In this document: one piece after another, positions 1 to 64,000 of the stretch
Layout: the number at the start of each line of letters is the position of its first letter
Position numbering within the stretch: position 1 is the first letter of the stretch
Assembly: GCA_963736855.1 (NCBI GenBank)
Contig: CAVTQK010000021.1
Span: forward strand, 544,001 to 608,000
Length of the DNA stretch: 64,000 bases
Reading direction: 5' to 3'
Origin: an uncultured delta proteobacterium
Lineage (GTDB): Bacteria; Desulfobacterota; Desulfobacteria; Desulfobacterales; UBA2156
Made by a program: the position numbers and the translations under genes
The notes under the pieces: model-generated
What the model was told of the DNA's origin: nothing
Database searches by the model: none
What the model saw: the letters and a program-made list of their open reading frames with translations, nothing else

Positions 1-843
1 AGAAATAACCTGCGGGATGCCGACTCTTCCGGCCGACTCCATCCGATCGGCCCCGGCATCCCTCATGAAACCGAAGAGATGTTCGCCCACGCCGCCCGGT
101 GCAAGATCCACCACGCCGTTGAAAAATCCCTCCTGGATCATCTTTTCCATGGCCCGGTCCCCGATTCCGGCGGCTGAAAAGCCGATCACCTGGAATCCGG
201 CCCTCTCCAACCCCTCCCTGACAGCACTCGCGCATTTCTCGCATGGACCGAGCATGGTCAGCGCGATTTTTTTTCTATTTCCGGATTGGACCGGAGACAC
301 ATCGTCCCTGACCATGCCGGCCATGGCCCAAGCGGCCCGATCCAGAACGTTTTTCAAAAGGTCTGTCACACCGGAGATCTCAATGACCGAATGCAACAGA
401 GCGATGTCTCCGGTTCCGATGTAGCGAGTGGAAAGACCGGGAAGCGCTGCCGTGGAGCTGATCATCAGCTTGGGTATTCCGAACGGCAGGGATTGCATGA
501 CATCGCAAGCCATAAGCGACCCCGTGGAACCACCGATCCCAATAACACCGTTGATCCGTTTTTTCGAAAGCAGGTTCTTGGCAATGGCCGAAGCTCCTGT
601 CGTGATGATTCTCGTAATCCGGGCGCGGTCCCGGGATTCCCGGATTTCTTCGATACGCCCCCCGCCGGCTTCGGCCACATTTTCAGCGGGGATTTCAGCC
701 GAAAACCCGCCTTTCCCGCCCATGGAAATATCCATGATCTGCGGCATCATCCCGATGGCCGAAAGCTTATCCTTCAGATACCGTGTTTCTTCTCCCTTGG
801 TATCCAGCGTGGAAAGGATGAGGACGGATTTTTTTTTGGTCAT
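1..843 (-). CDS. Tm-1-like ATP-binding domain protein (UPF0261), runs off the window edge
   Basis: Not in the ORF track. Manual translation from ATG 843 gives MTKKKSVLILSTLDTKGEE...FSAAGIGDRAMEKMI...VVDLAPGGVGE...AGRVGIPQVIS, matching UPF0261 motifs; ATGA overlap with the upstream ligase. Confidence 0.8.
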   Translation of the reverse strand, partial: MTKKKSVLILSTLDTKGEETRYLKDKLSAIGMMPQIMDISMGGKGGFSAEIPAENVAEAGGGRIEEIRESRDRARITRIITTGASAIAKNLLSKKRINGVIGIGGSTGSLMACDVMQSLPFGIPKLMISSTAALPGLSTRYIGTGDIALLHSVIEISGVTDLLKNVLDRAAWAMAGMVRDDVSPVQSGNRKKIALTMLGPCEKCASAVREGLERAGFQVIGFSAAGIGDRAMEKMIQEGFFNGVVDLAPGGVGEHLFGFMRDAGADRMESAGRVGIPQVIS

Positions 844-2489
844 TTCGGTTTCACTTTTTCGGCAATGTCCTTTTTCAAGGCTTCTTTGTTTACCTTTCCC
901 GAATCCCCGACGATGGGAAAGGCTTCCACGATTTCAAGCCGCTCCGGCAGTTTGAACATCGCCAGCTTCTGGGCTTTCAGGAATTCCACCATTTCTTTAA
1001 AAGTAAAGGTCTGTCCCTGCTTGGGGATGACGTATGCGCAGGCCCGCTCTCCCATTTCCCTGTCCGGATATCCCACGATGGCCACCGATGATACCTTGGT
1101 ATGTTCGTTGAGCAACCCTTCGATTTCGGCAGGGTAAATGTTTTGGCCGCCTCGGATGATCATGTCCTTGGCCCGTCCCAAGATCCAGAGGCATCCCTTC
1201 TCAACCTTCACGATGTCACCGGTGGTGGTCCATCCATCCGGGTCGAATACCGTTGCGGTGAGGGCTTCATCCCGATAGTATCCGGCTGGTGCATGCGGTC
1301 CCCTGAAATACAAAATTCCCGGTTGTCCTTCTGGGACTTCTTTTCCCTCTTTATCGACAAGTCGCACCTTGTTTCCGGGCAGCATGCGGCCCACACTCCT
1401 TCGACGCAACTCTTTGGAATCATCGATACGACATCCGGAAACAGACCCCATATCCTGTGTGCCCAGGTCGGATGTGATCACCGCATTGAAGGCCTTCTCG
1501 ACTTCTTCGGCGATCTGGGGAGAAAGGTAACCGCCGGCCGACCGGATAAACCGTAAGGAACTGAGATCGTATTTGGAATAGTCGGCCTCCAGCATCCTGA
1601 TTAAGTGAGTGGGAACGACGCCGATGGCGGTGGCGTGTTCCTTTTCGATGAGGGCCAGCGCCGCATCCGGGGAGAACTCTTCCAGCATCACGGTCTTGGC
1701 GCCGACCAAGGGGGCAGCAAAATAGGTGAGCGTCCCGGCGGCGCCCCCGGCGTGCGGAGCGATGGCCATGGCGATGTCGTCTTTCGTAAGGTCCCACAGC
1801 CCAATGCGTCCTTTGGAAGTACAAACACGCGGGGCTGTGGGCCATTCCACCAGCTTGGGAATTCCGGTGGTCCCGGAAGTCGTGGTAAGAATCGCCACGT
1901 TCCATATGGGATCGAGCCGGCGGGCATCCAGTATGGATTCGTTCAACGGCTTCTTGGCCCGATCAAAAGCTATTTTCGTCAACGAATAAGTCCCTTCCGG
2001 GGCATGCGGAGGAACCTGATCATCAAAAAGAAAAATCCTTCTTAGATGGGGAAATTCCTTCTGAAGCTCCCGGTACATTTCAAGATAGTCGAATTTGTTA
2101 TAAACATGAGGAATGACCACGGCGGAAGCCTTGGTCCGCTCCACCATATAGTGAAGCTCCCTTTGGCGCAGGTAAGGATACACAGTCAACGATATCAGAC
2201 CCGCACGCTCGCAGGCGATGCGCGAAAGAAACCCGAATACGCTGTTGGGTGACTGAATGATGACCCGGGAAAATTTTTCGATGCCCATCTCCACCCAAGA
2301 AGCGGCAATAGCATCCACCAAGCGCTTGGCCTCGGCCCATGTCAATCGATATTTGGAATCGACCAGGGCCTCCCGGTCTCCCAACTCCCGCGCATTTCTT
2401 TCATAAAAGTCGAAAAAAGTTTCCCGGGTCCAGTGTCCGTCTTTCACGAATTCATCGACCATCTTTTCGTTGTAACGGATCGGTTTCAA
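840..2489 (-). CDS. AMP-binding acyl/aryl-CoA ligase (candidate hydroxybenzoate-CoA ligase)
   Basis: TTTSGTTGIPK AMP-binding loop, TGD, RGGQNIYPAEIE, GKVNK; TTG start with GGAGG RBS. Confidence 0.85.
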   Translation of the reverse strand: MKPIRYNEKMVDEFVKDGHWTRETFFDFYERNARELGDREALVDSKYRLTWAEAKRLVDAIAASWVEMGIEKFSRVIIQSPNSVFGFLSRIACERAGLISLTVYPYLRQRELHYMVERTKASAVVIPHVYNKFDYLEMYRELQKEFPHLRRIFLFDDQVPPHAPEGTYSLTKIAFDRAKKPLNESILDARRLDPIWNVAILTTTSGTTGIPKLVEWPTAPRVCTSKGRIGLWDLTKDDIAMAIAPHAGGAAGTLTYFAAPLVGAKTVMLEEFSPDAALALIEKEHATAIGVVPTHLIRMLEADYSKYDLSSLRFIRSAGGYLSPQIAEEVEKAFNAVITSDLGTQDMGSVSGCRIDDSKELRRRSVGRMLPGNKVRLVDKEGKEVPEGQPGILYFRGPHAPAGYYRDEALTATVFDPDGWTTTGDIVKVEKGCLWILGRAKDMIIRGGQNIYPAEIEGLLNEHTKVSSVAIVGYPDREMGERACAYVIPKQGQTFTFKEMVEFLKAQKLAMFKLPERLEIVEAFPIVGDSGKVNKEALKKDIAEKVKPK

Positions 2490-2564
2490 AACTTAACCTC
2501 CTTGGTTCATACAGGGTCATTTCAAATGTTCCCGGGAAGGGAATACCGTGCTCGATGCTTTCGA

Positions 2565-3089
2565 TTATTTCCCGGGTTCATCCTTTTCCTTTCGGGACCG
2601 GATACTCGATTTGAAGGTGTCCCAGAAGTCCTTGTTCTTATTTTTCCATGCCGCTCCGAAGCGTTTTTCAAAATAAGAGCTTGGAAGCCGTTCTTCCCAT
2701 GATTCCCAGGGATTCACCCCTTCTTTTTTAGACTTTAAAACATCGATGAGAAATGACTCGATGTTGTTGAGCTCTTCCTTGGGTACATAGGATGCAGCCC
2801 CCTCCTTGATGGATTTCACGATACTCCCGGGGGTCAGTGCATGCGCTGTCAACATGACGGCAGGGATCCCCTTCTTCTTGGCGATTTCAAGCAGTCCATA
2901 ACCACCCACGCCCATGATATCCAAGATCGCAATATCGAAATTCCGGGTCTCCAGCAGACGCTTGGCCTGCTCAAAGGAAGAGGCTTTCACCAGTTCACAC
3001 ATGGGAAGGAGGTCTTCCAAGGTCTCCAGGATGTCCGGTTCGTCGTCTACAGCCAGAATCCGCTTTCCGTCCAGGGGATTGTTTGACAT
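2565..3089 (-). CDS. Response regulator (receiver domain plus short C-terminal extension)
   Basis: ILAVDDEPD, LDIMG, MLTA, YVPK; start moved to MSNNPLDGK. Confidence 0.8.
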   Translation of the reverse strand: MSNNPLDGKRILAVDDEPDILETLEDLLPMCELVKASSFEQAKRLLETRNFDIAILDIMGVGGYGLLEIAKKKGIPAVMLTAHALTPGSIVKSIKEGAASYVPKEELNNIESFLIDVLKSKKEGVNPWESWEERLPSSYFEKRFGAAWKNKNKDFWDTFKSSIRSRKEKDEPGK

Positions 3090-3213
3090 GATCCATACTC
3101 CTTGACTCGGTTTGCCGACGGCGGCCTTCGTATGCAGAGGGATTTCCGGCAAACCCATCATTTTGGTATTAAGGTTGCGCCGGTATAGATCTGGTCCTTC
3201 GCAACCGAGCAAG

Positions 3214-4626
3214 CTACAGTCCCAATTCGGACCACCGTGACTTTACACGCCTGACTATTTCCGCATCCAGCTCGATGGGAATCGGCTTTTTTTCCCAGTC
3301 ATAGGGAATGGTGGCGTCCATGAGGAGTCTCCCGGTGATGTCCCGGGAATCGATGGGCAGAGATGGATCCAGCGGTGTGGAGCGGCCCCGTTTGATGATT
3401 TGGCACCGGTTGGGCTGGAAGCGGAAGCTTAAGGCATACATGACCCGGGGAATGTCCCATGGATCGATGTCTTCGTCCACGACGATGACCGTTTTCAAGC
3501 CGTAGGCGCCCATCTCCGTAGAAATGGCCGCGGTCAGGACCTGATCCGCATGTCCGGGATACATCTGCTTCATGGAAATGATGGCCAGAAACCTTCCGGA
3601 TCCTTCCGGCGGGCAGTAAACAGCCTTCAATCCCGGAATTTTCATCGCCAACAACTGTTGCCAGAGGGCAGCCCCATAAGATAGGGCCATGGTCATGTGA
3701 GTATCCGTGACGGCCCGGCCCACCGTGGTCCCCCAGAAGATGGGGTTGTTCCGGAAGGTAACGCATTTGACGTCGATGAAATTGCGTGGATCGGTTCCCA
3801 CGCCGGAATAATAACCGGTATATTCCCCGAATGGGCCTTCCTCCATGAATTTTTCGGCATCCACTTCTCCTTCAACGACAATCTCTGCATGGGCGGGAAT
3901 CGGCAGATCCACCGTTTCGCCTTTGACGACCTCCACCGGCTCCTTCCGAAGCGCGCCACACACATCGTATTCGGACACGAAGGCCGAAACCCGTGCAGCA
4001 CCTACAATAAAGAGAAGCGGATCGCACCCCACCACCGAGGCCACCGGCATCGGTTTATGCATTGCCTGGTATTTTTTCAGCATGATATCCGCGTGTTTCC
4101 CCTTGATGAACTGGGTTCCGATCTTGTTTTTGCCCAAAAGCTGACTTCGGTAGGTCCCCAGGTTGACCCAATCACTGTCAGGGTCCTTGCTGATGATGAA
4201 ATGGGCTGTTCCAAAAAAACGTCCACCGTCTTTGGGATAAAATTTGGGAACCGGGAATTTATAAAGATCGATATCATCGCCCTTCAGGATGTTTTCTTTA
4301 CAAGGCGCCTGGGATTTATTCACCTCCTTTGGCGGTACCAGGTTTTCCCCGAGCTTGGCCCACGCCACATAAAGATCCACCAGGGTTGAATCGAGCGGCT
4401 GGCCCATGATCATCGCCAGCCTTTGGGTCGTCGTGCACACACTGGTGATGACCGGCGTCTTGTAGCCTTTGACGTTTTCAAAAAGAAGCGCCGGGCCGCT
4501 TTCTTCCTCGTTGAGCTTGGCGATATGGGAAAGTTCCAGGTTCCAGTCCACTTCCGCCTTGATTCGCTTCAACAATCCCTCGGATTCTGCCTTCGCTATA
4601 AAATCCCTCATGCTTTTCATACCCAT
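3214..4626 (-). CDS. ppcB: Phenylphosphate carboxylase beta subunit (UbiD family)
   Basis: EVDWNLELSH, EGPFGEYTGYY, IKRGRSTPLDP, GRFLAIISMKQMYPGH closely resemble PpcB; start at 4626 after GGAGG; adjacent to ppsAB. Confidence 0.8.
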   Translation of the reverse strand: MGMKSMRDFIAKAESEGLLKRIKAEVDWNLELSHIAKLNEEESGPALLFENVKGYKTPVITSVCTTTQRLAMIMGQPLDSTLVDLYVAWAKLGENLVPPKEVNKSQAPCKENILKGDDIDLYKFPVPKFYPKDGGRFFGTAHFIISKDPDSDWVNLGTYRSQLLGKNKIGTQFIKGKHADIMLKKYQAMHKPMPVASVVGCDPLLFIVGAARVSAFVSEYDVCGALRKEPVEVVKGETVDLPIPAHAEIVVEGEVDAEKFMEEGPFGEYTGYYSGVGTDPRNFIDVKCVTFRNNPIFWGTTVGRAVTDTHMTMALSYGAALWQQLLAMKIPGLKAVYCPPEGSGRFLAIISMKQMYPGHADQVLTAAISTEMGAYGLKTVIVVDEDIDPWDIPRVMYALSFRFQPNRCQIIKRGRSTPLDPSLPIDSRDITGRLLMDATIPYDWEKKPIPIELDAEIVRRVKSRWSELGL

Positions 4627-4651
4627 GAACTTGACCTCCATTTGCGTATTA

Positions 4652-4718
4652 TTGATGAAATCGTAAAAAGGCTGATTTTTCTCGCGCCGCTCACAAAACC
4701 TTTTTACGAAGCCATCAA
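4652..4718. repeat. REP-like imperfect inverted repeat
   Basis: TTGATGAAATCGTAAAAAGG ... CCTTTTTACGAAGCCATCAA between ppsB and ppcB. Confidence 0.6.
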
Positions 4719-4760
4719 ATATTAGCTCGTTTAATAAACCGACGATACTTTTCAAGCCGT

Positions 4761-5831
4761 CTATTGGGGGATTTTGATCCGCTTCATGGCCTGTTCCATC
4801 AGCAGCTCATACCCGCTTTTGGCGCCGATGACGGATTTAGCCTGTTTTCGGCTCCAAACGGTTTCCGGCCTTGCCTGAACGATGAAGATGTTATCGGGAA
4901 AGGGCCTATCCGTGTCGATGGCCCATTCGATATCCATGGGCTTTCCGTAATGGCGTTCGATATACTTGGCGATTTTGACGAGCTCCTTGATCTCCCGATC
5001 TTCAAGACAGCAGATGCACTGTCTTTCCGGTTCGACATCCACGTTGACCACCCGGCCTTTCTCCGAATCAAAAACACATTCGATGTGTTTGGCGGAGATG
5101 TCTTTTACTCCCGCTTCCAGGATGACTTTATCCACGACAAAGCGGTCCGGATTCACCGACCCGGACACCACGGTCTCCCCGAGTCCCCAGCTCCCCTCAA
5201 TGACGACCTTGGAAGGGTCTCCGTTGATCGGATTGAGGGTAAACATAACGCCGGCCGCTTTGGAATTGACCATTTTCTGAACCCCGACGCTGATGAAAAC
5301 CTTTTCGTGTGGAAATCGATTTCGGACTCGGTAGGCAATGGCCCGTGAGGTAAACAGGCTGGCCCAGCAGCGCTGAACATGTTTAGCCACTTCGGATCCG
5401 CCCTTTATCCAGAGATAGGTATCCTGTTGACCCGCGAAGCTGGCCGTGGGCAGATCTTCGGCAGTCGCGCTCGACCTGACAGCCACCGGTATAATCTGTA
5501 AACCGCATTGATCGCAGAGCCTATTATAGCTTTCTTCGATGGAAGCTCGAATATCCGGAGCCAAGGTAGCTTTTTGAATCAAGTTTTGAATGGTTTCAGA
5601 AGCTGCATCCAGGGATGAAACATCGTCGACATTCACGGCGGACAGCACTTCGAGGATGGTATCCTGGATCCCTGCCCGTGTGATGAAGTGAACATAGGCG
5701 TCGGTGGTAACGGCATAGCCAGGGGGGACCCGAATGCCGGCCTTGATCATCTCACCCAAGCTTGCATTCTTACCTCCCACCACGGAGAGCGAATGCTTAT
5801 CCAGATCTCTTAAATCCAGGACGTATTGCAT
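4761..5831 (-). CDS. ppsB: Phenylphosphate synthase beta subunit (PEP synthase ATP-grasp domain)
   Basis: VGGKNASLGEM, AVRSSATAEDLPTASFAGQQDT, DIEWA, QARPET; stand-alone N-terminal PEP-synthase domain. Confidence 0.85.
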   Translation of the reverse strand: MQYVLDLRDLDKHSLSVVGGKNASLGEMIKAGIRVPPGYAVTTDAYVHFITRAGIQDTILEVLSAVNVDDVSSLDAASETIQNLIQKATLAPDIRASIEESYNRLCDQCGLQIIPVAVRSSATAEDLPTASFAGQQDTYLWIKGGSEVAKHVQRCWASLFTSRAIAYRVRNRFPHEKVFISVGVQKMVNSKAAGVMFTLNPINGDPSKVVIEGSWGLGETVVSGSVNPDRFVVDKVILEAGVKDISAKHIECVFDSEKGRVVNVDVEPERQCICCLEDREIKELVKIAKYIERHYGKPMDIEWAIDTDRPFPDNIFIVQARPETVWSRKQAKSVIGAKSGYELLMEQAMKRIKIPQ

Positions 5832-5965
5832 CCCTTCTTCTCTTTCTCCACCCCCTACCCCCTCTCCTTTACATTTCCGATGAAAGATGAAAGGAGAGGG
5901 GATTTTGTTGGCCTCGGAGATCCGGTGAGATTCAGGGGGCCGTAGAGTCTCACATGGATTCCGGT

Positions 5966-7822
5966 TTATGAGGCCCTTTTGACAATAGTGACCACGCCTG
6001 TATCACCATCCACCCGAATGATGTCTCCGGTTTTGATGATAGAAGTGGAAATCCCGGTTCCGGTTACGGATGGAACGCCGTATTCCCGGCACACAATAGC
6101 TGCGTGACTGGTAAGACCACCAATATCGGTCACCGTCGCTTTAATCTGGGTGAAGACCGGGGCCCAGGAAGGGTTGGTGGACGGGCATACCAGGACTTCT
6201 CCGGCTTGGAGTTTCACGATATCTTTGAGCAGCTTCAGAACCCTTGCCGGGCCTTCGGCAACACCTGCAGACGCAGCAAATCCTTTGATCTCGTTGACAT
6301 CTCCTCCTGCAGAGGCATCGACGCCTTTTAGCCACTCCTTGACTTTGTCTGTGGTGATACCCCAGAGCATGATCGTAAAAGGTTCCGCCACTTCTTCGGG
6401 GGGTACACCCAGGGCCGGCGTGGGAGCCCAATTCTTTGCTGCATCCAGGATTTTTCTGCGTTTCTTAACCTTATCTTTGTAATAGGCGCCCCGATGCGCG
6501 ATGTTTTCCCCCAGGGCCCACCATGTGGACACTTCCGTCAAAAGTTCGGGAATTTCATAGCGATTGAACATGAAAAGATCATCCGCCTCTTCGATCATCC
6601 CGCATTTGACCAGGAGTGCGCCGATCTTCCTGATTTTCTGATACCAAATAGTATGGAACCAATGTTCGACCCAGAAGAGATGATCTTCGGCATACCGATA
6701 TATCGTCCGAATGGTGGTATAAGCGCCGTCAAAGGATTTCCGGTCTTCCTCGGTTTTAATCAAGGCGCGGTATTCGGAAACGATGGCATCCCTTCGTTTT
6801 TCGATTTCATCCAGGGACCGCTCGATGGTTTCCCCTCTTTCCAGACGCTCCACGTAACTTTTGATATACCCATAGGGAATTTCAGGGGCCGTGATCCAGC
6901 TTCCCTCATAGTGAAACCATCCGCTGCCGCAGGACACATAAAACCAGGGATCTTTAGCTTTTTCATACTCTTCCAGCCATTGCCTTCCATCCGGCGTCTT
7001 TTGGAGTTCGGCAATCTTTTCTTTCACTGAAACGTTCTTCTTAATCACCTCTGCAACGCCCCTCAATGATTTCGCCAACCGCGCCAGACGGCAGAGCTCT
7101 TCTTCAGGCCGGAACATGGACACATAGGCGCCGGCCACCATCTTTCCGATGGCGCTCTCGCTGATGCCCGGGAAAAGTTTTCTCGCCACATCGGCAAACA
7201 TGAGATATGCCAGATATGTCAGGTTGAGCATTTCGAAATGATACTGCCACCCTTTGAACACTTGGTTCACCAGCGTGTCGAAGGCGGCAATAAGGTCATA
7301 GGAAATATAACATCCGGTAGGTACCGGAAGTACCTGATCTTCGGGAACAAATTTCGGGAATGCATCCGGAATTTCAACGGCCTTCATTTCTTCGCCGAGT
7401 TTTTTAAATTTTATCAGCCACTTGTCCCACAACTCGTCATAGTGCTCAAACACGTAAAAGACCCTCTTACCAAAATGCCCGGCCTTTTCCTGGATGATCT
7501 CCGGCGGCGGGGGTGCAACTGCACAAATGTAAAGATAGCAGCCCATCAACCGCTGGGCGATGCCCTGTGCCGGGGGAATGCAAAAGACGCGGGTGGTATA
7601 CTGGGAAAGGGAGATCTGCCATGCCTCCTGGAAAATAAGATCTAATGGAGGCAAAGGATCGGGGGCATGGATCTTGTCCTGGTACCAGAATTGCTGTTTT
7701 TCCCACTGGCCTCTGTCCTCTGAAAAGAAAAAGTGTGACGGGTACATCTCTTTCCAGCCTTCAAGCTCAGAGGGGACCTGAAACTCGTGGGGATCGGGAA
7801 ATCTTCCTGGTTTTTCTGCCAT
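5966..7822 (-). CDS. ppsA: Phenylphosphate synthase alpha subunit (phosphohistidine swivel domain)
   Basis: FPDPHE..EGWKEMYP N-terminus typical of PpsA; C-terminal GGLTSHAAIVCREYG catalytic His motif. Confidence 0.85.
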   Translation of the reverse strand: MAEKPGRFPDPHEFQVPSELEGWKEMYPSHFFFSEDRGQWEKQQFWYQDKIHAPDPLPPLDLIFQEAWQISLSQYTTRVFCIPPAQGIAQRLMGCYLYICAVAPPPPEIIQEKAGHFGKRVFYVFEHYDELWDKWLIKFKKLGEEMKAVEIPDAFPKFVPEDQVLPVPTGCYISYDLIAAFDTLVNQVFKGWQYHFEMLNLTYLAYLMFADVARKLFPGISESAIGKMVAGAYVSMFRPEEELCRLARLAKSLRGVAEVIKKNVSVKEKIAELQKTPDGRQWLEEYEKAKDPWFYVSCGSGWFHYEGSWITAPEIPYGYIKSYVERLERGETIERSLDEIEKRRDAIVSEYRALIKTEEDRKSFDGAYTTIRTIYRYAEDHLFWVEHWFHTIWYQKIRKIGALLVKCGMIEEADDLFMFNRYEIPELLTEVSTWWALGENIAHRGAYYKDKVKKRRKILDAAKNWAPTPALGVPPEEVAEPFTIMLWGITTDKVKEWLKGVDASAGGDVNEIKGFAASAGVAEGPARVLKLLKDIVKLQAGEVLVCPSTNPSWAPVFTQIKATVTDIGGLTSHAAIVCREYGVPSVTGTGISTSIIKTGDIIRVDGDTGVVTIVKRAS

Positions 7823-8032
7823 TTTTCCTCTCCTTTGTTAGGGGGTTACGCACATATAGATGGAGCTACATCTCCCGCTTGCGCGCGGAAAAGAATGGAC
7901 AGGAATCAAAAAAGGAACCTCAAAACGGTCTGTGCCGCCGGTCGAGCGGTTTTCACCGGCGATCCGATTGCTCTTGGGCACAGTTTTGGGCTCTCTGCCA
8001 TTAAAAGTCAATTTGATAATTTTTATGTCTAT

Positions 8033-8049
8033 TATAAATAAAATTTATA
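8033..8049. promoter_or_regulatory. Putative LysR binding box
   Basis: Perfect dyad TATAAAT-AAA-ATTTATA containing T-N11-A in the AT-rich divergent ppsA/LysR intergenic region. Confidence 0.55.
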
Positions 8050-8161
8050 CTAATGGATAAAATCATAAAATATCTTTACGATTTTCGAAAAATCTCTTAA
8101 TATTTATTTTCAGGTTATTCGGGAAGTGACTTCTCCCTCGAATCCATCAGCAAGTGATGCC

Positions 8162-9181
8162 ATGATCAATTTCAATCATCTCCGGATTTTTTTCCATGCG
8201 GCCAAAAGCCAGAACTTTACTCAAGCGGCCAATGACCTGTTCATCACACAGCCTGCGGTTTCAGCCCAGATCAAATGGCTCGAGGAGGCCTGCAACCTGA
8301 TCTTCTTTAAAAAGAGAGGACGACGGGTCCACCTCACCGAAGAAGGAAAAATCCTGTTTGACTACGTCCGGAGGATCTTTGAATTTGAACGTGAGATCGA
8401 AAACGTCATCGAGGATATGCAGCAGCTAAAAATCGGCGTCCTTCGCCTGGGAACCACCAAGACCTATGCCCGGTATTTCATGCCCCTGATGGTCAGCACC
8501 TTTCACGAAAACCATCCCAATATCAAAATCCAGCTCAACGAGGGAAGCTCCCTGGAAATGACTTACAGCCTCCTCGAATTGAAAAACGAGGTAGCCGTCA
8601 TCGCAAAGGTCGAAGATCATCCGGATGTTCAACTGGCTCCTTTCAGCCGTGAAGAAATCGTGGCCATTGCACCGGCCGGCCATCCTTTGGCACAGAAAAA
8701 TAAAGTATCGGTCCAAGAATTGGCGCAAGAACCGATCATCATGAAAGAAATCGGCTCCGGAACTCGAAAACGCGTAACGGAATTATTTGCCGAAGCCGGC
8801 CATACACCCAACATACTTATGGAAACCGGCAACACCGAATTCATCAAACAACTGGTTCAGCGAGGAGAAGGGATCTCCTTTCTGGTCAAGGAAGCCGTCT
8901 GGACTGAAGTTCAAGACAAAAAACTTGCCATACTTCCGATCAGGGGTAAACCACTTTTCCTGGATGTCAGCGTGGCATATCTGAAGAATCAACATCTGTC
9001 CCCTCCGGCCAAGGCCTTTATCCGGATTTTGGACCAGATCAAACCCGGTGATCTGACCCTCAAAGGGATCGGGTCCCTGATGGCGAAAATGTTGGCCAAC
9101 AGAAATATGCCCGTCAGCGAAACGAAAGTAGAAAGACTATCAGATGTACCTATCAGGAGGAAGGAGCGACATGATCTTTGA
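8162..9181 (+). CDS. LysR family transcriptional regulator
   Basis: NFTQAANDLFITQPAVSAQIKWLE HTH, LTEEG, KEIGSGTR substrate-binding domain. Confidence 0.9.
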   Translation: MINFNHLRIFFHAAKSQNFTQAANDLFITQPAVSAQIKWLEEACNLIFFKKRGRRVHLTEEGKILFDYVRRIFEFEREIENVIEDMQQLKIGVLRLGTTKTYARYFMPLMVSTFHENHPNIKIQLNEGSSLEMTYSLLELKNEVAVIAKVEDHPDVQLAPFSREEIVAIAPAGHPLAQKNKVSVQELAQEPIIMKEIGSGTRKRVTELFAEAGHTPNILMETGNTEFIKQLVQRGEGISFLVKEAVWTEVQDKKLAILPIRGKPLFLDVSVAYLKNQHLSPPAKAFIRILDQIKPGDLTLKGIGSLMAKMLANRNMPVSETKVERLSDVPIRRKERHDL

Positions 9182-9689
9182 AATCGATGGGAAACGTCCT
9201 AAAATCGGCGATCACGTCTTCATCGCGCCCACGGCGGTGATCATCGGAAACGTGGAAATCCACGACGGCGCCAGCATCTGGTACGGGACGGTCCTGCGGG
9301 GAGATATGGATGCCATCGTCGTGGGCGAGGATACGAATATCCAGGACAATTGCATCGTGCATACGGATTACGGAAACCCCGCTATCCTGGGCGACCGCGT
9401 GACCGTCGGGCACAATGCCGTGATCCATGGATGCATCGTGGAAGATGAAAGCCTCATCGGCATCGGCGCCATCGTCCTGACCGGCGCGGTCGTCAAGAAA
9501 CATACGGTGGTGGCAGCAGGGAGCCTTGTCCTGGAAAATCAGTCCGTAGGCCCGACTCAACTGGTGGCAGGTACTCCGGCCGCCGTCAAACGGACTCTTT
9601 CAAAGGAAGAATTGCAGGTTTTTAAAAAACCGTTGGAAAATTATCTGCATCTTTCCAAAATCAACGCCAAAATCAAAAGGATCGACTGA
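9171..9689 (+). CDS. Gamma-carbonic anhydrase family protein (YrdA/PaaY/CaiE-like)
   Basis: Hexapeptide repeats, LRGD, NIQDNCIVH, VGHNAVIHGC (three metal-binding His). Confidence 0.85.
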   Translation: MIFEIDGKRPKIGDHVFIAPTAVIIGNVEIHDGASIWYGTVLRGDMDAIVVGEDTNIQDNCIVHTDYGNPAILGDRVTVGHNAVIHGCIVEDESLIGIGAIVLTGAVVKKHTVVAAGSLVLENQSVGPTQLVAGTPAAVKRTLSKEELQVFKKPLENYLHLSKINAKIKRID

Positions 9690-9706
9690 GCCGAAAGAGA
9701 ACCGTT

Positions 9707-10504
9707 TCACGGCACCGCGAAAAACTCCCTCATGCGATCCTTGCTCATTTTGAGATACCGGCGATCCCGTGAAAAAATCTCCAAGGTGATGGTGTCGTCA
9801 TAACCAGCCTTCTTGAGCACCCGGACAATTCTGTTAAAATCGATGGTGCCGACGCCGATGGGAAGATGGTCGTCCGCCTTCCCCTGGTTGTCGCTTGCGT
9901 GGACATGCCCGATCCGGCTCCCGAAAGCCTCGATGAAGGCCAGGATCCGATCCCCCCTTTTGCTTTCGATATGGGCATGGCCGATATCCAAAGTCAGCCT
10001 CAAGGCCGGAAATTTTTCGAATATAGGGAAAAAATCCTTGGGTTCGGTCCATCCCGGATATCTGGAGAACATGTTTTCAATGCACACGTTAAGCCCCAAA
10101 CGTCCGGCTTCCAAAACGATGATCTCCAGGTTTTCCATGGCAATCTTCTTGGATCGATCCATCACCAGAGGACCCATCCCGCTGATAAAGGGAGGATGCA
10201 GGACGACCTTTTGAGGATGCAGCGCTGCAGCGGCATGAAAGGCATCCTGCATCTCGAGTAATGACGCCTCCCGAATGCGCGGAGTCAGGTCTGCCAGATA
10301 AACAAACGTGGGCATGTGGCAGACCAGGCCCAGGCCGCAATCTGCAAGGGCTTGAGCGATCGCTTTTTCCTGTTCCCGGATCTTTTCATGATGGGCTTCC
10401 GGTGGATCCAGGGTCAGCTCCAGGTAGTCGAATCCCAGATCCGCAATGGACCGGATTTCGTCCACCACCGGCAGAATCGGAAAATTCATGGCACCGTAAC
10501 GCAT
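9707..10504 (-). CDS. Sugar phosphate isomerase/epimerase (AP endonuclease 2 TIM barrel)
   Basis: CIENM, LDIGHAH, HVHASDN, DDHLPIG, TLE motifs. Confidence 0.85.
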   Translation of the reverse strand: MRYGAMNFPILPVVDEIRSIADLGFDYLELTLDPPEAHHEKIREQEKAIAQALADCGLGLVCHMPTFVYLADLTPRIREASLLEMQDAFHAAAALHPQKVVLHPPFISGMGPLVMDRSKKIAMENLEIIVLEAGRLGLNVCIENMFSRYPGWTEPKDFFPIFEKFPALRLTLDIGHAHIESKRGDRILAFIEAFGSRIGHVHASDNQGKADDHLPIGVGTIDFNRIVRVLKKAGYDDTITLEIFSRDRRYLKMSKDRMREFFAVP

Positions 10505-10665
10505 TCCTACCTCCTCTTTTATACTCTGATCGCCCTTTCATATCATATTTGAGCAAAACATCATAAGATCTATTGAAAAAAAACCTGTCCCGCTATTTTC
10601 TTCCCTCTGCGTTCCTGGGAAATACAGCCATAGAATTTTGTCTTGATTTTTGTGTAACTATTTGT

Positions 10666-11056
10666 GGCTCATCGGGGTTTTTAATGGGTGTATACAAGAT
10701 GTTGTGGTTTGAGTATTTTGAGTCTTGTGATCCGGGTTACTCAGGAATGCAGCATTGAGGCGACCGCCAGGCTTTGCAATCTTCGCCGGGGTCCGTGCTG
10801 GAACACACTGGAGCGGGCGGTTGGAAGAGGCCGTCGTCGAAAGGTGCATCGGGTGCCCGGTCGTATCGGCCTTGATGAAAAATCGACAGCCCGGGGGCAC
10901 AAGTATGAGTCGTTGGTCTACGAAATGGATGCCGGCACGATCGAGTATGTCTGTGATGACCGAGGGCAAGATAGCCTGGAGGATTATTTTCGGCAGTTTA
11001 GCAAAGATGAGCCGGCTAAGGTCAAGGCGGTTGCCATTGACATGTGGGATCCGTAA
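10666..11056 (+). mobile_element. ISL3-family remnant (left end plus transposase fragment)
   Basis: GGCTCATCGGGGTTTT end-like sequence at 10666; fragment IGLDEK...GHKYESLVY...VKAVAIDMWDP, truncated. Confidence 0.75.
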
Positions 11057-11441
11057 AAAACGGTGAAAGATGAAGCGGTGACTTATGCTCAAATCAGCCA
11101 AAATTTCAACAACATGTCGATGCTATTTCTATTGACAGAGCATTCTCCTTCGGATAATTTTTAACCCATTGGCCGTGACCGCTATATGCGTCCATATCTT
11201 GGGCCCCAGATGATGTCAAAACACAATTCATGCTCGTGCTTAATCCTTCCGCAAAAAAGCGAGTTCTATCATTTATCATTTCATTTCATATTGCCGGAAC
11301 GGTAAGATTATGTGAACCACAAATATTATTCTGTTTGGTTCAGGCTTGGTCGGGTTAGGGTTCATATGACCCAGTAGCCTTAATAGTATTTTAGCTCTTA
11401 TAGGCATTACTTCAAATATATAAAACAGCAGGAAGGTGACG

Positions 11442-13184
11442 ATGGATAAGGCAAGATATCATGATGATTTTTTTGAAAAATGTCCGACGGGCATCAGGGG
11501 TTTCGACGAGATCACAAAGGGTGGGGTCCCGAGGGGCAGGCCCACCCTGATCTGCGGCGGTCCGGGTGCCGGCAAGACACTTTTGGCCATGGAGTTTATC
11601 ATGCGGGGCGCTATGGATTACGGAGAACCCGGGGTCTTCATGACCTTCGAGGAAACACCGGAGGATCTCGCGAAGAACTTCATGTCCCTTGGTTTTGATC
11701 TCCATAAGATGATTTCGCGTGGTCTCATCGCAACGGATCACGTCTACATCGCGCGAAGTGAGATTGAGGAGACGGGTGAGTACGATCTGGAGGGATTGTT
11801 TATCCGCTTGGGAAATGCCATTGATTCCATCGGAGCAAAGCGGGTTGTCTTAGATACCATAGAAGCCCTTTTCTCCGAGCTTCCGAATGCCACTATTCTT
11901 CGGGCAGAGCTTCGTCGGCTTTTTCTCTGGCTGAAAGATCGCGGTGTGACCGCTGTCGTTACTGGGGAAACCGGCGACAAGTCTCTGACACGCTACGGGC
12001 TCGAAGAATATGTCGCCGATTGCGTGATCTTCCTCGACTTCCGCATCGTGAAGCATATTGCGACCCGCCGCCTGCGTATTATCAAGTACCGCGGCTCATC
12101 TCACAGCTCCGACGAGTATCCCTTCCTGATAGGTGAGAGAGGCCTCTCTATCCTGCCGATCACTTCCCTCGGGCTCGACTACCCCGTTTCCACGGAGCGG
12201 ATCTCCACAGGAGTTCCCAAGTTGGATGCCATGCTTGGTGGGAAGGGATTTTTCCGGGGCAGCACCATCCTCGTCTCCGGTACGGCGGGCACAGGAAAAA
12301 CAAGTTTATCGACTACCTTTGCCGACGCCGCCTGCCGGCGAGGGGAGCGCTGCCTGTATTTTGCCTTCGAAGAATCGCCCAGACAGATCATCCGGAACAT
12401 GGGCTCCATCGGCATGGATCTCAAGCGGTGGGTGAAGAAGGGGGTTCTCAAGTTCCATTCAGCCCGGCCTTCGCTTTACGGTCTTGAGACGCATCTTGTC
12501 ACCTTCCACAAGGCGATCGAGGAGTTCACGCCCCAGGTTTTCATTGTAGACCCGATCAGCAACCTGATCAACGTGGGAACCACATCAGAGGTCAAATCCA
12601 TATTAACGCGCCTTATCGATTATTTGAAGATGCAAAAGATCTCCACGTTTCTTACGGACCTCACCCATTTCGGAAGCAGCCTTGAACGCACAAGTGAAGA
12701 GATATCTTCTCTGATCGATACGTGGCTTCTCCTTCGGGATATCGAACTCAATGGGGAACGAAACCGGGGCCTCTACATTTTGAAATCCCGCGGCATGCCC
12801 CACTCCAACCAGATTCAAGAGTTCCTGCTCTCGAACCAGGGCATTGACCTTATTGATATCTATACCGGTTCCGGCGAGGTATTAACCGGCAGTGCCCGGG
12901 CAGCCCAGGAAGGCAAGGAAAAGGCCTTTGAGCTGGCACGCCAACATGAGGTGGATCGCAAGTTCCGCGAGCAGGAGCGCAAGAGGAAGGCCCTGGAAAC
13001 AAAGATCGCAGCCCTCCGCGCCGAGTTTGATGCGGAATCTGAAGAACTGCATTTGATGGGGGAAGAAGAGCGGAAAAGGCAATCTGCCCTGGCGGATAAC
13101 CGTTTGGAGATGGCGCATCTTCGCAAGGGGGAACCTTCAGCAGCCCGACGAAGCGCTCGAAAAAGAAGAGGGAAAGGAGATTAG
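11442..13184 (+). CDS. kaiC: Circadian clock protein KaiC (KaiC2-like, C-terminal coiled coil)
   Basis: Two RecA-like domains ([16 protein letters not shown]), FEE motifs, KYRGS and [12 protein letters not shown] phosphosite region. Confidence 0.93.
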
Positions 13185-13185
13185 G

Positions 13186-13518
13186 ATGAAAGCTGTCTCG
13201 CCAGGGAAGGGGAAGAAAGCAAAGACCGATTCGATAGAAGAAATCTGGAATCTCCGGTTATATGTAGCCGGTCAGACCCAGAAATCGATTACGGCCTTTG
13301 CTAATCTAAAGAAGATCTGCGAAGAGCACCTTGCGGGGAAATACCGCATTGAAGTGATAGACCTTATAGAGAAACCCCAGCTTGCCAAAGGGGATCAGAT
13401 TATTGCCATACCGACACTGGTCAGAAAACTTCCTGAACCGCTTAAAAAGATTATCGGAGATCTGGCCAACACAGAACGCGTCCTGGTGGGACTCGACATT
13501 CGTTCCAGCTCCGGATGA
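13186..13518 (+). CDS. kaiB: KaiB family protein
   Basis: [38 protein letters not shown]. Confidence 0.92.
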
Positions 13519-13523
13519 TAAAT

Positions 13524-13747
13524 CAGAAGTCAGGAGTCAGAATTAAGGAGTTAGGATGAGGACGGCAGACAAACTCCGCTTTTACAACGTCTCACAAGGT
13601 TCCATTGAAGAATCTCGATACTATTTGATTCTCACCAAGGATCTTGAGTACGGCGATGTTTCCGAGTTAGGCCAGTTGCTTGAAGAGGTCAGCAAGCTGT
13701 TGGAGGCCTATTCGCAGGTTGTTCTGAATTCTGACTCCTGAATTCTG
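13524..13747. repeat. 21-bp inverted repeats flanking the four-helix-bundle fragment
   Basis: CAGAAGTCAGGAGTCAGAATT (13524-13544) and AATTCTGACTCCTGAATTCTG (13727-13747), one mismatch. Confidence 0.75.
13556..13741 (+). pseudogene. Four-helix-bundle (23S rRNA IVP/Avd-like) protein, C-terminal half only
   Basis: DKLRFYNVSQGSIEESRYYLILTKDLEYG matches the family C-terminal half; N-terminal half absent. Confidence 0.7.
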
Positions 13748-13779
13748 TCTACCGAGTAGTAACTTTTGGAGTAACAGAG

Positions 13780-14124
13780 ATGGCGCTGAAGAGAGGGAAA
13801 ACGCGTACTGAGGAACTCGAAAAGGCCACAGCGAGGCGCGACAGGGAAAAGTATGTTCTTCGCCTGTATGTTACAGGGTTGACCCCAAGATCAACCCTGG
13901 CAATCGCCAATGTCCGGAAAATCTGTAAAAAATACCTGGCGGGCCGTTACGAACTCGAGGTAATAGACCTCTACCAACAGCCCAAGCTGGCCAAGGGAGA
14001 GCAGATTATTGCCGCCCCAACGCTCATCAAGACACTCCCTCTGCCACTCCGGAGGCTCATCGGCGACATGTCGGATACGGAAAAGTTTCTTATAGGCCTT
14101 GATCTGAAACCCAAGAAATCCTGA
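13780..14124 (+). CDS. kaiB: Second KaiB family protein
   Basis: YVLRLYVTGLTPRS, EVIDLYQQPKLAKGEQIIAAPTL, LIGDMS. Confidence 0.9.
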   Translation: MALKRGKTRTEELEKATARRDREKYVLRLYVTGLTPRSTLAIANVRKICKKYLAGRYELEVIDLYQQPKLAKGEQIIAAPTLIKTLPLPLRRLIGDMSDTEKFLIGLDLKPKKS

Positions 14125-14134
14125 GTACGAATCT

Positions 14135-16111
14135 ATGAACAAATCGTATAGAACACGCCGACAACTTTTGGATGAGTTGCAGGAACTCACATCGCGGATG
14201 ATGGAAGCTGAGGAAACTCTACGAGCTATCCAAAGCGGTGAGGTGGACGGCCTCATTGTCTCAACGACGGAAGGAGATCGCGTCTTTACGCTATCGGGTG
14301 CCGATCATCCTTACAGGGTCATGGTCGAAACAATGAACGAAGGAGCCGTCACCCTTGCCTCCGACGGCACGATCCTTTACAGTAACCAACGTTTTGCCGA
14401 TATCGTCAAAGTGTCTCTGGAAAAAGCAATAGGAACTTCAATCTACCAATATATTTCATCAACAGACCTTCAATTATTTGAGGAATTGGTTAAGCGGGGT
14501 TTAAATGGGAACCGTGAGGGGGAACTGGCCTTACAGGCTGGAGGTGAAAACTCTGTGCCTGTCTTACTTTCCGTAAGTCCCCTTCAACTCACGGACATGC
14601 CCGATGCGGTGTGTGCCATAATAGTGGACATGACCGAGCGCAAGAAGATGGAGGAGGCGCTAAAGAATTCTGAAACTCGCTACCGCCGTCTCTTTGAAGC
14701 AGCTCGAGATGGAATATTAATTCTCGATGCCGAGACAGGACAAATAGTGGATGTTAACCCATTCGTGTTAGAAATATTGGGTTATTCACATGAGGAGCTC
14801 TTAGGGAAGAAACTCTGGGAAATTGGCACCTTTAGAGATATTGAAGAATCGAAAGCCACCTCTGCGGAATTAAAGAGCAAAGGATATGTTCGCTACGATG
14901 ATTTACCGCTGGTGACGAAAGACGGGCGTAAAATTGCCGTGGAATTTGTCAGTAATGTCTATCTGGTCAACCATTACAAAGTGATTCAGTGTAACATCCG
15001 CGACACCACTGAACGGAAACTTACAGGAGAGGCTTTAAAAAAATCTCACAACGAACTGGAACGACAAGCTGTCGAACTTCGGACGGCTCTTTCTGAAATC
15101 AAAACATTGAAAGACCGACTCGAGGCCGAGAATATTTACTTCCGTCACGAACGCAAACTGAAATATCAATTTGAGAATATTATCGGGCAAAGTGATGGTC
15201 TTAAGTATGTTCTCTATCGAGCGGAACAAGTTGCTCCTATGGACACAACAGTCCTCATCCTTGGGGAAACCGGCACGGGAAAAGAGTTGATTGCTGCCGC
15301 CATTCATGGCATGAGTCCGCGTACGAAACGGCCCATGATTATGGTCAACTGTGCTGCCTTGCCTGGCAATTTAATAGAGAGCGAATTGTTCGGCCGGGAG
15401 AAGGGGGCATTTACCGGGGCCGATACCCGGCAGATAGGCCGATTCGAGGTCGCCAATGGTTCCACCCTTTGCTTAGACGAGATCGGGGAGCTGCCGCTGG
15501 AGTTGCAGGCAAAGCTGCTCCGGGTGATTCAGCATGGCGAGTTTGAACGTCTGGGCTCGTCCCATACCATCAAAGTCGATGTGCGAATCGTGGCAACGAC
15601 CAATCGAGACCTTGATGAAGAGGTCCGCAATGGCCGGTTTCGGCAGGACCTTTACTATCGGCTCAACGTCTTTCCCATCACTGTACCACCACTACGGCAG
15701 CGGAAAGAAGACATCCCGTTGTTGGTCAAGACCTTCATAGAGCGATACTCCAGGAAATTGGGGAAACAGATCACATCAATTCAGAAGGAGACGATGAAGG
15801 CTCTGCAGGATTATCCGTGGCCCGGAAACGTCCGGGAGCTGGAAAGCATCATTGAACGGGGCGTGATCTTGTGCCCGGGGCCGGTTTTGCACCTGGCAGA
15901 TAAACTGGAGATTTCATCCCTTCCACTCTCATCCGCCGTGAGAACCCTGGAAGAGATGGAGCGAAACCAGATCCTTAAGATCCTTTCGGAAACCCGATGG
16001 CGCATCGAGGGAAAGAACGGGGCCGCAGCGATTTTGGGCCTCCACCCGAGTACCTTGAGAGCGAGGATGCATAAGCTCGGGATACTTCGGCCGGAAACCA
16101 AGGGGTCGTAA
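14135..16111 (+). CDS. PAS-PAS sigma54-dependent transcriptional activator (bEBP), no receiver domain
   Basis: Two PAS domains, GETGTGKE, ESELFG, GAFTGA, LDEIGE, WPGNVREL, Fis-type HTH. Confidence 0.92.
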   Translation: MNKSYRTRRQLLDELQELTSRMMEAEETLRAIQSGEVDGLIVSTTEGDRVFTLSGADHPYRVMVETMNEGAVTLASDGTILYSNQRFADIVKVSLEKAIGTSIYQYISSTDLQLFEELVKRGLNGNREGELALQAGGENSVPVLLSVSPLQLTDMPDAVCAIIVDMTERKKMEEALKNSETRYRRLFEAARDGILILDAETGQIVDVNPFVLEILGYSHEELLGKKLWEIGTFRDIEESKATSAELKSKGYVRYDDLPLVTKDGRKIAVEFVSNVYLVNHYKVIQCNIRDTTERKLTGEALKKSHNELERQAVELRTALSEIKTLKDRLEAENIYFRHERKLKYQFENIIGQSDGLKYVLYRAEQVAPMDTTVLILGETGTGKELIAAAIHGMSPRTKRPMIMVNCAALPGNLIESELFGREKGAFTGADTRQIGRFEVANGSTLCLDEIGELPLELQAKLLRVIQHGEFERLGSSHTIKVDVRIVATTNRDLDEEVRNGRFRQDLYYRLNVFPITVPPLRQRKEDIPLLVKTFIERYSRKLGKQITSIQKETMKALQDYPWPGNVRELESIIERGVILCPGPVLHLADKLEISSLPLSSAVRTLEEMERNQILKILSETRWRIEGKNGAAAILGLHPSTLRARMHKLGILRPETKGS

Positions 16112-16139
16112 TAGAAAGTTAGATTCTCCGCCGCGGTTC

Positions 16140-16287
16140 CCTCCATATCTGGAGGTTCCACCAAATATTGAGGTCAATCAAATCATTTCACCTTTATCTA
16201 CGCTTCTCCCTTATTCATCTAACCCAGCGTTATGAAAAGATAATCCCAAACTCTTGATTTTTTCACAATGTTGGCAGGTCACTTGCA
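16140..16287 (+). promoter_or_regulatory. Module A: tandem 16-bp palindromes, IHF-like site, sigma54 promoter
   Basis: CCTCCATATCTGGAGG (16140) and CCACCAAATATTGAGG (16158); IHF consensus AATCAAGAGTTTG on the minus strand at 16247-16259; TGGCAGGTCACTTGCA with GG at 16273 and GC at 16285. Confidence 0.8.
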
Positions 16288-16299
16288 ATTACGATCTGC

Positions 16300-16626
16300 A
16301 TGATTCTGGCCATCATACGAATGAAGGTTCTTGCTGAGAAGCGCAAGGAGCTTTCCCAGACGATCGCATTACTGATCGGCTCCCTAAGGACAGAGAAGGG
16401 ATGTCGGCGCTGCGACTTTTACCGGAGTTTGGAGGATAAAAACGAACTCTGTATTCTTGAAGAATGGGATACCCGGGAGAACCTAGATAGCCACCTGAGG
16501 TCGGAGCGTTTTAAGGTCCTTCGGGGGGCGATGAATCTTCTCCAAGAGCCCTACGAAATGATGTTCCACACCGTAGCATCGGGAAAAAAGAAAACGGAAG
16601 CGCGGTCCCAGCCAGCAGTTGAATGA
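16300..16626 (+). CDS. Antibiotic biosynthesis monooxygenase (ABM) family / putative quinol monooxygenase
   Basis: RTEKGC, ILEEWDTRENLDSHLRSERF pattern. Confidence 0.8.
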   Translation: MILAIIRMKVLAEKRKELSQTIALLIGSLRTEKGCRRCDFYRSLEDKNELCILEEWDTRENLDSHLRSERFKVLRGAMNLLQEPYEMMFHTVASGKKKTEARSQPAVE

Positions 16627-16685
16627 CCGGGATGACTGGGGCCAACGTACCATCTCTCAAACCAAATTCCGAAAGGAGGAATACC

Positions 16686-16865
16686 ATGAAATCAAGCAGA
16701 AGGGATGAGACAGAAGGCAAGTTGCACCAAGTGAAAGGTAAGATCAAGGAGATCGCCGGGAGAGTAAGCATGAATCCCGGCTTGGAAGCCGAAGGCAAAG
16801 AGGAAAACAGAACGGGCAAAGTTCAAGAAAAGATCGGCCAGGTCAAGAAGCTCGTTGGGAAGTAA
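16686..16865 (+). CDS. CsbD family general stress protein
   Basis: EGKLHQVKGKIKEIAG...LEAEG...GKVQEKIG; AGGAGG RBS. Confidence 0.85.
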   Translation: MKSSRRDETEGKLHQVKGKIKEIAGRVSMNPGLEAEGKEENRTGKVQEKIGQVKKLVGK

Positions 16866-16961
16866 TAGATGACGCATCCCTCGTGGGCGGCATCGTGTTG
16901 CTGGTCGCGGGAAAGAAGAAGAGCTGGTGAAAGGCAAAACGTTTCAATCACGGAGGTTCTT

Positions 16962-17252
16962 ATGAAAGACAAACGAAAAGCGTACGAAGAAAAGCTCGAT
17001 GCACAGTTGAAGGAATGGAACGCGCAGATCGCTCTGCTCAAGGCCAAGGCGGAGAACGCCAAGGCCGACGCGAAGATCGATCACTACAAAACCATCGACG
17101 CATTGGAGCACAAACAGGATGAGGCCAAGACGAAGCTGCAGGAGTTGAAGATCGCCGGCGATGAGGCATGGGAAGCCGTCAAAGGAGGCGCGGAAAAAGT
17201 CTGGGCTGAAGTCAAAACCGCCTATCACGATGCGGCCTCAAAATTCAAATAA
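16962..17252 (+). CDS. Small coiled-coil stress-associated protein
   Basis: MKDKRKAYEEKLDAQLKEW...AWEAVKGGAEKVW; GGAGG RBS. Confidence 0.7.
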   Translation: MKDKRKAYEEKLDAQLKEWNAQIALLKAKAENAKADAKIDHYKTIDALEHKQDEAKTKLQELKIAGDEAWEAVKGGAEKVWAEVKTAYHDAASKFK

Positions 17253-17559
17253 GGCAGAAACGCTGAACGTATCCGTCTGGCGGCAGGCTGCTTTCTGTTC
17301 AACTGAACGGACATGGGTTGGTAACATCAGTGTCCACAAAAGAAGGTGCGGCATGGAGCAGGGCGAGAAAGAGAAGAAGGATCCGACGCATACAAGCCTA
17401 GGACAAGGAAGAAGCGGGATTGCAACGGTGGTCTTCTGAAAAAATGGATGGTTTAACAAGATTGATGGACCCAACTTGGAAAGATTGAGACAAAGCGGAT
17501 ATTTGGACAAAAGGTCTTATTAGGCATTTAACCACTCACAAAAGAAAGAGAGGCAACTT

Positions 17560-18090
17560 ATGCGTTTTAACAAGATTTTCCTATTGCTACCCTTGAGTCT
17601 GATCGTTGGTCTTTTGGGTTGCACGAAAGAGCAAAAGTCGGAAGCTCCCAAACAGGAGCAGGTTACAAAAAAACTGGTTCCCCCGAAGCTCGAGGTTAAG
17701 GGCGAGAATTTTCTTTTGGAACTCAGCGAACTTCAAGTCGCTATGATGATGGACAATGTTTCAAAGGAAATCACCGAGACGCCGAGTCTTAAAGGCCGCA
17801 TCAAAATAACCAATCAATCCAATGATAATTTGGAAATCCAAGGGATCACCTTGGAATACCTGGATCAAGCGGGTAAGCCCATCCCCTTTGCTTCCGGAGA
17901 GAAAATATCGAAGGCGACCATATGGTTGCAGGCGATCAAGCCCGGAGAAACAAGCGAGGGTTCCATCGATGCCACCATTCCCAGGACGGCGGTCAAGGAA
18001 AAGGCCCTGGGAAAAATTGAAGTCAACCTGGTTTACATCCCAACGCTGCTTAAACGAGAGAGGTTGTCATTTGCTCAAAAGGTTGAATAG
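17560..18090 (+). CDS. Hypothetical lipoprotein
   Basis: Signal peptide with LLGC lipobox; GAGG RBS. Confidence 0.7.
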   Translation: MRFNKIFLLLPLSLIVGLLGCTKEQKSEAPKQEQVTKKLVPPKLEVKGENFLLELSELQVAMMMDNVSKEITETPSLKGRIKITNQSNDNLEIQGITLEYLDQAGKPIPFASGEKISKATIWLQAIKPGETSEGSIDATIPRTAVKEKALGKIEVNLVYIPTLLKRERLSFAQKVE

Positions 18091-18183
18091 CCGTACGGAC
18101 TCATGGAATAGGCATGCGCTCGATGACCCCTCTTGTACCGCCTGGGCGGGACGGGGTCAGCGAGCCAATCAAAAAGGGAAAAA

Positions 18184-19719
18184 ATGAAAGCGCTTCTGAT
18201 ATACCCTCCATACCCGGATACCTTCTGGAGTTTCAAATATGCCCTATCCTTCATATCCAAAAGGGCCGTTCATCCTCCGCTCGGCTTACTCACGGTTGCC
18301 GCGATGCTTCCTGAAGAATGGGAAAAAAGACTCGTGGACATGAATGTGGCCAACTTGAAAGACCGGGATCTTCAGTGGGCCGATTATGTCTTTATCAGTG
18401 CCATGGCGGTCCAAAAGAAATCGGCGAAGGAACTTATTTTCCGGTGTAAGGAATGGGGCCTGAAAGTCGTGGCGGGCGGCCCGCTCTTTACCGCCGCTCC
18501 CGAAGATTTTCCGGAAGTGGACCACCTGGTGCTCAATGAAGCCGAGACTACCCTCCCGGAATTTTTAGAAGATCTGGCCGGAGGTCAGGCCGAACATCTA
18601 TATACGTCCACATCATTTCCGGATCTGGAAAAGACCCCTATTCCCCTCTGGGGACTTTTGGAAATGAAGCGGTATGTCTCCATGAATATGCAATATTCCA
18701 GAGGTTGCCCCTTTCATTGCGAATTTTGTGATATTACGACCCTCTTCGGCCATCGAAGTCGGGCCAAAAAAGTCGGCCAGATACGGAAAGAATTGGAAAC
18801 CCTCTATTCCCTGGGCTGGCGGGGCGGGGTCTTTTTTGTGGATGATAATTTCATAGGCAACAAAAAGAAACTCAAAGAGAATATCCTGCCGGAAATGATC
18901 GACTGGATGAAGAAAACGAAATACCCCTTTAACTTCTCAACCGAAGCGTCCATAAATCTCGCCGACGATGAAGAACTGATGAAGCTGATGATCCAGGCTG
19001 GTTTTAAGTCCGTTTTTGTGGGCATTGAAACCCCGGACGACAGGGCGCTGAAGGAATGCCACAAATTCCAGAACACCAATCGTGATCTCATGGACAGCGT
19101 GGAAAGAATTCAGAAGTTCGGGTTGCGGATGCGGGGAGGCTTCATCGTAGGATTTGATAGCGATTCCCCTGCCATATTTGAAAAGCAGATCGAATTCATT
19201 CAAAAAAGCAAAATTGTCACAGCCATGGTAGGGATGCTGAATGCCCCCCGCGGCAGCCGGCTCTTTGAACGCCTCCAAAAAGAAGGACGACTCTTGAAGG
19301 AAGCCACCGGCGACAATACGGATTTCTCGACCAATATCATCCCCAAAATGGGCTATGAAAAGCTGACTGAGGGATACCGGTACATAGTCAACGGAATCTA
19401 TTCTCCCAGGCTGTATTACGAGCGGGTGAAGGGATTTCTAAGGCAATACAAGCCCCTGGAAAAGAGAAAATGGCACTTCCATTTCAGGTACCTCCGTTGG
19501 TATTTTCCCTATCTCGGCGCCCCTTTCAAAGCACTGATGATATTAGGCATAAAAGATAAGGCCCGGATCTATTACTGGAAACTTTTCTTCTGGTCTTTAT
19601 TCAGACGGCCATTGCTCCTGCCTTTGGCTATAACGTATTCGATTTATGGATTCCATTTCAGAAAAGTATTCAAATTAAACTTCGATACCAACCTGGTACA
19701 TCAGGAAAAAACGATCTGA
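18184..19719 (+). CDS. B12-binding radical SAM protein (DUF4070-type)
   Basis: PPLGLLTVAA, SRGCPFHCEFC, VDDNF, GIET. Confidence 0.85.
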   Translation: MKALLIYPPYPDTFWSFKYALSFISKRAVHPPLGLLTVAAMLPEEWEKRLVDMNVANLKDRDLQWADYVFISAMAVQKKSAKELIFRCKEWGLKVVAGGPLFTAAPEDFPEVDHLVLNEAETTLPEFLEDLAGGQAEHLYTSTSFPDLEKTPIPLWGLLEMKRYVSMNMQYSRGCPFHCEFCDITTLFGHRSRAKKVGQIRKELETLYSLGWRGGVFFVDDNFIGNKKKLKENILPEMIDWMKKTKYPFNFSTEASINLADDEELMKLMIQAGFKSVFVGIETPDDRALKECHKFQNTNRDLMDSVERIQKFGLRMRGGFIVGFDSDSPAIFEKQIEFIQKSKIVTAMVGMLNAPRGSRLFERLQKEGRLLKEATGDNTDFSTNIIPKMGYEKLTEGYRYIVNGIYSPRLYYERVKGFLRQYKPLEKRKWHFHFRYLRWYFPYLGAPFKALMILGIKDKARIYYWKLFFWSLFRRPLLLPLAITYSIYGFHFRKVFKLNFDTNLVHQEKTI

Positions 19720-19738
19720 TCGCTGAACAGGAGACAGT

Positions 19739-20017
19739 ATGTCGACGACCTTTAAATCCAATAGTATAGAACAATTAATGGCTGAGGCCGATGAACTGAT
19801 CGAAAAAATTACTTCTGATTATTTAGAGGACCTGAAAGAGGAGCATCGTCTCCAGTTTGAAAAGCATACTCAGGCATTACAGGAAATCAAGTCTGCGTTT
19901 CAAGCCCGGACCGGGAAGAGAGAACCTTTGGAAGAAGGTTCCTTCGCCGAGGGAATGCACCAGGCAGTCATGGATATCGTGAAGGCCATGAAGGACATGG
20001 TCGGATATTTTGCCTGA
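19739..20017 (+). CDS. Hypothetical helical protein
   Basis: 92-aa ORF with AGGAG RBS, co-oriented with neighbours. Confidence 0.6.
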   Translation: MSTTFKSNSIEQLMAEADELIEKITSDYLEDLKEEHRLQFEKHTQALQEIKSAFQARTGKREPLEEGSFAEGMHQAVMDIVKAMKDMVGYFA

Positions 20018-20299
20018 TCTCCTGCAAGCTCGAACCACAATTGGGATATAATAACGATCCCGGCCAATTGTCCATCGCGCCGCTGCACCAGGAGAACGGG
20101 GGAATAGTTATCGCTGGAATCTCTACCTCATGTGACAACCGTTCAGTCTTATGGTTTTCGCGGACCTGACACTACCGGAGTGATAAATCCAAATCGTAAA
20201 CAAGAACCCCGAAGTATCGGGTTACGCGAATTTTAAGCCGCCAGTAAGAGCAGGGTCCTGTTGTGCTAACCGTTCCGGAGAGGATCTCGCCTTGTCTGA

Positions 20300-20647
20300 A
20301 TGCATGAAATTGCGCAGACCTGTTATGCCCTGCCGGAGATAAGGGCGACAGGCCTTGAAGGCTACTTCGATCCCGTGATCATCTCCGCGCCTCGCGGGTA
20401 TAGGAAGCCCGACCCGCGGCTCTGGGGAGAGGCGCTTCAGATTATGAAACTGAATCCCTCTCAGGCCATCTATGTCGGCAATGACATGTACCGAGACATC
20501 TTTGGCGCACAACGGGTTGGCATTAGGACCATCTTGGTGGACTCAAACCAAGGAGCCAGGTCCTACGAGAACATCACACCAGACTTCTTTGCTGCCCGGT
20601 TTGAGCAGGTAATAGATGGGATCGTGTCGGTCGATCCTTTCCATTAA
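20300..20647 (+). pseudogene. HAD-family hydrolase, C-terminal fragment
   Basis: RKPDP and YVGNDMYRDIFGA motifs; N-terminal DxD motif missing. Confidence 0.7.
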
Positions 20648-21057
20648 AAAATTCTGGGGTCACACGCCCTGGAGGCTGAAGATAAACATCGGGAAGGAAG
20701 CGACCGAATGACATCACCACCTGTCCGTCGGCTGATATTGCGATTGAGTGCATCGGTGATCTGTTCAACAACGACTTATCTCTGCAGTCAATCTAGACAA
20801 TACATAGCCGAATACCCATTGAGTAAGGTCACGATGCACCTTAAACAACCCGATTTATTATCTTGAATATGGGGGAGTATCTCACCTCTCCGCTCACCGG
20901 GATGTTTTGGATTCCCCGGCCCCCCTCGTTTCGTAGAATGAAGTTGTGCAGAGGCAGGAGCTCAGAGAGATGTTGTCCAAATCTCCATCCAAACTCTTGA
21001 CTCTTCGGCGGGAAACCAAGGGGTCGTAATAGAAAGTTAGATTCTCCGCCGCGGTTC

Positions 21058-21205
21058 CCTCCACATCTGGAGGTTCCACCAAATATTGAGGCCAAACCAA
21101 TCGAATCATCCTTCTCCACTTTCCACTCATGTTACTCTAATCCATTGTTATTAAAGAGTGATTCCAGCTTTATGGTTTTCACGGTCTTCTGGCAAGCCAT
21201 TTGCA
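21058..21205 (+). promoter_or_regulatory. Module B: tandem palindromes plus sigma54 promoter
   Basis: CCTCCACATCTGGAGG (21058), CCACCAAATATTGAGG (21076); TGGCAAGCCATTTGCA with GG at 21191. Confidence 0.8.
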
Positions 21206-21297
21206 GTGATTACTTGCATGATCCTTGATACCAAGGGCCCAGAAGGTAAATTTATCTGGAAAGACGAATTGAATCGTCAGAAAGGAGGCCAGTTGCC

Positions 21298-21432
21298 ATG
21301 CAAATCAGTCTATCGCCACAGCCGATAGTTTCCTTAATCGCGGGAATCTTGATTCTCCTTGTCCCGAGGCTGCTGAATTACATCGTTGCCATCTATCTTA
21401 TTATATTTGGCATCCTCGGATTGATTCGCTGA
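21298..21432 (+). CDS. DUF3096 family small membrane protein (44 aa)
   Basis: Not in the ORF track; MQISLSPQPIVSLIAGILILLVPRLLNYIVAIYLIIFGILGLIR; AGGAGG RBS. Confidence 0.8.
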   Translation: MQISLSPQPIVSLIAGILILLVPRLLNYIVAIYLIIFGILGLIR

Positions 21433-21503
21433 ATGGCGCGAGAATGTAGAAAAGGTCTTATAATCAACCAATTCACTACAAACCCAAAAAAGGAGTAACC
21501 GCA

Positions 21504-21818
21504 ATGAAAAAGAGAAATGTCTTTATCCACTGTTTAATGGTTCTTATGCTGATCGGCACCCTTGCAGCCTGTGCATCGACATCCACCCGGGAAAGTACAG
21601 GGGAATACGTCGACGATTCGGTCATCACGACCAAGGTAAAATCTCTGCTTGCCGGAGATGATTTTCTCAAGTCATTCCAGATTGGTGTCGAAACTTACAA
21701 GGGCGTCGTTCAATTGAGCGGTTTTGTGAACACTAAAGAAGCCTCCAATAAAGCGGCTCAAATCGCCGGCGGCGTCAAAGGAGTCAAATCCGTGAAAAAT
21801 GATCTGGTCGTGAAATAG
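21504..21818 (+). CDS. BON domain lipoprotein (OsmY-like)
   Basis: LAAC lipobox, VDDSVITTKVK, GVVQLSGFV, VKGVKSVKNDL. Confidence 0.88.
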   Translation: MKKRNVFIHCLMVLMLIGTLAACASTSTRESTGEYVDDSVITTKVKSLLAGDDFLKSFQIGVETYKGVVQLSGFVNTKEASNKAAQIAGGVKGVKSVKNDLVVK

Positions 21819-21995
21819 CGACCGGCATCCCTTACCGGATGGAATATGGCAACCGCTCTGACGTATGGAAATTCCCCCTCAACCCTCCCCTCTCCCCCAT
21901 TTCCCGAGGAGAAGGAAGAGTTGATGGGGTCCAGAACAGGAATTTATTCAGTGAATTTACGACTTGGGACATCGGCAGGAAAATGGAGGAGAAAA

Positions 21996-22562
21996 ATGAA
22001 GAACGCTATTTTATCGACAGTACTAATGGTTTTTGTATTGGCCTTGTTTTCGGGTTGTGCCACGATGCCTCAAACATGGCCGGATTATGAAAGGAACGCA
22101 GAGAACAAGATGGTTGTAATCCAGGAGAAGATTGGAGATGGGCTGAAAACCGGCGCTCTTTCTCCTGATCAGTCACAGATGTTTCTGGCGACACTGAAAA
22201 GTATTCGAACAGATTATGCGGCGCTGAGAGACAAAAGCGTTTACCGTGACGAATGGGACAGGCTTCATGGAAGACTTGATGCACTTGGAGAGGAAATCAA
22301 CAGGGCGCTTTCCCGGCCTGCAAGAATTGAAGAAACAAGGAATGGGGACAGGATTGTCGCACTCCAAAGGAAAATTGATGATGGAAAAATCAGCAGGCGT
22401 TTGCCTTCGACGGAGGGTCGAGAATTTCAATCCAGACTGGACTCCGTTCGGCGTGATTATCTGCGGATGACGGAAGGAGGCAGGTCCATCACGTACGAGG
22501 AGAGTGCAGACATTTCCCGCAGGCTCGATTCATTGGAAACGGAATTAAACCGGTTCCGGTAG
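21996..22562 (+). CDS. Hypothetical lipoprotein with internal helical repeat
   Basis: FSGC lipobox, GGAGG RBS, two similar halves (KIGDG/KIDDG, RLDAL/RLDSL). Confidence 0.7.
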   Translation: MKNAILSTVLMVFVLALFSGCATMPQTWPDYERNAENKMVVIQEKIGDGLKTGALSPDQSQMFLATLKSIRTDYAALRDKSVYRDEWDRLHGRLDALGEEINRALSRPARIEETRNGDRIVALQRKIDDGKISRRLPSTEGREFQSRLDSVRRDYLRMTEGGRSITYEESADISRRLDSLETELNRFR

Positions 22563-22743
22563 AATTTATCAGAGAATCGGCGGATAGGGCTGAAGGTATG
22601 TGCAGGTGGTTTACAGGCAGTAATGAGATCACAGGTTGATGAAATGGGGCCGATCTTGTTTCGATACCGCAATGGTCTTTTGCGAACGGAGACGGATCGG
22701 CCCCATCATGCTTATCAAAAGGAAACATGGGATGATAGAGACC

Positions 22744-23157
22744 ATGAAAGAGACGATAAAACCTCTATCCTCAAACGCAGGGCAAAGACTATCCGGACGT
22801 ATCCTTGTGGCTGAGGATAATAAGGCTATTAAGAAAATAGTTTCCGGGTTCCTTGGTTTCATGGGATTTGAAGTGGCTCTTGTCGAAAACGGCCTTGAAG
22901 CGCTCTCTCTGTTTCTCAAGACCTCATTCGATTTGGTTCTGACCGACCTCGACATGCCCGTCATGGACGGTTGGAGCTTGACACGCCGCATTAAAGAAAG
23001 GTCGCCTGACACTCCGGTGGTATTGATGACGGGTGAGGATAGGAAGACCGTTTTGAGGAAGGCGGAAAGATGGCCTGTTGACTCAGTCCTATTCAAGCCG
23101 TTTGAACTGGAAGATCTTAAAAGGACAGTCCAAGAAGCGCTGGAGTTGCGGAAATGA
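22744..23157 (+). CDS. Single-domain response regulator
   Basis: ILVAEDN, TDLDMPVMDG, LMTG, KPF; start uncertain. Confidence 0.8.
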   Translation: MKETIKPLSSNAGQRLSGRILVAEDNKAIKKIVSGFLGFMGFEVALVENGLEALSLFLKTSFDLVLTDLDMPVMDGWSLTRRIKERSPDTPVVLMTGEDRKTVLRKAERWPVDSVLFKPFELEDLKRTVQEALELRK

Positions 23158-23381
23158 AAATTATGTGTTTTTCGTGCCGCCAAGAAATCGATTCGGATCA
23201 TCAGGCGTTCAGTAATTTCAGGGGTTCCCTCAGATGCCTGAATTACAGAGTCGTGATGGAAATACAGACAATGAGAGGAGTTCTAATCTGGTGCTATCCA
23301 TTATCAGACATGAATCCCGATCTTGCTGGCGGACTCTCCGAACATGATCTCTAAGCGGTGCAAAAAAGGGATATCCACTCT

Positions 23382-23591
23382 ATGGCGAAACATGGTCGAG
23401 ACATGAATGAAAAGAGACAGAGCGCCGGGTCCAAAGCTGATTTTATCCGATTGTCCGGTATTGGGTCGGAGCTTGCAGAGTTCGTGAATCATTTTGTCGA
23501 AAAGCCCGAAATTTTATATTCAATGCCTTTCGAAAGGCGGCGCGAAATTGAAAATAGGATGGACGCATTTCTGTCTTTGTTTGAGCAATGA
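23382..23591 (+). CDS. Small hypothetical protein
   Basis: Co-oriented ORF only; start uncertain. Confidence 0.35.
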   Translation: MAKHGRDMNEKRQSAGSKADFIRLSGIGSELAEFVNHFVEKPEILYSMPFERRREIENRMDAFLSLFEQ

Positions 23592-23802
23592 CAAGCCATA
23601 CACCGCAACAGCTTCATCGCGGCCGTGGTGATTCAAATTCGCTCCATTCAAGATCGATGCCTGTAACATACCTGGAATGTTTCTATGCAGCGGGGCATTG
23701 GGCAAAGCGGTTCGTCTGCTCACGTTCCCGGTTTTGATAGTCGTTCCCTGGCACAATTTCCGTGACAGGTATCCAAGAATTTCTTTACTAGGAGAAGACG
23801 AA

Positions 23803-24024
23803 ATGAACGCAGTCAAGATTGCGGCAATCGTGCTGATCATGGTTGGCATCCTGGGGTTGGCGTACGGTAGTTTCAGCTACACCAAGGAGACTCACGAGGC
23901 CAAGATAGGGCCGATCGAGCTGTCGGTAAAGGACAAACAGACTGTAAACGTCCCTGTTTGGGCCGGCGTAGGGGCGATAGTTATCGGCGGCGTGCTCCTG
24001 CTTTTCGGAAGCAAGAAGAGATAG
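23803..24024 (+). CDS. Small two-helix membrane protein (DUF3185-like)
   Basis: MNAVKIAAIVLIMVGILGLAYGSFSYTKETH..IGPIEL..VPVWAGVGAIV; AGGAG RBS. Confidence 0.75.
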   Translation: MNAVKIAAIVLIMVGILGLAYGSFSYTKETHEAKIGPIELSVKDKQTVNVPVWAGVGAIVIGGVLLLFGSKKR

Positions 24025-24111
24025 CCGCTGCACCTGTGGCGGCTTATTCGGCTCAATAGCGACACCTGCGGTGGGAGCTGTGACGCTGCTATTCGAAATG
24101 CCGCTGCCAAG

Positions 24112-24375
24112 TGTCAATGGGAATTAAAAGTGTGCTCGTTCTGGGAAAATATAAGTGTACCACCTGCTGCCTCAATTTTGCGTTTCTCCGATAGGGGCCA
24201 GAGGATCCGGCCGGTTCACGGTGTTTGTCTGGAGCATGTGTTTCCTCAGACGGTAGCTGTGACCTTTCATGTTGATGACCCGGCAGTGATGGAGTGGCCG
24301 GTCCAGGATGGCGGTGGCGATGACCGGGTCGCCGAACAGCTCCTGTCAGTCTCCGAAGCTTTTATTGGAGGTGAT
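24112..24375 (-). mobile_element. IS21-family remnant: istB 3' fragment and terminal repeat
   Basis: Minus strand reads [42 protein letters not shown] (internal stop); end sequence TGTCAATGGGAATTAAAAGTGTGC at 24112. Confidence 0.8.
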
Positions 24376-24413
24376 AGGGAATTGTTATCATTTTTAATGC
24401 GGCCACCGAAAGG

Positions 24414-24617
24414 TTGACGGGTCATTCTGCTGAGAATACGATCGGTAAGATATCCATTCAGGAGATTTATGATATCCCTGAAATGGCCCGGAAAATCAAG
24501 GAGCAGATTTTCAGCGAAGACTTTGGGGGCTCCGGACGCCTGGACGGGGTTGAAGTGACCGTGAAAGGCCCTGAAGGGGAAAAGATCCCGATTCGCTTGT
24601 CCAAGGAGTCAGATTAA
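24414..24617 (+). pseudogene. PAS domain fragment
   Basis: TGHSAENTIGK...EVTVKGPEGEKIPIRLS, truncated at both ends. Confidence 0.55.
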
Positions 24618-24643
24618 GATCCGGCTCTCCTTCAAAAGGTACC

Positions 24644-24792
24644 CCTCAATATATTGTGGCTCCACCAAATATTGAGGCCAGACAAATCATCTTTCCCCTT
24701 CTTTATGCCTTTATTTATTCATATAACGCCTTGTTATTAAAGTTAAGTATCCAAATCTTGGATTTTTCCCGGTTGTTGGCATGCTACTTGCG
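24644..24792 (+). promoter_or_regulatory. Module C (diverged): tandem palindromes plus sigma54 promoter
   Basis: CCTCAATATATTGTGG (24644), CCACCAAATATTGAGG (24662); TGGCATGCTACTTGCG with GG at 24778. Confidence 0.78.
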
Positions 24793-24931
24793 GTTACTCT
24801 CTATGTGATCCTGATCACACCGTACCTGCGTTAAAAAGGAGAACGGAAGCGCGGTCCCAGCCGGCAGTTTGACTACGATGGTTGGGGCTGACGATCCATT
24901 AGTCAAACTAAATTACGAAAGGGAGACCGTC

Positions 24932-25111
24932 ATGAAATCAGGAACAAGGGACGAAGCGGAAGGCAAGTTTCACCAAATGAAGGGAAAGGTCAAGGAGATC
25001 GCCGGGAAACTGAGCGATGATTCAAACTTGGAAGCTGAAGGTACCAATGAAAAGAGAGCCGGGAAAGTTCAAGAAAAGACCGGCCAGATCAAAAAGGTAC
25101 TGGGGAAGTAG
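24932..25111 (+). CDS. CsbD family protein
   Basis: EGKFHQMKGKVKEIAG...LEAEG...GKVQEK. Confidence 0.85.
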   Translation: MKSGTRDEAEGKFHQMKGKVKEIAGKLSDDSNLEAEGTNEKRAGKVQEKTGQIKKVLGK

Positions 25112-25261
25112 TGAGAGCGGTGTATCATACATGTACCGGCGTGTCTTTTGGCCCTTGGCTGCGGTTGCATGATACACCATTGCTAGTAATCCGAAAGGCA
25201 TGAGGCCTTCGGAGCAGAAGAGTTCGAAAAGCAACCCTAACAATGCAAGGAAAATAATAAA

Positions 25262-26044
25262 ATGAAAGCAATATATAATGTATCTTTAATAGCAGCAGCG
25301 ATCACTCTCTTTGTGATCAGCGTGCCTGTGCAGGCGTCAAAAATGGATGAGCAAATCGTATCGTCAGCCCAAAAGTCGTATGTGTTCAAGACCTACCTCA
25401 AGGACGATGATATTAAAATCCAGTCCAAGGATAGCGTTGTCACCTTGACCGGGACTGTTTCTGAAGAAGGCCACAAACAATTGGCCCGGGAGACTGTTGC
25501 AAGCCTGCCCGGAGTTAAAAGCGTGGACAACAAGTTGGAATTAAAAGGTGAAGTCCCTGCTGAGCACTCGGATGCGTGGCTCATGACGAAGGTGAAAACC
25601 AGCCTCCTGTTCCATCGCAGCGTGAGCGCCATCGCAACCGAGATCGATGTCAAAGACGGCGTCGTGACTCTGCGTGGTGATACTGCCAATCAGGCACAAA
25701 AAGACCTGACAACCGAGTACGCCAAGGATGTTGATGGGGTCAAAGAGGTCAAGAATGAGATGACAGTTGCAAAGACCCCTAAAAAACCGGAAGAAAAAAC
25801 GATGGGCAAAAAGATGAGTGACATTGTTGAAAAGATTGATGACGCATCCATCACCGCCCTGGTCAAGAGTACGTTGCTGTATCATCGCTCGACCAGCGGC
25901 CTCAACACCAAGGTCGAGACGAACAATGGAGTGGTCACATTGAGTGGCAAGGCCAAAAACAAGGCTGAAAAAGATCTGGCCACCAAATTTGTAAGTGATG
26001 TTCACGGCGTAAAGAAGGTGGTCAATAAAATGACCGCCCAGTGA
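25262..26044 (+). CDS. Periplasmic protein with three BON domains
   Basis: Signal peptide; three VVTLxG...GV..V.N units. Confidence 0.85.
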   Translation: MKAIYNVSLIAAAITLFVISVPVQASKMDEQIVSSAQKSYVFKTYLKDDDIKIQSKDSVVTLTGTVSEEGHKQLARETVASLPGVKSVDNKLELKGEVPAEHSDAWLMTKVKTSLLFHRSVSAIATEIDVKDGVVTLRGDTANQAQKDLTTEYAKDVDGVKEVKNEMTVAKTPKKPEEKTMGKKMSDIVEKIDDASITALVKSTLLYHRSTSGLNTKVETNNGVVTLSGKAKNKAEKDLATKFVSDVHGVKKVVNKMTAQ

Positions 26045-26056
26045 TCCGAGTTCAGT

Positions 26057-26099
26057 ACCCACCGGAACAGCCGGCTCGTTGCCGACTGTTCCGGTGGGT
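26057..26099 (+). terminator. Strong stem-loop after the BON gene
   Basis: ACCCACCGGAACAG...CTGTTCCGGTGGGT; no clear U-tract. Confidence 0.5.
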
Positions 26100-26267
26100 C
26101 ATCTATCCTATGAGCAGCTTCGTGGATTCCGCAAAGGTCTCCGTCAGGGCTGTATAGCGAAATCAGTCAAGGGTATCAAAGCTGTCAAAAACAGCCTTGT
26201 CGTGAAATGAACCGGCTGAAGCCAATTGATTTTGGATTTCAAATCATTTTTCAAAGGAGGACAAATC

Positions 26268-26425
26268 ATGCCAATCGGCACAATCTTACTCATAATTCTG
26301 ATACTGGCACTTGTGGGAATAATCCCAGTCTGGCCGCATAGCCGATCGTGGGGGTATGCACCCTTCGGTGTTGTGGGGCTGGTGGGATTATCCTTGTGAT
26401 TCTGCTCTTAATTGGCAGAATATAA
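26268..26425 (+). pseudogene. DUF3309 family membrane protein, frameshifted
   Basis: MPIGTILLIIL...WPHSRSWGYAP; the family-like tail IILVILLLIGRI* is in another frame (shift near 26385). Confidence 0.7.
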
Positions 26426-26519
26426 CCAACTCTTGAAAATCTATCACAAGCCGTTCGTAAAATGCCACTTTTTGTAACGAACCATTTAATGAAAGGGTTA
26501 AAACCACAGTAAGCGAAAT

Positions 26520-26779
26520 AGATAAAGCTATAGAGCATTTTAACTCTCTGCTCGACAAGTGGAATGATGAATTTGAAAAAATGGAGGACATGATCAGTAA
26601 GGCTGGCGGCAGATCCGAATGTCTACTACGACGAGCAATCAGCAGCACTACGGCCAACGAACCGTCATAAGACAAAGGATAAACCTGAGGAGATTAAAAA
26701 ATAGAGTGAGAACGCATGGAAAGATCTCAAGCAGGGTCTGGCAAACACATGGGCTGCCTTTGAGCAGGGCTTTAAATAA
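26520..26779 (+). pseudogene. Decayed paralog of the 16962-17252 coiled-coil protein
   Basis: LDKWNDEFEKME...EEIKK*SENAWKDLKQGLANTW, with a frameshift and a stop. Confidence 0.55.
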
Positions 26780-26797
26780 GTCGAATATTGATGTAAG

Positions 26798-26849
26798 TAA
26801 AACCTAAACTGAGCGATTTTTTATGAAAAATCGCTCAGTTTAGGTTTTA
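26798..26849. repeat. Perfect 24-bp inverted repeat with a 4-nt loop
   Basis: TAAAACCTAAACTGAGCGATTTTT-TATG-AAAAATCGCTCAGTTTAGGTTTTA. Confidence 0.9.
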
Positions 26850-26859
26850 GGAAAGTGAC

Positions 26860-28338
26860 ATGATGACGAATACAGACGACAGACGACAACGCTCAATCCT
26901 GCAGAGAATTGCCCATCGGGCGATGCTGGAAAGAGGACTTTTTCCGGATTTTCCCATCCAGGCGCTTGCAGAGCTCGACAAAATAATTGGGCCGGCGACG
27001 CAAACTGGGGAATCGATGCGCGATCTCAGGAACCTTCTCTGGTGCTCCATAGACAACGATGATTCGCTTGATCTGGACCAGCTTACCGTTGCCGAAGGCC
27101 TGCCCGACGGGGCCGCAAAGGTCCGGGTCGCTATTGCCGACGTTGACGCTGTCGTCAAAAAACGATCGGCCCTTGACAATCACGCGCGGCAAAACACCAC
27201 CTCGGTCTACACGATCGCCCAGACGTTTCCGATGCTGCCCGAGAAACTCTCCACGGATCTTACCTCTCTCAACTATAAATCAGACCGCCTGGCCATCGTC
27301 ATTGAAATGGTTCTTGCCGGAGATGGATCGGTACAGAGTTCGGACATTTATCGAGCGACGGTGCGTAATCAGGCCAAGCTGGCCTACAACAGCGTTGCCG
27401 CTTGGCTCGAGGGTAATGGTTCGATGCCGGAAGGGATCGGCATAGTCAAAGGTCTCGACGAAAACCTTCGACTTCAGGACCGCGTGGCACAGAAACTGAA
27501 AGCGCTCCGGCACCTGCACGGTGCGCTGGATCTCGAAACAATCGAAGCCCGTCCGATTTTTGACGGAGATCAGCTCAAGGATTTGGAAGCCGACAAAGGG
27601 AACCGGGCTAAGGAAATTATTGAGGACTTCATGATCGCTGTCAACGGCGTTACCGCGCGATACCTCGCGTCTAAAAAGGTTACATCGCTGCGGCGCGTGG
27701 TTCGCACACCCAACCGCTGGGACCGCATCATCGAGATTGCCGCAGAGCGGGGCTCAACGTTGCCCAGGGAGCCCGACGCAAAGGCACTGGAGCAATTCCT
27801 GGTATCGGCGAAAGCTGCCGATCCTCTGCGCTTTGCCGATCTCTCTCTCAGCGTCATCAAACTCCTGGGTTCGGGTGAATACGTCATCCAACTTTCGGGA
27901 GGCAGTGTCGCCGGGCACTTCGGTCTTGCGGTCAAGGACTATGCACACTCCACCGCCCCGAACCGTCGATACCCCGATCTGATTACCCAGCGGTTGTTGA
28001 AAGCGGCAATGGCGGGACGTGCCCAGCCGTACGAGAACGATGAATTGACAGCGCTCGCCAAGCACTGCACGAAAGCGGAAGATGCAGCGAAAAAAGTGGA
28101 GCGGCAAATCACAAAATCCGCCGCTGCCATGCTATTGGAATCAAGGATCGGGGAGCAGTTCGATGCCATCGTCACCGGCGCATCGTACAAAGGCACGTGG
28201 GTCCGTCTTCTGCATCCGCCCATTGAAGGAAGACTGGAGAGCGGTTTTGAAGGCATGGATGTCGGCCAGAGGCTCCGTGTGCAACTGGTCCGCACAAATG
28301 TGGAGCGCGGATATATCGACTTTACGAGAGTGGTGTAA
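26860..28338 (+). CDS. RNB domain ribonuclease (RNase II/R family, short form)
   Basis: SIDNDDSLDLDQ, IADVD, IEDFM, GHFGLA, HSTAPNRRYPDL. Confidence 0.88.
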   Translation: MMTNTDDRRQRSILQRIAHRAMLERGLFPDFPIQALAELDKIIGPATQTGESMRDLRNLLWCSIDNDDSLDLDQLTVAEGLPDGAAKVRVAIADVDAVVKKRSALDNHARQNTTSVYTIAQTFPMLPEKLSTDLTSLNYKSDRLAIVIEMVLAGDGSVQSSDIYRATVRNQAKLAYNSVAAWLEGNGSMPEGIGIVKGLDENLRLQDRVAQKLKALRHLHGALDLETIEARPIFDGDQLKDLEADKGNRAKEIIEDFMIAVNGVTARYLASKKVTSLRRVVRTPNRWDRIIEIAAERGSTLPREPDAKALEQFLVSAKAADPLRFADLSLSVIKLLGSGEYVIQLSGGSVAGHFGLAVKDYAHSTAPNRRYPDLITQRLLKAAMAGRAQPYENDELTALAKHCTKAEDAAKKVERQITKSAAAMLLESRIGEQFDAIVTGASYKGTWVRLLHPPIEGRLESGFEGMDVGQRLRVQLVRTNVERGYIDFTRVV

Positions 28339-28356
28339 GGAGGAACGGATTGCAGA

Positions 28357-28701
28357 ATGACGAGAGAGTCACCCCTGAAACCAGCTAACCCACGCATCCT
28401 CACGATCAATGGCGGCTCGTCGAGCATCAAGTTCGCGCGCCTCACTCTTAGGAGGCAGAGTAGCGGGGAGGAGTTGGCTTTCGGAGAAATCTCAACAGGA
28501 GCCCAAAACGACTTGCTGCTGGCTACAGACATTGTCAAATCCATGGTCACGGAATATGGCATGAACGATCGTCCGGGGCTTGTGACCTATGCACACGCTC
28601 GTCAGCCTCTGTTCCCGCCGGGAAGATTTGCTCCCAGCAAAATCTCCATCCAAACCATTGACTCTTCGGCCGGAAACCAAGGGGTCGTAATAGAAAGTTA
28701 G
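28357..28701 (+). pseudogene. Chimeric remnant: acetate kinase N-terminus fused to an internal ftsH fragment
   Basis: [14 protein letters not shown] followed by [30 protein letters not shown], similar to the intact ftsH at ~32240-32400. Confidence 0.75.
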
Positions 28702-28718
28702 ATTCTCCGCCGCGGTTC

Positions 28719-28866
28719 CCTCCATATCTGGAGGTTCCACCAAATATTGAGGTCAATCAAATCATTTCACCCTTATCTACGCTTCTCCCTTATTCATCTA
28801 ACCCAGCGTTATGAAAAGATAATCCCAAACTCTTGATTTTTTCACAATGTTGGCAGGTCACTTGCA
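28719..28866 (+). promoter_or_regulatory. Module D: tandem palindromes plus sigma54 promoter
   Basis: Sites at 28719 and 28737; TGGCAGGTCACTTGCA with GG at 28852. Confidence 0.8.
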
Positions 28867-28878
28867 ATTACGATTTGC

Positions 28879-29205
28879 ATGATTCTGACCATCATACGAA
28901 TGAAGGTTCTTGCTGAGAAGCGCAAGGAGCTTTCCCAGACGATCGCATTACTGATCGGCTCCCTAAGGACAGAGAAGGGATGTCGGCGCTGCGACTTTTA
29001 CCGGAGTTTGGAGGATAAAAATGAACTCTGTATTCTTGAAGAATGGGATACCCGGGAGAACCTAGATAGCCACCTGAAGTCGGAGCGTTTTAGGGTCCTT
29101 CGGGGGGCGATGAATCTTCTCCAAGAGCCCTACGAAATGATGTTCCACACCGTAGCATCGGGAAAAAAGAAAACGGAAGCGCGGTCCCAGCCAGCAGTTG
29201 AATAA
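28879..29205 (+). CDS. ABM family monooxygenase, copy 2
   Basis: Near-identical to 16300-16626. Confidence 0.8.
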   Translation: MILTIIRMKVLAEKRKELSQTIALLIGSLRTEKGCRRCDFYRSLEDKNELCILEEWDTRENLDSHLKSERFRVLRGAMNLLQEPYEMMFHTVASGKKKTEARSQPAVE

Positions 29206-29264
29206 CCGGGATGACTGGGGCCAACGTACCATCTCTCAAACCAAATTCCGAAAGGAGGAATACC

Positions 29265-29444
29265 ATGAAATCAAGCAGAAGGGATGAGACAGAAGGCAAG
29301 TTGCACCAAGTGAAAGGTAAGATCAAGGAGATCGCCGGAAAAGTAAGCATGAATCCCGGCTTGGAAGCCGAAGGCAAAGAGGAAAACAGAACGGGCAAAG
29401 TTCAAGAAAAAATCGGCCAGTTCAAGAAACTCGTGGGGAAGTAA
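29265..29444 (+). CDS. CsbD family protein, copy
   Basis: Near-identical to 16686-16865. Confidence 0.85.
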   Translation: MKSSRRDETEGKLHQVKGKIKEIAGKVSMNPGLEAEGKEENRTGKVQEKIGQFKKLVGK

Positions 29445-29527
29445 AACGGAGTATCTTACGACGACACCCCTTGATCCCGCAGCCGCGGTTGGGTGTATAA
29501 TTGAGGATAAAGGAAAGGAGAAATGTC

Positions 29528-29680
29528 ATGGGAATAATCCTGATTGTCATTCTGGTTATCCTGCTTGTCGGCACTCTGCCCACCTGGCGCCACAGCTCTA
29601 GCTGGGGACCTTATCCCAGCGGCGGAATCGGATTGATTCTTCTGATCATAATCATCCTGTTACTGCTGGGACGGATCTGA
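29528..29680 (+). CDS. DUF3309 family small membrane protein (50 aa)
   Basis: Not in the ORF track; MGIILIVILVILLVGTLPTWRHSSSWGPYPSGGIGLILLIIIILLLLGRI; AGGAG RBS. Confidence 0.82.
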   Translation: MGIILIVILVILLVGTLPTWRHSSSWGPYPSGGIGLILLIIIILLLLGRI

Positions 29681-29966
29681 GATGGCGGTGAGGCATATGA
29701 ATTAATCCTCTGAATGCGGAATGGATAAGTTAGATTCTAATGGATTTCTGATAAAGTCGATGAGAAGAACCGGCTATGGATGCAATTCTATCTTCGTTTG
29801 AACGATGATAAGTCATACACCATAACACTTTCAATCATGCTGATCCAAGAGCTTTTTTAATAGGATGAGACGAAATGAAAGGAGTCAAGATTGAAGCAAT
29901 CGTTCGATCGGGCGCTTAAATGACTGCGGGGTCGGGTACACTTTTGCCCCAGGAAGGTAAATCAAC

Positions 29967-30455
29967 ATGAAAAGGGTCGCAATAATAGTCGGTGCAGGAA
30001 TTTTTCTGGTAATCGTGCTCTTCGGTTGGTGGGTCACCAGCCGTCCCGAACGCGGGACGACCGGCTCGGTCAGCACGAATTTTCGATGGCTCGGCCCCAA
30101 CGATAAGATCGTGGTCGACGGCTTCGACGACCCTAAGGTCCAGGGTGTCGCCTGTCACCTTTCCCGGGCACAAACCGGAGGCGTAAAAGGCGCTATGGGC
30201 GTGGCGGAGGATACCAGTGACGCCAGCATCGCCTGCCGTCAGGTAGGCCCAATCAAGATTCTTGGTGAAATCAAGGACGGCGAGCGCGTCTTTGACGAGC
30301 ACCGTAGCCTGGTTTTCAAGACACTACAAGTCGTGCGCTTCTTCGACCGCAAGCGCAATGTTTTAGTCTACGTTTCCTACAGCGATCGGATTATCGCGGG
30401 CAGCCCGCAGAACAGTATCAGCACAGTGCCGATCATGGGTTGGCCGGCACCATAA
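29967..30455 (+). CDS. creA: CreA family protein
   Basis: [46 protein letters not shown]. Confidence 0.85.
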
Positions 30456-30458
30456 GTT

Positions 30459-30707
30459 GATGAAGGCTGGATTGTACTCACAGATGGCGTCGGGCCTATG
30501 CGTCAGTATTGCATCGGGGCCATACTGCTTGATCTTGAATAGCCTACAAAAATAATCGCTCGCCTGGAAAATCCGCTGCTTGCCCCGCACGAAAAAGAGC
30601 GCGAGGGATATGTTCCCAATATTGTTTATTCCTGCGGTGCGATAATTCATAACAACGAGTTAGTCATTCCCTACGCCATGAAAAACTTAAGAAGCTACCT
30701 TTCATAA
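30459..30707 (+). pseudogene. GH130-like glycosidase/phosphorylase C-terminal fragment
   Basis: EGWIVLT.GVGPMRQYCIGAILLDLE*P...EREGYVPNIVYSCG..LVIPYA, internal stop. Confidence 0.7.
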
Positions 30708-30719
30708 AGGAGCGGGTAA

Positions 30720-32615
30720 ATGTCAAGAAAAAGAGAAGACGAACCACAGGAAAATCTAATGGATAGACTTCGCGCCATGTTCGGTTTTCAAAACCCGGAT
30801 AAAAAGAATGCTCTGCCACCGAAAGCTCACTTCAGCATCTGGTATTTTCTGATTGCCGTTTTTGCATTTTCTTTCATTCAACAATACTTTTTTTCCGGCA
30901 AAGTGGAGACGATTCCTTATAGCCAGTTCAAACAATACGTAGCTCAAGGCAACGTCGCAAAATTGAGTATCGGCCCTGAGGTTATCAGCGGAACGCTAAA
31001 AGGAGCTTTGGGTCAGAACTTCACCACGATTCGGGTGAATGATCCCGGGCTTGTGAAAGAGTTGGATGAAAACAAAATAAACTATTCTGGATACTTTGAA
31101 AGCCAATTGGTGGGCACGATTCTATCCTGGGTTGTTCCAATCGGCATCTTTTTTCTGATCTGGCGCTACGTCATGAACAAAATGGGTCCGGGGATGGGGG
31201 TCATGTCATTCAGCAAGAGCAAAGCCAAGATCTTTGCCGAAACCGAGACGAAAGTCACTTTTGCTGATGTCGCCGGCATCGATGAGGCCAAAGAAGAGCT
31301 TAAGGAAGTGGTTGAGTTTTTGCAAAACCCGGAGAAATTTCAAAAATTGGGAGGGAGGATTCCCAAAGGGGTGCTTCTGGTAGGCCTGCCCGGGACCGGC
31401 AAAACTCTTCTGGCAAAAGCCGTGGCCGGAGAGGCCAAAGTTACTTTCTTCAGCATCAGCGGGTCTGAATTTGTGGAAATGTTCGTCGGCGTAGGTGCAG
31501 CTCGTGTCCGCGATCTTTTCTCTCAGGCTGCTGCTCAAGCACCCTGTATCATCTTCATCGATGAATTGGATGCGTTAGGTAAAGCTCGCGGTGTGAATGT
31601 CTTTGGCGGGCATGATGAACGCGAGCAGACTCTGAACCAGCTCCTGGTGGAAATGGATGGGTTCGAAACGAATAAAGGGGTCATCATCATGGCTGCTACC
31701 AACCGACCGGAAATATTAGACCCCGCATTGTTGCGCCCGGGGCGGTTTGATCGTCAGGTCTTAATCGATCGGCCGGATATAAACGGGAGGGAAGCAATCC
31801 TGAAAATTCATTGCAAGCATGTCGTGTTGGATTCTGATGTCGATCTGCGCAAGATCGCCGGTCTTACTCCGGGTTTTGTGGGGGCTGATTTAGCCAACCT
31901 CGTCAATGAGTCCGCCCTTTTGGCGGCCCGGAAAAACAGAGAAACGGTAGGGTCGGCGGAGTTCGATGAAGCGATCGACCGTGTGGTGGGAGGGTTGGAG
32001 AAAAAAAATCGGGTAATGAATTCAAAAGAGAAAGAAATCGTATCTTTTCACGAGTCCGGGCATGCGATCGTGGCTGAATCTGTTGACCATGCCGACCCGG
32101 TGCACAAAGTCTCCATTATTCCACGCGGGATTGCGGCTCTCGGATATACTCAACAGCGACCTACTGAGGACCGCTACTTGATGACTCGTTCGGAGCTGCT
32201 GGACCGACTGGCCGTTCTGCTGGGTGGCCGGGTAGCGGAGGAACTGGTTTTTAATGAAATCTCCACCGGGGCTCAGAACGACCTGCAACGCGCTACGGAT
32301 ATTGTACGATCCATGGTCACGGAATATGGCATGAGCGATCGTATGGGGTTAGTAACATATGAACGCACTCGCCAACCCATGTTCCTCCCGGGAAATTTTA
32401 CCCAGAGTAATACCTACAGTGAAGAGAAAGCCGCCCAAATTGATGAGGAAATCGCTCGGTTCATCGAGGAGGCCCATCAACGGGTGAAAAAAATCCTCTC
32501 GGAGCGGCGTAAGATCCTGGATGAGTTGGCACATCTCCTTTCGGAGAAGGAAAGCGTTCAGGGAGAGGAACTCAGAAAGATGTTGTCCGAATCCAAGCTC
32601 GAAATAGTGAATTGA
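30720..32615 (+). CDS. ftsH: ATP-dependent zinc metalloprotease FtsH (accessory paralog)
   Basis: Two TM segments, [29 protein letters not shown]. Confidence 0.93.
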
Positions 32616-32812
32616 TCATCCTGGAACAAACAGAACACTGAATGCTTTAACCGGATAGTTCGCGAGCTGAGTTGGCCTATCTTCTTTCACAGAAGGAAAT
32701 TATTCAGTGGGATGCCCTCAGAGATCCGTCGCCCAAGCCTCCGTTCAAACTCTTGACTTGCCGTCTGGAATCAAGGGGTTTTAATGAAAAGTTCGATCCT
32801 TCTTGGTGGTTC

Positions 32813-32960
32813 CCTCCACATCTGGAGGTTCCACCAAATATTGAGGCCAAACCAATCGAATCATCCTTCTCCACTTTCCACTCATGTTACTCTAATCCAT
32901 TGTTATTAAAGAGTGATTCCAGCTTTATGGTTTTCACGGTCTTCTGGCAAGCCATTTGCA
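32813..32960 (+). promoter_or_regulatory. Module E: tandem palindromes plus sigma54 promoter
   Basis: Sites at 32813 and 32831; TGGCAAGCCATTTGCA with GG at 32946. Confidence 0.8.
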
Positions 32961-33048
32961 GTGATTACTTGCATGATCCTTGATACCAAGGGCCCAGAAG
33001 GTAAATTTATATGGAAAGACGAATTGAATCGTCAGAAAGGAGGCGAAC

Positions 33049-33198
33049 ATGCTTTGGACCATATTAGTGATTCTCTTAGTTTTGTGGCTTGCTGGATTAA
33101 TGAGCGGCTACACGTTGGGCGGAATCATTCATATCTTGCTGATCATTGCCGTCATCGTGTTGGTGGTCCAACTTATTCAGGGACGAAAAATATTGTAA
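33049..33198 (+). CDS. lmo0937 family small membrane protein (49 aa)
   Basis: Not in the ORF track; MLWTILVILLVLWLAGLMSGYTLGGIIHILLIIAVIVLVVQLIQGRKIL; AGGAGG RBS. Confidence 0.82.
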   Translation: MLWTILVILLVLWLAGLMSGYTLGGIIHILLIIAVIVLVVQLIQGRKIL

Positions 33199-33307
33199 CC
33201 GGTACATAATTCCGGATACACCCGCGGCATTTTAAAATACAAACTTTGCCTGAGGCCATCTTGGAGAAATCGAAACACATACTAAGTTAGAAAGGAGGCC
33301 AGTTGCC

Positions 33308-33442
33308 ATGCAAATGAGTCTATCGCCACAGCCGATAGTTTCCTTAATCGCGGGAATCTTGATTCTCCTTGTCCCGAGGCTGCTGAATTACATCGTTGCC
33401 ATCTATCTTATTATATTTGGCATCCTCGGATTGATTCGCTGA
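33308..33442 (+). CDS. DUF3096 family protein, copy 2
   Basis: Near-identical to 21298-21432. Confidence 0.8.
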   Translation: MQMSLSPQPIVSLIAGILILLVPRLLNYIVAIYLIIFGILGLIR

Positions 33443-33512
33443 ATGGCGCGAGAATGTAGAAAAGGTCTTATAATCAACCAATTCACTACAAACCCAAAAA
33501 GGAGTAACCGCA

Positions 33513-33812
33513 ATGAAAAAGAGAAATGTCTTTATCCACTGTTTACTAGTTCTTATGCTGATCGGCACTCTTGCAGCCTGTGCATCGACATCCACCCGGG
33601 AAAGTACAGGGGAATACGTCGACGATTCGGTCATCACGACCAAGGTAAAATCTCTGCTTGCCGGAGATGATTTTCTCAAGTCATTCCAGATTGGTGTCGA
33701 AACTTACAAGGGCGTCGTTCAACTGAGCGGTTTTGTGAACACTAAAGAAGCCTCCAATAAAGCGGCTCAAATCGCCGGCGGCGTCAAAGGAGTCAAATCC
33801 GTTAAAGAATGA
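33513..33812 (+). CDS. BON domain lipoprotein, copy 2 (C-terminal frameshift)
   Basis: As 21504-21818 but a 1-nt insertion gives ...SVKE* instead of ...SVKNDLVVK*. Confidence 0.75.
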   Translation: MKKRNVFIHCLLVLMLIGTLAACASTSTRESTGEYVDDSVITTKVKSLLAGDDFLKSFQIGVETYKGVVQLSGFVNTKEASNKAAQIAGGVKGVKSVKE

Positions 33813-34329
33813 TCTGGTCGTGAAATAGCGACCGGCATCCCTTACCGGATGGAATATGGCAAAACCTGTTCACCCAAAACCTGGATTTCAATGAGATTCG
33901 GTTTGGAGGAGAAATGCATAAAAATAAACAATTACAGAGAATCCGTCCGGTTCAGAACCCTCAGATCAAAAAATGATCGGGATAGGAGAGGGTTTGATTC
34001 CCCTCTCCTTCCCATGCTGGATATTGTATGGATTCTTAATCATTAAAGGAAAACATCGTACCCGTTTTGAAAAGATCTTGTCATCAATACGTGATTAATA
34101 GTAGAATCCCCGCCACAAAACCAAGTACTTGATCCGCAATGCCAGGATACCCGCGATGCTTCAGCCGTGCTGTGAAGCTGGTGTTTGAATTCCCACGCTT
34201 TGCGATCCAATCACCGGAAAGATATTTGTAAAAGATAAGTCAAGATGAAGCACTCATCACCCTTAGGGCCTCTTGACGCGATCTCTGCTCAAAGTTAGGA
34301 TGCCTTAATTATCAATTGCAGATAATGAT

Positions 34330-36078
34330 ATGGACCCTGTCACCCAACCCCCGAATTTTATCCCCACCCTGCCGCAGGAAGTCGCACTTGCCGGATGGGA
34401 TCGGCTGGATGTGATCCTGGTCAGTGGAGATACATATTTCGATTCGCCTTATATCGGCACGTCGGTTATCGCCCGGGTGCTTGCCCATGCGGGCTATCGC
34501 GTCGGCATCATCGCCCAGCCGGACGTCCGGAGTGAAGGGGACATCACCCGCCTGGGGCAACCCGCCCTTTTCTGGGGCGTCACCGCCGGCAGCGTGGACT
34601 CCATGGTCGCCAACTACACGGCCTCGGGTAGGCGGCGTAAGAGCGACGACCTGACCCCCGGGGGGCAAAACACCAAGCGTCCGGACCGCGCCGTGATCGC
34701 TTACAGCAATCTCATCCGGCGTTTTTTTAAAAACACGGTGCCCATTGTTTTAGGCGGCATCGAGGCCAGCCTGCGCCGCATCTCGCACTACGATGTTTGG
34801 TCCGATGCGGTGCGGCGCTCGATCCTGTTCGATGCCAAGGCCGATCTTCTGGTATACGGCATGGCTGAGCAGAGCATCCTGGAATTGGCAGAAAGGTTCA
34901 GGCTCAGGCAGGAGTTCCGCTCGATCCGGGGGATTTGCTACATCAGCCCTCAAATCCCTCCGATGGCGGCTGAATTCGACGGGCCGGACATCGAGCTTCC
35001 CGATTATCGCTCGGTATCCAAGGACAAAGCCGAGTTTATGCGCATGTTCGAGATCTTTTACGCAAACTCGGACCCGTTCACGGCCAAACGCCTCTTCCAG
35101 CGCCAGGACACCCGCTACCTGGTCCACAATCCGCCCCAGCCGCCCCTGTCGAGCGCCGCCCTGGACCGCATTTATGAACTGCCGTTTACCCGCGATGTGC
35201 ACCCTTTTTATCAAAAAGATGGCTGCGTAAAGGCTTTGGACACCATCCGCTTCAGTCTTACCACCCATCGCGGCTGCTACGGTGAATGCCGCTTTTGCGC
35301 CATCTCGGTCCATCAGGGCCGGCACATCGTTTCGCGCAGCGAGGATTCGCTTCTGCGTGAAGCGGCTGCTTTTACAGCCCATCCCGATTTTAAGGGTATC
35401 ATCGCCGATGTGGGCGGTCCCACAGCCAACATGTATGCCATCGTGTGCGGCCGCAAGCTCAGCCAAGGGGCCTGCGCAACCAAGGCTTGTCTTTTTCCCA
35501 AGGTTTGCAAACATCTTGCTGCGGATCACAGCCGCCAGATCGCTTTACTGAAAAAGCTGCGCAGTCTTCCAGGGGTACGCAAGGTCTTTGTCGCCTCCGG
35601 CATCCGCTATGATTTGATCCTGGCCGACGTCAAGGCCGGGGCGGCCTACCTGCAAGAACTGCTGCAGCACCACGTCTCGGGCCACCTCAAGATCGCCCCC
35701 GAGCACGTCCAGGACGCGGTGCTGAACCTGATGGGAAAACCCGACCGTAAGTCTCTGGAAACGTTCATGCGCCTTTTCGACCGGCTCAAGCCCAAGAAGG
35801 CCGGGAAGATCTTTCTGACCTATTATCTGATGGCCGCCCATCCGGGATGCACCCTGGCCGATATGCACGCGCTGAGAGCCTATGCCGTCGACAAGCTGCG
35901 CCTTTTGCCCGAGCAGGTGCAGATCTTTACGCCATCCCCCTCCACCTACGCCACCCTGATGTACTACACCGGGATCGATCCTTTCACGGGTGAGAAGATT
36001 TTCGTGGAAAGAGATCTGCGGCGCAAAGTAGAGCAAAAGGCCGTCATCACGGGCAAGCGGCGCCCGAAAGCGCAATAG
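34330..36078 (+). CDS. YgiQ/UPF0313 family radical SAM protein
   Basis: DVILVSGD, GSVDSMVANYT, RPDRAV, HRGCYGECRFC, DVGGPTANMY. Confidence 0.88.
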   Translation: MDPVTQPPNFIPTLPQEVALAGWDRLDVILVSGDTYFDSPYIGTSVIARVLAHAGYRVGIIAQPDVRSEGDITRLGQPALFWGVTAGSVDSMVANYTASGRRRKSDDLTPGGQNTKRPDRAVIAYSNLIRRFFKNTVPIVLGGIEASLRRISHYDVWSDAVRRSILFDAKADLLVYGMAEQSILELAERFRLRQEFRSIRGICYISPQIPPMAAEFDGPDIELPDYRSVSKDKAEFMRMFEIFYANSDPFTAKRLFQRQDTRYLVHNPPQPPLSSAALDRIYELPFTRDVHPFYQKDGCVKALDTIRFSLTTHRGCYGECRFCAISVHQGRHIVSRSEDSLLREAAAFTAHPDFKGIIADVGGPTANMYAIVCGRKLSQGACATKACLFPKVCKHLAADHSRQIALLKKLRSLPGVRKVFVASGIRYDLILADVKAGAAYLQELLQHHVSGHLKIAPEHVQDAVLNLMGKPDRKSLETFMRLFDRLKPKKAGKIFLTYYLMAAHPGCTLADMHALRAYAVDKLRLLPEQVQIFTPSPSTYATLMYYTGIDPFTGEKIFVERDLRRKVEQKAVITGKRRPKAQ

Positions 36079-36170
36079 TCAAACAGCGCGGTACGGCGGC
36101 AAAGATTTCGTCTTCGACACCTCCGTTGCCCGTTTGCCTCGCCCGGTTTTTTCTTGATTTATCTCCATTT

Positions 36171-36203
36171 CTGTCGCCGAGCTGACGCCAAATGGTAACA
36201 ACC
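36171..36203 (+). promoter_or_regulatory. Possible Pho box (11-bp periodic repeats)
   Basis: CTGTCGCCGAG-CTGACGCCAAA-TGGTAACAACC upstream of phoU-pst; loose match to CTGTCAT repeats. Confidence 0.35.
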
Positions 36204-36369
36204 CTATTGCTACCCGAAACATTTCCTGCTAATTGCACAGTCGATTGTGTTCACGGACGCGGACCGGGATGGCCGCCGGCACCATCGGGATTTCATCCCG
36301 GAATGGATCCATTAGGATGCATCGGCCGGTGATTCTGCGGCTATGCGCGGCTTGGAACGGAGGTGGGAG

Positions 36370-37485
36370 ATGCCGTCTCGCTTTGATGAGAGCTTAAAAA
36401 GGGATATTGAACGGATTCGTCTGGCGGTCATCAGAATGGGAACACTCGTAGAGGGTGCGCTCAGGGCGAGTCTGCACACGCTGACCGAGAATGATCGTCA
36501 ACTCGCCTATTCGGTCATCTTTCGAGATCACTATATCGACGACCTCGAGATGGAGCTGGACCGTCTGTGTCAGGAGTTTCTGCTGCGCCAACAGCCGGCA
36601 GCAGGGCATTTGCGCTTTGTCTATGCCGTCATCAAGATCAACAACGAATTGGAGCGCGTCGGCGACTATGCCGAGAGCATCGCACGTCACTTCCTTGCAC
36701 TCAGTTCCCTGGATCCACAGCCTTCTTTTCAGACCATTGAAGAGATTGCTCATCAGTCCATTCCGATGTTTCGTAATGCGCTTCAGGCCTTTGCGGATAG
36801 GGATCCGCAACTGGCCAAGGCGACGATGGAAATGGAGGAAAAGGTTGACAATATCCGCTGGGTGATCACGAACCAGATGAACGCTCTTCTGGAGGGATGC
36901 AAACTGCCGTCCGAGACCTTCCAATCCCTCATGATTATCGCCAATCGGTTTGAGCGTGTGGCTGATCGGGCATGCAATATTTGCGAGGAAGTGCTGTATA
37001 TGTGTACGGGCGAGAACATCAAACACAAAGACAAAGATGCCTTTCGCGTGCTGTTTGTGGACGAACACGACGCCTGCCGGGGGCAGATGGCCAAAGGGAT
37101 AGGGATATCCCTGGGATTGGAAAGGTTCAGATTTGAAAGCGCCGGAATCTCGCCAAAACCCTTGGACCCCAGGGCCGTGAGTTTTATGGCTGAAAAAGGT
37201 ATCGACATTTCCCAGGCAAGAACCAGATACCTTAACCAGGTTGCGAATTTAAAAGATTATCACATCTTTGTCGGTCTTTGCAAAGAAGCGGAAGAGGCCT
37301 TCCCACCGCCGCCGACAAAGATGATCGATGTCCATTGGGAGATAGAGAACCCTTCTAAGCTTATAGGAACGGAGGAAGAGATTCGGGCTGCCTACGAAAA
37401 GACTTATGAGGTTTTGGAATCTCACATCAAAGACCTTGTCGAAGCGATCATCGGGAAAAACATCGGGAAGGAGGAAAACGCATAA
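36370..37485 (+). CDS. phoU: PhoU fused to an LMW-PTP/ArsC-like domain
   Basis: ELERVGDYA and FERVADRACNICE PhoU repeats; C-terminal VLFVDEHDACRGQMA...ESAG...MAEKGIDIS...HWEIENP. Confidence 0.85.
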   Translation: MPSRFDESLKRDIERIRLAVIRMGTLVEGALRASLHTLTENDRQLAYSVIFRDHYIDDLEMELDRLCQEFLLRQQPAAGHLRFVYAVIKINNELERVGDYAESIARHFLALSSLDPQPSFQTIEEIAHQSIPMFRNALQAFADRDPQLAKATMEMEEKVDNIRWVITNQMNALLEGCKLPSETFQSLMIIANRFERVADRACNICEEVLYMCTGENIKHKDKDAFRVLFVDEHDACRGQMAKGIGISLGLERFRFESAGISPKPLDPRAVSFMAEKGIDISQARTRYLNQVANLKDYHIFVGLCKEAEEAFPPPPTKMIDVHWEIENPSKLIGTEEEIRAAYEKTYEVLESHIKDLVEAIIGKNIGKEENA

Positions 37486-38423
37486 TGCGGCATCATAAAA
37501 AAACCATAACGACCTTGCAGGCGGTCATATCGGTCACGGTCCTTTTCTGCTCGTTCCTGACCGGATGTTCCGAAAAAAGCAAAGAACCGGGCAAGCCTTC
37601 TACCGGAAGGTTCGTGATTCAGAACGCCGGGTCCGATACCATGGTCAATGTAGCCCAGGCTTGGGCGGAAGAGTATGCAAAACTTGAGCCCTCCGTCTCA
37701 GTGGAGGTCTCTGGAGGAGGATCGGGGACCGGGATAGCGGCGTTGATCAACGGGACGGTGGACATCGCCAATTGCAGCCGGCGGATGAAGCAGGAGGAAA
37801 TCGACAGGGCAAGACAGAATACCGGCAAGGAACCGAAAGAATTTGTAGTCGGCCATGACGCACTTGCCATCTATGTTCACAAAGACAATCCGCTTAATGA
37901 AATTACTCTCGAGCAACTGGCAAAAATCTACGGCAAGGGTGGAAAAATCGAAAAGTGGTCACAACTCGGCATTGCAAACCCTAAATGCAAAAACGATGAG
38001 ATTATCCGTATCAGCCGGCAGTCCAACTCCGGGACGTACCACTATTTTCGCGACGCATTGCTGGGAGACCAAGGGGATTTCAAGTTGGGATCGAGAGACC
38101 TTCATGGGTCCAAAGACGTCGTGGAATTGGTGGAACGAACGCCCTGTGCCATCGGCTACAGCGGAATGGGATACGCCACGGAACGCGTTAAAAAGCTCAA
38201 GGTGGCTAAAAAAGCCGGGGATCCTGTGTATGAGCCTATCGTCGAGACCACGCTTAACGGCACCTATCCCATTGCCCGGCCGCTCTTGATGTATTCGCTG
38301 GGTGAACCCGCGGGAGAAGTCAAAAAGTATCTCGATTGGATATATTCCGAAACCGGTCAGAAAATAGTTGGAGAGACGGGATACGTGCCGCTTCCCAAAC
38401 CACAAGGTTCCACAGGCAAATAG
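37485..38423 (+). CDS. pstS: Phosphate ABC transporter substrate-binding lipoprotein
   Basis: LTGC lipobox, GSDTM, GGGSGTGI, RQSNSGT, YPIARPL. Confidence 0.9.
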   Translation: MRHHKKTITTLQAVISVTVLFCSFLTGCSEKSKEPGKPSTGRFVIQNAGSDTMVNVAQAWAEEYAKLEPSVSVEVSGGGSGTGIAALINGTVDIANCSRRMKQEEIDRARQNTGKEPKEFVVGHDALAIYVHKDNPLNEITLEQLAKIYGKGGKIEKWSQLGIANPKCKNDEIIRISRQSNSGTYHYFRDALLGDQGDFKLGSRDLHGSKDVVELVERTPCAIGYSGMGYATERVKKLKVAKKAGDPVYEPIVETTLNGTYPIARPLLMYSLGEPAGEVKKYLDWIYSETGQKIVGETGYVPLPKPQGSTGK

Positions 38424-38444
38424 GCTCCCGGAGAATCCTCATAG

Positions 38445-39338
38445 ATGAGTCTTCGACATCGCCTGGACACAGCCACCGAGCCTGTCATTGAAAGAATCAT
38501 TCAGCTTTGTGGGATCAGTGCCATTGTCTTTGTTTTTGGTATCTTTTTTTTCGTATTTCGGGAGGGTTCGGATCTGCTCTTTCGGGGCTTCGATCTCGTC
38601 GAATTTTTAACGAGCCCGCAATGGTATCCCGATTCGGTCGGACACAAGCGTTACGGTGCGCTGGCTCTCATCGCGGGAACGACCAGCGTGACTTTACTGG
38701 CTATGGCCATTGCAGTCCCCTTCGGCCTCGGGGCAGCTATCTTTATCTCAGAATTCTGCAGTCCCAAGCTCAGAGAGACATTCAAGATCGTCATCGAACT
38801 GCTCGCCGCCATTCCTTCGGTTGTCTGGGGATTTATCGGGCTGACTTTGATGAACGAGCTGATCATTACCCTTTTTGATGCACCCATAGGGCTTACGGTC
38901 CTAAACGGCGGCGTCATTCTTGCGCTCATGAGCGTACCTGTCATCGTGTCTATAGGCGAAGATTCCCTCAAGGCGGTCCCTGATTCCTATCGCGAAGCAG
39001 CCGAAGCCCTCGGCGCAACGCGCTGGCAGATCATTTACCGGGTCCTCCTGCCTTCGGCCAAGAATGGGTTGCTGGCCGCCGTCCTGCTGGGAGTCGCTCG
39101 CGGAATCGGAGAAACCATGGCAGTACTCATGGCCACCGGCCATGCCGTCAAGATCCCACACAGCGTGCTTGATTCGGTCAGAACCCTGACGGCAACGATT
39201 GCTGCCGAACTGGGTGAGGCCCCGGTGCATTCAGACCACTACCAGGTATTGTTTCTGATTGGAGTCTTGCTTTTTACCATCAGCTTCTTCGTTAATCTTG
39301 CCGCCGATTTGATCATAAAAGGAATTAAACGCAAATAG
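38445..39338 (+). CDS. pstC: Phosphate ABC transporter permease
   Basis: ELLAAIPSVVWG, EAAEALGATRWQ, RGIGETMAV. Confidence 0.9.
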   Translation: MSLRHRLDTATEPVIERIIQLCGISAIVFVFGIFFFVFREGSDLLFRGFDLVEFLTSPQWYPDSVGHKRYGALALIAGTTSVTLLAMAIAVPFGLGAAIFISEFCSPKLRETFKIVIELLAAIPSVVWGFIGLTLMNELIITLFDAPIGLTVLNGGVILALMSVPVIVSIGEDSLKAVPDSYREAAEALGATRWQIIYRVLLPSAKNGLLAAVLLGVARGIGETMAVLMATGHAVKIPHSVLDSVRTLTATIAAELGEAPVHSDHYQVLFLIGVLLFTISFFVNLAADLIIKGIKRK

Positions 39339-39350
39339 GGTACAAGGAGG

Positions 39351-40331
39351 ATGAAGGGACAGGCCGTGGCCACCAACGAGTCGAATCCTGCAAGTCTTGG
39401 TGCAAACCCCGGGTTATCAGCAACCCCAGGTTACGGAAGCCGGGACCTGTTTACAGAGACGCCCTTTGTGCGCAAAAAAAGGCGTATAGAGTACCTGGTC
39501 GGGGCACTCTTTCTTTTGATGACCCTTCTGATGGTTGTTCCTCTTATTTTTATCATCTGTTACCTCTTCTACAGAGCCGCCCCGGCCTTATCTATTGACT
39601 TCCTATTCTCCGCTCCCACATCAGGCATGCGTGGCGGCGGCATCTGGCCTGCATTGTTGGGTACGCTCTATCTGGTTATCCTTTCTCTGCTTGTTTCCGC
39701 CCCGATTGGAGTACTGGCGGCTGTATACCTGAATGAGTATTCGCGAGACAACTGGTTGACGCGTATCATCAACCTGGCCGTGGTGAATCTCGCCGGAGTC
39801 CCCAGCATTGTTCATGCCCTGTTTGGCGTGGGCGCTTTTGTCCTGTTTGCAAGAATGGGCCGCTCAATCCTCGCAGCATCGCTCACCCTGGCGATCATGA
39901 CCCTTCCGGTCATCATTGCGGCGACTAAAGAAGCCCTTTCCGCCGTACCCATGGCTTTTCGAGAGGCGTGCTGGAACGTGGGTGCATCGCGCTGGCAGAC
40001 CATCCGTGGAATTGTACTGCCTAATTCGATAAGCGGTATCTTGACCGGCATCATCCTGCAGGTGTCGCGGGCCGCCGGTGAGACCGCCCCCATTATGTTT
40101 ACCGGCGCGGTGTTCTACAAGGCCATATCCGAAGGAGACATCTTTGCATACGGCCTGTTTGACCAGTGCATGGCCCTTTCCATGCACCTTTTTACCATAT
40201 CCACCCAGGTCCCCAATGTGCCTGAGGCGATAACGTACGGGACCGCGGTCGTGCTGCTCGGCACTGTCTTGCTGGTGAATATGCTGGCGATTGTCTTTCG
40301 CGTATACCTGCGTTCCCGAAAAAAGTGGTAG
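39351..40331 (+). CDS. pstA: Phosphate ABC transporter permease
   Basis: GGIWPAL, AVYLNEY, NLAGVPSIV, RAAGETAP. Confidence 0.9.
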   Translation: MKGQAVATNESNPASLGANPGLSATPGYGSRDLFTETPFVRKKRRIEYLVGALFLLMTLLMVVPLIFIICYLFYRAAPALSIDFLFSAPTSGMRGGGIWPALLGTLYLVILSLLVSAPIGVLAAVYLNEYSRDNWLTRIINLAVVNLAGVPSIVHALFGVGAFVLFARMGRSILAASLTLAIMTLPVIIAATKEALSAVPMAFREACWNVGASRWQTIRGIVLPNSISGILTGIILQVSRAAGETAPIMFTGAVFYKAISEGDIFAYGLFDQCMALSMHLFTISTQVPNVPEAITYGTAVVLLGTVLLVNMLAIVFRVYLRSRKKW

Positions 40332-40337
40332 GCATTT

Positions 40338-41102
40338 GTGGAAATGTTAAAGAAGAAGATCGAGATTTCGAACTTGAGGGTCGGATACGGCAACGAGCAA
40401 GCGCTCAAAGGGATCTCCCTTGACGTCTACGAGAACGAGATCCTCGCGATCATCGGGCCGGCGCAGTCTGGAAAGACGACCCTGCTGAAGGTCATCAACC
40501 GTACCGTAGAATTCATCCCCGGGGTTCGGGTTGAGGGTTCGGTGAAGATCGACGGGCAGGACGTGCTCGATGTCAAGAACGTTTATGAACTGCGCCGCAA
40601 GATCGGGATGGTATTTCCACTCCCCGTCGGCTTGCCGTTGTCTATATATGATAATGTGGCCTTCGCACCTCGGGCTGCCGGTGTTTACGACTCTACTAAG
40701 CTCGATGAGCTTGTCGAGCGTTGCTTGAAGCAGGCGGCCCTTTGGGAGGAAGTCAAAGATCGCCTGAGCAGTCTGGGCACCAGGCTATCCGGGGGACAGC
40801 AACAACGACTCACCATCGCCCGGGCCCTGTCTCATCAACCGGAGATCCTGTGCCTGGACGAGTTTTCCATCGCGGTCGACCCGGTGACGACCATGCGCAT
40901 CGAGGACGTTTTGAGAGAACTGCGCTCGCAGGTCACTATTATTCTGGTTACCAACCTCGTGCAGCAGGCCCGGCGTCTGGCAGACCGCACCGCCTTTCTC
41001 TTTAATGGCGAACTCATCGAGATCGACTCAAATGACATTATTTTTTCGAACTCCCCCGCCAACAGAGTGACTTATGACTATGTGATGGGGAATTTCGGAT
41101 GA
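40338..41102 (+). CDS. pstB: Phosphate ABC transporter ATPase 1
   Basis: GPAQSGKT, LSGGQQQR, LCLDEF; H-loop reads VTN. Confidence 0.85.
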   Translation: MEMLKKKIEISNLRVGYGNEQALKGISLDVYENEILAIIGPAQSGKTTLLKVINRTVEFIPGVRVEGSVKIDGQDVLDVKNVYELRRKIGMVFPLPVGLPLSIYDNVAFAPRAAGVYDSTKLDELVERCLKQAALWEEVKDRLSSLGTRLSGGQQQRLTIARALSHQPEILCLDEFSIAVDPVTTMRIEDVLRELRSQVTIILVTNLVQQARRLADRTAFLFNGELIEIDSNDIIFSNSPANRVTYDYVMGNFG

Positions 41103-41875
41103 TTGCGCCTGCAAAGTTCAGTATTGAAACCGAGAAACTCAACCTCTGGTACGGCGATTTCCAGGCGTTGATGAATGTGAGCGTCAAAATGAAGGACGGC
41201 CTGATTACCGGCCTCATTGGGCCCTCGGGCTGCGGTAAGACCACCTTGCTGCGCTGTTTCAACCGTGTGAACGAACGGTATGGCAATGTCACGACAACAG
41301 GGCAGATCAAGATCCTCGGAAAGAACATATACGATCCGGACGTCTCACTGCCGGAGATGCGCAAAGCGGTCGGCATGGTGTTTCAGCGCCCCAATCCATT
41401 GCCGATTTCCGTGTACGAAAATATCGTGTTCGGATTGAGAATACACTCGGAGCGGGCGTCCCTAAAGAAATCAGCTGCGGATGAGATCGTAGAGAAATCG
41501 CTGACGGAAGTTTTTCTTTGGGACGACCTGAAAGACAAGCTCAAGAAGAAAGCCACTGCGTTGCAACTTGAACAGCAGCAGAAGCTGTGTATCGCCCGTC
41601 TCCTGCCTTTAAAGCCGCAAGTTATTCTGATGGACGAACCGTGCTCCTCATTGGACGCCGAATCGACCCGGGCTATTGAAGAGATGATGTTGAATCTGGC
41701 GGGACGTTACACTATGGTGATCGTAACGCACAACATGGCGCAGGCTCGGCGTGTCAGTGATGAGTGTATTTTTATGTTGATGGGAGAAGTCATCGAGCAA
41801 AGGCGTACCCAGAGCCTTTTCTTGACTCCCAGAGATTCGAGAACTGCGGACTATATCGAAGGACGGTACGGCTGA
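41099..41875 (+). CDS. pstB: Phosphate ABC transporter ATPase 2
   Basis: GPSGCGKT, FQRPNP, LMDEP, VTHNMAQA, YIEGRYG; signature reads LQLEQ. Confidence 0.85.
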   Translation: MIAPAKFSIETEKLNLWYGDFQALMNVSVKMKDGLITGLIGPSGCGKTTLLRCFNRVNERYGNVTTTGQIKILGKNIYDPDVSLPEMRKAVGMVFQRPNPLPISVYENIVFGLRIHSERASLKKSAADEIVEKSLTEVFLWDDLKDKLKKKATALQLEQQQKLCIARLLPLKPQVILMDEPCSSLDAESTRAIEEMMLNLAGRYTMVIVTHNMAQARRVSDECIFMLMGEVIEQRRTQSLFLTPRDSRTADYIEGRYG

Positions 41876-42114
41876 TATCATTTCTCCCGGTTCCGGCCAC
41901 AAGCGATGCCCATGACCTTCTTTTCGCCCCCAAAAACATCAGGATACCATCTGAATTGACCCCGTTTCTGAAATCCGTTCGCATCATGTTCACCTGTTCC
42001 GCGGCCGACCCCGACAAACATGAAGATCGGCCCCGTAATGCTGACCAGCGATTCCCCTTTTCGCTCTGGGTGCCGTTGGAGCGCTTTCGCCACAGCACGG
42101 CAAACCGCAGCACC

Positions 42115-42230
42115 AGCGGATCATGATTGTGGGTTGCCCAAAGGCTAAGAGGCCTTATTATCTTTTTGATGATCCGGTCGTCCTCTATAAATGCGATGAT
42201 CCTCATGAGTTTTCGTTCCATCTTCTCAGG
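42115..42230 (-). pseudogene. IS91-like transposase C-terminal remnant
   Basis: MRIIAFIEDDRIIKKIIRPLSLWATHNHDP resembles the C-terminus of IS91-family transposases. Confidence 0.5.
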
Positions 42231-42518
42231 AAACAGTCTTATGGTAAAATGCGTCAGGATTTCAGAGACACAACACAACCCTTCATAATGATCGACCGCG
42301 GATAACGCCGAAAAATTTCTTGAAAAATCAATTGGCTTCCGTTATTTTTCATTCAAAGATAAATCAGGAAGCCTCAAGATCGAAACCAACGAGAAGATGA
42401 TTCCATTTTACCGGGGCAGGATGCTGCTCCCTTGTTATCCTTGCGAAGAGCACTCCATCGATATTCAGATCGCGGAAGACAGGGAGATTGAGAGTCTAAA
42501 GTAAATCGAGGTAGAACC

Positions 42519-42827
42519 ATGAACCCAAAAATATCATCAATCCCCAAAGATACCCTTGCCGCATTTTGCCAAGCGCGTGGCATCCGGCGGCTGGCGTTTT
42601 TCGGTTCGGCGCTGCGTGACGATTTCCGCCCGGACAGCGACATCGACGTGCTGGTCGAGTTCGAACCCGACCGCATCCCCGGCCTGTTCGGAATTGCATG
42701 CATGGAGCGAGAGCTATCCGTGTTGCTGGGCGGCCGTAAAGTCGATATGCGCACATCTGAAGATCTCAGCCGGTATTTTCGTAAGCGAGTCCTCGCTGAA
42801 GCAGAGGTTCAGTATGCGGCCGGATGA
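42519..42827 (+). CDS. mntA: MNT-family nucleotidyltransferase antitoxin
   Basis: [26 protein letters not shown]. Confidence 0.85.
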
Positions 42828-43158
42828 TCTGATCCGGTTGCGCCACATTCTGGATGCCGCGCACGAGGTTATCGGTTTTGTCCATGGCCGCTCCCGTGAC
42901 GATCTTGGTTGCGACCGTCAACTCGTTTTGGCGCTGGTCAAGGCGATCGAAATTATTGGCGAAGCTGCACATCAGATGGACCCAGCCTCCAGAGCTGAGG
43001 TGCCGGGCATCCCATGGGATGACATAATCGGTATGCGCCACCGATTGGTGCATGCCTATTTTGAAATCAACCTGGACATCCTATGGAAAACCATACAAGG
43101 TGATTTGCCTCCGCTGATCGCAACCCTGGAACCCTTTGTGCCACCTGAGGAAACATAA
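42814..43158 (+). CDS. hepT: HEPN/DUF86 RNase toxin
   Basis: [17 protein letters not shown] (RX4H-Y); overlaps mntA. Confidence 0.85.
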
Positions 43159-43302
43159 TGTTCTGCACCATCATTGAGCATCTTATAATCTAAACACCAC
43201 AAATCATGTCTGTCTTCCCTACCTCTCTTCCCTTTATACGCTAATTTTCCATCCTGAATGCCCACACTAAATTAACGAAATAAAAAAATTGGAAATATAT
43301 CA

Positions 43303-43339
43303 TTTACATTTACATTGACATTTACATTTTTATATGTCA
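43303..43339 (+). promoter_or_regulatory. lexA promoter and candidate LexA operator
   Basis: TTTACA-TTTACA-TTGACA-TTTACA tandem including a perfect -35 at 43315; dyad TGACAT-N12-ATGTCA. Confidence 0.5.
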
Positions 43340-43383
43340 TTTTCGGAAAACAAAAAAACTGAAACGATCGGGAGGCGTTTTTG

Positions 43384-44022
43384 ATGCCGACGGAATTTAC
43401 ACAAAAACAGCAGCGGCTTCTCGACTATCTCAAAGAGGCAGCGTCCAAAACCGGGGGGACGCCCAGTCTGCGCCGGGCGGCGGATCATCTCGGTGTCAGC
43501 CATGCCGCCGTGTCCCAGATGATCCGGGCCCTCGAAAAAAAGGGGGCACTACACCGGGAGGGGCGTTACGGCCGCACCGTTCATCTTCTCAATCGTATGG
43601 GGCAGCCGACAGGAGTTTCACGCTGGCGGGAAATCCCCGTGGTGGGGAATATCGCCGCCGGGTTGCCTCTGTACGCCCAGCAGGAGTGGGGAGGAAGCCT
43701 GGTGGTGGACGCGGACCTGTACGGCGGGGCGAATTTGTTCGCCCTTACGGTCCGGGGGGATTCCATGAAAGACGCCGGGATCCTGGACGGGGACCTGGCC
43801 GTGTGCGAGCCAAGACAGTTCGCCGAAAACGGGGAGATCGTGGCGGTTTTGATCCGGCAGGAGGAAGCCACGGTGAAGCGCTTTTTCCTTCGAAAAAAAC
43901 ACATCGAACTGCGGCCTGAAAATACCGCGCATCGTCCCATGATCTGCGGATTCGATGAAGTCCTGGTCCAGGGAAAAGTCATCGGCATCCAACGGGGACC
44001 CGATGTCATGAAACGAGTGTAA
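43384..44022 (+). CDS. lexA: LexA repressor
   Basis: N-terminal wHTH, IAAG cleavage site, VRGDSM catalytic Ser, ATVKR catalytic Lys. Confidence 0.9.
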   Translation: MPTEFTQKQQRLLDYLKEAASKTGGTPSLRRAADHLGVSHAAVSQMIRALEKKGALHREGRYGRTVHLLNRMGQPTGVSRWREIPVVGNIAAGLPLYAQQEWGGSLVVDADLYGGANLFALTVRGDSMKDAGILDGDLAVCEPRQFAENGEIVAVLIRQEEATVKRFFLRKKHIELRPENTAHRPMICGFDEVLVQGKVIGIQRGPDVMKRV

Positions 44023-44031
44023 GGATCCGCC

Positions 44032-44844
44032 ATGCCCGGTTGCACCCTTTTCGTCGGCACCAGCGGCTATTCCTACACCGAGTGGGTGGAGGCCGGATTC
44101 TATCCGGAAGGAACCCCGTCCGGGCGGATGCTTCCCTTGTATGCCCTGGAATTTTCCATCACCGAACTCAACTACACCTGGTATCAGATGCCCAAGGCCG
44201 AAGCCGTGGAACGCCAGCGGTCCCTGGCGCCGCCCGGTTTTTTGTTTGCCGCCAAACTCACGCGCACCCTGACCCATGAAATCGATCCGGAAACCTGGAA
44301 AAAGGACGCCGCATCTTACCGGGACGGCATCACCCCCCTCCTCCAGGCCGGACAGCTCGCCGCGGTCCTGATCCAGTTTCCCCCTTCATTTACCCGCACG
44401 CCCGAACACCGGAAACACCTGGCCGCCCTCATCGCCGAGCTGGACGGGCTTCCATTGGCCGTGGAATTCCGCCACCGGTCCTGGAACGACGAGCGGGTCT
44501 TTACGGAACTGAAAAAGCGCCGGGTCACCCTGGTGAATGTCGATGCGCCGGATCTTCCGGGGCTTTTCCCGGCCCTGAATGTGGTCACCCGTCCCGACCT
44601 GTTTTATGTCCGGTTCCACGGCCGCAACGCCAAAGGGTGGCGGTCCGGGAAGATGCATCTCCAGTTCGATTACAGTTACAGCGATGACGAATTAAAGGAC
44701 TGGATCGGAAACCGGATCGCGCCCATGGCTTCACAGGCCCGGCGAGGCATCCTCTTTTTCAACAACCACGTCCGGGCCCAGGCCCCGGAAAACGCCAAAC
44801 GGTTCATCCGTCTTCTCAAGGAACACGGGCTTTCCACGGCGTAA
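44032..44844 (+). CDS. DUF72 (YecE-like) TIM-barrel protein
   Basis: VGTSGYSY..W...FYP, ELNYTWY, QFPPSF, AVEFRH, YVRFHGRN, FFNNH. Confidence 0.88.
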   Translation: MPGCTLFVGTSGYSYTEWVEAGFYPEGTPSGRMLPLYALEFSITELNYTWYQMPKAEAVERQRSLAPPGFLFAAKLTRTLTHEIDPETWKKDAASYRDGITPLLQAGQLAAVLIQFPPSFTRTPEHRKHLAALIAELDGLPLAVEFRHRSWNDERVFTELKKRRVTLVNVDAPDLPGLFPALNVVTRPDLFYVRFHGRNAKGWRSGKMHLQFDYSYSDDELKDWIGNRIAPMASQARRGILFFNNHVRAQAPENAKRFIRLLKEHGLSTA

Positions 44845-44845
44845 C

Positions 44846-46024
44846 ATGCGGGAGCGGTTCATCATCCATTTCAACGTGGCCGATTTCGCCTCGGCGGTGG
44901 AGCGTGTCCTGGAGCCCCGGCTCCAGGGACGTCCCCTTCTCATCGCGCCTGAAGGAAGCCCCCGGGCCGTCGTGTACGACATGAGCGAGGAGGCTTACCG
45001 GCACGGGATCCGCAAAGGGATGCCTATCCGCAAGGCCCTGCGGCGCTGCCCCGGCGCCACGGTCCTCCCGCCCCACCCGGACCGGTATGAACGGGCCATG
45101 CGGGCTTTCCTAGAGCACGCCCTCCCCTACTCCCCCCTCATTGAAATCACGGACTGTCAGGGACATCTCTTTCTCGACGTGACCGGAACCGGGAGGCTCT
45201 TCGGCCCTCCGCCGGATCTTGCCTGGCGCATCCGAAAAACCGTGCGGTCCGGCATGGGACTGAATCCCATCTGGTCCGTGGCTCCCAATAAATTAACGGC
45301 CAAGGTGGCGACCCGGATAGTCAAGCCTGTAGGCGAGTACATCATCGGCGCCGGCGAAGAAGAAGCGTTTCTGGCGCCTTTGCCCCTGCACCTGATTCCC
45401 GGGATCGAATCGGAGGACCTGAAGCGATTTTCCGACTTCAATCTGACGCATGTGCGGGAGGCGGCCCGTCTTTCCGAGGAACATCTTATCCTTCTTTTCG
45501 ATCGACGGGGAACAACCCTTCACGAGGCCCTCCACGGCATCGATCCGTCGCCGGTACGCCCCTTTACCCACGGGCCTCCCGTAGTGACCGTGGATCACGT
45601 CTTCGAAGAGGATGCGCATTCCCCGGCGTATCTCGATCAGGCTCTGTTTCAGCTTGTGGAACAGGCCGGGATCCGCCTGCGCAAACAACGGCTGGCCGCA
45701 GGTCGGATCCGCGTGGCCCTCGACTATTCCGACGGGATTCGGGCAGCCCGGCAAGCGGCTGTCGATCCGGCATCCGCCAACGACTTTTGCCTCTTCCCGG
45801 CGGCTCGGACGCTTTTACGGCACGCCTGGAAACGCCGGGTCCGGGTGCGCCGTCTGGCCCTGGTCTGCGACCGGCTTACCTATCCGCCGCCGCTCCAGCA
45901 GGACCTGTTTGCCGAAGACACCCGGGAAAAAATCGCCCAGGAAAGACTGGTTTCCGCCATGGACGCCATTCGAGACCGCTTCGGAGCGGGTGCCGTCCGG
46001 ACCGGACGGGTGCTGGCTGCCTGA
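44846..46024 (+). CDS. imuB: Y-family polymerase homolog, probably catalytically inactive (ImuB-like)
   Basis: IMS fold (APNKLTAKVA, IPGI); catalytic acidic motifs replaced (HFNVADF, DCQGHLFLD); QQDLF clamp-binding motif. Confidence 0.75.
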   Translation: MRERFIIHFNVADFASAVERVLEPRLQGRPLLIAPEGSPRAVVYDMSEEAYRHGIRKGMPIRKALRRCPGATVLPPHPDRYERAMRAFLEHALPYSPLIEITDCQGHLFLDVTGTGRLFGPPPDLAWRIRKTVRSGMGLNPIWSVAPNKLTAKVATRIVKPVGEYIIGAGEEEAFLAPLPLHLIPGIESEDLKRFSDFNLTHVREAARLSEEHLILLFDRRGTTLHEALHGIDPSPVRPFTHGPPVVTVDHVFEEDAHSPAYLDQALFQLVEQAGIRLRKQRLAAGRIRVALDYSDGIRAARQAAVDPASANDFCLFPAARTLLRHAWKRRVRVRRLALVCDRLTYPPPLQQDLFAEDTREKIAQERLVSAMDAIRDRFGAGAVRTGRVLAA

Positions 46025-46026
46025 CC

Positions 46027-49018
46027 ATGATCCCCCTTTGCGTCCATTCGCATTTTTCCCTGATGGAAGGGACCGCCTCACCGAAACAGCTTTGTCAAAA
46101 AGCGCGGGCATTGGGATACCGTCGCCTGGCGCTGACCGACACGGACAACCTCTATGGCCTGTGGCCTTTTCTCGAAGGCTGCCGGGAGGAAGGGATTACC
46201 CCCATCGTCGGCGCCGCAGTGACGGATCCGAAGTCCAAGCACCGGATCGTCTGCCTGGTGGAAAACGATTCCGGATACCGCAATCTCTGTCGTCTCATCA
46301 CCCGCCGCCGCTGCGATAAGGCCTTTGACCTGAAAACCGCCCTTCCCTGTTTCAGCACAGGACTTGCGGTCCTGACATCGGCTCCAGAATGGCTTGCCTT
46401 CTGGCACGAGGCCGGCGTGACCGTGGCGGCGGCCCTGTTCCACAGTCCCGATGCCGCGGGATTGACGCTGCGAAACCTTTCCCGGCGCCTTGGGATTCCC
46501 TTTGTGGCTGCACCGGAAACCTTTCTTTGCGACCCGGAAGCGTTTGCCATCCACCGGTTGCTTCGGGCCATCGCCAAAAACACCTCCTTTTCCCGGTTGT
46601 CCGCTGCGGATACGGTTTCGCCCGACGCCTCTTTATCCCCTCCATCCGTTTATGCCCAACGATTTCATCTGTGGCCCGAGACCTTGGCCGCCGCCGACAC
46701 CCTGGCCGAGCGCCTCACATTTACCGGCCCGGATTTCGGTCTGGTGCTGCCTCCCTGGTCCGACCCCCGGGGGCGCCCCGCTGCTTGTGCCCTGAGGGAA
46801 TCGGCCTATACAGGCGCCCGAAGTCGCTACGGCGAAGACCTTCCGGAAACCGTGGTGGAGCGCCTGGAGCACGAGCTTTCCATTATCGAGACCATGGGGT
46901 TTTCAGCTTACTTTCTGATTGTGCAGGATATCGTGAAAAAAAGCCCCCGCATCTGCGGCCGGGGAAGCGGAGCCGCATCGCTTACAGCGTATGCCCTGGG
47001 GATCACCAACGTTTGCCCGATCAAATATAACCTGTACTTCGAGCGGTTCCTGAATCCGGGGCGGAAAGACCCGCCGGACATCGACGTGGATTTTGCCTGG
47101 GACGAACGGGATGCCGTCATTGAAGCTGTTTTGAAACAATATGCCGGACACAGCGCCATGGTATGCAACCATGTCGCCTTTCAGCCGCGGATGGCGGTCC
47201 GGGAAACGGCGAAGGTGTTCGGGCTTACAGAGGCAGAGATCGGCCGGGTTTCCAAACGCCTCCCCTGGTTCTGGCGGATGGAGGATGCCGCGGAAGACCT
47301 CCTGGTAAAAATCCGGAACATGCCCGAACTCCGGAGCCTCGAATTTCCGGATCCCTGGCCGGAAATCCTCTACTTCGCCCAAAAAATCATCGGAACCCCG
47401 CGCCACATCTCTGTGCATTCGGGAGGGGTGGTGATTACTCCCCATCCCATCGAAGACTATGTTCCCATCGAAATAGCCCCCAAGGGGGTACCCATCATCC
47501 AGTGGGAAAAGGAGGGCGCCGAGGCCGGCGGCATGGTCAAGATCGATCTTCTGGGAAACCGCAGCCTGGGCGTGATTCGGGACGCTATAGCCAACCTCTC
47601 TGAAAACGGCACCCCACTGGATGAAGCCCGCTGGAATCCGGAAGACGACCCGGCAACCCAAAAAAGTGTGGCCGAAGGAAAGACCATGGGGTGCTTTTAC
47701 ATCGAAAGTCCGGCCATGCGCCTGCTCCAAAAAAAGGCCGGTACAGGAGATTTCGAGCACCTGGTGATCCACAGCAGCATCATCCGGCCGGCGGCAAACG
47801 AATTCATCCGGGAGTACCTGCGTCGTCTCCACGGCGCCCCCTGGAAACCCTTTCATCCCCTCCTGAACGATGTCCTCGATGAAACTTTCGGGATCCTGGT
47901 GTACCAGGAGGACGTCTCCAAGACGGCGGTGGCCCTGGCCGGCTTCTCCCACGCCGAAGCGGACGGGCTGCGCAAAATCCTGTCCAAAAAAGATAAGGCA
48001 AGACGTCTCAAAGACTATCAGGAGCGCTTTTTTGACGGAGCTTTCCGCCAGGGGGTTTCCAAGGAGTGCATCGAAGCGGTCTGGAACATGATGTCAAGCT
48101 TTGACGGGTATTCTTTCTGCAAGCCCCACAGCGCCAGCTACGCCCGGGTCTCCTTCCAGGCCGCGTATCTGAAAACCCATTTTCCGGCCGAATTCATGGC
48201 CGCCGTCATCAGCAACCAGGGCGGATTTTACAGCCCTCTTTGCCTATGTTTCGGAAGCCCGGCGTATGGGGGTGGCTATCCTTGGCCCGGATGTCAACCA
48301 AAGTGAAATCCGGTGGAAAGGAAAAGAAAAATCCATGCGCGTGGGACTGCTTTCCATTTCAGGGCTAAGCCGGGCCACCCGGGAAAAAATCGTGGAAAAG
48401 CGAAAGACGAGCCCTTACCAGAGTCTCAAGGACTTCCTGAACAGGGTCCGTCCGGATGCTTCCGAGGCGAGCCATTTGATCCACGCCGGGGCTTTCGATG
48501 CCCTTCATCCCCGTGAAAGCCGGGCCGCTTTGCTGTGGGAGCTGGCCGTATGGCAAAAAAACCGGCTTCCGAAAACAGATCTTTTCTCAAGCGTCCATCC
48601 GTCCGAAAGACCGGATTTTCCGAATGACTCCGAAAAGAGTCGTCTCAGAAACACCTACGCCGCCCTGGGTTTTCTCTGTGACCGGCACCCTATGGTTCTT
48701 TTTTCCGAAACGCTTAAAAATAAAGGGATCATCAAAGCCGAAAACATGCATCGATACGCCGGAAAACCAGTACAAACCGCCGGCTTGCTGATAACCGGAA
48801 AAGTCGTCCACACCAAACATGGGGAGCCCATGGAGTTTTTAACCTTCGAGGATGAAACCGGCCTTATGGAAACCGTCTTTTTCCCCGAGGCTTACCGTCG
48901 GTTCTGCACCATCCTGGATAAATCCCGGCCCTTTGTTCTTTCCGGAAAGGTCGAAGAAGAATTCGGGGCAGCGACACTGACGGTCAATCGTGTATCGGCG
49001 CTTCCTAAAACGGATTAA
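46027..49018 (+). pseudogene. dnaE2: Error-prone DNA polymerase III alpha (DnaE2), split by a +1 frameshift near 48238
   Basis: PHP motifs VHSHFSL and ALTDTDNLYG, GRGSGA, PPDIDVDF, FCKPHS; GGFYSP/FAYVSEARRMG continues in another frame into the OB-fold ORF 48266-49018. Confidence 0.85.
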
Positions 49019-49133
49019 GGCATGGCTTTGGCCACTTTAAGGTTCGTTGTCGGAAGTTGCAATTTTGTGGAAGAGGTATTATACTACTGAAAAATCAAAG
49101 ACGCCGACGATTCACCGGAGGAGATAGACATTC

Positions 49134-50063
49134 ATGGGAAATCAGATTCGCACCGTATTGCTGCTTTCCGTATTGACCGTACTGATTGTCCTTTTCGGAC
49201 AGTTCATGGGAGGACGCCAGGGGATGGTCATCGCGCTGCTTTTTGCGGCCGGGATGAACTTTTTCAGTTACTGGTTTTCAGATAAAATTGTCTTGAAAAT
49301 GTACGGCGCCCGGGAGGTGGATTCCCGGGAAGCCCCTGAGCTTCACGAGATCGTTTCCACCCTCACTCAGCGGGCGGGACTTCCCATGCCCCGGATTTAC
49401 ATCATTCCCAAGGACTCGCCCAATGCATTCGCAACAGGCCGGAATCCGGAGCATGCCGCCGTAGCCGTCACCGAAGGGCTCTTAAAGATCATGAACCGGG
49501 AAGAAGTCATGGGAGTTCTGGCCCACGAAATGGCCCATGTCAATAACCGAGACATCCTGATCGGGACCGTAGCCGCCACCATGGCCGGAGCCATCATGAT
49601 GTTGGCCAATATGGCCCGGTGGGGCGCCATGTTCGGGGGCGGTGGCCGGGACCGGGAAGGCGGAGGCGGCAACGCCTTAGCGATGATCGCCATGTCCATC
49701 ATCGCGCCTCTGGCCGCCATGATCATTCAAATGGCCATCTCCCGTTCCCGGGAATACTTGGCCGACGCCACGGGTGCCCGTTTTGCGCAGAGTCCGGAAG
49801 GGCTGGCCCGGGCTTTGGAAAAACTGCAGGCTTATTCCCAGAAAATCCCCATGAACGCCAGTCCGTCTACGGCCCACATGTTCATCGTAAATCCCCTTTC
49901 CGGAAGGAGTCTCATGGCCCTTTTTTCCACGCATCCGCCGGTGGAAGAACGGATTGCGAGACTTCGGGGCGGCTTCATCACGCCTTCCGGAAATACTCGG
50001 GAAAGCTCCGGCAACGATGTCGCTGAAAAAGGAAAGGCTTTCTGGGATCGGCTGTCCCGGTAG
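49134..50063 (+). CDS. htpX: Zinc metalloprotease HtpX
   Basis: [30 protein letters not shown]. Confidence 0.93.
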
Positions 50064-50120
50064 ATACCTCAATCATGCCCCCTCTCTCCTTAAAAAGGCA
50101 TTTTTTCTCTTTTCAGCGTC

Positions 50121-52082
50121 ATGCAGGATAATAATCCCGTCGCTACCCTCCGGTCTTTGCGCCGAGGTATCTCGAATATGGCGCGGATCCTGTGTATTGA
50201 AGACCCACAGATCGATTCATGGATCCGTGCGCTGGACTTGAAGCTTTTTCCCCGGGTGGATCCGGATTTTCCATTAATTGCCGCAATCTGTGGGGGAGGC
50301 TCTTCTGGAAAATCGACCCTGTTCAATACCCTGATCGGATCCAGGATCTCTCCCACCGGCGGCCGCGCCGGCATGAATCGACGTGTTTTCATGGCTCTTC
50401 CCGAAAATATCGCTTCGAGAAAAGACTTTCTATTTTCCCTATACGAACCCTTCGGGGTTGTCCCGGAGCAACTGCGGGATCCACAAACCCTTGAGGAGCC
50501 GGGGGCCCCTTTGTATATGATCAGCAATGCGGTTCCCAAGAACCTGATTCTTCTAGACACACCGGATTTCGATACAGGTTCCAGGGGCGTCTACGCGAAT
50601 CGGCAAGAAGCAGAGAACGCCCTCGAGACGGCGGACGTCTTTATCTACGTCTTCACCAATTCCAATTATAACAACCGGGACAACACCGATTTTATTTCCC
50701 GGATGTTGACAGGCATCGGCATGCGCAAGGCCTTTTTGGTCTATCGGGCCTACCCCGGCTTCACCGATGCGGAAGTCTGCGAGCATGCCATGACGGTTGC
50801 TAAAAACATCTATGGGGAAAATGCCGAAAAGTATATTTTAGGAATATACCGCGCCGATGAAAACAACGCCGTAGCAGCCGGAAAGGCCTTTCTTTCCCTC
50901 GATCCTGCTCATACTCAATACCTTCCGTTTCATGAAGCCATCGATGCCATCGATCCGTTAATACTCCGTAAAGATATGCTGGATTCGGTGGCAACCGACG
51001 CCGGCAGGAAAGCCCGGCCTCTCGCAGAAGGACTCGAGCAGTCCTATGAAAAGCTTCTCCGATACACGAAGCTCCTGAAAGCCATACAAGACACTCAAAT
51101 CCGGGCAAGCCTTCGCCATTTCCCTACGGACCGGGTCCTGAAACGATTCACAAAAATCTGGATGACCCTGGATCCGCCCTTCATCCGCACCCTTCGAAAG
51201 ACCGGTCAGCTCATGGAGATCCCATTCAAACTACTTGTAAAAGCAGCAAAATGGTTGGGCAGATCAAGCGATTCAGAGTCCTCTGCAAAGGATACCGGGG
51301 CCTTCGAACATCAAGTGGAATCCGATCTGCTCCATGCCGCCCATGAGCTCTTTTCGGCCGCCCTTGCCGAACATCTCTCCGTCGCTGTAACCCATGGAGA
51401 TATCCCCGGACACGACTCCGGGACTCCTCACGAAACGAGAAAAACTGCCCAACCGACATCGCCCCAGGAAACCTTTCAGGCATTGGACGTCTTGGCACAT
51501 TCCGTAGTCTTTCCAGAGCAAAACGCCCTGTCTGCTATCGGCTGGCAAACCACACGGGATGCCATCCTCGCCCGGAAAGAGGCGATTGTGGCCTTTTCAA
51601 ACCAAATGGATATGGAGCTGATTCGAATCGCCGGGGATTTCCGAAAACGGATGCGCCCGATAGATCGGATCCGTCAGTCTCTTTCGGCTGCATTGAACAT
51701 CCTGCCCGCCACCCTAGCCGTAACCTACGTCCTTCACACCGGAGATCCCGTGGGCGCCGTGGGGATCAAAGTCAAACTGGCAAGCCTTCTCGGGGCCAAG
51801 GACCTCTATGCGCTGCTCGCCATTCCTGCAACGGCCGGTCTCAAGGCTGCGGACATGAAGCAGCTTCAGGAAATGCTGGAACCCCTGGCCCGATCCTGGT
51901 TTGAAAATAAATATAAAGAAACTGCAAAGATCTTTGAATCCCATATCACCGGCAGGATATTCGATCGTGCCGATGAAGCGCTTTCACAATCCGGCTTACT
52001 GATGAAAAAAATCCAGGAAGATCTTGAGGCGATGGAGTCGGGTATCCTTGAAAACAGACCGGGACATAACGATCGTGTCTAA
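50121..52082 (+). CDS. Dynamin-like/TRAFAC GTPase with long helical C-terminus
   Basis: GGGSSGKSTLFN, LLDTPDFD; G4 motif not evident; hydrophobic segment near the C-terminus. Confidence 0.7.
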   Translation: MQDNNPVATLRSLRRGISNMARILCIEDPQIDSWIRALDLKLFPRVDPDFPLIAAICGGGSSGKSTLFNTLIGSRISPTGGRAGMNRRVFMALPENIASRKDFLFSLYEPFGVVPEQLRDPQTLEEPGAPLYMISNAVPKNLILLDTPDFDTGSRGVYANRQEAENALETADVFIYVFTNSNYNNRDNTDFISRMLTGIGMRKAFLVYRAYPGFTDAEVCEHAMTVAKNIYGENAEKYILGIYRADENNAVAAGKAFLSLDPAHTQYLPFHEAIDAIDPLILRKDMLDSVATDAGRKARPLAEGLEQSYEKLLRYTKLLKAIQDTQIRASLRHFPTDRVLKRFTKIWMTLDPPFIRTLRKTGQLMEIPFKLLVKAAKWLGRSSDSESSAKDTGAFEHQVESDLLHAAHELFSAALAEHLSVAVTHGDIPGHDSGTPHETRKTAQPTSPQETFQALDVLAHSVVFPEQNALSAIGWQTTRDAILARKEAIVAFSNQMDMELIRIAGDFRKRMRPIDRIRQSLSAALNILPATLAVTYVLHTGDPVGAVGIKVKLASLLGAKDLYALLAIPATAGLKAADMKQLQEMLEPLARSWFENKYKETAKIFESHITGRIFDRADEALSQSGLLMKKIQEDLEAMESGILENRPGHNDRV

Positions 52083-53841
52083 AAAAGAAATCTTACGAAT
52101 CCAGGGTATCGGGAAAATTGAAGGGTATCTAACCGATATCCGACGTCTCGAAAATACTTTGGGTCAAGCATCCCTTTGGACTCCGGGTGCTTCATTGATC
52201 CGGGAGTGCCGTGAAGCGTTTCATCTGATCAGCTCCCTGAAAGAGCGTTTCGAACGCAAGCTCATCATCACCCTTATCGGTGCATCCGGCTCCGGAAAAT
52301 CCACACTTTTCAATGCCCTTTCCGGTGTGGACGATCTCTCGGAAACCGGATTGAAACGCCCGACAACGAGAAAGATTGTCCTCCTCTCACAAGCCGGAAC
52401 AGATGCCGGGGACCTCATCCGGGAGCTCGGAAGCGAACATGTGCAAATTCGACACATTCCTGAAACCTCTTTTTTGGAAAATGCGGTGCTCATCGATACA
52501 CCCGACACGGACAGCACCCTTCTCGAGGAACACCGTATCCTCATCCATAAGGCGATCGCTTTTTCCGATGTTCTCATCTGCCTGTTTGATGCCCAAAATC
52601 CGAAAAGAAAAGACCATGCCGATTTTCTTGCCTCTTATGTCCACCGATTCGACGGAGAATCCCTCATCGCGGTATTGAATAAATGCGATCGGTTGGAAAA
52701 AGAAGAACTGATCACGACCATCGTTCCCGAATTTTTGGGATACATTCAGGATTCATGGGAAAAGCCGGCCGAAGCGCTCTATTGTATATCCGGTCGGAAT
52801 CATCTGAAAAATCCCGGATGGGATCCGTCTGCGAGCCCCCTTCATGAGTTCGATCAATTCGATACGCTCAAAGAAAAGATCCTGCTGGCATCCGCCTATG
52901 AAGGGGCTCTTTTCGACCGCCGCCTGAAGAATGCCCAAGAGATTCTGGACTATCTTTTCAAGCAAGTGAAAACCGAAGCATCAAAGGATCGGGAAACCCT
53001 GTCACATGCCCTGAATCAAATCCGGGATCTCGAAAAGAAGGCTGCCGACAGTGCAATGGCTGTCCTTCAATCCAATGATTCTCCTTCTCTTTTTTCACTA
53101 TCGACCCGCATCTATCAGGAACTGGTCCAACGCTGGACAGGGCCTGTGGGTTGGCTCATCGCCCTCTGGTGCCGGCTGCTCTCATTTGGAAGCGGGATTG
53201 CATCTCTTTTCCGCTTACCCAAGTCGGTTCGGCATATCAAGGATCGAATTACGTCTTTTCATCGCCCAGTCAGTGCCGAAATGAAGCCTTTTTCAGCAAC
53301 CGGTGGGGAATCCAACGGCCTGGCCCTGAAGGAATATCGTTTGGTGATCGTCAGACACTGGGGGGATATTGCAGCAGCACTGATCAAAGGACGCTTCGAC
53401 CCTTCCACGCGGCAAATCGACACGCTCGTCCAAGGGAGGGAAGCATTGGAAGATTATCTTTCATCCGTTTGGAACACGGCCCTTGCCGAAGAAATCAGGG
53501 AGACTGCCGACCGTCTCAGCGGCTTTTTCATACAGTTTTTATTTAATTTGCCGATACTGGGGATATCGGGTTACGCGGCATGGTTAACCATCAGGGACTT
53601 TATTCAGGGGAAGATACTTCCTTTCGATTTTTTTCTGCACGCCTTCTTTGCCATTGGCGTCACCCTTTTTTTGAGTTTTTTCGCATTCCAGGCTTGGGTC
53701 CGGTTCTTCGCGAAAAAGCGTCGCATTGAAGCGCGCGCACTCCAGGCAACACATCGAACGACCGGCCCCGACGGTTGGCTCGGGGAGAGCGCCATCGCCG
53801 GCCAGGTCGCAACAGTCCTTACATTCACACAAAGTGTCTGA
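52075..53841 (+). CDS. Dynamin-like GTPase with C-terminal TM helices
   Basis: GASGSGKS, RPTT, DTPDTDS, NKCD; GTG start overlaps the upstream stop. Confidence 0.75.
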   Translation: MSKKEILRIQGIGKIEGYLTDIRRLENTLGQASLWTPGASLIRECREAFHLISSLKERFERKLIITLIGASGSGKSTLFNALSGVDDLSETGLKRPTTRKIVLLSQAGTDAGDLIRELGSEHVQIRHIPETSFLENAVLIDTPDTDSTLLEEHRILIHKAIAFSDVLICLFDAQNPKRKDHADFLASYVHRFDGESLIAVLNKCDRLEKEELITTIVPEFLGYIQDSWEKPAEALYCISGRNHLKNPGWDPSASPLHEFDQFDTLKEKILLASAYEGALFDRRLKNAQEILDYLFKQVKTEASKDRETLSHALNQIRDLEKKAADSAMAVLQSNDSPSLFSLSTRIYQELVQRWTGPVGWLIALWCRLLSFGSGIASLFRLPKSVRHIKDRITSFHRPVSAEMKPFSATGGESNGLALKEYRLVIVRHWGDIAAALIKGRFDPSTRQIDTLVQGREALEDYLSSVWNTALAEEIRETADRLSGFFIQFLFNLPILGISGYAAWLTIRDFIQGKILPFDFFLHAFFAIGVTLFLSFFAFQAWVRFFAKKRRIEARALQATHRTTGPDGWLGESAIAGQVATVLTFTQSV

Positions 53842-53940
53842 TATAAGCCCTCCTGCCCTACACGTTCTTTTTCAATGCCGGAGGGAAGATAATGAATCCT
53901 CATCCGCTCACAGCCCTCCGGCATCCCATCAAGATACTTT

Positions 53941-54558
53941 TCATAATGCGGCTTGACCGAGTGCCACAGTTTTTGGAACTCCTTCATAGGGTGTCCGCTT
54001 TTTGGATTTTAGAGAGCGGGGGTCGCGCAACGTCTTGAGGATTTCAATGCTGGCCTTGAGCCCTTTGGCATACCGGCAATTTTCGATGGCCATACCGGCA
54101 ATCTGGGCCACAGCCTGAACAAAGTTAACATCTTCCAGTGCAAACTCCCACGGCTCAGAAGTATAGATCCTCAGAACACCGATAACGTTGTTGTGAATCA
54201 CTATGGGCACCGACATGATGGAAGCGATCCCCTCCTTCTTTGCCGCATCGGGATATTGGATCCTTGGGTCGTCTGTGACGTCGTATATGGCTACCGGACC
54301 CTCCTCAAGGGAGGCGGCTATGGATTTGAGTGCGCTGAGTGTTCCCTTATTCAGGTATTCATCGCTCAAACCGTGAGCTCCGGCCAGCTTTAACTCGTTG
54401 TTTTTTTTATCGATCAAAAACAGCGCACACCCTTTTACCCCCATGGCGGTCTTGATTCCTTCAACCGTGAGCATGATCACATCTTCCGCATCCATGGTCA
54501 TAGACATGTTGCGGGTGATCTTGAGTATCGTCTCGTAATTGATCTGATACTTTTTCAT
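53941..54558 (-). CDS. Stand-alone GAF domain protein
   Basis: LAGAHGLSDEYL, DPRIQY, EGIASIMSVPI, IGVLRIY. Confidence 0.85.
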   Translation of the reverse strand: MKKYQINYETILKITRNMSMTMDAEDVIMLTVEGIKTAMGVKGCALFLIDKKNNELKLAGAHGLSDEYLNKGTLSALKSIAASLEEGPVAIYDVTDDPRIQYPDAAKKEGIASIMSVPIVIHNNVIGVLRIYTSEPWEFALEDVNFVQAVAQIAGMAIENCRYAKGLKASIEILKTLRDPRSLKSKKRTPYEGVPKTVALGQAAL

Positions 54559-54957
54559 AGCAATACCTCCTTTAGCGCATCTGAGTTAAAGAATCCTCTG
54601 CTTATCGGCGGGCATCCCCCAACTCAAAAAGGGGCAAATCCAATACGAGCAGCGCGTCTCTACTCCCGACGGATATCCCGCCGGGAGGCAGCTATGCACA
54701 ATTTGAGAAGCTTTCTCATGGGTCACACTAAAACTGTGTCGAAAACCGCTAAAATATCAGCCGCTGACACCAAAAATCAGGCAAGAATGCGAAGGAAACC
54801 AGAATGTGATTGAGTGCAGAGATGGAAATATCGACGTTGAGATCGTGGTCAAAATTTGATAACAGAAGTTATCTTTTGGCATTAATTTAACGGAAAATTA
54901 AACCCATGTCAAATGAAATCTTTTCTTTGGTAAATAGCATTTAAGGTCTCTTGCCGT

Positions 54958-55392
54958 TTACTTAAGACTCAATATTTTCTGGTGTTGATCCAGGATCCGC
55001 TCTTCCCAGGACGGTTCTCCTTTAAGATATGTCTGAGCCAGGCGATGGAAAGACAACGCTCTCTGAGGGTCCTTTTTCAGGATCCATGCGTCGGCGAGCA
55101 GAAAATATCCTTCCCCATTGTAGGGGTGCAATGCCACGGATCGTTCCAGGACCCGGATGGCCGACTCTGCGTTTCCGGACTCCAAAAATCGCCTCGCCTG
55201 ATCCGTCAGTTGTAGGGAAGCCAGCTCCCCCGGGCTCTTTGGAGACACCGGAATCTCCGGGCCAGCGGGGCGTTCTACGGTCTGCTCCTTGGAAACATCG
55301 CCTGCAGGCACACTGCGGATCACCTGACGCGCACACGCCGCCGGTATCAAGAAAAAGATGCATAAAAGAATTCTAACAGACCTCTTTGACAT
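54958..55392 (-). CDS. TPR lipoprotein (possible PBP1B partner, LpoP-like)
   Basis: PAAC lipobox, TPR-like AIRVLERSVALHPYNGEGYFLLA; directly downstream of mrcB. Confidence 0.65.
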   Translation of the reverse strand: MSKRSVRILLCIFFLIPAACARQVIRSVPAGDVSKEQTVERPAGPEIPVSPKSPGELASLQLTDQARRFLESGNAESAIRVLERSVALHPYNGEGYFLLADAWILKKDPQRALSFHRLAQTYLKGEPSWEERILDQHQKILSLK

Positions 55393-55393
55393 G

Positions 55394-57694
55394 CTAGGGC
55401 CCGTCTTGTCTGTCAGAATAATGCCTATAGTCAGTTGTGTGGAGTGTACATTCTCTTTCCGGTAGATTTTCTTCAAGAAAAACCTCTTCCTCGATGGTGG
55501 GGCAAAAGCCGGGAACGGCCAGTTCGCCGCTTTCGACACATATATTTTTTTTCACCACGCCTTCCGGGACTTTGAACATGTTTCCTGAGATTCTGTGCTT
55601 GATCGACGACATCAATTCCGCCCAGATGGGGAGCGCCGCCTCGGCACCGGTAAGTCCGGTGGACCTATTGTCGTCAAAGCCCACCCAGACAAGCGCCAGG
55701 ATCTCCGGAGTATATCCGACAAACCAGGCATCCCGGTAAGCATTGGTGGTTCCGGTTTTTCCGGCGGTTGGAAATGATATGCCAAACCTTGACAGGGAGC
55801 GGGCGGTGCCGTGTGTTACGGCAAATTCCAGCATGGAAGTCATGAGGTAGGCTTTCGATTGAGAAACCACCGGTAACAGGGTCATGTATTTTCGTTGAAG
55901 CGTTTTTCCCTTTTCATCATAGACTTCTTTTAGGGAAAGGGGAAAGGGCATCTCACCATCGCCGGCAAAAACACAGTAGGCCGTGGCAAGCTCCAGGGGG
56001 ATCACCTCAAAAGCACCCAGCGAAACAGCCGGATAAGGGAGAATCGGTGTCGAAAACCCGAATTTTCGGATCGTTTCCACCACCTTTTTGATGCCGACCC
56101 TCATGGCCAAATCCACGGTGGCCAGATTCACAGACTCCGCCAATGCTTCTTTTAGTCGAAATTGGCGCCGGAAAACCGGATTGTAGTTTTTCGGCTGCCA
56201 TTCATGACCGTCAATCGTGAAAGTTTTAGGCTCGTTGGACAATAGGGAAGCAGGCGTCAGAGAATCCAGAGCACTCAAGTAGACAAAGGGCTTGATGGTG
56301 CTTCCGGGCTGTCGCCTGGCCTGAGTAATCCGGTTGAACTGACTGCTGCCGTAATCCCGCCCCCCTACCATGGCAAGGATGGCGCCGGTTTTCGGATGCA
56401 TGACGATAAGCCCTCCTTGAAGATGCTCGGTCGGCTTTACGCGTTTCAGCTCCGGGTGGATTTTCTCCAGGCGTTTCAAGCCGTCGTCAAGAGCCTTTTC
56501 CGCGGCGCATTGAACCTGGGTGTCCAGAGTAGTATGAATGGCAAACCCCGATCCGGATAAAACTTCCTTGGGGTAAAGGAGGGCCAGTTGCTCTGAAACA
56601 TGGTCCATAAAATAGGGGGCTCTTTTCCCATATCGCGTAACGCTTGCAGCTCTTATCGGAAGCGATTCGGTCTCTTTTTGCTGCTTTTCCGTGATCCATC
56701 CTTCTTTGAACATGGCCAAAAGAACTTGATTTCTTCGGATCCGGGCCATTTCAGGATGGGCATGGGGCGAGTATCGATTGGGGGCTTTGATTAGCCCGGC
56801 CAAAACAGCGGACTCGTTGAGCGAAAGGAGATCGACTGATTTCCCAAAATAAAAATCCGCCGCCTCCCCGATCCCATTAATCGATATCGAACCTTTCTGT
56901 CCGAAATAGATCTCGTTGAGATAGATTTCCAGAATGGTTTTTTTGTCATAAAGGGCTTCCATGGTGAGAGCAAACAGGAGTTCTTTGATCTTCCGGGACA
57001 GGGTCCGTTCCGGTGTGAGAAAATAATTTTTGGCAAGTTGCTGACTCAGCGTGGACCCTCCCTGCCGGATAGTGCCGGAACGCAAATTTGCCAGAAGCGC
57101 ACGGATTATTCCGATGGGGTCGACACCTGGATGTCGAAAAAAACGATTGTCTTCGATGGCTAAAATCGCGTGGACCAGATGCTCCGGAACCTGATCAATG
57201 GATACCAGCCGCCGTTGTTCCCTCTCGGGTCCGAAAAAATGCATCAGCTCTTCAGCTTCTATCTCCAAAAGAGGAATAGATTCCCTGAGATCCGCGCGAT
57301 CAATGGAAATAATCCGATCCGCGTCGAATCGGATCATGACCGGGAAGCCCTCTCGTTTTGCCCCTGTCTCCTGGATATCTTTCAAAAAAACAGTCAAGGC
57401 CGCAGGCAGGATATGCATCTGTCCCGACAATTCAGGTTGCCGGGTAACTTCTTGATATCCCAAATCTTTCAGTTTCGTAATAAACAGCGTCTTATTGATT
57501 CGCTGTCCTGGAAAAAGGAGGGTCACATCCGAAAATACCCGGGAAGGAATCTGCCAACGCCGCCCTGAAAAGCGTTTTTCGATTTCAAAAGACAAATAAA
57601 AACAGTACCCCACTATTACGATGCCGGCCAACAATGCGATCAGCAGGCTTACTAGCGCCGCCGTCTTATAAGGCCGGGATTTGTTCACCATCAT
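55394..57694 (-). CDS. mrcB: Class A penicillin-binding protein PBP1B
   Basis: TM segment, UB2H-like region, EDNRF, GGSTLSQQLAKN, STIK, SVN, KTGT. Confidence 0.88.
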   Translation of the reverse strand: MMVNKSRPYKTAALVSLLIALLAGIVIVGYCFYLSFEIEKRFSGRRWQIPSRVFSDVTLLFPGQRINKTLFITKLKDLGYQEVTRQPELSGQMHILPAALTVFLKDIQETGAKREGFPVMIRFDADRIISIDRADLRESIPLLEIEAEELMHFFGPEREQRRLVSIDQVPEHLVHAILAIEDNRFFRHPGVDPIGIIRALLANLRSGTIRQGGSTLSQQLAKNYFLTPERTLSRKIKELLFALTMEALYDKKTILEIYLNEIYFGQKGSISINGIGEAADFYFGKSVDLLSLNESAVLAGLIKAPNRYSPHAHPEMARIRRNQVLLAMFKEGWITEKQQKETESLPIRAASVTRYGKRAPYFMDHVSEQLALLYPKEVLSGSGFAIHTTLDTQVQCAAEKALDDGLKRLEKIHPELKRVKPTEHLQGGLIVMHPKTGAILAMVGGRDYGSSQFNRITQARRQPGSTIKPFVYLSALDSLTPASLLSNEPKTFTIDGHEWQPKNYNPVFRRQFRLKEALAESVNLATVDLAMRVGIKKVVETIRKFGFSTPILPYPAVSLGAFEVIPLELATAYCVFAGDGEMPFPLSLKEVYDEKGKTLQRKYMTLLPVVSQSKAYLMTSMLEFAVTHGTARSLSRFGISFPTAGKTGTTNAYRDAWFVGYTPEILALVWVGFDDNRSTGLTGAEAALPIWAELMSSIKHRISGNMFKVPEGVVKKNICVESGELAVPGFCPTIEEEVFLEENLPERECTLHTTDYRHYSDRQDGP

Positions 57695-57937
57695 TTCGGG
57701 GTTACCTTCACGACTGTACGATAGAAACGCTGACTTTCATCCGCTTTCATGGATCTCCTGGATGTTCAATCGATTGGCCTTAAACTATTTGCTTTTATTG
57801 TAACCGATCCCGGATGTTCGAGCAATCCATTCCCCTAATAAATAAAGGGGAGGGCCCGTGATGACCGGACGGCTCACACCCGCCTTTAAACAGGAACTTA
57901 AATTAGAATCTGAATGAGTTAACTAAGTATTAACTCT

Positions 57938-57983
57938 AAAAAAACGGGGCTGTCGGAGGCCCCGAAGGACCTCCGACAGCCCC
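57938..57983 (-). terminator. Rho-independent terminator
   Basis: GGGGCTGTCGGAGG/CCTCCGACAGCCCC stem followed by a T-run on the minus strand, downstream of the 58029-58424 gene. Confidence 0.7.
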
Positions 57984-58028
57984 AATCATTTTTCTTTTAG
58001 ACAGGCCGAGGTTACCGACTATTCACCC

Positions 58029-58424
58029 TCATCTGTCACACAAGCGATAGCGCCTTTCTTCCCAGTGGCCCGGAGAAATCAACCGTTTCTCCCAGTATCC
58101 CGGAACCCAACAGCCTCTATGATCATGGTGATCTGGAATCCACACCCAATCATACTGAGGGGGAACCCATTCCCGCCTCACTTCCCAGCTATCACAGTCC
58201 GGCCTTGGGTGATACGGGGGATGATGGTAAAACGGCGGCGGCGCAGGTCTGTGATGATAAGGAGGACAAAATAAGGCGCTTCCTATAATTGCGGCGCCGA
58301 CCCCGATGGCCACTCCTTCCCACCGATATCGCTGGGGACTCTTTGCGTATGCACTGGAAACACTCAAGAGTGCCAAACAGGTAATTGTAACCACGGTGAT
58401 CATGAGAAAGCTTTTTTTATTCAT
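58029..58424 (-). CDS. Secreted Pro/His/Trp-rich protein (YXWGXW-like repeats)
   Basis: Signal peptide, glycine-zipper-like GVAIGVGAAIIG, WVPP/WVPGYW/PGHW repeats; AGGAGG RBS. Confidence 0.65.
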   Translation of the reverse strand: MNKKSFLMITVVTITCLALLSVSSAYAKSPQRYRWEGVAIGVGAAIIGSALFCPPYHHRPAPPPFYHHPPYHPRPDCDSWEVRREWVPPQYDWVWIPDHHDHRGCWVPGYWEKRLISPGHWEERRYRLCDR

Positions 58425-58577
58425 GGGATACCTCCTTTTTTCTTCAGTTTAACCCTTAAAGACGTCCCAGGTTCATATTTAGTCTACAATTTACATACCG
58501 ATAAGGAAATAATCCCTGCTTTCGAGCTTTACATAAGAATATGGAGCCTCTATTATAAAAGGAGAAAGGCTCACAGG

Positions 58578-58976
58578 ATGGTCATTTTTTGGGAAAACCG
58601 GGGAAATTGGACCTTTTTCTCACGCATACTAATTCTTGCATGGATCTTTTCGGCCATGGCAATCCCCCCGGTTTATGGCTTTCGCTGCGGTACACGCCTG
58701 GTTTCCATAGGAGACAGAGCAATAGATGTTAGGAGAAACTGTGGGGCTCCCGATGATATTCAGGCATGGGAAGAAGAACGCGTTATGCGAGATTTTGGTA
58801 CTTACCGGGATGACGGGAGCCGATACCCGACCCGGGAACCGATCTTTGTAAAAGTTCATGTAAAGGTTGAAGAATGGATTTATAACTTAGGTCCACATAT
58901 GTTTATTAGGATACTAAGATTCGAAAATGGAAGGCTTGTGGAAATCAACACCGGCGATCGCGGTTATCCAAAGTAG
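58578..58976 (+). CDS. DUF2845 family protein
   Basis: FRCGTRLVSIGD...CGAP...EEWIYNLGP...LRFENG. Confidence 0.8.
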   Translation: MVIFWENRGNWTFFSRILILAWIFSAMAIPPVYGFRCGTRLVSIGDRAIDVRRNCGAPDDIQAWEEERVMRDFGTYRDDGSRYPTREPIFVKVHVKVEEWIYNLGPHMFIRILRFENGRLVEINTGDRGYPK

Positions 58977-59303
58977 CTTACCATTGGATTTATCGACATC
59001 CTAAATTCCGTATTTTTGTTGATATAGATACATTGTCGGATGATCATGGATATTTTTTTGACATTCGATCCTTCGCCAATGAAAATGGATTTCTCGGCCG
59101 GCACCGGCCGTGGTCCATCTCTTAATAAAATCTGAAAATGTGAAACGACAAAGAAAAACTTCATGTCGGCTGAAGTCGGCCGCATTAGAGGTCAAGGGTT
59201 CAGAGGTTTAACTCAAAGTCATTCTTATATGTTTTTCTAATCTTGAACCCTTTCAGAACAATGATCGAAGTTAAATCTTCATCTTAATACAAGATTTTTT
59301 TAT

Positions 59304-60803
59304 ATGGCGCATTCTGCTTCATGTCCAATCGAAACTCCTCTTGAACCGTGCATATTTGTTATCATGGGGGCCACCGGGGATCTCGCCAACCGAAAGCTTC
59401 TACCGGCCCTTTTCAATCTTTTCAAAAACAAGGCGTTGCCGGATCCCTTGACCATTGTCGGCTGCGGTCGCACCGAAATAAGCCTGGAGGCTTTTCGGAA
59501 TCAAACACAGACCGCATTGAAAAATGCCGGGATATTTGATGCGGTAAAGTGGAATGATTTTTCAAGAACCCTTGCCTACCAGAGGCTTTCCTATGAAGAT
59601 GCCGAATCCGGAAAAGTGCTTGCAAAAGCACTCCGGTCTCTGGATCGACAAAGGAAACTATCCGAAAACAGGATCTTTTATCTTGCCCTCCCCCCGGATC
59701 TTTATGCCCCTACCGTCAACCTCCTTGGAGGTGCCGGGCTCGGAGTTGAGAAGTCGGAAGGTTCGGGATGGTCCAGGTTGGTCGTGGAAAAGCCTTTCGG
59801 CTATGACCTGGAAAGCGCCATGGCGCTTGATCGACTGATTCATTCCCATTTCAGGGAGCATCAGATTTTCAGGATCGACCACTATCTTGCCAAAGAAACC
59901 GTTCAGAACATCCTGATCTTTCGGTTCGCCAATGCTGTTTTTGAGCCGATATGGGACAGAAGATATATCGATTCGATTCACATCACAGCCATCGAAAAGC
60001 TGGGGGTGGAGCATCGGGCCGGGTACTACGACCAGGCCGGTGTGATTCGAGACATGTTCCAAAACCACATGATGCAGTTGTTGGCTATGACGACAATGGA
60101 ACCCCCTTCCCGATTCGAATCCGAATCGGTCCGGGATGAAAAAACAAAAGTCTTTCGTTCTCTTAGGCCTTTTCCGGTGGATAATCTCCGGACATTTCTC
60201 ATCCTGGGACAGTATGCACGCGGATCCTCGGCCGGAAAAGCCTTACCGGCTTATCAGGAAGAACCTGGAGTGCGGTCCGGATCGCTGACACCTACCTATG
60301 CCCTGATGAAGGTCTTCATCGACAACTGGCGATGGCAAGGTATACCGATCTTCATGGAATCCGGGAAGCGTCTTTCGGAAAAACGAACGGAAATCGTAAT
60401 CACTTTCAAGAATGTGCCTCACTGTATGTTTCGAAAAACTTTCGATGAGGCCATTTCTCCCAATCGATTGGTACTCGGCATCTACCCCGAAGAACACATT
60501 CAGTTGAACTTCCAGACCAAAAAAGCCGGGGCAAAAATGTGCCTCGGAAGCGCCGTTCTGGATTTCAAATACCATCAAGATGCCGGAGAACCTCTTTTGG
60601 GTGCCTATGAAAAGGTCCTCAACGATTGCATGACCGGCGACCAGATGCTCTTCTGGCGGCAAGACGGTGTCGAGGCCTGCTGGTCTTTTTTGACGCCGAT
60701 TTTGAACGCGTGTGAACAATGTGCCTTCCGGAAGGAAATGCTGTATTCATACCCCGCGGGAGGACCCGGACCGGATACAGCCCGAGCATTTTTAGATGAT
60801 TGA
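59304..60803 (+). CDS. zwf: Glucose-6-phosphate 1-dehydrogenase
   Basis: GATGDLA, EKPFG, RIDHYLAKE, RDMFQNH. Confidence 0.95.
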   Translation: MAHSASCPIETPLEPCIFVIMGATGDLANRKLLPALFNLFKNKALPDPLTIVGCGRTEISLEAFRNQTQTALKNAGIFDAVKWNDFSRTLAYQRLSYEDAESGKVLAKALRSLDRQRKLSENRIFYLALPPDLYAPTVNLLGGAGLGVEKSEGSGWSRLVVEKPFGYDLESAMALDRLIHSHFREHQIFRIDHYLAKETVQNILIFRFANAVFEPIWDRRYIDSIHITAIEKLGVEHRAGYYDQAGVIRDMFQNHMMQLLAMTTMEPPSRFESESVRDEKTKVFRSLRPFPVDNLRTFLILGQYARGSSAGKALPAYQEEPGVRSGSLTPTYALMKVFIDNWRWQGIPIFMESGKRLSEKRTEIVITFKNVPHCMFRKTFDEAISPNRLVLGIYPEEHIQLNFQTKKAGAKMCLGSAVLDFKYHQDAGEPLLGAYEKVLNDCMTGDQMLFWRQDGVEACWSFLTPILNACEQCAFRKEMLYSYPAGGPGPDTARAFLDD

Positions 60804-61617
60804 AATGCTTCAATCCTCCCTTTATACTCAAACCGCTAACTATAAAATCCTGGTCGCCGGAAACTTATCCGAATTTTCAGAAAAAGGGGCTGCATTGTTT
60901 ATGGAGGCTGCCTCAAGAAGCGTTCATGTGAAAGGTTGGTTTGCCGCAGCCCTTTCAGGTGGAAGCACCCCACGCCCTGTTTATCGACGGTTGAGCCGGG
61001 AACCTTATCTTTCCGGCATTCCCTGGGATCGTACCCACCTGTTCTGGGTTGATGAACGTATGTTGGACTATTCAGATGTATCCAGCAACTTCGGCACGGC
61101 GCGGCAGGACCTTTTACAGCATGTCCCGATTCCCGGGGATCAACTCCACCCCATGCCTGTGTCAGGACCCTTAGAGACACGGACGGATCGATATGAATCC
61201 GAACTTCGCTTCTTTCATGATCGATTCGGTAAAGGAGGCCTTCTCTTTGATCTTGTCTTTCTCGGCTTAGGCGCCGACGGACATGTGGCCTCTCTATTTG
61301 GGGAAACCATCGATTCCGAAACCCCAAGACGCTGGACCACTCTGGCTCAGGGTGGAGACCCAAAAACCTGGCGTCTCAGCCTGACCTTCGAAGCAATCAA
61401 TGCAACACGGCACTTATGTTTCCTGGTCTTCGGCAGACAAAAAGCATCCATCGTCGCCCGGGTGATCCTGAACCCAGAACCTGAACTTCCGGCTCAACGG
61501 ATCCGTCCTCAAGGCGGCGAGATAGTGTATTTATTGGACAGGGAAGCAGCAACCTTGCTTACGCCCGCGCTTGAGGATCCAATACAAGATCCCGGTGGGA
61601 ACCTACTGGAATCCTAA
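60796..61617 (+). CDS. pgl: 6-phosphogluconolactonase
   Basis: LSGGSTP, WVDER, SN, LGLGADGHVASLF. Confidence 0.9.
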   Translation: MIEMLQSSLYTQTANYKILVAGNLSEFSEKGAALFMEAASRSVHVKGWFAAALSGGSTPRPVYRRLSREPYLSGIPWDRTHLFWVDERMLDYSDVSSNFGTARQDLLQHVPIPGDQLHPMPVSGPLETRTDRYESELRFFHDRFGKGGLLFDLVFLGLGADGHVASLFGETIDSETPRRWTTLAQGGDPKTWRLSLTFEAINATRHLCFLVFGRQKASIVARVILNPEPELPAQRIRPQGGEIVYLLDREAATLLTPALEDPIQDPGGNLLES

Positions 61618-61626
61618 GAACCGGAA

Positions 61627-62133
61627 TCATAGCCCCGATGGACGCTCGAACTCCTGATCAAAAATTTTAGCTCCCCATTGATGAATCTCCTGTTCTTCGA
61701 CGAGTCGGAACCCCTCGCCTTCGTATAATCTTCTGGCCGAGTCAAGTCCCCTGAAGGTGAATAAAAATATTTTCCGTATCCCCTTTTCGATGGTGCAAAA
61801 TTCTACGGCCTTCCGGAGCAAAAAACGCCCCAGGCCTTTGCCTTGATATTCAGGGCTCACGATAAACCAACGGATCCTTGCCCCTAAAGTTTCTCTCAGC
61901 CTGCCATCCAGTGCGATGCAACCTGCAAAAGCGTCACCCGCCCGGGCCGCCCAGAATCCATCTCTTTTTGCGTCAAAATTTTCCAGGAAATCCGCCGCCT
62001 CTCTGGCTACCTGGATTTCAAAAGACACGTCGAATCCCCATTGCAGGTGGTAATAAACAGCATGGAGCTCGGTTACCTTTCCGATAACCCCCGGATAATA
62101 TCCTGAAATCGTAAATCCTTCCGGCAGTTCCAT
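61627..62133 (-). CDS. GNAT family acetyltransferase
   Basis: RWFIVSPEYQGKGLG, ARRLYEGEGF. Confidence 0.85.
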   Translation of the reverse strand: MELPEGFTISGYYPGVIGKVTELHAVYYHLQWGFDVSFEIQVAREAADFLENFDAKRDGFWAARAGDAFAGCIALDGRLRETLGARIRWFIVSPEYQGKGLGRFLLRKAVEFCTIEKGIRKIFLFTFRGLDSARRLYEGEGFRLVEEQEIHQWGAKIFDQEFERPSGL

Positions 62134-62151
62134 GATTCCTCCCTTCCGTCG

Positions 62152-63258
62152 TCACATCCTGTTCCGGCGTCCGCCGACATGACAGCCGGCACCGATCCTT
62201 TCGAAAAAAGCCTCCAAGCGGTCATACAATGCCTGAATGCTGGAAATAACGACATGTTCATCTCTGCTGTGGGCACTCTGTTCACCGTCTGCCCCCCACA
62301 CCACACCGGGGATACCGAACTCGGAAAGAAACCGGGCATCACTGGCCCCATGCTCGAAAGTAATTTTACTTCCCGGGCTAACCTCCAGCAACAAATCGAC
62401 GAAAGGAGAGTTTCCGCCGATAAAGATCGGCTCTTTTCTGATGATCTGCAGATCCCCATGCACCGAGCCCCGCATCATTTTATACAGCTCTTCGCTATCG
62501 TCATTTTCTGTGTAGCGGATGTCGAAAACCGCCTCTGCAACTTCAGGAACCTGGTTAAATGATTTCCCGGCGGAAACAATGTTGAAACTCATGGTTCGAT
62601 GCCAATGATCGCCTTCAGGATTCGGAAAAAGCGATTTGAGCCTATGATAATCTTCGATAAGAATATCAATGGCGTTTTTTCCCAGCCATGGACGGGAACC
62701 GTGAGCGGCTTTCCCTTCCGTTATCAGTTTCAGAGTCAACAGCCCCTTCTCCTTGGCCACGATTTGATCAACGTTTCCGCCGTCTAATGCGATGCCGAAA
62801 TCCGCCTGAATCTTTTCCAGGGCCTTTTTAGCTCCGTTTTGTCCGCCGAGCTCTTCGTCTCCGGTGATCAGAACTCCCATCGCCGCATGGTTTTGGTCTA
62901 AACCTTCTCTTTTCAAACGGGCCATATGACGAAGCATCAGTACCAAAGACAATGCCACGGCATATTTGTCGTCTATGCTCCCACGTCCGTATAGCCTGCC
63001 ATCGCGGACGCTGGGTTCAAAAACTTCGGCGGAGCCATCCACCACGTCCAGGTGACTCATGAGTAAAACAGGTACTCTCCGATTTGGGGGCATGATCCAG
63101 ATTGAAGGAACACCTTCATGCTCCATACGCTCAAATAAAACTCTATGCGTTTTAAGGTAGTTCTCAATAAACGAAGCACACCGCTGAATCTCATCGGGTT
63201 TGGATTGGACCGTTTGAAACCGGATCAGCGTTTTGGTCAATTCTAGGATCTCTTCCAT
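62152..63258 (-). CDS. M20 metallopeptidase (ArgE/DapE-like)
   Basis: SHLDVV, YGRGSIDDK, DEE, AHGSRPW, SDAR, AHSRDE. Confidence 0.88.
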   Translation of the reverse strand: MEEILELTKTLIRFQTVQSKPDEIQRCASFIENYLKTHRVLFERMEHEGVPSIWIMPPNRRVPVLLMSHLDVVDGSAEVFEPSVRDGRLYGRGSIDDKYAVALSLVLMLRHMARLKREGLDQNHAAMGVLITGDEELGGQNGAKKALEKIQADFGIALDGGNVDQIVAKEKGLLTLKLITEGKAAHGSRPWLGKNAIDILIEDYHRLKSLFPNPEGDHWHRTMSFNIVSAGKSFNQVPEVAEAVFDIRYTENDDSEELYKMMRGSVHGDLQIIRKEPIFIGGNSPFVDLLLEVSPGSKITFEHGASDARFLSEFGIPGVVWGADGEQSAHSRDEHVVISSIQALYDRLEAFFERIGAGCHVGGRRNRM

Positions 63259-63440
63259 ACAATTTGTCCTTTGGGGTTTTATGACCCTGCTAATCGCTGG
63301 GAAATGGTGAACACGGGGAAGAAACGCGTCACGGCGCATCTGAAAGGCGGGGAAAAACGGCAATATACGAAAACGGCTTATTTCGGTTCTGAAGCGATAT
63401 GCGAGAGAGTCCCCTTGAGCTTTTTGAACCGTTCTGGAAT

Positions 63441-63788
63441 TTACACCGGTGCCAGCTTCTGTAAGTGCTGCACAAGGGATACGATGGAAAAGGGCTTCGC
63501 TAAGACTGAATCGAAATCGGCTATCTCCAGAAGCCAGGGTGTCCCCGATATTCCGATGACCGGCGTACGGCTCTGCTCGGATTCCCGGATGTGACGGATT
63601 ACCTCTTTTCCGTCCAACCCGGGCATCACCAGGTCGGTGATGACCGCGTCAAAATGGGCGGCATTGAATTTCTTCACCCCTTCTTCCCCACTGGCTGCAA
63701 CCTCTACGCGGTGTCCGTAAGCCTCCAATGCCATCTGAAGCATTTTCAAGATGTTTTTTTCGTCATCAATCACCAAGATGGTTCCCAT
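63441..63788 (-). CDS. Single-domain response regulator
   Basis: ILVIDDE, TDLVMPGLDG, KPF. Confidence 0.85.
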   Translation of the reverse strand: MGTILVIDDEKNILKMLQMALEAYGHRVEVAASGEEGVKKFNAAHFDAVITDLVMPGLDGKEVIRHIRESEQSRTPVIGISGTPWLLEIADFDSVLAKPFSIVSLVQHLQKLAPV

Positions 63789-64000
63789 GGCTGCCTCTTC
63801 GCGTTGATGCATCCCGACATCGTGTTTTCAGTTTGGCAGCTTACATTCCAAGAAACCTCTTGTCAACTACATATTGTATCTTTTTTTAATCAGACACCTA
63901 TATGCTGTATTAAATAAGAGTATGATGGGAACATTTTCGACGTTTTTCCATGCAATTTAAAGCCGTTAATATATATGGAATGGGGATGTCATTTCATTGC

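Follow-up and report, generated by a model that had tools for sequence, protein, structure and literature searches.

A sigma-54 activator with a Kai-associated PAS domain beside its candidate stress-gene promoters on an accessory island of an uncultured Desulfobacterales bacterium

Results

The window, by which we mean the whole 64,000-nucleotide stretch of DNA analysed here, contains on its plus strand (11436-16111) a gene for a KaiC protein, two kaiB genes and a gene whose product has the Pfam order PAS-PAS-Sigma54_activat-HTH_8. These are followed by five enhancer-promoter cassettes, A to E, each with a run of co-oriented genes behind it. The gene content and the anatomy of the cassettes were computed directly and are collected in Table 1.

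Table 1. Features of the island carrying the Kai genes, the activator and the cassettes (window coordinates).
Feature	Coordinates	Strand	Details
ISL3-family transposase fragment, left edge of island	10688..11056	+	Pfam DDE_Tnp_ISL3, E 1.9e-12; only first 65 of 240 profile positions
kaiC, KaiA-independent type, C-terminal extension	11436..13184	+	Pfam KaiC x2, E 4.5e-109
kaiB1	13186..13518	+	Pfam KaiB, E 3.7e-27; PDB 8fwj_M KaiB, E 6.9e-29
23S-rRNA-intervening-sequence-type protein gene, fragment, inserted between the kaiBs	13556..13741	+	Pfam 23S_rRNA_IVP, E 3e-7; below cut-off, second half of profile only
kaiB2	13780..14124	+	Pfam KaiB, E 3e-24; PDB 8fwj_M, E 1.4e-26
Sigma-54 activator (bEBP)	14135..16111	+	Pfam, translation
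PAS1 with N-terminal helix (activator residues 1-175)	14135-14659	+	
Cassette A	16140..16286	+	Palindromes 16140-16173 (starts 16140/16158); A/T block ~16205-16235; -24/-12 element 16272-16286
Genes behind cassette A	16300..16865	+	ABM 16300-16626, CsbD 16623-16865 (Pfam)
Further co-oriented genes after cassette A	16869..20017	+	Two without family match; B12-binding radical SAM enzyme 18133-19719; 92-aa ORF
Cassette B	21058..21204	+	Palindromes 21058-21091 (starts 21058/21076); promoter 21190-21204
Run behind cassette B	21298..24617	+	DUF3096 21298-21432, BON 21504-21818 (Pfam); 238-aa protein without family match; single-domain response regulator 22636-23157; small ORFs
Cassette C	24644..24791	+	Palindromes 24644-24677 (starts 24644/24662); promoter 24777-24791
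Run behind cassette C	24932..28701	+	CsbD 24932-25111, 3xBON 25262-26044, DUF3309 26226-26399, RNB-family RNase 26860-28338, M41 peptidase fragment 28357-28701
Cassette D (99% duplicate of A)	28719..28865	+	Palindromes 28719-28752 (starts 28719/28737); promoter 28851-28865
Run behind cassette D	28879..32615	+	ABM, CsbD, DUF3309 29501-29680, CreA 29967-30455, FtsH 30720-32615 (Pfam)
Cassette E (95-99% duplicate of B)	32813..32959	+	Palindromes 32813-32846 (starts 32813/32831); promoter 32945-32959
Run behind cassette E, right end of island	33049..34046	+	DUF5670/lmo0937-type 33049-33198; DUF3096 copy ~33308-33442 (positioned via 99% repeat D5); BON 33513-33812; 65-aa ORF

The gaps between the genes of the first cluster are 1-10 nt, except for a 260-nt insert that separates the two kaiBs, and the spacing of kaiC, kaiB1, kaiB2 and the activator gene resembles that of an operon. 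In related loci the gap between the kaiBs is usually ~25 nt, and the intervening-sequence-type fragment found in the insert has a match in only one of them (L053). The KaiA family (PF07688) gave no match anywhere in the 100%-complete genome, in a search that detected the Synechococcus positive control. The first-pass annotation was thus right in describing a co-oriented cluster without kaiA, and a KaiABC circadian oscillator was rejected for want of this component. Upstream of kaiC there is a sigma-70-like sequence; no enhancer of the cassette type was found there, so no feedback loop is visible.

The KaiC protein has two RecA-like domains, each with a Walker A motif (G46-K47-T48 and G287-K288-T289) and a predicted catalytic Glu-Glu pair (E72-E73 and E312-E313), all invariant in 16 orthologues. 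Its best solved relatives are the 568-residue KaiC proteins of 8dba and 8fwi (E 1e-187), and the alignment reaches residue 554 of 582, which is beyond the cyanobacterial length at the C-terminus. A putative phosphosite in CII, the pair S424-S425, is likewise invariant across the 16 orthologues and aligns with the Ser-Ser of 8dba (Glu-Glu in 8fwi). The two KaiB proteins are 53% identical to each other, and both have the KaiB domain and match a solved KaiB.

In the activator, PAS1 is followed by PAS2, an AAA+ domain (PF00158, E 6.7e-71) and HTH_8 (E 1e-5). The translation contains the GAFTGA and GETGTGKE motifs, and Pfam finds no HisKA or HATPase domain in it. With rpoN present in the genome as a single copy, the protein has the make-up of a bacterial enhancer-binding protein, and, judging from co-occurrence and position, the upstream sites and -24/-12 promoters next to it are probably its cognate ones.

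It had been claimed that five sigma-54 promoters, each with an upstream double palindrome, lie in this region. We do find five, and only three of them are independent. The strict palindrome motif, 16 bp with the consensus CCTCAATATATTGAGG-TT-CCACCAAATATTGAGG, occurs 10 times in the window, in the form of five tandem pairs, and behind every pair there is a TGGCA-N6-TTGC element at a distance of 132-133 nt. If one mismatch is allowed, there are 12 matches against 2.47 expected, a number that was reached in 0 of 100 shuffles. The tandem form is restricted to these five sites in the 3.9-Mb genome, in which exact TGGCA-N6-TTGC occurs 55 times. Cassettes A and D, as well as B and E, are near-identical and hence segmental duplicates, which leaves three types. 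These are ~64% alike, the invariant parts being the palindromes, the A/T block in the middle of the spacer and the -24/-12 elements. Contig C19 carries a sixth cassette, partly decayed, together with a 3xBON gene, which means that the circuit is not confined to one island, contrary to what had been supposed.

The families previously assigned to the downstream genes (ABM, CsbD, BON, DUF3096, DUF5670, DUF3309, RNase and FtsH) could all be confirmed. The ABM start codon is 13 nt past the TTGC of cassette A and has no Shine-Dalgarno sequence in front of it. The M41 peptidase fragment is 74% like the 3' part of FtsH (repeat family D7). Relatives of the genes at 16869..20017 turn up again in other islands.

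Among 30 relatives, none has the full-length activator, and one genome of the same genus matches it over residues 293-657 only. Together with the transposase fragment at the left edge, this supports the earlier view that the Kai genes, the activator and the cassettes lie on what appears to be an accessory island.

The co-occurrence of activator and enhancer was computed in an even sample of 301 genomes from the phylum, with the activator C-terminus scored at >=72% identity and the enhancer as a 22-mer. Both were present in 16 genomes, only the C-terminus in 1, only the 22-mer in 4 and neither in 280, and the reversed-pattern control matched 0 genomes; the motif is thus distributed with the activator, as the first reading of the locus had anticipated. 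We have also searched the window and 78 related loci (1.23 Mb, <=7 substitutions), which gave 88 enhancer sites; the controls, 254,751 bases from 16 loci whose activators are unrelated, gave no match. TGGCA-N6-TTGC (<=1 mismatch) accompanies 87 of the 88 sites, and the start-to-start spacing from enhancer to TGGCA is 129-134 nt in 86 of these 87 cassettes. Of the 53 activator genes of the family that are followed by at least 250 nt of sequence, 47 have an enhancer at the stop codon, in most cases at +24 to +30. The first ORF after the cassette, assessed for 83 of them, encodes ABM (27), CsbD (4), BON, DUF3309, DUF5670 or OmpA (2 each), or Usp, LTXXQ and others (one each), and has no family match in 32 cases. 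These comparisons support the view that the activator, the cis-element and the local stress-type regulon probably form one set.

This set is not specific to Kai, contrary to the earlier suggestion. Of the 17 sampled phylum genomes with the activator family, 5 also hold this clade of KaiC and 12 do not, and the family activators that are not linked to Kai carry other N-terminal sensors and have the same enhancer.

What distinguishes the Kai-linked members is PAS1. A kaiB gene lies directly upstream of 36 of the 52 assessable family activator ORFs, and an alignment of 42 ORFs shows PAS1 in 26/26 Kai-linked and 0/16 unlinked members. The tree of the AAA+/HTH core requires at least 9 changes between the two states. 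PAS1 also aligns, from its N-terminus, with the kinases encoded behind kaiC-kaiB(-kaiB) on all five alphaproteobacterial plasmids examined (E 5e-31 to 3e-14, controls 3e-4 or worse), and in the reverse search the N-terminal parts of the two plasmid kinases tried matched only PAS1 in this genome. In the phylum sample, a PAS1 protein is encoded immediately 3' of 15 of the 18 KaiC matches of this clade (>=55% identity), the other three adjoining contig ends, and it is absent from all 13 genomes whose KaiC matches stay below 50% identity. The outputs of these PAS1 proteins are HisKA, HisKA_3, HWE, LuxR, GAF-HD or sigma-54 AAA+. Four of the 21 PAS1-like matches have no adjacent KaiC, and these are the weakest ones, at 34-40% identity. 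PAS1 thus tracks KaiC-KaiB whatever the output domain is, a pattern that would be difficult to account for if the two were not functionally tied, and it backs the proposed link between Kai and the activator.

Discussion

The closest known arrangement is the kaiC-kaiB-PAS/histidine-kinase operon of purple bacteria (Rhodopseudomonas palustris, Rhodobacter/Cereibacter sphaeroides), as described in PMC4794148. The gene order, which is also that of the Cereibacter KD131 plasmid, and the lack of KaiA are the same. The KaiC is of the same type, that of the window being 55% identical to that of KD131, and the downstream protein has a homologous PAS domain in the same N-terminal position. The histidine kinase, in contrast, is replaced by a sigma-54 AAA+ domain with an HTH, which means that the output is direct transcription and that the target promoters are visible next door. 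The window also has two kaiB genes, as does Pararhizobium. We read the system as a new output variant of this operon, located on an accessory island.

With the KaiA-independent KaiBC 'hourglass' of Rhodobacter sphaeroides (PDB 8dba, 8fwi, 8fwj) the present system shares the C-terminal extension, aligned to residue 554, the conserved Ser-Ser phosphosite and a KaiB partner. Unlike R. sphaeroides, however, the hosts here are anaerobic, non-phototrophic Thermodesulfobacteriota. KaiC-like proteins of environmental Pseudomonas are, in bioRxiv 10.1101/2022.01.26.477890, also encoded in operons with signalling proteins, namely histidine kinases, and are associated with stress phenotypes and a proposed stress role; one homologue was reported to bind the adjacent kinase. 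Those genomes lack KaiB, and the kinase output has no known target promoters. Our literature search found no description of KaiBC coupled to a sigma-54 stress regulon.

The cassettes resemble classical sigma-54 enhancer-promoter units such as that of NtrC at glnAp2 with its IHF bend, in that they have tandem dimer sites ~100-130 nt upstream, an A/T-rich block in the middle of the spacer, a GG-N10-GC element at -24/-12 and an activator with GAFTGA. They differ from these in that the input is a Kai-associated PAS domain rather than a receiver, that the spacing is unusually rigid, and that the cassette is a module reused in front of many small stress genes. CsbD, OsmY/BON and Usp are members of the SigB/RpoS general stress regulons, and the overlap extends to envelope and protease functions. 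It is, however, limited to gene families: here control goes via sigma-54 and an enhancer-binding protein, and the genes lie together on an island that is mobile. A regulon of the SigB/RpoS type, with an alternative sigma factor of the sigma-70 family, was rejected, as the promoters are of the -24/-12 type.

We estimate the probability that the island is accessory and carries a Kai-coupled sigma-54 stress regulon to be about 0.7. In the mechanism that we propose, the state of KaiC would be set by KaiB and probably also by nucleotide or energy status, and would be read by the N-terminal PAS1 of the activator, possibly through direct signalling by physical contact with KaiB or KaiC. PAS1 would then gate the assembly or the ATPase activity of the AAA+ ring. 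The activator, presumably bound to the tandem palindromes that start 129-134 nt ahead of the promoter TGGCA, would open the sigma-54 promoters with the help of a bend at the conserved A/T block of the spacer. This would drive the small stress and envelope proteins (ABM, CsbD, BON and DUF3096/3309/5670), and the RNB RNase, CreA and FtsH, encoded later in the same co-oriented runs, are putative further outputs. The direction and sign of the control, and any timing behaviour of this Kai system, are inferred. PAS1 could also sense a small ligand, and PAS2 could provide a second input.

Under an explanation by co-expression only, an operon is all that the Kai genes have in common with the activator, which responds through its PAS domains to a small molecule or a redox signal, and KaiBC has a role of its own, for example that of a stress ATPase. 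PAS domains often bind ligands, and 12 of the 17 sampled genomes do combine this activator core, the enhancer and the stress genes with sensors of other kinds and lack Kai. What makes this explanation unlikely is that PAS1 follows KaiC-KaiB across different outputs, at KaiC loci, on plasmids and within the activator family. The comparative data give association and no direction, and the wiring could therefore also be reversed or two-way, with the PAS1 protein mainly setting the state of KaiC and the sigma-54 output as a side branch. There is a partial precedent for this in cyanobacterial CikA, which works both as input and as output. However, the C-terminal parts of the PAS1 proteins are output modules of the classic kind (kinase, LuxR HTH, sigma-54 AAA+ with HTH) and the activator adjoins its own target promoters, and we consider such wiring quite improbable.

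It is also conceivable that another regulator binds the palindromes and that the cassette spreads as a duplicating promoter module, with a tendency to land near the activator. The whole unit of ~150 bp is indeed homologous between copies, and two pairs in the window are recent duplicates. Against this, the enhancer co-occurs with the activator C-terminus at the genome level and sits at the 3' end of most of the activator genes, and 0 of the ~18 other activators in the genome belong to this family, which makes this alternative very improbable.

Conclusion

The coupling of KaiBC to a sigma-54 regulon that we favour bears on the role of KaiB and KaiC outside cyanobacteria and on the route from Kai state to gene expression. 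We know of no targets of the known kaiC-kaiB-PAS/kinase operons. Here, the output protein is the transcription activator itself, with its sites and promoters adjoining, and one can read off the sequence which genes a non-cyanobacterial Kai system would control. The list of target genes is defined and short, and a reporter system could be rebuilt in a standard host. The results on PAS1 make this domain a candidate, open to testing, for the site of contact in all kaiC-kaiB-PAS operons. In addition, the island illustrates how identical enhancer-promoter cassettes, as a mobile set, can serve to assemble a stress regulon and to disseminate it. More tentatively, PAS1 might be a general adaptor for Kai output, which plugs a KaiA-less KaiBC energy/time switch into any effector, be it a histidine kinase, a LuxR regulator, a GAF-HD enzyme or a sigma-54 activator, the last of these making a programme of dormancy or stress depend on KaiC state in bacteria of dark, anoxic sediment and peat. 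If true, this would be the first complete input-to-promoter wiring diagram of a non-cyanobacterial Kai system.

Kai genes and activator

The Kai genes and the activator gene lie on one strand of the island (see table). Both the GAFTGA and the Walker A motif are present in the translated activator. The genome (3.91 Mb in 25 contigs, 100% complete) contains one rpoN and one true KaiC, and no KaiA was found in it. The closest solved relatives of the KaiC are the 568-aa KaiC entries 8dba and 8fwi (E 1e-187); the alignment reaches into the C-terminal extension as far as residue 554, and the Ser-Ser pair is conserved. KaiB1 and KaiB2, which are 53% identical to each other, each match solved KaiB structures.

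Coordinates of the features discussed, as positions in the window
Feature	Position	Strand	Remarks
kaiC	11436-13184	+	gene calls/Pfam
kaiB (kaiB1)	13186-13518	+	gene calls/Pfam
23S-rRNA-IVP-type (four-helix) gene fragment, 61 codons	13556-13741	+	inserted between kaiB1 and kaiB2
Second kaiB (kaiB2)	13780-14124	+	gene calls/Pfam
PAS-PAS-Sigma54_activat-HTH_8 activator, 658 aa	14135-16111	+	gene calls/Pfam
Cassettes A, B, C, D, E (starts)	16140, 21058, 24644, 28719, 32813		tandem palindrome (enhancer) and -24/-12 promoter
HAD hydrolase fragment, C-terminal third	20300-20647
Single-domain response regulator	22636-23157		55-residue N-terminal extension
Perfect 20-bp inverted repeat, 4-nt loop	26802-26845		between 62-aa ORF and RNB RNase gene
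M41 peptidase fragment	28357-28701		74% like 3' part of island FtsH gene

Scanning the genome collection with the activator gave 78 related loci, nearly all of them labelled as uncultured Thermodesulfobacteriota (Syntrophaceae, Smithella, Desulfobacteraceae, Desulfatiglandaceae, Desulfomonilia, Syntrophorhabdus and others). The IVP-type fragment is common only to one of these, L053 (84% identical), and short CAGAATA-type repeats are found 3' of the activator gene in L044 and L053. At L018 (7538-9619), kaiC and kaiB1 form a single 693-codon frame in the assembled genome; the fusion may be genuine or may come from an error in sequencing.

Association of the enhancer with the activator

The five tandem palindromes reported by the first-pass annotation, each followed by TGGCA-N6-TTGC, are indeed present at the cassette positions listed in the table. 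The palindrome motif has 12 matches in the window vs 2.47 expected, and at least 12 were obtained in none of 100 shuffles. A genome-wide search gave no further occurrence of the tandem form beyond these five sites.

The 78 loci and the window together hold 88 enhancer sites, 87 of them with the promoter behind, at a start-to-start spacing of 129-134 nt in 86 of the 87 cases. The enhancer adjoins the stop codon in 47 of the 53 family activator genes having enough downstream DNA, and no match to it was found in 16 control loci with unrelated activators (254,751 bases).

It had also been suggested to check whether motif and activator co-occur across genomes. For this, 301 genomes sampled evenly across the phylum were searched for the 22-mer with up to two mismatches and for the C-terminal 129 residues of the activator at 72% identity or more (next best 59%). 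The 22-mer occurred in 20 genomes and the C-terminus in 17; both were present in 16, only the C-terminus in 1, only the 22-mer in 4 and neither in 280, counts for which no test statistic is given because related genomes are not independent. The reversed pattern had no match in the 301 genomes.

Cassettes and downstream genes

The A/D and B/E pairs are, genes included, 95-99% duplicates, and there are therefore three independent cassette types, ca 64% alike. Invariant across the three are the palindromes, an A/T block in the middle of the spacer and the -24/-12 element. The A/T block could not be matched to the E. coli IHF consensus.

The first genes behind the five cassettes encode ABM, DUF3096, CsbD, ABM and DUF5670, and BON, DUF3309, RNB RNase, CreA and FtsH genes follow further on in the same orientation. 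By Pfam count, ABM is the first gene after 27 of 83 cassettes in the related loci and the window. Its start codon lies 12-14 nt past the -12 TTGC, without a Shine-Dalgarno sequence (window 16286-16302 and 28865-28881), and the same is seen at most ABM-first cassettes of the window and the related loci. Transcription is predicted to begin ca 12 nt past TTGC. Judged from this arrangement, the ABM mRNA would have almost no leader, or none.

A sixth cassette is located outside the window, on the minus strand of contig C19 of the same genome (ca 66.4-68.8 kb). The first palindrome in it has degenerated, and the promoter matches that of cassette C exactly; behind it come what is left of a CsbD gene, a 3xBON gene with 79% identity to that of the island, and another copy (80%) of the 62-aa ORF. 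Either the regulon thus extends past the island, or the assembly splits the island.

Some further elements were observed. The inverted repeat in front of the RNB RNase gene could act as a terminator or processing site, or belong to a repeat element. The single-domain response regulator recurs in L001, L008, L047, L050 and L052, in L050 as the first gene after a cassette, and may serve for feedback or branching. At L042 (19621-21949), cassettes precede a PilZ protein and a sigma factor of the sigma-70 family (261 aa), so that the regulon may start a second regulatory tier there.

PAS1 and the link to Kai

Directly upstream of the activator, kaiB is present in 36 of 53 family ORFs (with kaiC too wherever the flank allows), absent in 16 and unassessable in 1; this linked share exceeds that of the phylum sample because several of the scan's peptide patterns lie within PAS1, that is, the N-terminal helix and first PAS domain (residues 1-175). 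The alignment comprises 41 of the 53 ORFs and the window, 12 cut or frameshifted ORFs being excluded. All 26 linked proteins in it share a highly conserved N-terminal helix and PAS (residues 1-172), while PAS1 is missing from all 16 rows marked as unlinked (including L017, where kaiB is unassessable), which carry other PAS domains or none. Six Kai-linked variants lack the second PAS domain and have PAS1. The tree of the AAA+/HTH core requires at least nine changes between the linked and unlinked states, which means that the sensor modules have been swapped repeatedly, with PAS1 still always accompanying Kai.

A PAS1 homologue also heads the protein behind kaiC-kaiB(-kaiB) on plasmids of Cereibacter sphaeroides KD131, Pararhizobium, Rhizobium, Sinorhizobium and Falsirhodobacter. 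All five match PAS1 from residue ca 5-15 (E 5e-31 to 3e-14, vs 3e-4 or worse for controls), and in the reverse search the N-terminal parts of the two kinases tried, from Cereibacter and Pararhizobium, match only PAS1 in this genome. In the phylum sample, a PAS1 protein is directly downstream of 15 of the 18 KaiCs in the clade of at least 55% identity, the remaining 3 being at contig ends, and PAS1 occurs in none of the 13 genomes having only more distant KaiC. PAS1 has 21 matches in the sample at E 1e-26 or better: 15 lie next to Kai genes, 2 are at contig starts and 4 have no neighbouring KaiC. The C-terminal ends of the ten Kai-adjacent proteins scanned were found to be HisKA/HATPase, HisKA_3, HisKA_2/HWE, LuxR HTH, GAF-HD or a second sigma-54 AAA+ lineage.

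Other sigma-54 activator lineages are fused to PAS1 in L060 (52% overall identity; no enhancer of the cassette type downstream) and L103 (G258:C250; 58% over residues 176-508; the contig stops within the gene), and G183:C37 encodes a Kai-linked 708-aa protein without the C-terminus of this family. The fusion of PAS1 to an activator has therefore probably arisen more than once.

The first-pass annotation had Kai signalling directly to the activator. Complex prediction with KaiC, KaiB1, KaiB2 and PAS1 (residues 1-175) gave ipSAE values of 0.04 and 0.01, with the mark at 0.32, which weigh neither way on binding; direct contact, the direction of control and any timing are inferred.

Transcription and status of the island

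In 13 aligned regions upstream of kaiC, neither the enhancer nor a sigma-54 promoter was found, and a conserved sigma-70-like stretch is the sole such element. Neither terminator nor sigma-70 scans of the island rose above chance. The RNA data come as contigs from relatives, mostly 90-95% alike: two metatranscriptomes with 5% of the words, and a further run of unspecified kind. Contig depth, which cannot rank genes, sums in run X2 to 2074 down to 117 over ABM-CsbD vs at most 60 over kaiB2/activator, with a jump between bins 16171-16321 and 16322-16472; this contrast is a hint at most.

An ISL3 transposase fragment lies just upstream of kaiC, the block is flanked by ordinary metabolic genes and pst/phoU genes, and the G+C of the island is slightly below that of the flanks. 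Duplications and gene fragments (M41, HAD, IVP) are frequent in it. A search of 30 relatives did not find the full-length activator, one same-genus genome matching residues 293-657 only, whereas PAS1 copies with 82-86% identity (in one case 72%) and KaiC copies with 82-86% are present in distant families. The Kai-sigma-54 system is real, conserved and mobile.

Relation to known Kai systems

PMC4794148 describes a kaiC-B-PAS/HK operon for R. palustris and Rhodobacter, and bioRxiv 2022.01.26.477890 KaiC-like proteins beside kinases, with stress roles, in Pseudomonas. A literature search confined to sources other than subscription journals found no paper joining KaiC to sigma-54 activators, and the passages covered from PMC6822775 and PMC12288465 do not connect KaiC with sigma-54/RpoN.

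Of the 17 genomes in the phylum sample that have the activator family, just 5 also have the KaiC clade of at least 55% identity, and the genes upstream of unlinked members are varied, with a CheB-CheR-PAS fusion once. Such fusions are seen beside unlinked activators at L008 (7095-9758), where the fusion overlaps the activator start, and at L006 (11718-14801), where it is the first gene after the cassette. The module of activator, enhancer and stress genes is wider than Kai, and the system adds a new output variant to a known type of Kai operon, one whose regulon is unusually explicit.
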